From positions 1-64,000 of the forward strand of contig RDEW01000070.1 in the NCBI GenBank assembly GCA_011109175.1: a stretch of DNA of 64,000 nt, given 5' to 3'. This DNA is from Dicyema japonicum (lineage: Eukaryota > Animalia > Dicyemida). The translations under genes were made by a program, and so were the position numbers. Below are positions 1 through 64,000 of the stretch, in pieces (position 1 is the first letter of the stretch; every line of letters begins with the position of its first letter). The notes under the pieces were generated by a model. The model was not told the origin of the DNA. It saw only the letters and a list, made by a program, of their open reading frames with translations, and made no database searches.

Positions 1-759
1 TATGAAATATTAATAACCGTTCTTTACTTAATGTGTATGTCCTGCCTTAGCAGCGCTATATCTACCAACCTGAATCCATCCTTGAGGAGCAAGACGCTTT
101 GTCTAGCGAAGCATTGTTCTTCAAGTGGTAAGGGACTGCAGTGTATGCCAGTTCACCGAATTAAAGAACAGTCATATCACAAAATTGTGTTAAAAGTTCA
201 GAATTACCCAGATCCATGGGAGGCCGAACAATTCCCAGACTCAGGGAATCGTAGAAAGATTTAATCAGAGTATCACGAGGTTATCCAAAAGATTGTTTTG
301 GCTAACAAGAATGGATAAATACATTCGAAAAGCTGTATGTTTATACAATAAAACACCTCACTCATCTGAGGTATATTGGTTTTTTTTAATTTTTTGTAGG
401 TGTTAGCCCGTTCAAGAGATATCGAGGGATTCATGGATTCTACACTATTGTTGAAAATTTGTCCAGCGATTTCGTCAATGTTAAAATAGTTAAGGATCTG
501 TGATGAAAATCAAGTCGGCAAAAAGTAAAATTAGTCTGTAATATCAGTGGCAATAATCGAGACCCTTGACGTCAGTAATTTGAAGGCAACATGTCGATTT
601 TCTGTAGTTATTCGAGTTCCTGGCAAAGTAGCTGTGTCTTCGGACGGTCATTGAGATCTCTGGCATTGGAAGTAAGGATAGTTTGCACATTGGATCATCA
701 ACCGTGAATCGAACATAAGTGAAAGTAAAGGGACGTCACGTCCTTTATTTTTGACGATA

Positions 760-1425
760 ATTGACAATTGATGGATCACGCTCAGCGCTCGCGAAACACT
801 ATTTCCAAAGTTAAATTCATATTTCAATCGATGCACTCCCATCTATTTATTCATCCTTTTATAATAAGGAGAATTCAAGTCTACCCGAGGAAAATCAAAT
901 TTTGTAATCACCTTTTGTTTAGTTATAGACAAAAAACCTTTACTATATGTTTCGGAGGTGTCTTTTCCGTCTGGTTTAAACCTTTTTTAGATCAATCAGA
1001 TCAATTTGAAATCTCCCATTAGGCAAATCAGCAACAATATGACTTAAATCGTCACATTGTTTGAGAGTCACTGCAAACTTGCAAACATTGCAGTCTTTTA
1101 CAACTTGACGAATAACAGTTCTTTTGATAGCGCAAAATCTCCTACGACAAAGCGCATCCAGAGCGTTTTGTCCACAGTCTGGTGAATCTCCTGAGCAATA
1201 GTCCTTATATCTTCTTTACTAGTTAAGGGTATCACAAGTTTGTGAAGTCCGTTAACAGCTTTCAAATATAGCTTTCATCAATAACAATAAAATTTTCCGC
1301 TTTCTTTTTTATTCGGTACCTCATTTGTTTCGCAATATTCACATCTTGATCATTAAGGATTGATTTTAGAAGTTGGTACTCTTCATTATCTTTGATAACA
1401 GGATATTTCTTGGTACTAGGCATCA
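760..1425 (-). mobile_element. Decayed DDE integrase remnant (Ginger2/KRBA2-type: zinc-binding H2C2 region plus start of rve core)
   Basis: Hand translation across frameshifts gives ...IAQEIHQ..GQNALDALCRRRFCAIKRTVIRQVVKDCNVC and LSHIVADLPNGRFQIDLIDL, the HxG..C..C and (R/Q)xQxDLID pattern of this integrase group. Multiple stops. Confidence 0.55.
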
Positions 1426-2321
1426 GGTCAAAGTGACGAAATTTTCTAGCGTGGATTATTATTTTATATTCAATAAATAGTTAGCCAGACTACAATTGCA
1501 GTAAATTTTTGATAAAATAATTTAATTAATTCTGCAAGTTCCTTAGAGTCATTGGATTCCTCGTTCAGAATAGATTTGATTGATAATATGATTAAGAGGA
1601 AAGTCAACATTCATATCCATCTCAGAAGCAGAATGTCTAGGCTGGACCACTAAAAATTGCATCTTGTCTTTGGAATTATTTTAATTTAATTATTAGTCAT
1701 CTATTGGCGGTGAATAAATACTTACATTTCTTATATGTTATGTTATTTAAATTATGTCGTGTCCGAAAGAGTATATTCTGATATCTGTTAGTTTTTAAAC
1801 TGTTTGGTGAGGTGGTGACGAGCCTCGTTTCTTTATTAGATAACAGTTGCCATCTGTTTTCAACAGTGAAAATTATGTGTTATGTTTTGTTAATTATGTT
1901 TTTAGATCAATCTTGCTTCTTTTAAGAATTTCTTTGGCTATAAGTCGGCGAATATATTAGAGTTCACGTAAATCACCTAATCATGTTTCCAAAGTTTCCT
2001 AAAATTAACTTTATCTCATTTATCTAGAGATTCAATTCTTTTTATCCTTAAGTTAAAATTTATAGTTACAAATGTACGAGTCCAGAAGACAATCAGGTTC
2101 TGCAGTGGTGAAACTCGGATGACGGCGTTACTCGTCACCCAGAAGCATCGTATATGCAAAGAACCTTCTATTAAGACCTACTGGTTTTGGGTCCGGAACT
2201 TATCACACTGAGACTACTATTCAAAATCAATGTGACTTCTGGTCCTCCATAAATTTTTATAAAATTTTCGAAAAAAACTTCAAAAGAAATTTTTTGGCAT
2301 AAAAAAATACTAAAACTTAAA

Positions 2322-2770
2322 ATGTCATGTCATTCTAGAGTCTTCTTTCGGAGTCCGGCAAGCCGTCCGATTGACCGGATAAACTCACACGTGCTCGGGC
2401 CAATAACGCCAGACGTATTCCTGATCTGGGACGCGACGTGTGTTGATACTTATTCCTCGTCTAATTTGGTTGCTTCTGCTTCAGACCCAGGACATGCTTC
2501 AAAGCAGGCCAAGGAACGAAAGAGGAGGAACTACCAGAGAATTTCGGAGGAGTATCTTTTTGTTCCATTCGCGGTGAAACGTCAGGAATCCTTGGCCCCT
2601 AAGCAGATGAGTTGGTCGTAAGATCGGCTCCATGATTCAAGCTGTGACCAAGGATCCGCGAGAGACTGGTTGGTTCCGAGAACGTATCTCGTTGGCTATT
2701 GTTAGGGGAAATAGCATGGCCATTCAGATGCCTTAATTTAATTTAATTCTTTTTTCATTTAAAAAAAAAA
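2322..2770 (+). mobile_element. CRE-clade non-LTR retrotransposon 3' end (restriction-like endonuclease), degenerate
   Basis: LIWDATCVDTY..S...A...K..NY...YLFVPFAV then, after a frameshift, ...RETGWFRERISLAIVRGN. Followed by an AT-rich tail and an A-run near 2760. Confidence 0.8.
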
Positions 2771-2880
2771 ATTTCTACTTAAGTTTACAATTTTATTAAA
2801 TACATTATTTAAATAAATTTTCGAAGAATTCTTGCAGCGTGGCGCCTAGTGGTGCTATGTGGCTAGTATGTCAAAAATCA

Positions 2881-3070
2881 TTTTCTTCCCTTGATGGCGT
2901 CATAGGATCCACCTTACTGAGGAGACGCCCAATGCCTTGCCGGAATCAAGAGGATACACTATTCAGTCCCGGGGGACAATGTCGTTACTTGGAGACAAGT
3001 TCTTGAATGCTGGAACGAGTCAGGATCAACGAGTTAGTTAGTTTGGTTACCCTTAGTCTTTGGAATAAAT
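2881..3070 (+). repeat. Unclassified ~190 bp dispersed repeat, copy 1
   Basis: Clearly alignable to the reverse complement of 5471-5660 (GGATCCACCT..CTGAGGAG.CGCCCAATGC...GCTGGAACGAGTCAGGATC..GAGTTAGTTAGTTTGGTTACCCTT). Confidence 0.8.
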
Positions 3071-4329
3071 TTAATTTTTATATTTATACTGGAGAATTCT
3101 ATTAAAATGTGTTAAAGTTTTGAACAAAGGTATTTAATATATATTTTGTAGAAATTTGTTGATTTTCGTGTTGTTATTGGTGGGGGTGGCATGTTTGACA
3201 TGAGGCCATTTCTAGATATGAAACTCGACCTAATAAAAAATATTATTTATGGATTTACTGTCATAAAGAATTCCAAAAGTGTGATTTTTATTGAAAATTA
3301 TGAACCTTCGCATGTATGGACTGTGACAATTTTATATTTATATTTTTACAAAAATATTATTTTTGATTTTTTCTGTTAAAGGTAAAATTCATATTGGAAA
3401 AGTATTACGTTAATTTTACGCTGGATTTCTGGAGAGTTCAAGCCACCAATTCTTCCTGAAGCTTTGATACGAATGAACCATGGAACGTCCAGTCGTGAAT
3501 GCGAAGATCCTTAGGCCAACTCCTCCAAGACTTGAAGGAAGTTTGCATGTTTCTATTTTATTATGATTTTTAGATAATTATTATCTAATGAAGATTTCAA
3601 TATTTTTGATTATTATTAATATAATGTCCTCGGAACCACAAAATTAATTTGAGATTCCACTTTTGCCATGCATCTCACGATTACGCGCAGTAAGTTGTTT
3701 GCATCCTTTCATGTACTCAATATTTAACACTAACGGCAGTCACTCGACCGATTCGTGCTTGTGTGGGTTTGAGGGAGGAGCATCGGGCCAAGATGAAGTC
3801 CCTGCTAGTGCGTGCTCGTGTTTAGTTAGTTTGTGTAACCGTGGTCTCTGGTATTATTATACAAACTAAGAGTAATTGCATGAGCATACATTATCTGTTT
3901 TGTCGAATTTGAGCCGTCGATTTATTAGAGAAACAATAAATTAATGAGAATTTATTAATTTTTAGATTTTTAAAATAATTTTCAAAAACAGACGTATAAT
4001 TTTGAACCATCTTACAAAATCAGGTTTTCTTGNCCTGCCATTAAAAAGAGACACGAGAATTATTAGTTAGATTGGCATGCTCGAGTTTGCTCTCGTAGTT
4101 CGAGACTTTTGGTTAAGTGAATGGGTTTTATAATAGTTTGAGTATGTTTCTGCAAAATTTTCAATCGATTTGTCGAAAAATTATAATATTGATTGCACTT
4201 AATGAGACTCGTAATAGTAAGAAGTCCCCCAGAGAATGCATCAAACGTGTCTCTTCAATTTACGAAAGATACAATCCCCACTGTCACATTAGCGGTGTCG
4301 TTAGAATATGAGATGAACCACTTTTGATA

Positions 4330-5167
4330 GACCGTTTAATAAGTTCTCTCCTCTTATACGTGAGGTGGTTATATCTACATGGTTATATAGCGGCTTCCGA
4401 AGAGAAAAGCACTTTACGCTCTCCAGCTACACATAAATGGAATTAAAGAAAAATCAGAAGACGGGAGAGAAAAAAGAGTAGAGGTCTGCTCACTCTATTC
4501 AAAAAGAACGTGAAATACAGAAACATCTCCTCGAACTGAGGAAACTTGTTGGGGATGATGATGTAACAGAAATAATTGGAATCTCGCTCGGGACACAGAA
4601 GGAAGACTATGCCTTGTGAATATCCTCCTGGTTCCTTCCCGAAGAGCTATGTTATGTCAAAACCTATCAAGACTGTCTTCCTTCGATGAGATCATCATCT
4701 GCGGGGATTTTAACGCGAAGCATCCCTTATGGCTGTCAACTCAACTAGCTGACATGAGAGGAAACTATTATTGTCGCAAACAGACTCCCTAACGATATTG
4801 AATGATCCATCGAGAAATACAAGGACACCACTGAGAGAACTGATAAACCTACCTCACCGACGCAACACTCTGCTCATCGTCGCTTTCATCAAAAATTGAT
4901 TGGTCAGTCGTCTACGAAACAAGAAGCGACCGTAATCAATTGTGGTGAAGATCAAAGAGGCCAACGTGAGGAGGATTCCTAGCAGCTACAATTACAAGGT
5001 GCTAACTGGAAATTGTATCGCGAAGATAAAATAAAAATTGTTACTTGGATAGCTTCGATTCTCTGGAAGAATGCATGAGCTACTTTACCCAAAAAATCTG
5101 GAAGCAAGATCAAAGTATACCCAAACATTACTTTAAGACGGCCTTGATTAAAGAAATCAGCTTAAAA
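4330..5167 (+). mobile_element. Degenerate LINE apurinic endonuclease domain (Jockey/I-like)
   Basis: EIIICGDFNAKHPLW motif near 4690-4730 and later motifs paralogous to the 34764-35252 ORF. Runs into the assembly gap. Confidence 0.7.
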
Positions 5168-5365
5168 NNNNNNNNNNNNNNNNNNNNNNNNNNNNNNNNN
5201 NNNNNNNNNNNNNNNNNNNNNNNNNNNNNNNNNNNNNNNNNNNNNNNNNNNNNNNNNNNNNNNNNNNNNNNNNNNNNNNNNNNNNNNNNNNNNNNNNNNN
5301 NNNNNNNNNNNNNNNNNNNNNNNNNNNNNNNNNNNNNNNNNNNNNNNNNNNNNNNNNNNNNNNNN
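5168..5365. other. Assembly gap (N run)
   Basis: Run of N. Confidence 1.
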
Positions 5366-5470
5366 AAGACGAAATAATTGATGGAAGTACTAAAACTGAA
5401 AACTAATCTGAGATTTTAAATACACTATATCTGATTGAACAAAAAATAATAAATATTTAAAAAAATTAAA

Positions 5471-5660
5471 ATTATTTCCAAAAACCAAGGGTAACCAAAC
5501 TAACTAACTCCTCGATCCTGACTCGTTCCAGCATTCCACTTCTTGTCACCAGGTAACGACGTTGTCCCCGGGGAAGAATTGTTGGATCCTCTTGATGCCG
5601 GCCAAGCATTGGGCGCCTCCTCAGTCAGGTGGATCCAGTGACGCCATTGGAAGAAAGATA
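5471..5660 (-). repeat. Unclassified ~190 bp dispersed repeat, copy 2 (inverted relative to copy 1)
   Basis: Reverse complement aligns with 2881-3070. Confidence 0.8.
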
Positions 5661-8600
5661 AAAGACAGCTTTAGTTAAAATATTATTTTGATAAAAAATA
5701 AATTTTTACTTTAATGATTTTTAAATAATTTTTTTCAAATTTCCAAATTGGCCAAAAATAGTTCAGAAAAATTTTGGCCAAATTTAAGGGAGTTTATATA
5801 TTTTGTAGTAATTTGCTGATTATCGCGTTTGTTGTTAGTTGGGGATTGTATGTTTAACATGAGGCCATTTCTCGCTATGAAAATATTATTTATAGATTTA
5901 TTGCCATTCACTCCCCAATGGATTTCTTAAGCAAATGAGGGAGTTGGCTATTTTAGCTGACTAAATTGAGGAGGCTATCTGCAAGTAAATGAATGATTCT
6001 ATTTATTAATAATAAATTTCTAATGTTATTTGATTTATTGGAGATGAAGAATAGTTCCTGAGGAATGAGGCGTTTATGAAGACGGTACATGTCAACCGGC
6101 TTGTGAGTCTTTTGAGAAATAAAAAAACCATAATTGAGACAGTATTATGTTTAAGATGTGCATTTTCTACTATCGCAATTACAACGTGCAAAAGGATGGA
6201 ATGAAGTAATTCTATTTTGTAGAAATATCAGTTTTGTTGATATTTATAACAAATATATTTTTTTGAGATTTTCTGTTAAAGTAGCATTCACAGTATTACG
6301 TTAAGAATATAAAACAAATATTAATTGCGTGTGAGCATACATATTTTTTCGTCTAATTTAACAACAAAATAAGATGACGCCGATTTATTTGAGTAACACG
6401 AGGTTAGTAGGAATTTGTTAACTTTTGATTTTTCTAATAATGTTCAAAAACATACATATAATTTTGAACCACGTCACAAATTTAGGTTTTCTTGTGGTTA
6501 TAAAAGGACCAGACGACAGTTTTTGCGGTTGCAATAGTCTGCTTTTATTATTTTTTGTATAAATTCAATAAACTATGTTGACTAACTTTGGTTATGTCTT
6601 ATACATATAATTTGACTAAGATTCAGTATATTTAAAATCCAAAATGGGATCCATGTTAATTAAAGCACTTAAATTTATATTCTTCGATACTTGGCAGGGA
6701 GGATAGATTTAAGTGAAGTTATGTTATTGAATATACCTCATGAAATACTAATAACACATATTTATATAATACTTTTGATATTCATGTAAATGCGGAACTT
6801 TCAATAACGACGGGTATTATGTCGATGATATGAACTTCTATGATCGCTATTACGACGTAAGGACATTAATGAGCAGTTGACTTATAGAAATATTAACTGT
6901 GACGATTTAATGATAAAGCGTGATGTATTATCTCACCTCGTGGGCTCCATTCATATGCAATTTTCGATATTTCAACAAAATTGAAATTCTATTGAGACAA
7001 GTATTACGTTGAAGATATGAAACTTCCATTATAAATGTTATCAAGGCGTTTACAAAGATGACATGACTTTCATATTATAAAAATACTAATTCTGAATTCA
7101 ATGTTAGTTTGTCTTGTTTAAAATATTTAATGTTGTATTTCTATATTTCCACACAATTTGGTAATTTCGATTACATTTGAACTCCTCTTAGAGACAGGTA
7201 TAATCAAAGATATGCAAATTTCAACATAATCCCACTAATAAATTTCGTTAGGTCAATGTTGGAAATATATTTCAATATATGAATATAAACTGGGATTTAT
7301 TTGATGATGATGTTTCAGTGATATCAAAAGTCAAAAAACACAGAAACCTTAATTGTATAGAAACTAAAGTATAATATATTAGAAATCATTATAAGAACAT
7401 GATGAGAACAATCTCTAAATTCAGGTGATTCGTTTAATAAAGAATGTTGCTGTAGCTTTTCAGGTTTACTATTTTTGAATAAAACACTTTAGAAATGCCT
7501 TTGCAGACAAGGCTATATTAAGAAGATGGTGCCGATTTATTGAAGAAAAAGATTATTTTAAAAATAAAAAAGACCAGGTTTTTATTATGTTTTGGACTCG
7601 AGAAGTGAACAAAATCATGTTTAATTGGATTTTTTGCTGCTCAATAATTCCTAATTAAAATGTCATGTTTTCACAAAAAATCTTAAAGTGCAATGGAAAA
7701 CATTGATTCTAATGTTTTTGATAATAGTGTTATTAATATTCAACGTTTATGTTTTCTAGTGAAAATGTACTATTGAATCCAAATATTTAATTATAGTGAT
7801 AATAATGTTCGATATTTTCAGTCACAAGTCAATTTCTATTTGAGAAAGTATTACGTTGAACAAATGAATCTTTTATGGTTCGTTTTCACGGCGTGTATAA
7901 GGATGGAACATGACAACTATAGAATAGTTTGACTATGCTCGTTTGTCATGTTTGAAATTATTAATGTTATACTTATATTTCATGTAGATTTTTGTAATTT
8001 CGATTAAATTTGGCTTTTGTAAAGACATAATCAAAGATGTATGAGCGAATGTCATATAAAATACTTGTCATCAGAACAACGGAAAAAATTATTTTGGTGA
8101 TTTTAATAATTTATATATTTCAATATAATTTTGGACATTAACGGTCAAAACTGAAATTTATATGAATTTATACTGGAATATATTGGATGATGCCTGAGCA
8201 CAGTCAAGTCAAGAACGCATTGAATGAAAAATTATTGATGATTTGGAAACTTTATTAACTCACAGAATATATTATAAAGGAAGAAGAAATATTTTTCGAT
8301 TTTTATAATCATCGAGCAATCCGTCATTTTAAAAATATTGGTAATTCGTATGCCTTACTGAATTACCTTACTGAATTAGCAGAGAAATATGTTCCATTGA
8401 TTCGCTATAAAAACATGAGATTTGTAAAAAATTATTAATTTTAGACTTCAAATAAAGTTAAAAAAACGACCGATTACCTTGAACCAGGTTTTCTTAGATT
8501 TTTTTTATAAATTACAGGTTTCTTATATTTTTTATGTTTTTAGGTTCAAGAGCATTAAACGATAATTTTTGCGTAGACAATAGTGACATTTGAGTGCTTC

Positions 8601-9780
8601 GTTTTTTTGTATAAATTTCAATGACCAGTTTTTTTAATTTATTAAACTAGAAAACGTGGAATATTTACACTGAGATTCAAATAAAATAAGAATCCAAGTT
8701 TTATTTACACTGAAGACTCAAATAAAATAAGAATCCATATTTTATAGGACAATGTTCTAAGGTTTTGGATTTACATATGAAAAATGTTAAATTGTGAGGA
8801 TAAATGTGGATTTTCCAGCGAAAGTGTAAAAATGAGTTTGAATATTGTTTTTGATACATTGGATCCGAAAGTAATTAATATTACTGTCACTAAGCAAATG
8901 TGAAAGATAATATGAAATACTCCTCAGTGTACTTGATGATTTCAAATTTAATAAATTTAGTTTTTATGCACTTTTATAAATGTATAGTATTTGATAACTG
9001 TTTGTGGATTTTAGCTGTTGTTTCAAAATTCTACGATTTATAAATCATTTATTACCAAATTATTATTTAATTGTTAATTATGTAGTTACATAATTTAGTG
9101 AATATTTATATATTTTATTTTAAAATAGAAAATGATGTGCTGATATATTACATAAATACACGAGTTAATGAGAATTTTTTTCATTTTAGACATTTAAACT
9201 AGAGTTCGACTGTTAACGTATACTTTGAGCCATGTAGAAGATCAGGTGTTCATTATTATATTGTTAGACTCAAAAATGCAAAATAGCCACCTGAATTGGA
9301 ATTTGTACTCCCAAAAAATAAATTTAATTATTTTAATAATTTTTTTTAAATTTATTAAAATGTAATATTTTAATAAAAAATGTTAAAGTGGCATGAAAAA
9401 CATTGATTTGAATTTTCAATGTAACTTTTTGATATAACAGTTGCATATGTTATCAGATGTTCATGTTTTTTACTGAAAATATATTGAATCCAAATAAACT
9501 TTTAATATTACACTTTAAATAAAAATGAGAGATAATTTAAATGCATGAAGATTTTTAATACTTTCATTTTTAATAAAGTTTGTTTTTACGTATTTTTGAA
9601 ATTTTAAATTTTTTCAATTATATATACTGTTTGTTGATTTTCTTGCTGTTGTTTCAAAATTCTTCGATTTATATATTATTTATTATCACATTATTATTAA
9701 ATTTGTTATATTAAATAAATTATATAATTTAATGTAAAAATTATATAATTTATTTTTTTAATAATAAACCTATAATTCTT

Positions 9781-10064
9781 CCGGATGGAGTAGTGGCTAG
9801 GTGTCGGGCTAAAGTGGCTTAGGTCACGGGTTCGATTCTCGCTGCTGTTCATTTGGTGGAAGGTTCCATGCATCTACTATGCGGAAAGGGCTTGACGAAT
9901 GACACCGTCATCAGTGGGGATTCACTGTGGAACTGGATAGTCAGAGGGACATGCACACAAGAAAAAGAAAAATAAAAGAAATGAAGAGCATTCCTTGGTT
10001 CTCCCTCTAAGATTAGTTATAATAACTTTCTTTACTTAAATAAAGTGTGTGTCCTGCATGAGCG
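9781..10064 (+). mobile_element. tRNA-derived SINE, near full length
   Basis: A box TGGAGTAGTGG (9786-9796) and B box GGTTCGATTC (9829-9838). The ~220 bp body matches the copy at 20010-20326 and ends ...AAATAAAGTGTGTGTCCTGC. Confidence 0.8.
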
Positions 10065-10204
10065 AAACCCTAGGCATCTTACGTGCTTGTGGCAACGCGG
10101 TAGTGCTTAACATTATATATATTATAATTCTTCCAATAGTTAGTAAAAGTCATCGACGTAGCTCGTCGCGAATGATGTGAATGGTTTGGATACGCCGAAC
10201 GATC

Positions 10205-11055
10205 NNNNNNNNNNNNNNNNNNNNNNNNNNNNNNNNNNNNNNNNNNNNNNNNNNNNNNNNNNNNNNNNNNNNNNNNNNNNNNNNNNNNNNNNNNNNNNNN
10301 NNNNNNNNNNNNNNNNNNNNNNNNNNNNNNNNNNNNNNNNNNNNNNNNNNNNNNNNNNNNNNNNNNNNNNNNNNNNNNNNNNNNNNNNNNNNNNNNNNNN
10401 NNNNNNNNNNNNNNNNNNNNNNNNNNNNNNNNNNNNNNNNNNNNNNNNNNNNNNNNNNNNNNNNNNNNNNNNNNNNNNNNNNNNNNNNNNNNNNNNNNNN
10501 NNNNNNNNNNNNNNNNNNNNNNNNNNNNNNNNNNNNNNNNNNNNNNNNNNNNNNNNNNNNNNNNNNNNNNNNNNNNNNNNNNNNNNNNNNNNNNNNNNNN
10601 NNNNNNNNNNNNNNNNNNNNNNNNNNNNNNNNNNNNNNNNNNNNNNNNNNNNNNNNNNNNNNNNNNNNNNNNNNNNNNNNNNNNNNNNNNNNNNNNNNNN
10701 NNNNNNNNNNNNNNNNNNNNNNNNNNNNNNNNNNNNNNNNNNNNNNNNNNNNNNNNNNNNNNNNNNNNNNNNNNNNNNNNNNNNNNNNNNNNNNNNNNNN
10801 NNNNNNNNNNNNNNNNNNNNNNNNNNNNNNNNNNNNNNNNNNNNNNNNNNNNNNNNNNNNNNNNNNNNNNNNNNNNNNNNNNNNNNNNNNNNNNNNNNNN
10901 NNNNNNNNNNNNNNNNNNNNNNNNNNNNNNNNNNNNNNNNNNNNNNNNNNNNNNNNNNNNNNNNNNNNNNNNNNNNNNNNNNNNNNNNNNNNNNNNNNNN
11001 NNNNNNNNNNNNNNNNNNNNNNNNNNNNNNNNNNNNNNNNNNNNNNNNNNNNNNA
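10205..11055. other. Assembly gap (N run)
   Basis: Run of N. Confidence 1.
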
Positions 11056-14000
11056 AATTTAAAATATAATTTCATTATTATTTTAAAATAAATTCAAATA
11101 ATAAAACGTCCCTAGTGAAGTAACACCAACATTAAAGGAAGTTGAAACGTTGTCTATCGTCTTACAGGAATTAAGGTTCAGTATAAAACTCATTTTAAAT
11201 AGATTGGTTCTTGTTTTTCCCTAGTGGCATTTAAGGCAGCAAAAATAGATTCGACCAAAGAACTAGAGAATTATATATCTGATTTTTAACCGTAGAAGGT
11301 ATCAAAATGAGGGAGTTAGAAGTTTCGTGAGGACATAGATACCGCTCTATGATGTTGCAGACTTCAAATGAGAGGACAGAAAACTTGAACAACCAAATGA
11401 GAGGACGAAGTGTCGCAATAATCCGAACGAAGTAACCTTTTTTATTTTATAACTTGGTTTTTTTCGCTTTTAGTTTATATGTTGCGTTTTTATTTCTGTT
11501 TACCGCCGCATTCATTGGATACGAACAGAGAGCAATTTTATGCGACTGGTCGTTCGCTCAAAGACAGACGTCTAACGAGAGGTCCAGATAGGATTTCTCC
11601 TCTTTCGCTTTGGCGATCGATCTGTCGCACGTAGCACGTTTCCTGTTGTGATGTTCAAAAACCAAAGAGCTGAATTCTTTTGGAAACGAAAAATTGCTCA
11701 CTTATTGTTCCACCAAAATCTATTCTTATTTGCGTGACTTGAGAGAAGACAAAGTACAGTCCCACTCCTGCTCTTAATTTTTCTTTCTGAGCTGTGTGTG
11801 GTTGTCCGTTTATCCGACATAACCGAATTCGTTTAGTGATTGTCCAACATGCATCTTCAGGTAACCTGAAAAACTTCCGCTTTAAGCGAAGAATCCTTAA
11901 ATTAGATCAGGATATCGCGGAGATGAACGTCTGCTCTATATCTCCCGTATACTGAAGTCAAGAAGAATAACGATCCTGTTATGAATCCAGGCCGCTATCT
12001 GCCTTACCTGTGTTACTACGAAGCCTTTGTGTTATCTCGAGATCGTCAGTGGTTGATGCTTCAAATATTTGCCTCTGAAATTCTAATTGAGACAAGTATT
12101 ACGTTGAAAATATTAACCTTCTACGAATGATTGTTATCACGGCTTGTATAAAGATGACATGGAGTGTTATATTATTGAAAAACCAATTTTGAATTCTTTC
12201 ATAGTTTTTCACTTTATTATTTTTGATTTCTTGAAAGCTACTCAATCTGAATTGGTTCATAAGGCATCTCAAAACGGTTAAGTCTTTATGACGGGTTCCA
12301 TAATCCTTTACCATAAGAACCAAAAAATTAATTATAAAATACTTTATCTCATGTCTAGAACATGCAAGTTTTTATAACTCTTGCAGAATGATAGGTTTCT
12401 GATATCGACTCTTGAGGCTTCTCCATTCATTTTCTCTCCGAAATATCTTTCATATTTTATTAATAGCTGTCCTGACTTGAGAAATCCTATTGGAGATACC
12501 TCCTTCTCTATTAAGTGGATACAGTCGATAATGGTTCCGATCTATACCGACACATCAAATTTGAGAAATACATCTTCAATGATGTCCGGGTTCAAGCTTA
12601 TATAAAGTTCCTGAAGAGATAGTCACTTCCAATATCCCACAAGGTCTTTGATATATTCCACATGGACAGGGAGTGGAGACGAAACAAAAAAAGTTTGTCC
12701 TCTCCATTATGACAGAAATAATTATTACTCTTCGAATTAAGATTGACTAATATGGTATAGAGATACTTGTTGTAGAACTGAGAGATCTCTGTAGAACATT
12801 CTCTAGATTCTTCGAGTATTGATCCCGACAAGTCGTGTGAGTATAGGATATTTGAAATTTTGATGGCTCCCATATTAGAGGTTACGAGATCTGTGCAAAC
12901 ATATTTCTGGACCATTCGCAAATGAAGGATCATGAAGGATCGACTTTGAATAATTCTCAAAATTGACTCTACCCTTATCAGTTTTATTGGCAAAAACTCA
13001 TGTTAAAGAACTTCTAGCCTTCGCCCTGTCCTCCTCAGCAGCTCCAGGAAAAAGGGACGTAATCAATGGCTTCTTTGCTACAGCTATTCGTTTTGTACTT
13101 TCTTAAAATCTTTTCTTCCTTAATATTTTTCACACGAGCCATTCTCCGAGAACTTTTACAAATAACATAACAACTTTAATAAGTCAGAACTGAAGAGTTA
13201 ACTAAAGGGTTTATTACACAGTCTTGCCTTCATCGTTTCGATACTTCGCATGAACCCATCTCCTTTATTATTAAACGCTAGTATCTCCAGAACCTATATG
13301 TCCAAAGATATAGGACCTTCTCCAGTTGGTTCTTCCCCAGTAGATCCAAATTCGCATGTAGGGTGGAGTAATTTGGGTACCAGGTCCAATGTGGAGAGAA
13401 TTCAAAGTCACTGAACCAGTAGGTCCAAATGCTGGTTGGTCCAGACGCCAATTGGTAAATTCAAACGTAAAATCGAACGAAAACTTATTAAACAAACGTA
13501 GGAGTTAGATTAGAGCTATTTTAATATTCCTACATCTATGGTCTGGACACTTCACAAGTCTTGATTTGGATCGAACGGGTGGTCCCTCGGGTGCAAACAA
13601 ACTGATAAGCATGCTAGTTTAACAGAGTCTCAAGAGTCCAAGCAAGCCGTTATAACAGTCAAACCCGTTAACCTGACTAAACCCGTAAAAAGAGCGTTTA
13701 AAGAAGGCCTGTTTTGAATCACTCAACTGAATGTGCAATTATTTATTTATTTAATAACCCGAAAAGGGAACACCAAGAAAGAAGGAGTAATCCAACTAAT
13801 TAAGTGATCCCAGTACGCCTCAACAGAATCGAGAGGTTTTTCCTGTGTTCCTCCAGATTACCACGGGAATGTGCAATAATAAAAGATCAACAATAACAAT
13901 TTATTAACAAAAAAGTTAAGGATATTAGTAATTAAGCGCAATAATTTTGACATATTAAAGCTTCAATTTAGGTCAGTGAATAATTTAATCAATAAATATT

Positions 14001-14263
14001 AATGGCTATCTACAAGTCAGAGGAAGATTACAAATGTATTTTTTTCATTTTAGTTAATCTCTCAATGTATTTCACTTTCATTGATTCATATAAGCTTGAT
14101 TGCTCTAAAAATAAGTGTGCTGATAGTCGTCTGGAAGAAATGGGAGAGGATCGTTTGTCTCGAAGCTGAATGGATTGATTAATGCAATTATCTTAATTAT
14201 GACTATTACTCATCAAAATAGAATATTTTATTAACCCAAATAGAATCCTGAAAATATCAATGA

Positions 14264-14756
14264 TTAACTTTTGTTATACTCTTCTACCAATTTGTTGGTT
14301 TTATCGAGCTCAGCGATTTTGTCGTGGTCACCAATGAACATTCCTTTAAAGAAAATCAACGGAACCTAAGATTTTTAAAATCAGACATACAGTCCGCTTC
14401 CCTGTGATTTTTTCCAGAACATCATTTATTTCATTTAATTTTGGTTCCTTGTCAATCACCCACTCAGTGTAATAGGGAATAGAGTCCACGTGTTTCTTCA
14501 ATATTTTTGCTGCCGCCGTAGAATACATACAATGTGATTTCGTCACAATAAGACTTTGTTTGTTATTATTTTACAGCTGACGAGTTGGGTCACATTTTTT
14601 GAATCTATAATTATTTAGAACTATTACAGTCACAGTTGTTACCTAAATTGATAAATGGACTGTACTTTGCATAAAAAGGTAAAAAATAATCAGGATGGCG
14701 GCAATTGAACCAATAATTAATTTTTTTACTGTTTTGTGGATAAAGCGAGATATCAT
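14264..14756 (-). CDS. Glutaredoxin with N-terminal signal anchor, CxxS (CMYS) active site; 3 micro-introns; one 1-nt frameshift in this assembly
   Basis: Introns at 14643-14665 (23 nt), 14605-14627 (23 nt) and 14366-14390 (25 nt) give MISRFIHKTVKKLIIGSIAAILIIFYLFMQ...LIVTKSHCMYS...LEKITGKRTVPLIFFKGMFIGDHDKI...*. Grx motifs TVP and IG.D are present. One base is missing near 14552 relative to the paralog. Confidence 0.8.
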
Positions 14757-14859
14757 GTCAATATTGAATTAATGAAATTTTAAATATTTATTCGAAATTA
14801 ATATTTAAAATTAAATTAATATTTATTTTAAGTTATAAATTTTAAAATAAAATATGTCA

Positions 14860-15000
14860 TCACTGGGTCACTCTCCCAGTGGTCCGCAACAAGGATCTTA
14901 ATATGATCGGTAAGGAATTGAAATGTACAGACGACTTAGAAAACTTACGGTCGCATGCCATAGACAGAGTCCACTGGAGTCGTCTAGTATTTGGGTCTTA
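14860..15000 (+). mobile_element. RTE-like LINE 3' fragment
   Basis: RVTLPVVRNKDLNMIGKELKCTDDLENLRSHAIDRVHWSRLV, paralogous to the C-termini at 21310-21450, 24240-24380 and 59340-59480. Confidence 0.55.
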
Positions 15001-16795
15001 AATTTGTGGCACAAACGGCACCTTAGATAATTTAATGTTCACTTATTCTGAGAACTTCCTTTTTATTAAATTCCCGGACATACCGAAACGGAAAAAATGG
15101 AGGGTTTTATCATTTTTGATATTTTTTACGGTATTGGCATTAAAATGACCATTATCGTTGGTTTCGAAGTTTGGTCTCTGACAGACAAACAATTGTTAAT
15201 TTTTTAAACTATGATTCCCGTGAAATTTGGCTAGAAAGAAGTTTCCGTTAAGGTTCAGTGATCAGTCCTTTATTATTCAACATTGAGTTGCCTTTTCAGG
15301 AATTGGCTGACGCTCACGAATCATAATTTGTGATGTCTCTTCAAACCCAATGCTATCGAGAGACAGTTGAAGCGACAAGAAAGAGATCGAAGATTAGTTC
15401 AATGGAAACTTTTAGTCTCACGAGAAGTCTGGTCTTTTAAGTGTTATAGAAAGAAGGACGTATAACCAAATTACTTGTTACCAGATATACCTCGAAAAGA
15501 AGACTGAAATAACTTGACCTCTTTTTATGAGTTTATGGAAAAGCGAAAACACGCAAGGAAAGCACGAGCGCTGTACGCTTGAGTCGGAGACCTTAATTAT
15601 GCTTCAACTCCGTGATTCTTCCATGAATGTTATATGGTTTTAAGGGATGGTATGACTCAAAAAAGAGGGTATCAAATCTCATAAATTTGAAAAAATAACG
15701 GAAATTTACTTTGAAGCTCACATAAGTGATAAATTTTCATGAGCAATTATTCTATGGTGGCAAGGTTGGTTGAATTATCGAGAATCTCTTCGATGATTCT
15801 ATGACTACAATAGACTATCTGGGAGTTATCTAAGATGATAACCATATAGTTGAGCTTCATCCAGGGGATATGTCGTGAGTAGAAGTTGGTTGTCAATTCC
15901 TGCAGCATAAGGACACCATGAAATATTTTTCTTGGCGAAAACTAATTTTAGGCGTGAAAAGATTCAGACAATTAGCATATTTTGATTTATATCATTTAGT
16001 TAGAAATAATTTGAAAATTGTTTTCCATAAACATGAGACTTGTGTTCTAGAAACGTCTATTTCTCATTCTCGGCTCTCATTTTTGTGATTGACATGTTTC
16101 CTCAACAGTGATTTCTATTGTTTTGGTTGTGAATGACATTTCTTAAATTTTAAGCAAACTCGTTGTTTTTCAAAGTGAAATCTGTTGATTAAAACTAAGT
16201 CTACTTATTCTTTCTCACCAAGCAGGATTCTTTAAAGAGGATGAACTCCAAGTCTATAGTGCGCGTACCGGTTTCTTTCACTAGGGGGACTTTTTTAGAA
16301 CTGATTATTCTTATCTATTGTCAATATTTTCTTCATTTTTCAAATCTTTCTTTTGTTTGTTTTCTGTCACGTATGGTAGAAGAGATCAAAACAAAAGGAT
16401 ATTTCTGGAAAAATATCAGACAATTCACATGAGAATTGTCACCGACTCTACCAACTGTGTGAGAAACTAACTATCCACACTTTCCATGAAAGAATTATTG
16501 ATCTGGTTATGAAAATCCGTTTGCGTCAGAATGTATCCACAAATTCCCTAGAAACGCTGAGGTTCAACTATTTATGTTTGGTTCTCCCTCAACGATTAGT
16601 CATAACAACTGCTCCTTACTTAAAGTATGTATCCTGTCTGGGAGAAGCTATAGCTAATATGGCTCATTGTAAGTGCAGTATTAATATAGGTTTGTCATTA
16701 ATCTTAAATTATTAATTTTAAATTTTCCAAATTATTAAATTATATTAATTTAAATTAATTATGATTATAAAATATTAATAAAAGAAGACCTATAA

Positions 16796-17661
16796 ATGAC
16801 TTTATTCTCGTGTGGATGTGAATTATTAATTATTTTTATGAGTCCTGTAATTCTACATCAAATGATATATACTAATTTCTTGATGAATCATTCAAATAAC
16901 TATATGAAGTCATGCTATCCTGTAGAATCAAGATCCATTGGTTGGAATGTAAAAAATGAATCATTTTTATTTGCGAATATAATCGTAAAATATAAAAAAG
17001 GGGATAATGTATTTTTACTTTAATTATTAGAAAATGAATTATATGTTGAATAAGGAAAATGCAAAATTACAAAGAATCTCATCACAAGATAAGATTGTTC
17101 TTGTTTTAATTTCACGAGATGTTAAAATATATTTCACATTTTGTTTAACGTCAGAAAAGATATATTACCCTGAGAAGATAGAGCTATCTATTTGTATTAC
17201 ACTTGTTCATTCTTAGATAATAATAATTACACGATTACACTCGATAAGCAAATTATTTATAAAACCAAAGATTATTACTGTCAAATGATTTATAAACTAT
17301 TTTCTGTGGATGTCTATCTCAAAATTTCATGTTTAAAAACCATAATAACCAATGGCGGAAAACCTAACAGATTTGGTAAAAATAGTTTTTATTTATTTTA
17401 GCGAAATTTTGTTCAAATTCGTCTGAAAATTTCTCTCCAAATATTAAGCATACTGAAATTGAATCTCAACCGTCTACTCAAGCGATAATTTCAAATATTA
17501 ATAATACTCCAATCAAAAGTAAGTCACCTAACCGAAAAGTGATAATCACCACTATTACTTTTTTCATATTTATTGCAATAATAATCATTGCCGGTGTTTA
17601 TTACAAGAGAAGGAGGGAAAGACCTATTCAACTTAGTAGAGATATATTACTTAAATTTTAA
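16796..17661 (+). CDS. LAMP-domain-like type I membrane protein, member A (intact)
   Basis: Introns at 17009-17030 (22 nt), 17194-17216 (23 nt) and 17376-17401 (26 nt) join three ORF-track fragments into one open frame. It has a hydrophobic N-terminus, W..KN....NI.VKY, KDYYCQ, an S/T/N-rich stalk, a TM segment (VIITTITFFIFIAIIIIAGVYY) and a basic short tail. The gene model is solid; the LAMP assignment is inference. Confidence 0.75.
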
Positions 17662-17739
17662 TATTTCATTTTAAATTTTTCATGGGTTTTTTTCCTAATT
17701 TTATCTTGTGCTTAATCTAAAATTGGACAATGTTAAAAT

Positions 17740-19060
17740 ATATTTGGAAACGAAATTTGTCTAATGTGCATGTGAATACTCGCTAATTGAATCAGGCTTG
17801 GAATTTTCTGGAGTTAGAATTTTCCAGACTGTTCATTGAAGGTCAGTAAGGGTTCTTCGATGTATCTGCGGTAGTGGATTTAACTAATGGAAAGGTTTGG
17901 TGGTAGGTCAAGCGATTGTTGATGATATTGTTAGCTCTTTATCTCAAAGTGGTCACCCAAAAACAGGATCTTTGACTCCCACTGTTAGTGGTGGGAGGCA
18001 ATTTAAACTTTCAATGCTCAATTTTGTACCTGCTGTAGTTTTTGTAAGCGGGAGAGCGATAAACCTCGAATCCAGTCTGGAGGGCATAATTCAGAGTCGT
18101 CCTGATGAATCGTTTTAAAAAAAGGTGATATACTTTTTTTTCTCGCCTATTCTAATGCCCAGCTAAAACTTGAAGGATATTGATTTTTGCTTTGCTTCAG
18201 TGCAAAATTGTTCTGAGTGTTTGTTAAAGCAGAGTTGTTAAACATGAGAATTTTTTCGATCTGGGGTAAATAGGGTTTTTGAAGTTTTCGACGTGGGTGG
18301 ATAGTCTCATCCAGTTTGATGGTTTGGACATTTTTTAGGTCATTTGGACATTTCTATTCTTGATGCAATTATAAGATCGTCGACGTAGGATAGAATAAAA
18401 CATTTTCTTAGTCATTGGAATGTAACTGAAGAGAAGATTAGAGTGAAGGGAAAAAACAGATCCCTGAGGAACTCAGTGTGGAGGTAACTAATCAGGACAC
18501 AGGGAAGTATAAACAAGTCCGACCTATTCGTCCAGAAAAAAATCGTGATCCAGGACAGCAAAACTGAGGATATTTGATGACACTCTTATTTTAGACACCA
18601 CATGAGAATTCGGTCAGCTACTTTTGCCAGGTCGATTGGAGCAAGAACAGTGTCACATGTATCGCTCGTGACGAATGGGCCACTAGTTACGTTTTTTGAA
18701 CTTGAAAAAGAAAATTGTTCCTGCACGTTCAATTCCTGGCTAGCCCTTGACGTCTGCTTGGAACACTGAAGCCGATGTGGTTGGATGGTCGACAGGAAAA
18801 CAATGCATACGCTCTCATGCAGACAGAGCGCCGGGAGATTCCCTTGTCACGCCATGTTAAACTCGACAGTTATCAGGGCTTCGAAGACGACGGGGTACTT
18901 GCCTAGTGGAACCCGTCGGTGTTGACAGAGGTGCTGGCAAGAGGCGGAGGTGTCTTGTCTGGGATTCAACTTAAACTTATAAATTAATTGAGAGATTAAA
19001 ATTAGTTGATGGTTCAAGGTTAGACAAACCACAGAAATGTAACAAGTCCCCATAGGTAAC
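17740..19060 (-). mobile_element. Degenerate LINE reverse transcriptase (Jockey/I-like)
   Basis: ILSYVDDLIIAS catalytic motif near 18370-18405, with a decayed PQG/SP.LF region upstream. Many frameshifts. Confidence 0.7.
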
Positions 19061-19124
19061 TGGTTGACACGTGAAGGTTAGTAAAATTGACGGTCGTAAA
19101 TTATTAACGTTCAAAAATCAAGAA

Positions 19125-19984
19125 TTAATTACTAATTAAAGGTATATCTGAAGTATCTTCTCTGTGATTTAAATTGACATATATCATCACAAAAATTCCA
19201 AAAAAGAATGAAAGTACAAATCCAGCAATGATGAACCCGAATCGACTCAAAGTGTTAGATCTGTTCATTATTTCGCGGATCCGTTCATTGGTTGAATATT
19301 TAATCACTTTCACGTCATTAATTTTGATATTCCTTCTATCCACAAAATTTTTGCGTGAAAGTTTAATTACTTTGGCATTTTTTCGGCTATTTTTATTTTT
19401 CACACGTAGACAGTGCAATTATCGTCTAATATTAATTTGAAATAAACCCTTCCCAGTAAAATTCTGAATTTTGTCATTTCTCAAAAATTGAAATTTAAAA
19501 TTCCTAATTCTAAGAAAAAAGGAAAATTTTTAAAGCTCAACTCGGGGCATTTACAATATCCATTCCGCTTATGAGTCATGTTAACATTACGGCTGAGATA
19601 AGTATCTAATTAGACTCAATTGCTTACGGTTATCTCTACCAATTGATATTTGAGACATTTTAGCTTTATTCTGATCAACTTCGACTTTGAAAGCTAATTG
19701 AAAGTGATTCATTTCAAAATGTACAAAGGAGGTATTCATTTCACTTATTGAACTAACTCGTACATTTTGCCAAATATTATAGATTTAGGCTAAAATTATA
19801 TTTTGCATACTTTTCCCGCTTCTAAATAAATCAGCGATATATTTCCTTCGAGAATTGCTCCAGCGAAATTGTTGTTTTTAAAAATCCATGTATGTGAAAC
19901 AAGTTGTTGAATATTAAAGAAGTTTAAGTAAATGAAGATATCTAAGAAATAAAATCAATCTGTCAAACTAGTTAACTGGTTCAT
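19125..19984 (-). CDS. LAMP-domain-like type I membrane protein, member B (three 1-nt frameshifts in this assembly)
   Basis: MNQLT|27-nt intron|NIFIYL..HTWIFKNNNFAGAILEGNISLIYLEAGK|intron|...SRNVNMTHKRNGYCKCPEL...FQFLRND..|intron|basic stalk, TM FGFIIAGFVLSFFFGIFVMIYV, tail NHREDTSDIPLISN. Confidence 0.65.
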
Positions 19985-20009
19985 TAGACATACTAATAAT
20001 AATAAAGCC

Positions 20010-20326
20010 TTTTCACGAGAGCCAAAGTATTTTATAGCTCCGCATAGGCAGGACACACACTTTATTTAAGTAAAGAACGGTTAATTTTAACTAATCGTAG
20101 AGGGAGAACCAAGGAATGCTCTTCACTTCTTTGTTTTTTTCTTTTTCATGTGTGTATGTCCTTTTGACTATCCAGTTCCGCAGTGAATCTCCACTGATGA
20201 CGGTTTCACTCGTCAAACACATTCCGCATCGTATGCGTGGAACCTATCAGCAGGTGAACAGCAGCGAGATTCGAACCCGTAGCCTAAGCCACTTAAGCCC
20301 GACACCTAACCACTAAGCCATCCGGC
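20010..20326 (-). mobile_element. tRNA-derived SINE, full length
   Basis: The reverse complement starts GCCGGATGGCTTAGTGGTTAGG..GGGTTCGAATCTC with canonical A and B boxes. The body aligns with 9781-10064. Further fragments lie at about 10-55 (+), 2095-2170 (-), 26830-26890 (+), 27070-27190 (-) and 37265-37385 (-). Confidence 0.85.
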
Positions 20327-20699
20327 TTAGACATACTATTTAAAAATTATTTAAATTTAAAATAATTCATATAAAATTTATTTAATTTTTTATTGATAAA
20401 AATTAATTATCGGTAATTTTACTAAATATGATTGCTAACTTACTTAAACAATTTTAGAAAATACTGAATTTTCTCGTTCATGCAAAATCTTAACTTACTT
20501 TAACTAATTTTAAAAATACAGAATTTTCTCGTTCATGCCAAATCTAATTTATACGAAAGATCTGAAGAAAGAGTGAAGATTACAGCATCGCTTTTTCATT
20601 TGCTTTGACCCATATTTACACTGTTCTATTTTGAACGATCCGAGTAGCATTATTCGCATTTTCGAGCTCTTATCTCAAGGGCTTTTGACACAGTAAACA

Positions 20700-21460
20700 G
20701 AAGCAAGCTGATGAAGGTTATCGAAAAGATGCCAATCAAAAATCCATTTAATAAGCATGTTGGTGGACGACACCCGCCACGCAATCAAACTGTTAATGCA
20801 AACCAGAGAAATTCACTATTTACAAAGACATCAAGAAAATAGAGTTCTACAAAATTTATTCTCCGAATAGTTTTTATATATACATACCTGAAAAAACCGA
20901 ATAAAAATATGACACGAAAGATGAGACTGTCGGAATGTAAGAAACTGGAAATTTAAGTTACTCAGATCCTGTCTAACGACAAACCTACAAGAGCAGAAAC
21001 GCGTCTGAGAGTCCACAATGTTTTCGCAGTCCCAATTCTAATATATATTGCAACCACATGGGGATTATCAAATAATGACTTATTAAAATCTACTCTTTCG
21101 GCAGAAGTAAAATACGGGTGGTCATTGGTGGTCAATGGCCAAAAAGACCACCAACCGAACAATTACAAGATCAAGAAACTGTCCCAAATAATCATCAAAA
21201 AATCTATGGATACCTATCGGACACATACTACACCGCAACCCTACAACTCCAGCGAATATGCAATGGAAGTATATTTCACGAAAAAAACCCCAAAATTCAA
21301 GGGCAGGCAAGAATAACTCTCCCTGTTGTCCTTAACGCTGACCTAACAAAATCAATAGTAAACTCCTCACACAGATCTCGACAACCTACGAAAAAGGCAC
21401 GGAACAGAGAGCCTGAAAGAAATTAGTTGTCCAGATCTGTCAGGTGGACAAAAAATCATT
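20700..21460 (+). mobile_element. RTE-like LINE, RT C-terminal fragment
   Basis: NVFAVPILIY.ATTW, then AMEVYF...FKGR.RITLPVVLNADL and DLDNLRKKARNR. Frameshifted. Confidence 0.6.
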
Positions 21461-22423
21461 TCTCAAACAGTGCTTTTAATAATACTAATAAACTCACTCT
21501 AGACAACCATTATGAAAACTCTCGTCTGAGAATGAAGTGATGTCAGTAGAGTATAAAAACGAATAATGAAAAATCTTTCGTAGTGGATTGATTATTTCTT
21601 CAGGTGTTTTCGAAGTTGCTACTTAAACTACTGTCAACTTAGAAAACGAGATGATGACTGCATCATAATCTATGATGTCTCTTCAAGCACTATGGTATCT
21701 GAAAGAAGGATGAAAACGACAAGGAAGAGATCAAAGAGTGGTGCAATGGAAAGTTCCGGTCTGCTAAGAGTTATTGAAAGCTGGAGGATGACTAACCAAA
21801 GAGCTGTTGAAAGATATTCCTTGGAAGAAGACTGAAATACCTTGACCTCTTTATTGATGAGTTTATGGAACATACGAAAACACACAAGCAAAGACAAGCG
21901 CTCTGCTTGCGTAAGAATCTGAATCTGAAAATATCAAATTATTTTATACTCAAGAATTTCCAAAATTTTTCTAAAGCTAATGGTATCTCTTAAGTGCAAC
22001 CAAATTTACTAAAAATCTGTAATTATGTGTTTATAGTAAACAAATTACGTGAACCATCATATAAACTTCATATCTCTCAAATAATAATATTTGGGAAGTC
22101 GACGATATCTAGATTCCACTGCTCTCTCTAGATCTTAAAAAAATATCCGCAGATTTTATAATTTCGTATTATTTCTTATTTATATCCCGACAATGTACAG
22201 AGTCTCGTAAATACAGTGATCCAAAAGGTATTGTCTGGAAGATTGAAATAGAAGCCTAACTCATCGCCAAAGAACGAAATATTCTTTCGGTGAAATGAAG
22301 GAATTGATCTTTTTTAATTTCTCATGAGTTAGATGGATCCGATGAGGCCACTAAAGGTAAGAAAAGAATCTTTGATTAAGTAGCCTATAGTACCACATGA
22401 CACAAGAAGGTCAATCGAATATT

Positions 22424-22810
22424 TTATTTAACTCTTTTTTTTTCGAATTTTTTAATTTTATTTAAATAACATTTATTTAAATAAAAAGCACTTAATTTTA
22501 GGGAGCTTGCATGCCAATGCTGATTACTCTGACAATAGCTATCAATACGCTCTCGAAGCCATACAGTCTCATGTGGATTCCTGGTGATCGTCTGCTTGTG
22601 GGCAAGGATTTCTGACTTCTTACAGCAATAGGACAAACAAGTGACCTCCGAAATACTACATTACTTCTTTCTCTTATGATTCTCGGCTTCCTTGAAACAT
22701 GACCTGGGTCCGAAACTGAAGAGACAAAATTTTGGAGATAATGTATCAACGTAGCATCCCAAATCAGGTTCCGACTATTAACAAAAGAGAATGTTGTCAT
22801 CCCATCGGAA
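22424..22810 (-). mobile_element. CRE-clade retrotransposon 3' end, degenerate
   Basis: RNLIWDATLI..Y..NFVSSVSDPGH and ..HETVWLRERIDS, paralogous to 2322-2770. AT-rich tail. Confidence 0.75.
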
Positions 22811-23289
22811 CGTTTTCTATTCAGTGATTAAATTATAATGATAGCTAAAATCGAACAAAATTCTTTTAGAGGATTATTATGACATTAAGGATGCAACTAT
22901 CACAAGACAGGTCTTTTCGTAAACCCCACTTGTTCCTCCTTAGGGAGACTGATCCAAACCTTATCAACTGTGAAATTCTGACTCCTACATGCATTTTTAT
23001 TTTCGAAAATTCGCGTATCCGATATTTTGAGTCCATAAAAAAGAGAAACTGTAAAATATATCCACCTTGATGGAATGAATACATTAGGTGTACTAAAGCT
23101 ACGCCATTGTGCATGTGAGCTAGTGCTTAACTTTCCAACCACCGTTAAGACTTCGACTACCAGATTTTAGAAGAGGATCTTTTGTCTTGAAACTACCGAA
23201 AGGATTAATCCAGGGTTAATATTTATATACTGCACATCGAAATGAAATGATTTATTCCCGTCAACACCCCAATAAATTGAAACCAAAAA

Positions 23290-23762
23290 ATAAAAATATG
23301 TTATACAACTTGACCAGTTTATGACTTTCATCAAGTTGCACAATTTTGCCGTTGTCACCAATGAAATGTCCTTTGAAAAAATCAAAAATCAGACCAACGG
23401 TCCGCTTCTATGTGATTTTTTCCATAACATCCGTGATTTCCTTTAATTTTGGTTCCTTGTCAATTACCCATTCAGTGTAATGGGGAATTGATCTCCTATG
23501 ACGATTCAATACTTTCTTTACGTTCTTACAATACGAGCAACGTGATTTCGAGACGATTAATACCATACATGTCTTTATTTTGCTGCTGACGAGTTGAGTC
23601 ACATTTTGAGAATCTATAAATATTTAGGACTTTTGTGGCAGGTGTAACCTAAATTTATAAAATGGACGTACTTTGGGAGAAAGGGTAAGAAATCAGCAAA
23701 ATGGCGGCAATTAAACCAAGCAATATCGTTTTATAGTTATTTTGAATAAAGTCGAATATCAC
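23290..23762 (-). pseudogene. Glutaredoxin pseudogene (paralog of 14264-14756; CSYC motif)
   Basis: Colinear with the 14.5 kb copy. Start is GTG, a 3-nt deletion removes the intron-2 donor, there is an in-frame TAG after EKIT, and the intron-3 acceptor is deleted. Confidence 0.8.
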
Positions 23763-24156
23763 CTCAAAATGAATTAATGTGGTTTTAAATATTTATAAAA
23801 AAATTTATATTTAAATTAATTTTTAAATTTAAATTAGTTTAATTTTAACATTTCACTTGGCTTACTTGCCAAATAAATGACATAAAATTCGTTGAAATTA
23901 AAAAAACAGCACTTAAGTGAGAGACATAATACTTAAGCTCAGCATGGCAGACACTTATTTTATTTTTGAGAAAAAACAGCTAAGCTAACTAATCTGGGTC
24001 AACCAGTGTTCTTTTTTTATTTGTTGCTTTAAGTCCATGTAGACAATCAGACATCGCATTTGAAGTATCACTGTTTACGGCGTCACTCATCAAGCCAGAA
24101 AAAAGGAACAGTAGTTGAGATGGTAACATATTTTATAACACCATAACCTTCAAATT

Positions 24157-24420
24157 ATGACTTCGATGCTAAACAACGACTCACCATGTATTATTGCCAT
24201 GTTAGAATATTTTAATCCGAACGGTAGACCTACTTTCCGAGGGAAGTCGAGAAGGAGATTACCAGTATGCCTGAAAGAAGACAACCAGATGATCGGAAAA
24301 AGTTTAAATTCCGTCGACGACTTGGGTGATATTAGAATGCGAGCAAGGAACAAAAGTTCCTGGAAGCTGATGACAGCGGATTGTTTAAAGTATGGCTCAA
24401 GCGAAACCCAACCTTGTCTG
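24157..24420 (+). mobile_element. RTE-like LINE 3' fragment
   Basis: AMLEYF...FRGKSRRRLPVCLKED..IGKSLNSVDDLGDIRMRARNKSSWKL, the same family as 21300 and 59300. Confidence 0.6.
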
Positions 24421-27261
24421 AGCGACGCGAACGAGCTTTTAACTAACTTATGGATCTGGAAAGATACAAGATTAGTGTGCATGCTTACTAGTGAGAAAGG
24501 TTAAAAATGAGTGAGGATGTATTCTACGGAAATTATCGGGTGATATTATGGAAGTATGAAACAAACATAACCTTGTGTAATCTTACAACAAAACACTGCA
24601 GTGGTTTTAACTAAACTCTTATTCATAATATTGGCGATTATTATTTTTCACATGTATGCCGTCAGTTTATGCCGTCATATTTATGAACATGTATGACGTC
24701 AGCTTTATAGTTGTTCCGACTACCTATTAATCGGAAAGGAGGTTAAGCATGATATATCATTTGCGTAGAAAAAAACGAGATAAAAAACAATTAGAAAAGT
24801 TATGAAAATCAATTTAAACTAAATAAAGCCTGATATTATAAAATAAACTATTCAAGGGGGTATGTGATATTAAAGGGGGTATCTGGTGTATTAATTCATC
24901 AACTTAGCATTCTATTCAATCATCTCCCAATAAATCCTGTAGTTTAGTTCTTAGCGGTGTCGCTCGAATCAAGATTAGCTGCGGGTTGAATTCTCACACC
25001 GCTATTTACCTGGTCAAGGATTGAAAGCCATTAAGAGTGGGTCCATTCAAAATAGTTTCAAAGACTTTAAGGTCGTTGAGTTCGAATGCATCATCCATAA
25101 TCTTAAGCCTGGTAAGGTCTAGTATTGTTAGGGTCAAAGTATCAGCATGTTCTTAGATCATTCAAAAGTTCTTTATTTTCCTTAATCACATCTTGAATTA
25201 TTCATATGCAAGGAATTAGTAAATTTATTGAAATAACAATTTCTAGGTGTAGAGCATTAAAAGTCTCCACTACTTGAAAAAGAACTCTCTTTACTTTTGC
25301 ATCTAAGATAACAAAATTGTGCCTGAGTATACTACAAATCGATACTAGCACGGTAGAAAGTAATTCTCCGTATAATCTCCAAATACTGTAACAGTCAATA
25401 AGATTTCAAATTACGACTCTGGGTGTGAGAAAATCTTGATGACCTTCAGCAAACAAGTGCTGAATGTAGTACACATTGATGACCTTCAGCAAACAAGTGC
25501 TGAATATAGTAATGTGTTTCCAAGAAAATTGAACATTGTAAAAATTTTACTCTAGAAATTCGAACGATCACTAAACTCAACGCTAACTCTCTGTATTTCT
25601 CAATTTCTCAAGACGACCATTAGTTGTGGTTGTGGCATTTAAAGAACAAATCTAGCATGATCAAACGTTGAGAAAATTAATTGTACTGTGTCCAGAATTG
25701 TCGAGAGCATCTATCGAGTCTTATGGGTTATGATAAAGGCACCTCTTTGAGTACTTCGTGAGGAATTCGAAAAATCGCCTATAAAACGGGCTTAGAGGGA
25801 TTGCTTCGTATCAGTAGGAAACAAAAGCAAAAGTTGGTGATCCTGACGCGTTTTAAAGAGAGCCCTTATCTAAGCACTGTGATCCATGAGATGTTGTCCG
25901 AGAAGCTTGGTTGAAGCCAGAACTTGTCTCCAAGTGGAATGAAGAAATGGATTCTTCTGAATTGAGCCTCTTTTGGTAAAATAGATCCAATGACGCCACT
26001 ATAGAGAAGGAAGAAAATTTCATGCAGTAGTAATTTTTTTAATGGCCCTCGGACTGTCACATAGAATTTAATTTCTTTTTTGACAGAATTTCACACGACT
26101 TTTGTTCGCAATACCCCCAGATATTGTGACAGTTTAGCCATCAAACTGACTCCTCATTTGAGAGCAAGCTACTATTAGTTAGGGCACATCAACATTTTTC
26201 CTACCTTAAAGTTTTAAGAAATCCATTAATGACTTCCATCATTAGTACGAGGCTATTCCTAATTTTGTGACATGTTAAAGTTATCGATAAAAAAAGAAAT
26301 GGTTCATTAAGAGACAAGGAACTCTTGTTTTCTGCCTGTATTGTAAAATTGATGTAAAACCTCTTTTTGATCTAGCAAGAGATTAATTTTCAAATTTGGG
26401 GTGATTGTACATACGAAACTCGTATTCCACATAGAGAGTTCGGAGTTCATCAGTGTCTCCTTTGAAAAGGGCTACTTAAATCGAATTCCTCTTCAACATC
26501 AATACAATGAACGTAAGAAGAAAGTTATACGTCCCCTTATACTATAGATTGAGAAGAGCCTATTCTTCATTCCTTTGGAACTGCCTTTTAGTCTCCAACA
26601 GGTAGTCTGAATGAAGGTCAAATGTTTTGAATTGAGGTCTAATGCTTTGAATTGAGGTCAATATAGATATAGGTCATTATAGAGATCTTCCATTAACATA
26701 TATAGTGACAAGTTAGGAATACAAGTTATCAATCTTAAATCATTAGAATTGACAGAATCAATGTAATAAATTCTAGACCAAAATCAGGAGTTCCAGGAAT
26801 CGAATCTTGATTCTGTCAATTTGGTTGAAGGTTGCACGAATCTACAATGCTATGTGGTTGACGAGTGACGGCTCTGCTCATCAGTGTTTCGTCACATATG
26901 AAATCGTATAGAGAAGATAAGTACTTGCTGAAAAATTATGGACTCGAACAGGGGCTTCCAGTTTATGAGAATAAAAATGAATTCATCAAGATTTCTGAAA
27001 ATTATCTGCATTAGTGACTTTTTTGTTTATGTCTAATATGCTGATTATTTTTTACACATTTTTGCATATATGCGAAAACTTGCCTTGGCGAACTAAACTG
27101 AAGCGTGGAACCTTTAGTCTACAGCAGCGAGATTTGAACTAGAGGAAATAAAGGCCTTTAGCTCGACACTCGATACACTGCGCCATTATTAATAATAATT
27201 CCAAAAATAAAAATCAACAATAATCCAAATTTAACCAATTTAACAAAATTAAGATTCATAA

Positions 27262-28413
27262 TTATTCTATCTCTATCAGTGGTATGCTACTGGTGAATGA
27301 TTCCAACTGAGATTTTGATTTTGTATAAAAATTCACTACGACTCCTATTACTAGCAGTCCTATAACTCCGCATACGATTCCAATTATTAGATGTTCCCGC
27401 CAATTTTTCGAGGTTGATTTTTTAAACATCCTTCGTCTAAATTTCAATTTGTTAAATACCATTCCGATAAATCCAAAATTCAAATCATTGCGAAAAAGTT
27501 GTAATTTAAAGGACGAAATTTCGATCGACAATCCATCAGAGTAGTTTTGTGAAATTATTCTGCAATGATAGTAATTGCCAAGTTTAATCTTTTTGAAAGT
27601 ATGCTCTATTTCAGAACATTGATCTTTTTTTTTATTTGCAACACAAAAATAATAAATCTGATATTCATCTTCTGAAATTTCTGCGGCAAAATCTATTCTG
27701 AAATTCTTACCCTTCAACGAATATACATTTTCATATTTGTGCAAATTATATTTATTATTATCGAATAACTCATCCACAATCTAAGGATCAACGCACACGT
27801 GTACAATATTGTTATCATCAATATATGATATTTTGATTTTCCCACTCAGTGCTCCTAGGATTCTATTATTCCCAACGAAAAACCAAATTAGTTTATTTGG
27901 GTTACAGTCATTCGCTAAGTAAATTTTAATAGAAACCTATAAAATGCTTCAAATATTTATGATTATTATTGTAGAATTGTAACGTCATAAAATAGATTAT
28001 GAATGAATAATTATTCGAAAAACTGATAGGAGTATTTCCACAGCGGTAGTACTCAACATATTTGGTTTCAGGATCGTTATGTTTTCATTATAACTAATAT
28101 TATCTTAGATAAACTAAGAATCTTACAATGAACCATTTCTATTTCTATTTCAACAGTAAAAGATTCTTCCTTAAATTTTGGAAAAAATATAAGTTTTAAG
28201 GTAGTATTGTCAAAACAAGGGGAAAGTATTAGCCCCTGTTTCGCTTGATGTAGATCTCCATAAAAATAAATTTTTTTCATCTATAATAAACAAAATATAG
28301 ACTTTTTCATGACTACAGTCTAGATATGCATAAAATAATAGCCACCATTCAGATTTCAATTTGACGATTTTGTTGAACAACAAGAATACGATAAAATGTT
28401 TAATCAGGTTCAT
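27262..28413 (-). CDS. LAMP-domain-like type I membrane protein, member C, with two tandem domains (LAMP1/2-like architecture); one 1-nt frameshift
   Basis: Signal-like N-terminus and 22-24 nt introns. Domain 1 ends ..EYYRCGNTPISFSNNYSFIIYFMTLQFY. Domain 2 reads LIWFFVGNNRILGALSGKIKISYIDDNNI|intron|...LGNYYHCRIISQNYSDGLSIEISSFKLQLFRNDLNFG, then TM LIIGIVCGVIGLLVIGVVVNFY and tail ..SSIPLIEIE. G.YY.C..(x~15)..L+.Q.F resembles the LAMP GxSYxC..LQxQAF motif. Confidence 0.65.
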
Positions 28414-28569
28414 GTAATCTAATTATAAATTAAATTAAAATTTATTTAAATTTATAATACAAATATTTAATATTTATTTTTTTGATTCAATATTATTTTA
28501 TTATTTAACAATTTTCATAGATTTAGACGACACTTTAAAAAAAAATTTCAGGTCGAGTCCACTGAGGAC

Positions 28570-30790
28570 GATTTGCTATCACAGCTCACTCTATGGTTTC
28601 CAGCAACTAGAACACTGGCCGTTTTCTTTATTCTTATTATTTATTGATTTAATTACACCTAAATCACGAAAAAGAGGATAAAAGTTATCGTCTAATAAAG
28701 TGATCCCGGTGTCCATACCAGTCCTTTTCCTGCAATTAGCATTGAAGTCCTGGATTAATCTCCACAGACAGTTCTTCAGGAACGAAAAAACCATTAGGTT
28801 TAATAGATCTTGCACGGACCTTGTCGCCTTCTCGATTCGTCGTTGTTTCACCGCAACCATAAAATTATCTGCATACGATGAAAGAATTGTTTTTTTAGTG
28901 TTTGGGGATGGTAGGTAACTGAGGAACATGTGTAAGAGCATTGATGATATTCGTTTTTGCTGTAAGGATCTTCGGGATACTGAGTCAAATGCCTTCTCTA
29001 CATTCACCGAGACCAGCACTGTTCTCTCGTGTGGATTTGGAGTATTCAGGCCGTCCGAATGAATTGAACCAGTTTTGTTAGATGAATTGTTGTTGAGTGT
29101 CCTTCGCGGAATCCGTGTAGAAAAGATGGTAGAGTTATGAAAAGACGGATCTTGAGAAGGACCAGTTTCTAACACAGATAAGGCGCAGATGATGGATACC
29201 GGGCGGTAGAAGGACGGACAGTTTGGTGGTTTGTTTTTCTTCATGATAGGGTATATCAGAGATTTATTCATATTAACAGAATCTTGTCCTCGTTTATTGA
29301 GAGGTTGAAACTTTGTGTTATTGCGGCCGTCGCGGAAGTAGCAGTTCGAGAATGGAGATGTCATCTGAAACGCGGGACGACGAGTTTTTCATTTTCCTGA
29401 TTACTGATTGCACCATCGAAGGGTCGAAAAAAAGTCATGTTGGAACATTTATTCTTTCGACCATTTCCAGAACGAACATTCTGGTCTTTTAAATATGGTT
29501 TATGACTAATTTCACATAGTACTTCATAACGTCATTGGGATTTGGACATGGCTCTCGATGTCTAATTAAATGTAGAGAGCACTATCGATTTCCATAATAC
29601 CCCTTATCGGGCCTCAATGGGGAAGTATTCTTCGTAGCTTTTCTGAGCAAGGCTTCCCAACGTTCTGTGATGTTACGCGAGATTTATTTGTTGTGTTTTG
29701 TGATGTTCCGCGTGATTTCTTTGTTCAGTTTTGATATCCTTTCAGTTATGTCCACTGATTGTCTTTCGAAATTCTTCACTTTGTTTTTCGTTGGATTAGA
29801 TCTTGCGTTTCAGCATCAATTGGGTGTGATGGACGTAGGACCACCCATCGGAATGTATCTTTTGCAAGCTCGGAGTATAATCTCTTTGAGGTATTTGACA
29901 GCAGCGTCGATAGATCCGAAGTTCTCTATCCGGAAGGCCTGAAGGTTTAGTTCGATCAAATGTGTGAAGGTGGGCCCTATTGCCTTTGAGAAGTTCACAT
30001 TGGTTCTCGGAGTTCACATTCATTAACCTATGTTTTGTGGAATCCTCATGAAATCGGGTTCGATGTGAGGTATGAAAACCTCATATTTATCCAGTTGTTT
30101 GTCAGCATACCATTGAGAACTTATCGCATTTAGGTCACCACCAATTAGCGTGTTTTCCAACCTGGTGAATCGTGTGAGTTCGGGGCTGTAGCTGTTGGGG
30201 CATGAAGGTGGAGTGGTATGCACATATTGACAACTGACAATCGGTGAGAGGGTAGGCATAATCTCAGAGTTAGATGTTCCAGTGTGTCATCTTGGCGGGA
30301 GGGGTCCAGGATGTCGTCCGAAATATTTCTGGCAATTATATGATTCCTGATTTGAGTAATAATGCTCCTCCTATATCCATGACCTCTCTCTCGTCTGACA
30401 ACAAAGTATTCGAAAAGTTAGGGTTGATCGCCGTGGGTTAAGTTTCGTCTCTTGGAAGAGAACTATATTTACTGAGTGTTCTATGAGAAAACGTTGTAGT
30501 TTGGCGATTTTTCTTTGGATACCATTGATGTTAATTTGTAATATGACTAGATCTGGTCCAGGATGTTCATTGACATCTCCACAGGAAAGGAGTAGGATTC
30601 GACACCATCCGCCATGGTTGCGGGATAGGGAGTTTGCGACTCTTCCAAAACTTCAAGTGAGCGATGCCACCACGTAGGCGAGTCACACGGCATGAAATCC
30701 AAACACTTGTCTATTCTTGAATTATATGTGATATTGAGAAGTCTCAGTGCTTCGGCGACCGTGGGAACTAAATACATTTAATTACTTGTA
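28570..30790 (-). mobile_element. Degenerate LINE (APE endonuclease plus RT, Jockey/I-like)
   Basis: LIGGDLNAISSQW (endonuclease), KPPNCPSFYRPVS..C, VEKAFDSV and ILSSYADNF (RT). Many frameshifts. Confidence 0.8.
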
Positions 30791-31789
30791 TCTATTTGCT
30801 TTTTTTATGTATCAGACCTCATAGAATCTCAACACATAGAAACGCTTTAAGACAGTTTTTAGATGTCTACCCTGTCTGCATGATTTGTCTCAACTTGAAA
30901 TGTGATGTGTACACATTCAGCTAGATTCTCATGCTCTAAATACAGCGAGATAACTAATCAACTAATCAGGCGACGGTATAGCTAAAAGCGGATAATATCG
31001 AAACTCTGTATAGTAGATAGTTGGGATTATCGTTATTTCTACAGAGATTGCAACACAATTTTCTTTTCCCATTTGTCTGTCGTCTCGAAGAATGCTGAAA
31101 GTGTCCTACTATTTTTAATCAAACAGTACCATTTTCTGAATCTCAACTACGACCCACTTATTTATTGCTGATCGATTAAATAATAAACCTCCAAAAACAA
31201 TTGTTGAATTTTAGATATCAACAAAGCTATTAACCTGACATCGAGACAAGTTCTGAGCAGTAAACTTACCTAAAAATATCGCGTAACAATGAAATTGCAG
31301 TAGCTTACTGTCCCCTTTCTGGTCACCTTGGTCGTTTTTTATAATGCCTACCTACTCTCATTATTGATACCTTGCAAGCGGTGTCCCTGAAGGTTCGGTA
31401 CTATCTCCAGGATTGTTTAATCTCCATCTAAGTAATGTCGAATTGAGATATAAAAAACAATTAGAGACTTGAACAATTATAAAAAAATAATAAAAATAAT
31501 TAAAAAAAATTTGAATTAATATAGCACATTCTTTATATATTGATTGTGGTGCATGTCTCGTGAAAGAGAAAATGTATTATTTATTTGGAAGCAAAAAATG
31601 ATATTGAATGGGTTGATGTAGAAGCAAAAGTAAAATTAATAAAGCAATTGGATTCGAAGATATAAACGTCGACCATTTATTTGATAAATTTGTAAATGTT
31701 AAATCGTTTTTCTCAACAAAAACTATGAAATGGAAAATTATTTATATCCTTCGTGTTACTCCAGGACTCTTTCTAACTCGCTACATACT

Positions 31790-32295
31790 TGCGTGTTAGT
31801 CGCAGACATTAAATAATTTAAATCTAGTCCAATCTCTCAAAGAATTCCCTGGCACAGACCCCCATGGAGCAGAGCTCTCGGTTGTTCGAGCATGCATCTT
31901 CAGCTCATCGATAAAAAGAAGGTGATTTGTATTGAAACAAACTCCCTCACAATCAACTGGTATTTGCTCAAATCGGTCATTATGGCGGGGACTCAAACAG
32001 AGAACAAAGAGCAGCGGAGACATGCTAGGATCCCCCTCTTGAGTTTTACCTCGCCTATCCGCTTCCTATTATAGTTCAGATGAATACTCCACCTATTCAT
32101 CACAGCCACTACAAAGCTGATGAACCACACAGGCATACACAGACTTTGTAGGCACTTGACAAGGTAAGAATGATCAACTGAATCGTAAGCCTTCTTCACA
32201 TTCACCCACATAGACAAAAGTGAGTTTTCGTGAGACTCAGAAGGATTCTCAGATCTTTCAAAGTAATACTGGCGTATAGATGCATCAGTCCACAT
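31790..32295 (-). mobile_element. R4/NeSL-like non-LTR RT fragment
   Basis: WVNVKKAYDSVDHSYL, IGEVKLKRGIL, MSPLLFVLCLSP and NHLLFIDELKMHA. Confidence 0.75.
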
Positions 32296-32344
32296 ATAAG
32301 TAGTGTGAATGACGTAATGATACTGTCGAAGTAATTAAGCATTC

Positions 32345-33299
32345 AACCAATACACATATCCACAATTTGAGACGATTCGCGTCCATCACAATACTATTGT
32401 TATATATTTGAAAAAAGAATCCATTTATGTTAATTTAAAAAGCACGTGTTAATAGCGTTAGAGCTACACTGTTTCAAATATCACTCAGAAATCTTCCTGG
32501 TAATAATTTATTGTAATTTAGACGTGTTTGTATCTCGAAATGTTAATGTGACTCACAATAATGGTGAATATTGTAAATGCAAAGAACTAAGCATTAAAAA
32601 TCAGACAAATTTTCTCATAATTAACGAGTTAAAATTTCAATTTCCGAATCTCTTAAAACAAAGTAAAATTTATCAACAATACTTTGGCATGATAATAAAT
32701 TGTCGTCCTTATAACGGTGTATTTGCACGTTTTGTTCGATAGTGAGTCTTTAAATTGACCAATAGAATCACAACGATGCATGCTACTCGAATTAAGCTTT
32801 AGTGATTTGATTTTCAGTAATTTTTTTTCAAAATTTTTAAAAAGTTCTGGCAAATTTCCACTAAAATTAGAATGTTTTTTTTTAAAAATGGCAAATCTGA
32901 GATTTGGCAAATTTAAGAGAGTTTACTATACATCTATCAACGTTTGCAAAATATCATTTGCATATGCTATCAACGTTTGCAAAATACGAATAACCAAAAA
33001 AGACTACCAAAGTAACTAAACATACAACCGATACTGAGAAAATTAAGAATGGCAAAAAATGACTACCAAAGAGACTAAATATACAACCAATAAATCTGTA
33101 AAATTATTAATAACGAAAAAAAAACTACAAAGTAATTAAACTCATTACAGCAAATTTGTATCCTTTAATAATTCGAGGCGATTTGCGCCTGTCATTGCTG
33201 GATTCGTTATATCGACCATTTTTTGCATTCTTGTCCTTATTTATATCAATTTCAATCATAGAAGAGATTTGTTCAGACATACCTTTAATTATTAACTAA
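32345..33299 (+). pseudogene. LAMP-domain-like family member D, 5' end missing (abuts the RT fragment), frameshifted
   Basis: FVSRNVNVTHNNGEYCKCKEL...LKFQF and C-terminus SRRFAPVIAGFVISTIFCILVLIYINFNHR..SDIPLIIN align with member B. The stalk has internal duplications. Confidence 0.6.
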
Positions 33300-34049
33300 C
33301 ATAGATGTTTTTAACGTTAATAATAACCTTATATTATTCTCTAACATTCTATATTTCCTGCTTTTAATAAAATCGTAATTATGAAATTGGGTCATGTAAA
33401 TAATATTCACTTTAATTTCAAACTTGGAACTCCTTAGCATTAGTAGAGGATAAATTCTGTTGAAAACTACTTCGATTTCCATATTTTTACAAACATTGTG
33501 TTACTTTTTATTTACACCCGGTCTCTTCAAGTGAAAGAAACCGGTGGCTAACAAAAGCGTTACAGCAAGAGCGAACGCTCTCAAAGATTGATTCACAGCA
33601 TTTCCCAGATAACAAATCAGTCCAATAGTCAATTTGAATTTATTATTGATTGAAACTAATTCAGCAGATGTTTCTTTAAATAGTTTTCTCTTTTAGAAAT
33701 GATATCAAAGAATAAACCTGAAGAAAAGAAAAATATCGCGACGGTAAGACGTGTGGATGAAAATGGACGAGTGCGACCTACTTCTCTTACTCTCTTCTTT
33801 AGTGGAAGCCTTTAATGGACAATTACAGGATGGAATTTGATCGGCACAATCATACGTTCTCCCTCGGGTTTCTTCCTTGGAGTAATTAGTGTGACTGCTT
33901 GTGCTATGGTTACAATAGACTATAAGTTTGATTTCAATTTTTATTATTATCTTCAAGATCATTGGGTCAAAAAAAGAAATTAGGTTGTCAGCTAAGTAAT
34001 TCCAGACCGACAAGTCGGTAGAATAGAGAATCATGCATAGCTCTTCTCA

Positions 34050-35620
34050 TTGGACAAGGCATCGGCTCAAACTTTTAGATATTTCGATAGTATATGAAAC
34101 AGGAGGCAGCTCTGTAGACTGGCCGCCTTTAGTTATGTCCAAGGACATAAGTGTTGTCCTTTGATATGGTTCGGGGGAGTTAAATCTTTCCGCAATTAAT
34201 TTTGTGAGGGTTGTGAGGTGTGCTGTGGTCGAATGGTTACCCGGAATCCGTGCGGTATTGAGATTGAATCTTGTACTTTTTCAACCAAGCCTTTGAAGGA
34301 TCCTTGAAACAGGACTCAGAATAGATATTAAGGATTAAATACTTCTTCCATATTTCAGGGATTGCATTGGTGTTAATTGATAGGTTGAAGATATAGGCTG
34401 ATAGTTTCAGGACTCGATGGCCTAGGTGCTTCAGTTCACATGGGCTTCTGAGTTGTTAACTTTGGATATGGCTCTGCGGACATCTGTCTATTAAAGAGGA
34501 TCAAGTCATCGGAGCGTTTCGGTTCAATTTTTTCAGGAATACTTGGTGTTCTTTTGAAAACTTTTTGTAGGAGATAGACGTGTAATATTTTATCAGGCTG
34601 TCGAGTTTGATGTAGAGTTCGCCTTTTCTATCTAGAGAAGATCTTTTGATGTTCTTGATCCACTTCCAGACTCTCTGCATTGGGTTCCTGTAGAGAGCAG
34701 CTTTCGATAGTCTCGTCCATCTATTTACATTTTCTGCCTTTATGTTCTTGTCGATCTCTCTGTTCAGTTCATCGCAAGGGTGTAATTAATTATCGTCTGA
34801 GAGTGTCCTTTCATCCGTGACCTAGTTTTGACCTCCAAAAATATTGGATTGTGGTCACTCCTGGTGTCATATTTCACTGAGCAGTCAATAAGAAGGGCCA
34901 GGAATGGAGAAGACAGTGATATGTCAATGGATGAGGGTTTATCGTTACTTCGAGTAGGTGTTCTTGTATAGAAATCCGGATCGCTGAGTGTGTAAAGACT
35001 GTGAAGGTCCTTAATTAGTATTTTCCCTCTTTTGTCATGGACTTGACCTGTCACCCACAATGGGTGCTTCGCATTGAAGCCATCACAGATAATCACATCC
35101 CTCAGTGATGTGAAGGAGTCAATCTGAGAGCACAGGAAGAGCTGGAACTCAGGTGGGAGATATCCGTTGATTAAAATTATGAAAGTCTTGGGAATCGGAC
35201 TTTGGTACCCACAAGTTCGAGATTTCCACAGTCGTAAGCATACTGTGGACACTGTCAGTTATATCCTCAAACGGAATACCGTTGCGAATTACTGTGAGAA
35301 TGTCCCCACCAAGGTTCCCAGGTCTGTCAAGACGAATTACTGTGAATCCAGGAAATAATTGTGTAGAATTCATGGGGGAAAGTTTAGAATCTTGAATTGA
35401 CAACACATCGATGCAATGTTCTTCAAAAACTTCAGAAGTTCGAGTACCTTTTCTTGATTCCATTTATATTGAGTTGGACTATTCTGGATGGTCCAGAATT
35501 TGCCTCAACGTCTCCGCAACGACACAGGCCTTCTTTATTGTCCACTCGTAAGGATAGGAGAAACAGTGGCTCTTTTCTTCCAAATGCTACTACGTCGTCG
35601 GGGAGCCACGTGACATTTTT
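34050..35620 (-). mobile_element. Degenerate LINE, APE endonuclease region (Jockey/I-like)
   Basis: IDVLSIQDSKL, VIRLDRPGNLGG, VIICDGFNAKHPLW, SSIDISLSS and SDHNPI are APE motifs. Confidence 0.85.
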
Positions 35621-36060
35621 TCAAAGTATTTTTTATTCCAATATTGAAATTTATTTTTAAATATAATCTAAAATGTTTTGATTAAAGACTCACCCTTCTA
35701 CAAAAGTAAACAAATACAAAAATCAACTTGAGGTCAATAAAGCTACTTGAAAACTACCACCTGATACCGCTTACACTGGGAAACGAAATCCTACTATTGA
35801 CTGATCACTTCGAGTATACAATATTTCCATCTTTCACTTCACCGAAATCACCCAACTTTTTCACAACTCAAGTCCACCAACACATATGTCTGATCTTTAC
35901 TGACTTTCACAGTTAATTACGAGTCAAGCAACTGCAATAACCACTTTGCTGTATCGTGAAAATTGAATTAAAAATAAAATAATAAATATTAATTTTTGAA
36001 TATTAATTTTAAAATATTAATTTTAAATAAAACTTACGTTACTTTCTCGTGTGGTCAATA

Positions 36061-37168
36061 ATGGGTAATATTGTACATAATAAATAGAATATATTTGTGA
36101 AACTTGCGGTTTTCTAGACACAAAATTTGTATGTAAGAAATGTCTCTTAAAGGGAAATTTTGCTGAATTGAATTTTACGGGATCTAAGTAATGATGTTTA
36201 AATATTTTCCAGATTTAATGAATTATTCCGCAATTATTTAAATAATCGTCTGAAAAAGGAAAAATTGTTGTTAAGTAAATGACATACTTATTCAGATTAA
36301 ACAAGGAATTGAGGGGGCAAATCAGACATGATTTTGTTTCGGTTCGCTTTGAAGTAATTTTAGCCTGGCAAAATCGGCGGGATTTCTGAAAAGGTAAATT
36401 TCCTAAGGAAAAAACTTGCAATTAAAGAAGAATATTTAAAAACTGGCATTTTTTGGTTTCATTAGAGAAAATCAAAAATTGGAAAATTTTAAATCTGATT
36501 TAAAAAATAAAAAAGCTCAGTTGGAGGAAATTAAGTTCAAATATAAAATTTCCCAAGCTATTGCGCTGAGATTATCAAACTCTTGCGCAAACAAACAGAA
36601 TGATTACAAAACCGAATTTTGCAATTTGTCTGCACGCAGAAAAAGCCTGATAAAAAAGTTATGTTTTGAAATATTATATTTATCGAAAATTAAATTAAAG
36701 TTTGTATTTAACTTTCTTATTTTAGCTTTAATCTCAAAATTCAAATTCGCGACAATTATGGTTGAAATTTTATTCACTTTCAGATTCCAATCTTAGATTC
36801 ATTTTTGAATTTTATTTAAAATTAATTGAAGCCATCTTTAATGTTTATCGCCTTGTTGTCGATTATGACGTTTTTGCTTGTTTTTTTATTTTTAATTTAA
36901 GAATACTCTTATGCGACAATGATTCTTCCGATGAATGGCTAATGAACTTTATTATTTCAATCACAAGTTATTTTAAAAAAGGAGTGACGAATGCTGTGGG
37001 TATCTCATTTTTGGAATACTTGATTTTGCTCTTTGGGTGCATTATGTTATTTTTTGTTAATATTTTAGTGATGATGGGAATTTTAAGGAATTAAGTACTA
37101 TTGAATTTCCGTATATTTACTTTTCGGCTGTTTTAGCACCACAAATGAAACTTAGTAATTTTTTATAG
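36061..37168 (+). CDS. ATG14: ATG14 (Barkor)-like autophagy PI3K complex subunit, shortened; 3' boundary approximate
   Basis: Introns at 36065-36087 (23 nt), 36188-36212 (25 nt) and 36275-36295 (21 nt) give MEYICETCGFLDTKFVCKKCLLKGNF (CxxC..CxxC..GxF, as in animal ATG14). A coiled coil with ENQKL and NLSARRKSLIKKL follows. At least one 1-nt frameshift. Confidence 0.65.
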
Positions 37169-37899
37169 TTTTTTTTTTATTTTAATAATTTTTTTATTTT
37201 AGCACAACAAAAGAAACTTTTTTTAAAAAATAAATATATAAATAAAAAAGTAAATACTTCACGCAGAGCCATATTACTTATACTTCTACCTAGGCAGGGC
37301 ACACAATTTATTTAAGTAAAGAACAGTGATGAGAGAGAATTTAGTTCCGTAGTGACGTGTCACTGATGACGGCGTTACTCGTTAATAATAAATATATGTA
37401 ATCTTATAAACCGAACCATATTATATAATTGACTAACATAAGCAATTTCCAAGTCTAAGGAACGGGGGATAGATTCGTTCCGTAGAAAACAGCCTAGACT
37501 TATGATCGGATTGAATTGATGTATGGAAATAGACAAGAATGCTTTTATAATGTCTGTTTCACTGGTCCTTTGAGTCTCGAGATCACTGATTGAGATTGAG
37601 GCTCTTTGGACATAAATTGAGATTTGAAATAGATACCCTAGCTAATATAGCGATGGGGAGTACTTCGTTAAGACTGAGTGACGTTTCTATGAACGTCCAT
37701 GAGTCACATTTTTGTGATACTTGCTGCTGATCTCTAGTACTTTAAAAGAAAGTGGAGAATATTTGGACTTGAGAGAGGTTGCACACGACCACGGAAGGTG
37801 TAATCGCGTAGTTTGATGGTTTCTAACTCCGCACGAGTCAAACTACATAGTGTTGCTTTATTAATAATAATTTTTTAGAAAACACCGTCATTATTTCCT

Positions 37900-38330
37900 A
37901 AGAAAAATATATCGGAACAAAAACGAGATGAAGGCTTCGCAACTCTTTCGTTCTCCCAGTCTTAACATACAATCATGAGACTTTGAGCATATGAGACTGA
38001 ACTCATTCCACATATATCAACTCCGACAAATATTTGGAATTCATTGGCCAAGGAAAATAACTACCTTAAACAATATTATATTGCCAGAAATTATCTTCCG
38101 ATATAAAAGTGGGAAGATAGGAAATGTTGTACATTGATACTCAGTCAAATGGATGCGTACTTCAACACCATGGAATCAGTTGCTTTCGTGGGAGACAGAC
38201 GACTACCTAACCCATATATCTGAATAAGGAATTCTCAAAACTGGTTCTGAGGATGTGGTAGAGGCATTTCCGTCAGACATGAACTAGTCTTTCATAACCC
38301 AGTTGGTATGGTGGTCACGTAGCTCCATTG
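37900..38330 (+). mobile_element. RTE-like LINE RT C-terminal fragment
   Basis: RLRNSFVLPVLTYNHETL and SCFRGRQTTT.P..LNKEF, the same family as 20700-21460. Confidence 0.5.
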
Positions 38331-38429
38331 ACTCCGTTTACTAGATATTCTAAATGATTTACCTTTATCCTTTTTTCGATAAAAAGTAATCAATTTTAAA
38401 AATAACGTTAAAGTATAATTTTACGCCAA

Positions 38430-38735
38430 ACACCGATGTACTCAAACGGGTGGAGACGGACATTTCGCTTGAAGGAAGAATCGTAAAACACAGATTGGCG
38501 TTTTTTGGGCATGTTGTCCGCTCTGACTCCCTGGAAAGAACCATTATGCTGAGCAATATTACTGGGAAGAGAAGACCTGGTCGACCGAGGACTCGGTGGC
38601 TATCCACGGTGGAGGACGTCACGGTAATGCCTTTATCAAGGCTACTCAAAATTGCGACGGAAAGGTGAGAGTGAGGAAGTTGTTCATGAGATCTCCAAGG
38701 GTCGGACACGACTTAATTGGATAACATAACACAAC
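38430..38735 (+). mobile_element. RTE (BovB-like) LINE 3' end with short-repeat tail
   Basis: RLAFFGHVVRSDSLERTIMLSNITGKRRPGRPRTRWL, then GGTCGGACACGACTTAA and a (CATAA/CACAA)n-like tail. Confidence 0.8.
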
Positions 38736-38754
38736 ATAATCATTTTAATAAAAA

Positions 38755-39490
38755 TTAAAAAAAAGGAAATATAATAAAAAAACGAATGTTAATTGAGGAA
38801 GCCTGCTGCGTGGATCGCGAATGAGTTCCCTCAGAGTAAGGCCACTCCAATCTTTGTCTTAACCAGAACCATTCTCGTTGATCCTTTTCTTTGGCAAGCA
38901 TTCCTCCAAGTTCGCACAAGAACTCAGCCGTCATTGAACCAATGGCTCCTGATGACTCGACCGCAACAGAATTAAAGCGGTACCGTTCTCCGAGGCAAGA
39001 ATATTTGTTGATTTTTAGGTTTTCCTCAATTGAAGCGTCAGCTCCAAGTGTCTGAACCGATTTAAGGAGGTTTGTGCTTGAATACGTATCAACACAAGTT
39101 GCGTCCCAGACCAAGGATCTTCCAGATGTGTAAGGGAAAAGGGTCATCCCGTCAAGTCTTTTTCCATCTCATCGATCGAGACCTACTGGTTCAAGCTGTG
39201 ATGGGAAGCCTGTAGCCTTCAAAGCTCTGACGATCACATCGTTCAGAGCAGCGTGGCGTGGTCCGCTTCTTCTGCAGGACAGCGGGTGCAATCCGTTTGC
39301 ATCGACTATTTTCTCGCAGCGGCATCGGTGCTCCTGGCAAACATCCAGTCCTATCCTTTGTCCGATTCCAATCCTTAAAGATTCGTCCTCCAAAAGAGTC
39401 CCTAGATTTGGGCAAGGTTTGCACCAAGCTATGCCTGATCAGATGTAATTTCTGAATTAATGAAGCTACCACCAATGAAAAATCAACCAT
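38755..39490 (-). mobile_element. CRE-clade retrotransposon C-terminal region (CCHC plus restriction-like endonuclease)
   Basis: CRCEKIVDANGLHPLSC...RHAALNDVIVRAL...EPVGLDR, then RSLVWDATCVDTY, YRFNSVAVESSG and WFWLRQRL. Confidence 0.85.
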
Positions 39491-40036
39491 GAAACATCAG
39501 CAAAATCCCTAGACCACCGAGAAAGAAAAATCATTAATTCAGTCACATTACTAAAACTCAATGACCAGCAAAAACAGAATACCATCGAAGAAAGATTAGC
39601 AAACTAATGGGATACTAAGAAAGTAGGCGTTAAGACCAACTAATTATGTGATCCCCACAATTTCCGGACACACCCCGAAGGGTCCACAAGCAATCTAATA
39701 GTTTTCCGTAAATTTATTATTATTTATTGCCCCAGAATCACTGGGAAAAAAAGAGACATTTCCTAACTGACATAGTTATCTCAGATTGACAAGGCGGAGG
39801 TACAAATTGGGAAGGGAATTTTTTCTGTATGTTACATTTTCTAAAATTAAAATATATCAAAATTTAAATTTCAAATCAATATAATATTGAATACAAAATA
39901 ACTGTCACTTGTTTGCAAAAAAATGGGTCGTGACAAGTCTAGCAATTTTAATGAGACGGGCTTAAAATGCTACCAGCAAATTTATTGAATAATTAAATTT
40001 TATATAAATAAAATTTAAGCAAAAAATAGTGTTCAC

Positions 40037-40715
40037 ATGAATGTAAGGATAATTAATCAAATAGACTATTTGTTGCAAATGTGGAGAATCCATAAATTCA
40101 GAAACTAAATTATTAGTCGACAACAAATTCTGGCATTGCAAATGTCTAAGATGTTCCACGTGCGGATGTGAACTTGAAAACTCAGATACCTGCTTTATTA
40201 GAGATGAGCACGTGTACTGCCATAAAGATTATTCAAGGTATAAATCTGTCTAATTAGGCTATTAACGAGAAAGTGTGAAAAATGCTTTTGAATTTGAAGA
40301 CTGGAGATTGGATTCGACAAAGTGGGACCATTTGTACCATTTGGCGTGCTTTTCGTGCGGAATTTGTGATCACCTCTTTTCCACTGGGGAAAGTTATTAT
40401 TACTTCGACAACAAGATATTCTGTGTTAAAGATTACTTTTCTCATAAAAATTCAAAACGTAATTTTGGCTATAATTTAAGAAAAGGAAAAAATCGAGGAC
40501 AATCTTTTCTGAGGAACAAACTGAAATACTTCAGCATTATTTTCTATTTAATCAAAATCCGAATTGCGATGAATTGGATTACATATCTAAGAAGGCCAAA
40601 CTCCCAAGGAGAGTTTCACGGGTATTATTTATAATTACACAAACAGGTTTGGTTTCAAAATTCGAGGGCTCGGTTAAAAAAGATGAAAGTTGAAAATATA
40701 AATTATTTTTATTAA
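40037..40715 (+). CDS. LIM-homeobox transcription factor, Lhx6/8 (Arrowhead) type; three 1-nt frameshifts in this assembly
   Basis: Introns at 40043-40064 (22 nt), 40238-40257 (20 nt) and 40622-40646 (25 nt). LIM1 is CCKC..WHCKCLRCSTC..CHKDY, LIM2 is CEKC..DWIR..YHLACFSCGIC..STGE..CVKDY, and the homeodomain is KRKKSRTIFSEEQ..RRVSRVWFQNSRARLKK. Confidence 0.85.
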
Positions 40716-43149
40716 ATTTAAATGATAATATTTTTTAATTTTAATAAATAAAATTTAGAAAAACATAATGTAAAACATCATTATATTTATGGGACACCCA
40801 GAACAGATTGTGGGTTACTCCTCGTGGTCACAAGGACAATTTCTTGGGAGAATTCTTGCGTCATTCGTGCTTTTTCTGCAAGAACGCCCCTAGGAAACGC
40901 CTAGAATATCTAACTGACGATTACGTGGTTGTTAACGCTGTCAATCATGTCTCGATTAGTTGTGAACTAAATTCTCCATACCGATGCTTACTTGGTTAAA
41001 AAATTCCTACTAATTCGTGCGTTGTTTTAATTCTACGAGGCGTAACGTGATTCATTTTTCTTGTAAGACGCGAATAGTCTGCGTCCAAAAAGTATCTTCT
41101 CAATACACGACGAAAAGAGTCGCCACAACTCGCAGTGTGAGCTAGATATACCCTTTTGGGTGTTAGTTAACTCTTTACTTCTTCTGGCATACCCTGACCA
41201 TTAGCGGCTACCGTTTTCGAAACCTCTAAAGCGATTAAGTGCATGAAAGAATGAGTCTTCAACGAAATCAGAAATTGGATTACGGCGTAAGTCAGAGACC
41301 CTAACTAACAAAAATCGGCTTTCACGGCATCTTGGCAATCTCCGCTGTCTTTTGCGGATGAAGTATGACTTTTACCCATTCTATCGATTTTTTGTTAAAA
41401 TTTTTTTATATTATTTACTTTTATTAGCAGATTTCTTCTGATATAATTATTAAATTTTTACTGGCTCATTGACCAAGTCAGTCAAAGTGACATCATTGCG
41501 TCATCACTCAACGCAGTTTGAACTTTATGAACAAAAATATGTTTCTTAAACATCCAAAAAAATATAAAAATGTATTAGAATTTTGAAAAAAAACAAAAAC
41601 ATGAAAAATGTCAAATTACTTTACATCGATTTTCCTAAAAATATGGAGACATGGCAAAAAGTATAGTAGTTGAACTAAATCGACTAAATGTCACGTGCTT
41701 AGTTTTTTATTTCTTATATTTAGGAAATTGGTAATTTATAGGACTTTAGCATTTGTAAGTGTATTTTCTTGCTACTGCTAATCAACATAATTCAATTGAG
41801 AGCGCATTCTCACAACGATTCGTGTGAAAATGGGTTTAGTGTATTTTAAAGCAGAAAGGGAATAATCCTACTGACTCACTGTGTAGTTGAGATTTTCATT
41901 ATTTTATCAGCAACAGTAATGACTTTTTCAGAAGGAAGTGACGTGGCTAATTTGTTATTGTCCAATAATTGAGGAAAATATACATAAGGCAGAAGATACA
42001 GGAGGAAGAAACTTCTTCCATTTAATGATACGAAGATACTTTGTGATGACATGCTTCTATTGGCTGTCTACACGTATATCCAGTGATTCACTGTGGACTC
42101 GGACTAAACCAACTTGATGCATGAGCGACAGGATTGGTGTAAATCCAAATACGCCTAACCGACCAATGTATTTCCAGTTTTATAGTCATTATTATTATTA
42201 TTATTTAAGCCAAAGAAACACCGTCTTAACCAATAACTAATATTCAGGTGATCCCGGCATCTTCTCAATAATCGGGCCATTTTTTCTCGATGCTCCGACT
42301 GTGATCCCACGCATTTTCTATACGGACGGGGGTCTTTTTCCTTTTCTCTTCAGAAAAGTTTATAGTCATTAAAATGTTAGTGCACCACAGCCTTAAAGGG
42401 TGGCAAAAGATCTATTTGAATTGGACGACTTTTACTCGGCATTATCGGAAAATACAATCAATACGAGTTGTCCTCACTGATATTTTTCAATCGTTCCAGA
42501 AAATGACTAAAAACACTGAAAAAAAGTTTAGATCAGCAGATGAGTTTGATTTATTAATAATTGGGGAGCTGAAAGCTGATTTAAAATTGTGTTTTGCTGC
42601 ACATGCGTGGTTATAAGAATTATGGCTCTCGGAAGTGCTTGTAAAAATCGCTACAAATGAATAGAGAAAATAAAGATCCAAGTGAACAGGGACATTCTTT
42701 GCTGCGCATGTTTTCTTGTGTTGCTCTATTATGTACACTCACAAGTTACCCCAGTAATTTTTGGTGGATGGTTGAGATGGTGACGTACCCCTATTGAGTT
42801 AAATATCTTTATCTTCTCAGTGACTTATACTCAGAACACATTCTCGTTGTGTGGGTGGGCGAAATAATAGAGTCGGGAGACAGGACATACAGTGTTTTCA
42901 AGCAAATAACCGTCGGAGTGGGACAAAATATAGAGAAACTTGGACAAATCTGCCCTGATGAGAAATTATCTAGTAATCAATTCCAGAACGTATGCAATAA
43001 TATATATTGATCCGTGTCATGTAATCTTCTTATACAAGAAATCAAGTGAAAATGTGCTCACATATGAGAGAAGTTGAATTAAATTATGTTTTCCTGTGAT
43101 AAGTGCCTGAAATCCGATACTTAAGGAAACCTATCACTTAAAACCAAGA

Positions 43150-43325
43150 CACCCATCGTAGTTGAGACAACTGGAGGAATAAGCTGGAAATCCTCAAGAA
43201 GCTGGGACGTCTGGCTACAGTCAAAAGCCACAAGGCATGTGAGACTCAGTGGCTTTTCCGGTTGATCTCCCTCGCAATCGTGAGAGGTAACACAACGTCG
43301 GTTATGTTGGCGGGGACTATTTTTG
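43150..43325 (+). mobile_element. CRE-like 3' terminal fragment (second subfamily), copy 1
   Basis: PIVVETTGG..KLGRLA...CETQWLFRLISLAIVRGN. The nucleotide sequence matches 45315-45495. Confidence 0.65.
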
Positions 43326-45314
43326 ATTAATTTTTTTAATTTAAATTGTAATTTTATTAAAAGAAATTATTTATAAATGAATAGTTACTGCTTATTTTTT
43401 TCATCGGAAGTATCATCAGTTTCTTTCTGAAGATCCGAATCTTAGTGGATCACTGAAGTCGTAGACGTCAGTAAAGATTCCATTGTTATTAACACTTTCG
43501 TTATTTGGTTTGAATGTTCGAGAATTTTTTTGTGATAAAAGTCTTTGAGACCAACAATGTGGGGATGAGAACATCCATATTGTATCGGTCTCTTGGGAAG
43601 ACAACCTCGTCTCTGATATATATGAGGTATTTGTGAAAATCCGGAAAATACTTTTCATCGTAGATTTCCACGATCGAATATAAAAAACTTATGAGATCTT
43701 CTTGTTTAATCAGACTCAGCCTCTTTTTATAGTCGCATTTCTCTAAGTAAAATTCAACATTTTCATGTTCAGGGTCATAGCTTTCTACGGATTCTTCTTC
43801 TGACTCTGGATCACCATAAATGGCTAAAACGTCATTTCTGTCACAAACCGTTAAGCTGTTCCTGCAAGTGCTTCTTCCTCATTCAAGCAAATACGCCTGT
43901 TTGCGTACTAATATTTAATTTTTACGTAAAATGCGTCGATTTGCGGAATTGCTACAATCATCGGAGGAAGTAAAAAACTGGAGTTGTCAAACTTTAAGCG
44001 CGCTGGTTTTGAATAAATTCACTTAGAAAAAAACATACAATAATTATTACTGATAATCGATTGTTTATTAAGTTTTAAATCCACGTAATATATCAATATT
44101 GATTTTTAAGTTTTAGGGGGAGGTAAATTGAATCCTTTGTTTGACCTACTGTGATAGACTCACACACAAGCAAAAAGAACAAAAAGTCAATAACATTCAA
44201 AATGCCTTGGATTAATTAGTATGGCTGTTCTTACTTCTTCAATAAAGTGTGAGCTCTGCCTAAGCTGAGGTTTACTACTCCTTGGCGGCAGGCTGTATTC
44301 TATTCTACTGTGATAGAAAGGTGTGAGGCAATCGACATTACAGTCGCTAGTAGGAAGCGTTCGCACGTGCAATGAATAGGTTCGATAATTTAGAAAGTTT
44401 CAATAATCTGGTCATATTTTATGAATAAAATATTCATGATAAATACATTTGAAGATTCTTTACCAGATTTAAGAAAACTCAGGGAGAGGAACGGAGACTT
44501 CGAGATAAATTGGCCTGAGGCAAAAGAGATGTGTTATGTAAATAACCCAGAATCATATTCTAATACTCATGAATGACTTTGTTCATAAAGACCACAAGTA
44601 AAGATCAGAATTATATAAATATGTGATCTTGATAAGCCCCACTAGGGACTTCAACTTGGCTCAGTGTCCCTTCCTCGACTCCCTTGGTCATAGTGTTACA
44701 GTCTCCCTGAACTATTCAGAAAGTTTGACCTAGATGCTTCAAGAATTCAGTTATTAAAGATTGGATCTTTTTAGCGACAATTATTAAGATCAATGGGGGT
44801 ACATCACTTTTAGAAGTTACAACTCTAAACAGGAAGGGGAGACTATGTCCACAATCCAAGCAAAAATGATATCAGACCAAGACGTTGGTCATTCGATCTG
44901 GATATTTTCATTATTTCGGTACATAAACTCAGATATTATACATATATTATCTACAGATCAGCAACCACTAGCACACATTTTTTATTGTAGGTTTTGATTG
45001 GTTTAAAAATTCCGGATATACTTGGATAAGGTAACAGTCAATTAACGTCTATTTAAGGCATGTATGTGTGAGGACATTGAAACCCTCTTCCTTTGTCCAT
45101 TTCCAAGGCAAAGAAAACCAACTGTTAAAAAGTTCCCCTATCCAATTGGATTCCTCTGCAGGAATGAGAGAAGACTCTTTCATACGGTAGTGGGACAATA
45201 TAGACCACAGACGTTGGACGGCGCAGTTGACTGGGATTACCAAACTGTTTGATGTTTTTATGTCTTTCTTTTCCGGTGATCCCAGGGTTCAAAATAAATA
45301 AATATCGCGTTTTT

Positions 45315-45495
45315 ATCCGATAGTGGTCGAGACAACTGGAGGAATAAGTGGAAAATCGCTTCGCTTCCTAAAGGAAACTTGGACGCTTAGCTACACTAAA
45401 AAGCCACGACGCACGTGAGACCCGGTGGCTACTCCAGTTGATCTCTGTTGCAATCGTGAGAGGCAACGCAACGTCGATAATGTCCGGCGGGGTCC
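45315..45495 (+). mobile_element. CRE-like 3' terminal fragment (second subfamily), copy 2
   Basis: PIVVETTGG...CETRWLLQLISVAIVRGN, aligning with 43150-43325. Confidence 0.65.
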
Positions 45496-45879
45496 ACTTT
45501 GGATGGATGGCAGTTTTAAATTGCTTTACTGGGATAAATTAACTGATTATTTTTTCTAAAATGAATAAATAAATCCAGTTCCCACGGACTCATTAAGATA
45601 CGTTTTTTTGTAAGCATCATATCCCTCCATATTCGCGATTGCTTGCACCCCTCCTCAGGATATTAACTTTTGGTATGTACAAACATCACACGTGCGTTAG
45701 ATTGTAATGAAAGTCAATTAAGGATCAATTCGAACAATCAAGCTATTTTGTAAATATTGGCATGAAACCAAATGTATACTAAAAATAAATATTATTAGTC
45801 TTATTTTGCATTACAAAACAATGCAACGTGGTTGCCTACTATAAAATGGGCGATTTAGTCAGCATGCTTAGTAGTAGGG

Positions 45880-46112
45880 AAGGAAATTACATGAAAGCCT
45901 CTCCGAGGAAGAGAATAGCCTTGTCAGGCCGGTTAAAATAGATATCGAAGCAAGGTTGGGAAACCAGCTTCTCAATACGTACTAAATGGACGACTAAAAT
46001 GGAGATGGGATACGTGTGAAGTGTCCAGGCCGCAAAGGCGGACACGTTAAAATCCCTTTAATTGACTCCTTACTTACTTTGGAATAAATTTGATTTGATT
46101 TGATTTGATTTG
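45880..46112 (+). mobile_element. LINE 3' end with (TTTGA)n tail, probably RTE
   Basis: Ends GGAATAAATTTGATTTGATTTGATTTGATTTGA. Upstream traces read ..SVQAAKAD. Confidence 0.45.
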
Positions 46113-46115
46113 AGC

Positions 46116-46526
46116 ATGCTTAGTAATGCCCGCGCATATCGAAGTAAAAAAACAAGCTCTACGTAGGAACCTTAGCGGTTTGAACATTGTATTAATTTAT
46201 TAAATATATTAAAGGAGACATTGGAGGAAGATCTGGTACGATTCTTCGATTTTTACGGTCATCGACCAGTTATTCGCCTAATAATAAATACATATTATAA
46301 CTTTCGCGGGTTATTTCGAAAATTATTTTAGATATGCTTTTGCCGAATTTCCGACGGAAAATGATGCGGCCGAAGTGATAAAAAAACATGAAGTTAATAA
46401 CAATTTATTATTATAGGATTGTAAAATTGATTTAAAGGGAGACAGATCATTATTAACTACGCAAAAAGATCTGGTTTTCTTGAATTTATTATATTTTTAG
46501 CTCCAAGAATATCACATAACAACTAA
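46116..46526 (+). CDS. Small single-RRM RNA-binding protein; 4 introns; two 1-nt frameshifts in this assembly
   Basis: Introns at 46178-46214 (37 nt), 46310-46331 (22 nt), 46393-46416 (24 nt) and 46474-46500 (27 nt). RNP2 is KLYVGTL, RNP1 is RGYAFAEF, and the C-terminal strand is GRQIIINYAK. Confidence 0.8.
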
Positions 46527-46947
46527 CTAAACATGAAACTTTTACTGACAAGAAATATTTTTAATAAAATTATATTTAAATTTTTATTTTTATAAAAATA
46601 AATTAAAATAATTTAATGATAAATTGAGGTGTAATACGTTGATTTAAAATCTATACAACTTTTATATATTACAGTAGTATTTGTTATCCTAGTGTCAATT
46701 TGTACGGAGTGATAATGTGATAGCCTTCCTTATTGCACAGAATATCTACTTAGTTTCATGGTGGACTAATCTCTTAGCTACATCGTTTCTAGAGCACAGA
46801 CAAGATGACTTACTCTAGAGATGGCGAAAACCCAAAGTTTGACAAGGATGGAGGAAGAATCATGATTTGAATCCTGTTTAGCCTAAAATTTAAACAACAT
46901 GAGGATCGCTTATCCTAGGTTGCAGTATAGGTTAATATGATTCTATC

Positions 46948-48718
46948 GTGTCCATTCAAAATGGCCTCTTTCAAAATGGCCTCCATTCAAAATGGCCTCC
47001 AATTAATTTTTTCAGGTTTTGGATAAGTTCATCAATAAACATTCACGAGATTTTAGCGAAACGACATCTTTAGGTAAAAAAGTCATCTTATTTAAATCTT
47101 ATAAAAATTGATTTTAAGGGTCCTATGGGTAAGTGAACATTTTACCAAGGTCCTCGACATCTTTAGGTAAAAAAGTCATCTTTTTTTAAATCTTATAAAA
47201 ATGGATTTTAAGAAGTCCTATGGGTAAGTGGAACATTTTACCAAGGTCCTTCAACCCTATGATTTTAAGATACTAATTGACTTTGGAATGATTTAGAACC
47301 AAGAGTTATTGTCTCAGATTTTGAAAAAGGAGCAATATACTCTTTTCAAAAATCATTTCCAAACGCACGGATAAATTGCTGCATGTTCCATCTAGGACAA
47401 AATATTAATAAAAAAAATATTGGAACTTAGGAATTTTCAACGACATAAATAATGAAGATATAAATAGGTTAAATGTGATTTAAAATTAACGATAGATTTG
47501 TAACACTGTTGAAATGCCTCTCCTTTATTCCTACACATACTGTAAAGAACACTTTTGATTGGATAGTGTCGAGATCCAGATTTTCCTGTGATTCTAACTC
47601 CATCTATATCAATATTTCTGATCCATTATATCGGAAATCAAGAAAATGGATTAATTTCCAAGATTTCCAATTAATTATTGGAATAATCTGATAATCTATA
47701 TGAGGATTACCTCGGACAAATAACTCCATTGAAGGCTGGCACAAACGTTTTTAGAAGTACATTTGGGACACTAAAGAAGACGCCAAGAAATTTTGTAAAG
47801 AAAGTGATAAAAGAAGAAGCATAATGATTAAATTCTTAAGATTACAAAATGGAGAAAAAATTCTTAGAAAAACTAAATATATCGCTTTATCTGAGAATAT
47901 ATTGAGATTTGTTCAAGAACAATATTAACTTAATATGGATCCGACAGAATATATATTCAATTTAGTAGAATATGTATTCTATTAACATTTATAATCATTT
48001 TCCTTTTTTTCTTTTGAAAATAAATCTTTCATTTTAAAGTTATATAAAAATATTTAAAAAGATGACTTTTTTAGCTAAAGATGTCGAGGACCTTGGTAAA
48101 ATCAATTTTTTATAAGATTTAAAAAGATGACTTTTTTACCTAAAGATGTCGAGGACCTTGGTAAATCAATTTTTATAAAATTTAAAAGATGACTTTTTTA
48201 CCTAAAGATGTCGAGGACCTTCGGTAAAATTCAATTTTTTATAAGATTTAAAAAGATGACTTTTTTACCTAAAGATGTCGAGGACCTTGGTAAAATCAAT
48301 TTTTATAAGATTTTAAAGATGACTTTTTTACCTAAAGATGTCGAGGACCTTGGTTAAAATCAATTTTTATAAGATTTAAAAAAGATGACTTTTTTACCTA
48401 AAGATGTCGAGGAGCTTGGTAAAATCAATTTTTATAAGATTTTAAAGATGACTTTTTTACCTAAAGATGTCGAGGACCTTGGTAAATCAATTTTTATAAG
48501 ATTTAAAAAGATGACTTTTTTACCTAAAGATGTCGAGGACCTTGGTAAAATATCTCGTGATGTCTATTGATGAACTTATCCAAAACCTATGAAATTTAAT
48601 TGGAGGACATTTTGAATAGAGACCATTTTGAATGGAGGATATTTTGAATAGAGACCATTTGAATGGAGGACATTTTGAATAGAGGCCATTTTGAAAGAGG
48701 CCATTTTGAATGGGAACC
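46948..48718 (+). mobile_element. MULE (Mutator-like) DNA transposon with foldback-type long TIRs and decayed transposase
   Basis: Inverted ends carry CCATTCAAAATGGCCT / AGGCCATTTTGAATGG repeats. Flanking duplication is GATTCTAT(C/G) at 46939-46947 and 48719-48727. Transposase motifs VIVSDFEKGAI..F..A.INCCMFHLGQ and LPRTNNSIEGWH are present. Confidence 0.9.
48050..48550 (+). repeat. Tandem array of ~60 bp units inside the right TIR of the MULE
   Basis: About 8-9 copies of GATGACTTTTTTACCTAAAGATGTCGAGGACCTTGGTAAAATCAATTTTTATAAGATTTAAAAA. The left TIR has only ~2-3 inverted copies (47065-47250). Confidence 0.95.
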
Positions 48719-51601
48719 GATTCTATGTATGTTGTTACTAATAATACTATCTTAGGTTTTCAAAATTACAGATAAATCGAAGATGTCGCATTTAGAAGAT
48801 GTTTTTCACTACTTTTTGGCCCATCATGGTTCTATTCTTATGAAGCGAGAATTAATTAGTGAAAATTAATATTGTTACTGCGAATGTGAATAATAATGAT
48901 TTTTTATTTCATTCCAATAATGCCGCCAGTAGTGGTCAAATGGGATACCTCCATCAATGATCTTTGTTTAAAATCGAAGGTTTGCTATGTGTTTTGCTTT
49001 AGCATTTTTGCCTCATGTGAACTACCTGCCTCAAGGAGGTTCCCAGTGCCAGGAAGGTATCAATAAGATCATTTACTTTCCCCTACTCAATAGAGCATGT
49101 CTTGAAACAGTTCCCACTACAGTGTTATAAATGGAGGTATGTGCTCAGAAAGCCTAGTCATTCTGTTATTGTGATCGTGGGAACTGGCTGGTGATGAGAT
49201 CATTCAGTTTAATACAAAGTTCATTATGCACCCAATATATGACTAATCACCATCTAAGGCCACGTGGATGACAATTCTGGGAAAAACGATCCTAAATAAG
49301 TCAAAGACTTTCAATCCACTGCTATCAAAACTTAAAAAAAATTTAATTTCATTGACGTGACCGATTCACTTTGAGGGAATCTCACGAGGTCATATACAGA
49401 TAGTGCTTGGGATCCAATAATGAAGAACGTCGATCCCATAAAAAGAAGATAGACTATAAAGTTCCTCTAATTTTGTTCCATGTGATATTTGAACTTTACA
49501 TCAGACGCTACTTATGGAGACATGACATGACCGAAATCTTTAGAGCTATAGTTTCTCAAAAAGATCATTTTACCCCATATGTAGGAAATCCGCCTTTCAG
49601 AAATGTAACACGAATTTCATCTCTTTAATAAAAAATACAAACTCAGTCATAGATTTCAGGCTAAAAACAATAGTAAAGTCCACATTACAAAAATAAAAAG
49701 AGTACTCATTCTTGAGAGAATTACTCCAAAAATTATCTCGGATCCTTTATTTCAGTAGTCATTTCAGTTCCAGTAAAAATTATGTAAACAAAACTCTACA
49801 GATCTCTCATTCTCAACATAATGGAGAGGAAGCGAGAAATTAACTTTGATTATTCTTTACTGATGTCAATGGCAGTGCAACAACAAAATCTGACTTGACA
49901 GGGATGGTCACTTCCCTACGAATCAACTAAGAGTACTTTCCGTAGAACAACAGATAGTTAGACTCACTGCAACAACTGACGAAGGATTCCTCTGAACAGA
50001 TGCTATCTAAATTCTCAAGGTCATGACGGGTGATTCCAGAAGAACTACAATAAGGGACCAAAGACATCATAGTCGTTTCTGAGTGGTTCTTTAACCAGTC
50101 ATAGTCCCTTTTAGCTATTATCTCCTCAAGCAGTTTCAAAAAGACCCAGTATTCTATCCAATTCACATTTTTTGCTTGTTGTGATGTAAATGAAGTAAAT
50201 ACAACAAAGTAATTTTCAAATTTTATGAAATGATTGATTTTTATCTTTTACCATTGTGAAGGAGTGAAAATGTTCTGTCTCCACATTTAACTAAGGGAAG
50301 TGGCCAATAATTGAGCCCCGTCATCTTCCTATTTTTGTATTCTGGCTTAATCTGTTATTTGAGTCTCCAGGCTGGGCATCACTCACTCTTCTACGAAAAC
50401 TAAAGTAAGTGTGAAACTAAGACTTGACGGTCTGCTTGAAATCTATTTTTTGTAGAAAACCTACACTGGAAGATAATGATCCTGTTATTGGGCCATCACT
50501 CTAAAATAAAGGACTCAGGATATCTTCAAAAATTTCTAGAATTGAATAATCCAATCTTCCAACTACTCAAATCCACCAACAAGAGGTACATCTGTAGGAC
50601 TTTTACCATCCACGTATGAAAACTACAGAAAAATATTCTTTCTCCCAAAAACGAACCTGAACTGAAAGAATTCATTACTTCATGTTTATCCGAGTCACAC
50701 GGGCCCAAGGGGACATCAAAATATTGGATGCGGAATCCTGAGATCGGGATTTCATAATCGTTTTTTACGACCCATCAAAGTTGACTCTCCCGTATATGTT
50801 TTTGGCATTATCCATTTTTGGGTGGAAAAAAAGTATGAGTTCTCTTCACTTTCGTTTGACCACCATGACTACGTAAAAAATGAATAATATCTAGAAACGA
50901 CTTGACTTAGCGACTTGACAGTTATATATTAGGATGGGCACAACAAAGTATTTGTATATCATAAGTTTTATTTTTCCAAAAAGTCTTCTTCCCGAACTCC
51001 ATATTTTAGATAGGCTTCTGAAAGCACCAGATGCAAGGATTTTCCGTCGAGCTACTCCGACTGGTAAGTCAACATATTTCTTTTCAACATTCCGACTTTC
51101 ACGCTTTTAATGCATCTATAATCCGTACTTCTTACAGTATCAGGTTGAATAGAAGTTTGTTTCCAAATTTGAGAGTGGTACAGTAGTTGGTGGTATCGCC
51201 ACGTTTTTATCAGTTGTAGGTTCAATTCCTTAACTGCTCCCTTGACTTGGCCAAAGGATTTTTCAATTGCTCTGTGGATTTCAACTACCCAGTTCAGGAG
51301 ACTGCAATTGCTTGGTCAGTATCCGTTTAGGATATATATTTTCCTACCCCCACAGGAGGGGTTCTCAAACTGGGATTTTTTTTAGATTTTTTTACAACAA
51401 AAATGTATGCACAAAAAATCAATCTGTTGAAATCAGATGCACTATCGGTGACCCAGAAATAGCAATAGTTTGGTAGGGACAAAACACAGTTCCCAATGTC
51501 TCTGTTGGACAACAGACATAAGTAGACTCGATTGACTTTGTAGTATTTCTGAATAAGCAAATACACAAATAATAAATTCAAGCAAGAAATAAAAAATATA
51601 A

Positions 51602-54025
51602 TCAATCATTGGCTCTATTCAAGTACAATTTAAGAGCAAAGAACGCCAGAATCCTAAACAACACACACATCACGCAGAGAACTGCAAAGTTAGTGAAATA
51701 ATCCATATCCAAAGCATCCATATTCAGCAACACATCATGGCCAGTCGGAAACATGCACCTTTGAGGAATAGCACAACCCAGTTTTCCCCTTTCCATCCCA
51801 TAAATAGTCTCAATCATCCCCAAGAACCCATATCTACCATAACTCTTCAAAACCCACCTTACTATCGATAAGTAGGAAATCCAGCGAAGATATACCGGAA
51901 TTGAGTTCAACGGAATAAAATACCCGGAAAACAGCAACATCGGCGTCGTCATAACTGGAGCTAGGAAGACGCCTGACTAAAACTACAACCAGACACCACC
52001 TCCATTGAACAGCCCGCCCCAATGAGGAGGCCCAGAGACTGAGAGACCAGCCCAGTGAGCACACATATCGTCAAGTATAGTATAAAGTTCATCCCCTTGT
52101 TGGGCTGCCCACTCATCCAGTAAATCAATGTCCCGTACATTACCGGTAAAATAATCTACCATCACCACGGAAAAACCTGCAATGGAGTATCCGCTAATGT
52201 TTTGGCCATGAAGTAGCTAAAAAGTCGGTACCACGAGTTCAGTTGTTCTCTAACCAATATCTCTCGTTCGACGGGGACTAAGGTTACATCTTGGTTTACA
52301 TGAAAGCACGGTAGGCATGATTGAGAGGTACATGACAAACATAATCGAAAGAAACTGGAGAGCCAAGTTCATCAGCACTGAGTCGTCTTTCGGTCCCACA
52401 TTCAAGTATAGGAGACCAATGATCACTCCTAGGCCAAGATGGGAGATTAGTCGAAGTCTAGTCAGGGACTAGGTTTAGTACAAGGTTTACCGAGTCTCTA
52501 AGTGTGCACTTTGAAGTGCGGATGAGGAGGACGTAAAACTGATATAAGAACGACGTCGAGAAGTGCCTCACATTTCTCTGATTGTTAGTAAGCAGTGTAC
52601 TTGGTAGTAATGATTGGCATCGTTGGAACGCTGATTCTGATTCTTCCTGGCAAGTTCGCTTTTTGAGACTAAAATAAATAATTAAAAAAATTAATATTTG
52701 TTCAAAATATAATTTTGATATATTTCAATAAAATAATAATTTAAATTACCCAATTCGTAAGATACGTCTTCGTTAGTTTTAATCAAAGCATTCGTGGGAC
52801 CGCACTCGCCGGTAGCGATTTCAATCACTATAAATATGACAAAAACTCAAACTGTAGTCAGCCATGTTATAATTCTTAGGACAATCAAACCCAAGTGCAA
52901 TAAGATGTTCATCTAGACATGAATTAGGGCCATTATAGAGACATCGACCATTCGCTAGCAAAATGATCTTAAATAGTTATTCAGCCAAACATTGTCGAAC
53001 AACAGAAACGGCTTGGTGCTTGGTTGGTGGATGGTGCAGATTATAGTGTGGCCCAAGTCAGCCAGATATTTCAGCAATTTAACGCATTGGTACGTGGAAG
53101 AGCTGTCGAGGCCGCTTGGTATTATTCGAACGATAAACCTGGTTGGTTCGTCAAGGAAAAGCACGGCGGGATCGGATATGAGTTCTTGGGCGATAGCCAG
53201 GCGCTTTCGCTGTCCACCCGACAGGTTCCCGGCTGAGACTTGTAAGCATGGCTTCAGCCCCAGGGATTCAACAACGTCCATCACCTTTCTAGTCAAAAAC
53301 GAAAGAAAACTCTTGCATATTTGTTGGCGTCAGAAATGTGTTCGGAAAGCTTTAGTTTTGCGGCGAACATCATCGACTCGAGGACTGTTAGATTCACGTG
53401 GAGTTTGTCTTGCTGCATAATGTATGATGAGAGGGACTTGAAATTCCTCAGGTTTCGAGGTCTTCCATTTATGAGGATTTCTCCACCTGCGACTTGTGAC
53501 CTTTTATCAGTTAAATGCCTACTTGTAGCCAGAAAGTATGTTCATTAGGGAGGATTTGCCTGCTCCTGAAGGACCCATGATAACTGTTATTTTCCCGTGT
53601 TCTATCATCCCGCTCATTGGGAATAATATTGTCTTGTTTGCTAAATGTAGTTAGAATTCGATTGATTTAGTGAAAATAAGCAAAATAATGCTTAAAGATT
53701 ATGTTTCAGTAAAAATATCAAAGAAAATTAATTATTTTTCCCGCATAAAGTTTATTTAAATTTATAAAAAATAAGTTTAGTGATAAATAATTTAAATAAT
53801 ACAAAAATGTTTAATTGATAAATCTGAAATCAAAATTATAAGTTTGATGAATGATAATAACTTACAATCTCCTTTGCGAACCACATAACTGAGATTATGA
53901 TAGGCAATATCCACAGTTTTGAGAGGCGTACTTTCATTCTGTCTGCAATATAATCGGGCATGACTGTAGCATTAGAGAGATTATTACTCTTCATTATAGA
54001 CTTCGATCTGAAGGGAGGAATTCAT
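51602..54025 (-). CDS. ABCG half-transporter (White/ABCG1/ABCG4-like), intact, 14 introns, 612 aa by hand splicing
   Basis: Walker A GPSGAGKS, signature LSGGQRKR, Walker B LFLDEPTSGLD, H-loop CTIHQP and ABC2 membrane domain (MPTVLSFP..E..RE..N.WY). Introns: 53964-53987, 53641-53865, 53501-53522, 53285-53310, 53115-53138, 52968-52990, 52828-52852, 52669-52749, 52578-52600, 52469-52490, 52278-52299, 52156-52176, 51977-51999 and 51834-51857. Removing them leaves 1839 nt in one open frame. Confidence 0.95.
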
Positions 54026-54098
54026 CAGTAATCAATACTAAAATATTTTTATTATCAATAAAAGTTATATTTATTGGAAATGAAAAAAGTGAGACATA

Positions 54099-54278
54099 AT
54101 GGCGAAAAATGGTTTTAATATTATAATGAAGGAAGGTTAAACGATAAGTTAGTAATATAAGGGTTTAAGGATAGCAAGAACTAACCGTAAAACAGACGCA
54201 CGACAATCTACTTTTAAATTTTTTAAATTTTATTGTATTAATTTAATTATTAAATTGATCAATTATATATATTTATAA
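54099..54278 (+). CDS. Possible tiny spliced gene transcribed divergently from ABCG
   Basis: ATG plus two GT-AAG candidate introns (54112-54131, 20 nt; 54148-54169, 22 nt) gives MAKNGRLNDKIARTNRKTDARQSTF.... No recognisable homology. Confidence 0.25.
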
Positions 54279-54899
54279 TTAACAATTGTTATTAAATATA
54301 AAAATCTAATTTTTGACTTTTTCCTAAAAAATTGGAATTGAGATGATTTTTGGGTGCCAAGAATTGGCCAATATGGAGGGTTCTAACTTTCGACTTTATT
54401 AGGATGCTTCGAAAGAGGGTCTTGACTAGAATATTTTCAAAGTACGCATAAGTAACCTTGTGAACACTTAGAACCTGAATCAAACCAATAAATTCTAACT
54501 CAACAAAACTGACTGAAAATGATAACTAATTTATGAAGATTTAAAGAATGCATAATTGAAAATTCCCAACGCTCGAGATATTATTCAGGACTACTTAATA
54601 CTGCAACAGAAAAATTATTTGCAATAAAAAATCAATCAATAAATTAGTAAGCACCTCTCACAATTAAAACCTAACCAAGATATTGCGAAGTAATGACTAA
54701 AAAACGTAACAAAATCTTGAAATTATAAGCAAATCACATTAACTGTTTTCTCAAAGCTGAAACTTTTCAAAGATCTTCACGGTTCTTCCCTCTTCATTCA
54801 ACTTGACCTAATAATGTATTTTAAAATTTCAGCAAATGTCGATGACTCTTAAAAACTCGTTTTAACTCTTTAATAAGACGTCCCAAAAGCTCTTGAGCA

Positions 54900-55170
54900 A
54901 ATGGATCAATAGCATAGTTGTTAGATGCATTCCCGCGTTACCTATAAGCATGTGTATCTTAGAACTCTGCCTGTTCTGTGCTCTGCACTATCTGTTCTAC
55001 CAGTTTTCTCCATGTAGTTTTCTCTATGTAACTTTCCACCTCGATTCATGCATAAGGTATCCTGTTCAGTGTTCGAAGCGAGTCCTTTGACGTTTAAAGT
55101 TGCAGTTGTAAAGGAGTAGAATTGACAGACGTAGAGTTCGATAGACATAGACATTAGAGAGGTGTTACCC
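54900..55170 (-). mobile_element. LINE endonuclease N-terminal fragment (RTE-like)
   Basis: FTTATLNVKGL resembles the first APE motif (xxLNVxGL). Degenerate afterwards. Confidence 0.4.
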
Positions 55171-58114
55171 ACTCAACCAACATAAAACATTATTAGAATC
55201 ACTTTAACCAATACACACACGTGTGGTGTACATCGTTGATTAAAATTTAACACTATTTGGAGAATTGAGGTTTTCAAATTTCTTCTATCTTGGGGATCTG
55301 GCCACGTGATTCATATCGTCAAATTAATCTCCAAAATCACATTTTAATGATAATATAAAAAATCAAAATTTCTACCTCTTCTTCAAGAACCCACGTGGTT
55401 GCTTGAATTAACTGGCGATGAAATTACCAGCGATGTAATTACCAGCGATGTATCTTACAGCTACGACCTAGAACCGGCTTACAATCTTGGGTAAGCCAAG
55501 CACAAACAGTCACAGCTAATTGATCCAAGGAAGGAAAATAAGGGAGAACGTATGCTTATGCCTACCAAATGCATCTTCCAATAGTCCATTGCAGGCTTCT
55601 ACTTCAGAATAGAGGTGAAGAAGTAGGTTTGCCCTTTTCCATTTTTATCATAAGTCCAACCGTCGCGGACATTACGTCATCATTTAGTAGGAGAGTTTTC
55701 ATAATGGATAATCTTCACCAGTGGATTTTGCTCATGGAAGGTAGGAAGATCCCTTCAACAACTGTGTCGTGCCAGAAGGACTCGCCGTCTCACGGGTGGG
55801 ATCTGTTTTGACGAGAATTGACCTTCGCTGAAAACTCCATCTTTTGGATTTGAACCCATGTCATGTCCGATATCATTTATTCACTCCGGGTCCCTTCGAC
55901 TAAAAGAAACCTGTGGCTAACAAAAACGTTGCAGTTATGAGCGGACGCTCCTAGAGACCTGACAGGTATATTTGGTTCTGTAGAAAATTAGGAGGTGGAC
56001 ACGGACAAGAGAAGAAATGACCGGTCTTTTGTCATCAAGAAAGCACGATAGGCATAGTGGAGAAGACGATTGTCCAATGGTGTACAGATATGAATGTTTT
56101 TTAAGTGATAACCACAACTTAGGCGCGCCAAGTGGAAACGAACTTTCCGCAGTAGGGAAGCTTGTAAAATCCGAATTTGATCACCAGGAGTAGGAATAAT
56201 TTTTTTGAGACCCAAAAGCAGTGAGTTGGATGTCCTAGCGTTTTACACTTGTCAAGGAATTTGATATCATCAGACTCAGAAAGCCTAAAGGAAATTTTGG
56301 AACTACTGACTTTTTTGGGGTTTGCCCGGCACTCGTTACACTGTGTCGAATCTTTATATCACGTTATTAATGTAAGTCTTAAGGAAAATCGTCTCACGTC
56401 GGTGGATCAATTTTTTAATTATTTATTCTGGACAGACGGCTCATTAGAGTATAACCTAACAAGTTAGCAGTCAAAATGAAATGAAAAATTCCAAAGACCA
56501 CGGTTTCAACTAACTAACCCATACCTTGAGTTGATTTAAAAGTTTTTTTCACTGACTCTCTCTACTGAAGTAACGTAGTCATGCTTCGTCGTTGATCGAA
56601 AAATCACGGAGAAAGAGCAAGAATTACGTCTTTTATCATAGAGAACAAATTGTAGACATAAATCGTTGAAGAATTGAAAATTTTAACTTTGAACTTAATC
56701 GAAGATTACTTTACAAAAATTTTGGTTCTGGAACATCTGCTGATCTAACAGAGAATTACAAATCTGGTTGAGTCAAACATAAAAATGGCAGATATCGAAA
56801 ATGCATTAGCTTTTGTCGGAAACTAGTTTCATAAAACGATCAAGTACTCATCAAATTAAAAGTTCCCAAGGTGTGATTGGCTCTTAATTTTTTTCTAAAA
56901 AGTTCGCTTGTCTACATGATTTAATATTCACTGACATGCTTAGAATTGTTAATGGAGAATATTTCCATGAAATTGGGTTTTTCACTGATATTCCCCCAAG
57001 TGTGATATTCCAGTCACCAAAGGACATTCAGCTTACATGTATGTGGGCTTGACCAAATGTATCAATACAATGCAGTTTATGTGAATGCAGTTAGTTTTTT
57101 CTCTAAGATTCATATGAGAACAGCATACGCTAAAGAACAGCGTCTTTAATAAATCTCTCAATACAGTAAATGGAGATGGCTTATATGCTCTATGGATCGA
57201 GGTCACAAACTCATTTGAATCTGCCGATCACGACTTTTTAATTAGAATGCTTGTAAAGCCCGACATCCTTAAATGAATTTTTTTAATCAAAGAATGCTTT
57301 TCTCTAAGACATATTTCAAATAATAAAAATAATTTTAAAATTCAAAATCAGAGGGAGATTTTTCAAAGAGATTGTCTTTCTCCTAGTTACTCTTAAGAAA
57401 TTCCAGGAAATATTTTCGAAATGCAGTGGGAGTACTGACATACCACCAGAGGAAGGCTCGGCGGTTACTATAAGCTTTAATCGCTTAATTAGTTGTTTTT
57501 AGCATTAAGCATATTTTACTTATTGGTCGATAGCTCAATGAATCCTTCACCATTACGATAATTGAAAATTCAAATCGTGTGGGAACTATTCAAATTTTAA
57601 AATAATACCAAACAAACTTCAGAGACCCCAAAAGAAGCTTTCTGGTGCCACTTTATAGATTTCCATTTACAATGGGTTTATATATTTGGAATTTTAGTAG
57701 AAGGTGTTGTAAAATGTCATTTTTAGATATAAAGCTTTTTATACGTTAATTTGCGCATTTTTTGATAATTAGGAAAGAAAAGAGAACAAATGGTCATATA
57801 GAGGCTGCCGTGACTGCGTGGCTATTCCCTCTCCGGATGGTGAGCGAGATTGCTCAAATAACCGGCAGCGCTCACGAAGGTCTCCTAATCTTGTGGAAGA
57901 TCTCCTGACCTTTTGTTGGTTATGTCCCTTATAGACAATCCGGTACCGCAGTGAGATGTTCAATTTCAGTGCAGTAGATTTTCCTTCTGACAGCTTTAAT
58001 CCTTGGAGACTGCAAGAGTCTCTTATCTCTTCCATATAAACACTGAACCACATGAGACAACATGAAAAATAAAATCACGAATTTATTATTAATTATTTTA
58101 TTTTATTTCAGAAA

Positions 58115-58973
58115 TTAATGATTTATTTGAATTAAATAATCTCGCTGTTTTTTCTTATTCAAAAAATAAATAGTAGCAAAAATGGCAATCCCAATAAGCA
58201 AACACGTAAATATAGGAATCAAGATAGCTCGAAGATTCAACGAAGTTTTATGTGGAATAATCGAATGAGACGTACTCGAGGCGGTAGTTTTCAGTTTAGT
58301 CGATTTTTCTTCCAAAATGGTCTTAGTATGTGGAGAACTGGGTAATTTTTTGCCTATTAATTATTATAAATATTTACGCTTTCTGATAAAATCCATAATT
58401 GTGTCGTTGCGGAAAAATTGTGCTTTCAATTTGGTAAATTCAACATAAGTATTGTGCTGGAAATCAATCCTTTGTTTGTCACGACTATAATAATTTCCAA
58501 TTTCAGAAATCATATTAACACTCTGTGTGTACAAAGCAATAATTCCTAAAAGAAACTCTAAAGCGCTACCCTTGCTAGATTCAAATTGTATACTCATTTG
58601 ATATATTTGGAATGTATTTCCGACTAAATTGACATCAATATAGAGAGAATAATAGCCACTCGTCAAATAGCAGACACACAGATTTTTCGAATTGTTCAAT
58701 AACTGTAAAGTAGCCTCGTTAAACTGAATGTAACAAGCTACTAATATATATGTATGGTTACTTTATTGTTTCGCCAAAATGATAAAGTTATTATGCCGCT
58801 AAGAACTGCATAAGACTTTATGGTCGATCTGCAAAATCCACATTGGCACAGGAGAATTGTGAATTTGCATTGTATCTATCCTTATTTCTGTAATTTCTCT
58901 TATAGATATGACTATAATTAAAGATGGTGCTAAAATCAAGTGTCATCAATTAACCTAAATACTGTAGCATCAT
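58115..58973 (-). CDS. LAMP-domain-like type I membrane protein, member E (two frameshifts; may be a pseudogene)
   Basis: MWILQIDHKVL..VLSGIITLSFWRNNK|intron|...SEIGNYYSRDKQRIDFQHNTYVEFTKLKAQFFRND..|24-nt intron|S/T-rich stalk, TM AILIPIFTCLLIGIAIFATIYFL, tail KKKQRDYLIQINH. Confidence 0.65.
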
Positions 58974-59069
58974 TTATTCGAACAATGTGAATAAACTATT
59001 TTAAATATAATATTTTAATTTAATTTATAAAATCTTTATTTTAATAAATTAAAAAAATCGTTATTTTAA

Positions 59070-59500
59070 AAAATGAAACAAATTGAATATTTTTGGGAAT
59101 ATGGGGGATCAAACAGTCATATTAGGAAAAATAAACTCCTACCACAGAAATCAGCTCCGGTCGCTGACGAAAATCAGGATTCCAAAAAGATTTGTATAAA
59201 AATGATGTACGGAAAATTGAATTCACAGTCGATCGAATTGACTGTCAAAAAAGAGAGATAGAAGTTATTTGGACATATCCTAAAATGGACCAAGCAGTTC
59301 CGACAAACAATGCTATGGAAGCTTACTTCCAGATTAGTTCTGGATACCACGAACGTCCTGGCTACTATCTCACTATTGCAATTCACGATCTTGGGATTGT
59401 AAAGACGAAACTCGAAAATGCAGACGACCTAGATGTCCTTCGAAAAATCGCCTTCTGAAGGAGAGGGTAGAGGCATCTAACATCGAAGATTATCTACGGT
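59070..59500 (+). mobile_element. RTE-like LINE 3' fragment
   Basis: KMDQAVPTNNAMEAYFQ...RPG..LT..IHDLG..KTKLENADDLDVLRKIA. Confidence 0.6.
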
Positions 59501-60160
59501 GTTGCGAAAAGCCATGATGAGATAACTTTCTTTTAGTTGTGTTTTCCAAAATAATAATTTTTTTACAGGATAGTATATTTTTTTAAACAAATATTTGTCA
59601 AAAAACCTCCTTGAATTTTCAAGAAAAGAGATAGACCTTGTATGCAGTGTGATACCATCTCTCGAGTCCATAGAGGAGTGATGGAATAATCGTACGTGAA
59701 AAAATCAAATAAAAATAATTCAGTTTTGAGTTTCCTCATACATGAGATCGCATGGTGTGTTATACTCCTTTGGACCATAAAGTCGTATAACGTACTGCCA
59801 GTTATCTTGATTACAATCATCATGTTTATTTTCTTATTCAATAAGGATATTTTGATTTGGGTTTGATGACAGATTATCTTCGATGTTTTTATGCTTCTCC
59901 GTTCACGAATGATGTCAAGGATTATTAAAGCAGCACAATTAAAACTATAGTAAAACTATAATAGCTACAGCTTATTAAAAATGTTAATTCTGATGAAGTA
60001 ACTAAGATGCATATGAAAGATACAATTACGATTGAAATCAGCATATTTGTTGTAAAATAATTTTCAACTAATTTTTAAAATCGAGTTTGCCCACAATAAA
60101 GTTAAAATTCGTAAAATTATTTTTTTGAAAGATAATTGTAATTTGAGTTCAATTTAGCTA

Positions 60161-60912
60161 CCGTATTTGCCGGTGTATAAATCGACCTCGACTTATACAG
60201 AGTCATGAAATTCAATTTAGTATTCATCGCTTCAAATGTGATGGTAATCACTACACTCTTCACAAAGAAATTCTTGCAAGATCAATCTAATTATAGAAGT
60301 GAATGGTATAAATTGATAACTACGTAAACATTCAATCATTATACTTACCCATGTCTAAACAAATGAAATACTCTGCGAAGTTTGTACTGCAATTTGTAAA
60401 CTTTCAAAAAAAACAAACAACTGTGCTTCTGAAAGTTTGGCGTAAATGAGAAACTAGTTAATGATTGGAAATGCAATGCAACACAGCTAGCAGTGATGCC
60501 AAGAAACAAATGTGCTAATAGAGGGAAAAGCTGCCAGAGGCCAGCACTTGAACAAGAACGTGCATGCTGAGTCAAGGAGCAACGAAAGTGTGGGTTCGTC
60601 ACACCAGAAATATGATTCGTCTGCGAGATTTGGATTGTGCCAAACAAAGCAAGATTACTGATTTCAAAGTAACTATTAGTGATGTTCACGATTTTTAAAG
60701 TGAAATGACCTTGTGCTACGACAAAGAACTAAACTTGCTCAGAAACTGCCTAAGATTTAGAGGAAAACATAACTCTTAATTTAATTTATTGTTTTTAACT
60801 AAAAATAAATCACTTTCTAAGAGTGTTCATTGTTGTTAGTCTCTCTTGGCGCGTAGTATCACAGGGTACAAAGTAAATACAAGGGGGTCGACTAATACAC
60901 CGGCAAATACGG
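60161..60912 (+). mobile_element. Non-autonomous pogo/Tigger-type (Tc1/mariner) DNA transposon
   Basis: TIRs CCGTATTTGCCGGTGTAT.A.TCGACC (60161-) and GGTCGACTAATACACCGGCAAATACGG (-60912), each flanked by TA. The internal KFGVNEKLVNDWK..LAVMPRNKCANRG..P.LE..VKEQR is a pogo DNA-binding region. Confidence 0.9.
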
Positions 60913-61298
60913 TATGTCTTCATGCAAAGGTATACGTGACACATTGCATTGGGGAATATTGTAAATGTGATGAATCACTATGATGAATAACAAATAATTT
61001 CTTAGAATAGAGAATTGTAAAATTCAAGTTCTAAAAAACGATGAAACAAAAAAGATCACTGGGAAATGTTTACTTTAACCTATCTGGGACGATGAATGTG
61101 ACTGTTTACCTTTGGGTTACCAAATAGAACATCAATCAAAGCTTATAATATGAAACACAAATATGTCGTCAAAAAGCTAAATCTGACAACTACTGACAAT
61201 TTCATTTCTTTCATAATAATATGTGGGTTAGGAATTTCTAGTTTATTTGATATCAAGTATCTAAGGCTGCATTTATGTTCTGTCTGTCTAGTTAACCT

Positions 61299-61840
61299 AA
61301 CGAGTAGGAGAGCGTGAGGTAGTGTAGAAATCATGCATGTGGGTACTAATGGAGGTGTTCTCTAGTGGAGATCTTGATGATAATAACAAATACTCGAATG
61401 AGAACTTTGAGAGCCTATGCGGAAAAGGGTTTCTTGTGAACATTAGTTTGACATGAGTTATTAGGTCCTAAGCACGTTTAAAGTTATTTGAAATTGCTGT
61501 TTGAGGGAAAGAGAATTGGGTTAACATTTTCGAACCTGAGCTGGCTGGTTATGCGGAGAGGCTTTCGTTATAGTGTAAGAAGAGAGGCATTTCGGAAAGA
61601 GTTACTTTTCATTTAAGGTCGATTTTTCTAGAAATGGTTTAGCCAGCGAGATAGAAGTTGTTGGTCATAAAACCTTATCAGAAAGCATGGCAGTTTCTCC
61701 TATTCCGAACCATGTCGGTCGTTTCATGAAACCCATAGTGGTTTAACAGTCACTTGACTACCAATAATGGCAGCAATCTCCAAGGTTAGCAACTAATAGA
61801 TAATCGTGATCAGGGAAGTCGGCTAAATATATTAGAACTT
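61299..61840 (+). pseudogene. Decayed large-subunit (28S) rRNA fragment
   Basis: Colinear matches to conserved LSU blocks: ACGAGTAGGAG, GATCTTGATGATAATAACAAATA (canonical GATCTTGGTGGTAGTAGCAAATA), GAGAACTTTGA..GG.AAAGGGTT.C.TGTGAACA, TCTCCAAGGT and GGGAAGTCGGC. No flanking rDNA is visible. Confidence 0.75.
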
Positions 61841-62559
61841 TAGTAGATCAATAGAATGCAAACCTCGTGGTAAAGTACAAGAAGATGTTAAGCAAGCAAA
61901 AGATGGTTACTCTGGGAAAAAATGGAGTAAGTCAACAAAAAAAACGGTAATCAAAATGCTTTGTATGCTCCAGAGAATTCCACATGTCCAGCATCGGAAT
62001 GACCAAGAATATACTAAGCTATTATTTCATACTGGCAATGCCAATCATGTCTCTCTCTTGAATGAACGACTCTCTTAACTCAACGTTTTCCCTCCGATAA
62101 TATTCTTTAGATTATCCAATTCTTATTGAGCTGATCTCGAACCTGACTTATTCTCGAATACCGCTTATTAGGATCGCTTATTAGGATCCCGTGTTTGTTC
62201 AGATTATCACTTGTTTTGAAAAATCTATATTCACCGATAACCTTGAAGACAGGATATGCCTACTGTGCTTCGCCTCATGTACACTTAGTATATCCTATAG
62301 CGAAGGATAGAGAAATCAATCACATCCGGAGAATAAAAAATCATCAATAAGTTTTCTTTTAAGGGCATTAGAGTTTACATAAATGAACATGAACAACAGA
62401 AAAAAGTATATAAGAAAGAATCATTGAAGATGCCAGAGATGCGTCGATTGTGGGGCATAATACTCTCCAAATTGTCAGAAGGTGGAATCTGTTCGCCTAT
62501 GAGGATTCTCTTGATAGAACTGTATCCTGGAAACATCAGAAGAGAGTCAAAAGTTTCTC

Positions 62560-62915
62560 TTCAAATGAACCGACCCCCCCCCCAAGCGAACAAAGTATCC
62601 ACCATTCCATAGGACAAACGCCTAGTTTATTTGCATCTGTAGCGGACATAATAAGGGAATACTTTCCTTCGTTCTAAGCAGCAGGAGGAGTTGATGGACT
62701 TCGTCCCGAATATTTCAAGGACCTCATTTATAATAAAACAGGTAGCTCTGGCAACCGACTTGTCTCAACAATCACCAAACTAATGAACAGAATGCTCTCC
62801 TGGAAAATGCCAGAAACAATTCGCTACATCGTGTCCTCTGCCAAATAACTTTTGGTTAGAAGGAGGAGTCCAACCCATTCTGGTAGGTTCTGTTTTCAGT
62901 CGCTTAGCGTCAAAA
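62560..62915 (+). mobile_element. CRE-clade RT N-terminal fragment
   Basis: AAGGVDGLRPEYFKDL...TKLMNRML...GGVQPILVGSVFSRLASK. Confidence 0.75.
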
Positions 62916-63810
62916 CTACCGGGCAGGACAGTTCTCCCCGTCCTTTTCGAACACCTGATGAAGGTTGTGAAGAGATAATTCATGTTGTGTGGACGTTTGC
63001 ATGTAATCCTGTAGAATTGCTAGTCTTACTCAGTGATCGAAAGTGATGGATAATTTTTTAGAGGTCGTATTATATGTCGCCCATATAAAATTATGTTTTG
63101 TTGGACGCTAAAAATATCTATATACTAAAAAACTAGTTTTTCTGTCTGTCCAGAAAAGTTGACCAGTTTAGCACTTTGATCTATATAATAAAATACTAAA
63201 TTGACAGCGAACACAACACATTCTAATAACTAAAAAACAAATAACCTTTTTCCACTAAAATTAATAAGCGAAGTGAACTGGGCAGCATAATATTTCCTCA
63301 GGAGCTGGCGGCTGTCAGCTAGCGAACAGCACAGCCACCTCTTATAAATATAATGAATTTTTTTAACACAAAAATTAAGTAAAGTTAAACTTTGAGAGAC
63401 AGTCTAAATACAATAGGTAATGAAATAATAAGCTGAACTATTCCATTGACTCTTTCATCACTCACTCAACTCTTAGGCAGATTCCTTAGAAAGAAAGCCT
63501 TTTATTTCTTAACCATATTCTACCTTAGTGGTATCAATTGTTTTCTGGTCCTTATTCAACTTTGTTTCGAACCTTATACGGAGGGAAAACTTTATAGTGA
63601 ATAGCCTGAATTTTACATAAAAGATAATTATAAGCATTACAGTAATTTAGTTAAATATTTTGTAAAATTACTGGTAAAATTACTTTTTTTTTAATGAGAA
63701 TTAAAATCACAATTATATTAGTTCAAAGATGAAAACGAATTTAATTAAAAAAATAAATAAATAAATATTTAATTTTATTAAATTAAATTTAATAAATTCT
63801 TAATATAAAT

Positions 63811-64000
63811 ATGAATCATTTAATAGGTCAGGTCATATTTAATTTCTTTTTAGTTCTTTTCATCAGCTTAATCGTCTTAGAAGAGGATGTGATTACTTGG
63901 GAAATAAAAAACTCTTGGAATTATACTATAGCATTGATTGAGGGTCATATATTTTTAAAACATTATTCAAATGGAACTGTAAGCAAAATTTTATTTTTAG
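63811..64000 (+). CDS. LAMP-domain-like family member F, 5' part (continues beyond window)
   Basis: MNHLIG..FFLVLFISLIVLEEDVITWEIKNSWNYTIALIEGHIFLKHYSNGT, then a 22-nt intron (63979-64000) at the same position and phase as in members A, B, C and E. Confidence 0.65.
   Translation, partial: MNHLIGQVIFNFFLVLFISLIVLEEDVITWEIKNSWNYTIALIEGHIFLKHYSNGTVSKILFL

Follow-up and report, generated by a model that had tools for sequence, protein, structure and literature searches.

As our results revealed, six loci in one stretch of the genome of Dicyema japonicum, a parasite of the octopus kidney, are with a probability of roughly seven in ten copies of a very large family that is specific to this species and descended from an animal LAMP, and for whose products delivery to the cell surface is proposed. 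Animals normally have only a handful of LAMP genes, whereas this one, for which only some 5,000 genes are predicted, holds at least 150 apparently LAMP-derived copies, in clusters and in subfamilies of less than 25% identity.

All six loci named in a preliminary description of the window, that is, the whole stretch of 64 kb analysed, are present at their coordinates and strands. They are homologous type I membrane-protein genes with introns of 20-38 nt and belong to five divergent subfamilies. Their parts are as follows.

16796-17661, plus strand: gene A, A-type, apparently intact (spliced model of 264 aa, four exons)
16796-17008, 17031-17193, 17217-17375 and 17402-17661, plus strand: exons of A
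17009-17030 (22 nt, phase 0), 17194-17216 (23 nt, phase 1) and 17376-17401 (26 nt, phase 1), plus strand: introns of A
19125-19984, minus strand: locus B, a pseudogene of the B/D subfamily (compared with its relative L080)
19811-19984, minus strand: exon 1 of B, with an in-frame TGA at 19955-19957 (codon 10)
19790-19810 (21 nt), 19606-19627 (22 nt) and 19426-19447 (22 nt), minus strand: introns of B
19125-19262, minus strand: transmembrane (TM) helix and DIPLISN tail of B
27262-28413, minus strand: locus C, two-domain and damaged, of the C-type, the largest subfamily (compared with relatives L003, L016 and L024)
27937-28103, minus strand: second exon of C domain 1 (HMM match, E 2.6e-12; compared with L003 and L024)
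27805-27914, minus strand: first-strand exon of C domain 2, ANDCNPNKLIWFFVGNNRILGALSGKIKISY (first-exon HMM, E 6.5e-11)
27781-27804, minus strand: phase-0 intron of C domain 2, 24 nt, including CACGTG
27460-27780, minus strand: main exon of C domain 2, GNYYHC ... KLQLFRNDLNFGFIGM, the sequence used for AlphaFold
27437-27459, minus strand: intron-like stretch of C, 23 nt, GTATTT...TTTAG, from a reading of frames
27262-27436, minus strand: Cys codon of C (DEGC, out of frame), TM helix and SSIPLIEIE tail
32345-33299, plus strand: locus D, a 5'-truncated pseudogene of the B/D subfamily
32412-32498, plus strand: exon-2 remnant of D, split over two frames
32500-32521, plus strand: intron of D, 22 nt
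32522 onwards, plus strand: exon 3 of D, GEYCKC...KFQF, then IINC without an intron
near 33160-33270, plus strand: TM helix of D
58115-58973, minus strand: locus E, E-type subfamily
58955-58973, minus strand: first exon of E, followed by a 25-nt intron at 58930-58954
58762-58929, minus strand: W exon of E, with a frame break near 58815
58724-58761, minus strand: phase-0 intron of E, 38 nt
58378-58723, minus strand: main exon of E, followed by a 24-nt phase-1 intron at 58354-58377
58115-58353, minus strand: stalk, TM and tail exon of E
63811-63978, plus strand: first exon of locus F, followed by a 22-nt phase-0 intron at 63979-64000, where the window ends
64001-64364, plus strand: main exon of F, beyond the window, followed by a phase-1 intron and an LNCDW exon

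The protein of A, as read from the spliced model, runs from a hydrophobic N-terminus through GWNVKNESFLFANIIVKY, DYYC, ISCL, FCSNSS, a stalk and a TM helix to the tail KRRRERPIQLSRDILLKF; it carries six NxS/T sequons, a single TM helix and a basic tail. In the window A is the only intact copy, while B, C, D and E have stops or frameshifts and F is without a membrane helix, none being found within about 1.2 kb downstream. The preliminary description was right that some members are pseudogenised, though it caught the damage only in part, five of the six window copies being affected. In B two frame breaks lie near 19760 and near 19520. In C the YYRCG...LQFYNNN piece of domain 1 and the YNISYNENITILK upstream of it lie in different frames, with a break near 28060; moreover 1 nt is missing from the stalk-intron donor by comparison with L016, the long ORF needs read-through of 27437-27459, and the frames of the Cys and of the TM helix disagree. 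Exon 2 and the tail of D both have frame breaks, DIPLIIN sitting out of frame relative to the TM helix, and no match to exon 1 was found in 30500-32300. The break in the W exon of E was judged against a paralogue of 89% identity (C344:70941-71285).

The shared gene plan is largely as first described. A, B, C (domain 2), E and F share a phase-0 intron behind the 'W..L.G.I.L.Y' exon, and C indeed has two tandem domains; A, E and F further have a phase-1 intron ahead of the Cys/stalk exon, an intron that for B is deduced through L080. All of A-E have a TM helix. By reading of the sequences, there is a cysteine ahead of the W strand (NDC in C), others lie in the middle of the domain and in the Y-x-C motif, and A, B, C, D and F carry one immediately behind the phase-1 intron; E and its paralogue have lost both the Y-x-C motif and this last cysteine. 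With an iterated HMM built on the main exon and searched against 3716 ORFs, C was matched at E 2.5e-31, E at 7.6e-26 (1.1e-8 before iteration), the FKFQFLRND piece of B at 8.6e-6 and D at 4.7e-4, and the D ORF matches B at E 3.6e-12. The main exon of F, at 0.5 before iteration, was reached only after it, with a value of 1.5e-13 for a sequence already inside the profile by the last round. For A the matches are marginal (0.04 and 0.15, two colinear exons), while the A-type subfamily profile aligns with the main family at an hhalign probability of 95.9% (E 5.3e-9). Judged by these comparisons, the likeness among the six loci exceeds chance.

The expansion that the preliminary description had supposed is real; however its size is not six, for a profile search finds at least 150 copies genome-wide. 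The genome searched comprises 67,542,437 bases in 377 pieces (published as 67.5 Mb in 377 scaffolds; PMC6736024). At least 151 matches to the main-family profile (A1) are listed, all those listed with E <1e-7, from a search in which the best 150 of 340 candidates were scored, and about 100 of the main-exon matches listed have no stop. The 171-aa ORF of C matches 141 genome stretches, grouped into about 110 places. Beyond the profile matches there are about 30 A-type copies (relatives of A exons 2 and 3 occur in about 30 places), and the smaller subfamilies count 10 (E-type), 5 (F-type) and about 5 (B/D-type) genome matches. The family profile found no relatives among 1.84 billion proteins, and on this sequence comparison the family is specific to D. 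japonicum. The family goes unmentioned in the published genome and transcriptome papers. In fact standard annotation would miss such a family, because no exon passes the Pfam threshold and public protein sets hold no relatives.

As for how these copies evolve, dN/dS is 0.33, 0.34, 0.32 and 0.57 in older pairs and about 0.9-2 in young pairs, E and its neighbour being among those near 1; together with the many broken copies, this bears out the birth-and-death evolution suggested earlier. With five of the six copies in the window broken and dN/dS near 1 in young pairs, much of the family may be dead. One could go further and regard the family as largely a graveyard, in which segmental or tandem duplication multiplied a LAMP-derived gene, most copies are non-functional relics and the expansion has no adaptive role. 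The state of B-F in the window, the stops outside expected introns in many genome matches and the young-pair ratios speak for it, as do the LINE fragments adjoining several copies in a genome of which 49% is repeats (PMC6736024). We nevertheless consider it unlikely, at about one chance in five in our estimate, as A and several of its A-type relatives are intact, about 100 of the listed main-exon matches are free of stops, older pairs show purifying selection, and gene structure and intron phases are conserved between subfamilies at <25% identity.

The descent from LAMP merits careful attention. The window exons, tested exon by exon, have no match to any Pfam LAMP model, so the first naming of a LAMP-like domain does not amount to membership of Pfam Lamp (PF01299). 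A genome search with PF01299 (Lamp2-like_luminal) gave six matches only, all sub-threshold at E 0.03-0.7, the best score being 19.3 bits against a gathering cut-off of 27.2 (exon by exon); all six are on the list of main-family profile matches, and are thus family members. The LAMP TM segment model PF21222, without match in the window TM exons, found four genome loci (best 27.1 bits, cut-off 27) which have mucin-like T-rich regions, a W..VNVNY exon and a main exon ending LKAQFFRSD..FMGDG. These four canonical-looking Dicyema LAMP genes have the tails NYEPLI, SYEEVN, SYEELN and NYQEI. The main-family profile aligns with the main exon of one of them at an hhalign probability of 96.6% (E 6.5e-10), and locus E matches a canonical Dicyema LAMP gene by BLASTP at E 3e-8.

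Predicted structure points the same way. AlphaFold models were made of the C main exon (mean pLDDT 70.3) and of one A-type ORF, both without the first-strand exon and with pLDDT of about 70. Among 48,161 PDB chains the top five for the C model are Ac45 (Z 5.2), LAMP-2 (5.0), LAMP1 (4.8), LAMP-3 (4.8) and Ac45 (4.6), and the top six for the A-type model are LAMP-3 (7.9), LAMP-2 (7.7), LAMP-1 (6.9 and 6.8) and Ac45 (6.6 and 6.5), with 102-109 residues aligned and the seventh row falling to 4.9. Foldseek also places LAMP-3 first for the A-type model at probability 1.00; the E-values given by Foldseek are not significant. Models of two subfamilies therefore rank LAMP-1/2/3 and Ac45 first, at moderate Z and as predicted models. 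The domain might instead be an independent beta-sandwich or beta-prism, or derived from Ac45, with no more in common with LAMP than the arrangement of strands; the moderate Z and the tie of Ac45 with the LAMPs in the first (C) model would fit, no significant LAMP sequence match came from PDB sequences, by profile or single-sequence searches, or from the library of 1.84 billion proteins, and a language-model (atlas) search leaned weakly (0.83) toward F5/8 type C domains. But this seems very improbable. The Ac45 model PF05827 (VAS1_LD) has no genome match at E up to 10, a weak result as the control genomes also gave none, while PF01299 falls on six members of the family; the family profile reaches genes with YxxPhi tails and the LAMP TM segment of Pfam; and F5/8 type C structures are absent from the top-50 fold matches listed, the score of 0.83 being below the 0.9 under which such scores are leads only. 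The LAMP reading holds, as far as predicted models and profiles go, as fold and ancestry, not as formal Pfam membership; with the fold, the weak Pfam matches and the link to canonical genes, the earlier proposal is upheld that type I membrane proteins of LAMP fold, lacking GYxxPhi, radiated within this lineage.

What became of the tail is less simple than the loss of GYxxPhi first proposed. The window tails end in SSIPLIEIE, DIPLISN, RDILLKF and DYLIQINH, and indeed none is GYxxPhi, but the tail is not simply lost, as SIPLI and DIPLI align with the canonical YEPLI. In the TM/tail alignment (A3), read by eye because the aligner offsets the tails, -YEPLI matches -SIPLI/-DIPLI and also -EYIPIF of another subfamily; because these ends line up, what appears to have been replaced is the tyrosine. 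Other tails of the expanded family are different and basic.

Under the LAMP-descent reading, the product of a complete gene would consist of a signal peptide, LAMP-fold beta-prism domains (one or two) bearing N-glycosylation sequons and a LAMP-like cysteine pair (that of YxC and the one just after the phase-1 intron), and further of a short stalk, a single TM helix and 10-18 residues of cytosolic tail. The tails of the four canonical-looking genes end in Y-x-x-hydrophobic, whereas in the expanded family the tyrosine appears replaced or the tail is different and basic. Mammalian LAMP-1 with a mutated tail tyrosine stays at the cell surface, so that intact members, judging from the tail sequence alone, may reach chiefly the plasma membrane and the endocytic membranes of peripheral cells. 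A glycoprotein coat there would face the host urine, and the family would turn over by tandem duplication and decay. Endocytosis across the outer cells is the only known way in which dicyemids feed, and an expansion of endolysosomal-type glycoproteins with altered tails therefore bears on the contact between parasite and host. It is a long shot that the repertoire of >150 LAMP-fold glycoproteins forms the outer coat of the peripheral cells as a variable, protease-resistant glycocalyx or ligand-capture array, diversifying rapidly as a dN/dS at or above 1 among young copies would suggest. If true, a protein that normally lines the lysosome interior would have been turned into the outer coat of Dicyema through loss of the tail tyrosine, with a possible use in endocytic feeding.

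Compared with known systems, the family is like vertebrate LAMP-1 and LAMP-2 in its type I topology, predicted beta-prism luminal domain, two tandem domains (C-type members), apparently similar placing of cysteines (one just after the Y-x-C motif, a second just before the membrane), single TM helix, short tail and many N-glycosylation sequons. It differs, besides copy number, in falling below Pfam thresholds, in a tail whose tyrosine is replaced or which is unrelated, in lacking the vertebrate kind of proline-rich hinge between domains, and in genes split by 20-38 nt introns. LAMP-3/DC-LAMP, CD68 and LAMP5/BAD-LAMP have a single membrane-near LAMP domain with Ser/Thr-rich mucin-like sequence before or after it, and A, B, D, E and the four canonical-looking genes are built in this way too; LAMP-3 (4akm) ranks first among the structural matches of the A-type model, at the Z given above. 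However, identity in the structural alignments is 7-15%, and the window members have a stalk between domain and TM helix and no YxxPhi. The Dicyema genes offer a natural series of LAMP-fold sequences far beyond known diversity. ATP6AP1/Ac45, a subunit of the V-ATPase, likewise has a LAMP-like beta-prism by a TM helix and ties with the LAMPs against the C-type model, but it carries a large additional region at the N-terminus, and its tail differs. With large parasite surface-protein families and schistosome micro-exon genes the analogy is one of behaviour, not of membership. The fold of those surface families is unrelated and the Dicyema family is known here from genes alone, while both appear alike in having copies apparently in the hundreds, clustered and fast-diverging, and many pseudogenes. 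As in schistosome micro-exon genes, stalk length seems to be made from small phase-matched exons.

The six loci, designated A to F, lie in an AT-rich window (GC about 0.33) whose genes have introns of about 20-38 nt. They were modelled by reading the sequence and its three-frame translation and then by a purpose-written dynamic-programming splicer, and they are as follows.

Loci A to F of the window (positions, strand, description)
16796-17661, + strand: A, clean splicer model of four exons (16796-17008, 17031-17193, 17217-17375 and 17402-17661), 264 aa
19125-19984, - strand: B, interrupted
27262-28413, - strand: C, a two-domain gene, interrupted
32345-33299, + strand: D, interrupted
58115-58973, - strand: E, interrupted
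63811 onward, + strand: F, first exon and 22-nt intron finishing exactly at the window edge, then a 121-aa main exon (the exon after the phase-0 intron), a phase-1 intron and an LNCDW exon

The joined spliced models served for frame reading, and one of them, from a relative, was compared with the window by local tblastn; searches, family tests and folding were all run on single exons or uninterrupted ORFs. The product of A begins with a hydrophobic N-terminus and the strand motif GWNVKNESFLFANIIVKY up to the phase-0 intron, followed by DYYC, and continues past the phase-1 intron with FCSNSS, a stalk of Ser/Thr/Asn/Pro, the TM helix and finally a basic tail. B carries a TGA stop at codon 10 (19955-19957); with relatives on contig C157 as reference, its frame also breaks within exon 2 and again between YCKC and FKFQFLRND. 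In C, compared with its relatives, the frame of domain 1 breaks immediately ahead of YYRCG, the stalk-intron donor is one base short, and the TM helix and the conserved Cys codon are in different frames. Exon 2 of D is split over two frames, the TM helix and the DIPLI tail do not share a frame either, and no exon 1 was found within 1.8 kb upstream. The W exon of E has a frame break at a place that is continuous in a paralogue 12 kb away (C344:70941-71285), whose main exon is 89% identical. No TM helix was found downstream of F, and F-type copies elsewhere in the genome look degenerate. The bridges made by the splicer across the codon-10 stop and exon 2 of B, the YYRCG motif of C and the W motif of E are artefacts by comparison with paralogues. 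Assembly error, as another source of the frame breaks, is unlikely, since several occur in each of B, C and D. The models confirm the anatomy given for the six loci in the preliminary description, but A is the sole copy among them that looks intact.

Some apparent reading frames were rejected. The 171-aa ORF in C (27262-27777) could be the true product only if a canonical-looking 23-nt intron were read through, and it skips the conserved Cys; and the "ORFs" of 293-311 aa on both strands at 10140-11091 are not genes, as they cover a run of N, an assembly gap at approximately 10205-11050. As for the phase-0 intron of C (27781-27804, - strand), which follows the first-strand exon of domain 2, it starts with GTACACGTGTGC, includes a CACGTG palindrome and is conserved in sequence in C-type paralogues (L007, L008, L023 and others, L numbers denoting genomic stretches extracted as relatives), where its read-through would be VHVCIDS, VHVGIDS or VNVCIDS.

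As a single query of the genome, the C ORF finds none of the other five loci. An HMM built from 28 main exons of other contigs, run against 1,939 ORFs of the contig region, matches C (4.6e-35), E (1.1e-8), B (1.3e-4) and the paralogue of E, with A, F and D in the next-best rows. After four rounds (3,716 ORFs) the values are 2.5e-31 for C, 7.6e-26 for E, 8.6e-6 for B, 4.7e-4 for D and 1.5e-13 for F, the last being already inside the profile by then, while A is marginal at 0.04 and 0.15 with two consecutive exons in the correct order. Moreover, hhalign joins the A-type alignment to the main-family alignment of the main exon with a probability of 95.9% (E 5.3e-9, 92 columns), and the identity between subfamilies is 13-22%. 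By these profile comparisons the six loci are assigned to one superfamily with five subfamilies, namely A, B/D, C, E and F.

The assembly searched comprises 67,542,437 bases in 377 pieces; the published genome is 67.5 Mb in 377 scaffolds, with 5,012 predicted genes and 49% repeats (PMC6736024). The C ORF matches 141 genome stretches, hand-grouped to about 110 places. A search of the genome with the main-family profile gave 340 first-look candidates, of which 150 were scored, and at least 151 matches, a lower bound on copy number; among the matches listed E is below 1e-7 and about 100 are stop-free. The exons of A add about 30 A-type relatives to this count. The expansion first described from six genes is real, and the family is far larger than six. 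Copies are clustered, for example on contigs C1, C112, C317, C326 and C335, and the window's own contig has at least 10 members from 16.8 to 131 kb. Nothing relevant came from literature searches for Dicyema together with LAMP or for expansions of the LAMP family, and the genome paper (PMC6736024), its accessible supplements and the stage-expression paper do not mention LAMP or lysosomal membrane proteins.

The turnover of the family was considered from Nei-Gojobori dN/dS estimates on main exons, all based on small counts. Older pairs give low ratios (0.33 and 0.34 for A against a relative, 0.32 for L034/L035, 0.57 for L002/L024), and young pairs give ratios of 1.0 for E and its neighbour, 0.86, 1.02 and 1.96 for three C-type pairs and 0.89 for C against L002. 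Such ratios are in keeping with purifying selection that acts on lineages in the long run and with relaxed or diversifying evolution of recent duplicates, and the birth-and-death evolution proposed earlier is borne out by them within those small counts. As to duplication itself, F-type copies at L040 (C344:83007-86336), L042 (C344:80457-83687), L043 (C319:6859-10101) and window 63600-63810 have first exons and long 5' flanks that are almost the same, and this near-identity on two contigs indicates recent segmental duplication. L042 also has a C-type domain piece (KLKLFRNDLNFRYIESG) downstream of its F-type copy.

Direct sequence tests give little sign of LAMP. Eight window exons, translated and run against Pfam, returned only weak TM-driven noise and no LAMP match; the C 171-aa ORF had no match in a word-index protein search; and the main-family profile had none among PDB sequences or 1.84 billion representative proteins. 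On the whole genome, the luminal Pfam model PF01299 gives just six weak matches (E 0.03-0.7), the best at 19.3 bits under a cut-off of 27.2, yet all six fall on loci also found by the family profile, which is not by chance because family DNA is a very small share of the genome. The Pfam Ac45 model has no match in the genome.

More can be learned from PF21222, the model of the LAMP TM segment and tail, which finds four loci in the genome with a best score of 27.1 bits, just above the cut-off of 27. These are the canonical-looking LAMP genes, four in number, two of them in tandem.

Places of the canonical-looking LAMP genes (contig and coordinates)
C1:1194600-1197300: L085
C279:430400-431000: L086
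C1:1440500-1441300: L087

By hmmscan, PF21222 ranks first for each of the four TM exons (E 5e-6 to 1e-3), and PF01299 does so for one luminal exon (E 0.018). Each gene has a mucin region rich in Thr and a single LAMP-type domain; the first-strand exon reads, for example, PTWVVKNNGTVSVIFSAFVNVNY, the main exon ends in LKAQFFRSDNSTEFMGDG, and Cys, the TM helix and a tail follow. The tails end in NYEPLI, SYEEVN, SYEELN and NYQEI, with Y-x-x-hydrophobic in every one, at the C-terminus or two residues from it. A canonical-type main exon yields only chance antibody matches among PDB sequences (E 0.04). One of the main exons of these genes is joined to the main-family alignment by hhalign (probability 96.6%, E 6.5e-10, 94 columns) and to the E exon by BLASTP (3e-8). 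The canonical-looking genes are probably the ancestral type from which the expanded family came.

Predicted structures agree with the similarity to LAMP first proposed. The AlphaFold model of the C main exon (pLDDT 70.3), searched against 48,161 PDB representatives, has as its top five Ac45 (Z 5.2), LAMP-2 (5.0), LAMP1 (4.8), LAMP-3 (4.8) and Ac45 (4.6), the luminal domain of this V-ATPase subunit being LAMP-like. The model of an A-type ORF (L062:1136-1549; pLDDT 69.1, pTM 0.67) has LAMP-3 (7.9), LAMP-2 (7.7), LAMP-1 (6.9), LAMP1 (6.8) and Ac45 (6.6 and 6.5), with 102-109 residues aligned and a clear gap before the next Z of 4.9. Foldseek against PDB reaches no significant E-value with either model; it gives the best TM-scores of the C model to LAMP-3 and LAMP-2, and places LAMP-3 first for the A-type model (probability 1.00, E 0.027). 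The alignment covers the C-terminal two thirds of the LAMP domain, as expected since the folded pieces are without the first-strand exon. An F5/8 type C identity from ESM Atlas clusters for one query (0.83) does not reach the level at which the Atlas is stated to be trustworthy, and the fold searches speak against it; a second query had no match. Taken together, the three independent lines, namely the PF01299 matches, the models and the canonical-looking genes of the same genome, argue for a family of LAMP descent and LAMP fold. It is set apart as a variant rather than a LAMP member, because it falls short of the formal Pfam and tail definition of that family.

Tails were compared in an alignment of TM and tail exons, with correspondence read by eye as the aligner shifts canonical tails by a few columns. 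Canonical tails such as -NYEPLI are accompanied by -EYIPIF/-EYLPVF in another subfamily and by -SSIPLI, -GSIPLI and -SDIPLI in C and B/D types, where by this reading the tyrosine is replaced and the Pro-Leu-Ile end kept; the tails of A and E are basic and unrelated. The suggested loss of GYxxPhi therefore holds for the tyrosine, but not for the whole tail in C and B/D. Mammalian LAMP-1 with its tail tyrosine mutated goes to the cell surface, and for this reason intact family members would be expected mainly at the plasma membrane or early endocytic membranes.

Several further observations can be mentioned. A two-domain subfamily (L034, L035 and L038, at C1:846-848 kb, C355:12-14 kb and C374:140-142 kb) retains the tail tyrosine in L034 and L035 (MEYIPIF, MEYLPVF) and has the strongest PF01299 matches of the genome, still sub-threshold; it is possibly an intermediate between canonical genes and the C type. 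In several A-type copies (for example L062:1136-1891, + strand, at C1:206435-207190) the internal micro-introns are stop-free with lengths in multiples of three, so that the gene is one long ORF of up to 252 aa whether spliced or unspliced. Residues 66-102 of the D ORF (window 32630-32739, + strand) have about 30 scattered genome matches of about 30 aa at 50-68% identity, mostly in ORFs under 60 aa; a small dispersed repeat and a common stalk module are two possible readings. Finally, between D and E there is a LINE fragment, a 162-aa ORF (window 34764-35252, - strand) matching Pfam Exo_endo_phos_2, of endonuclease-reverse transcriptase type, at E 7.5e-11.
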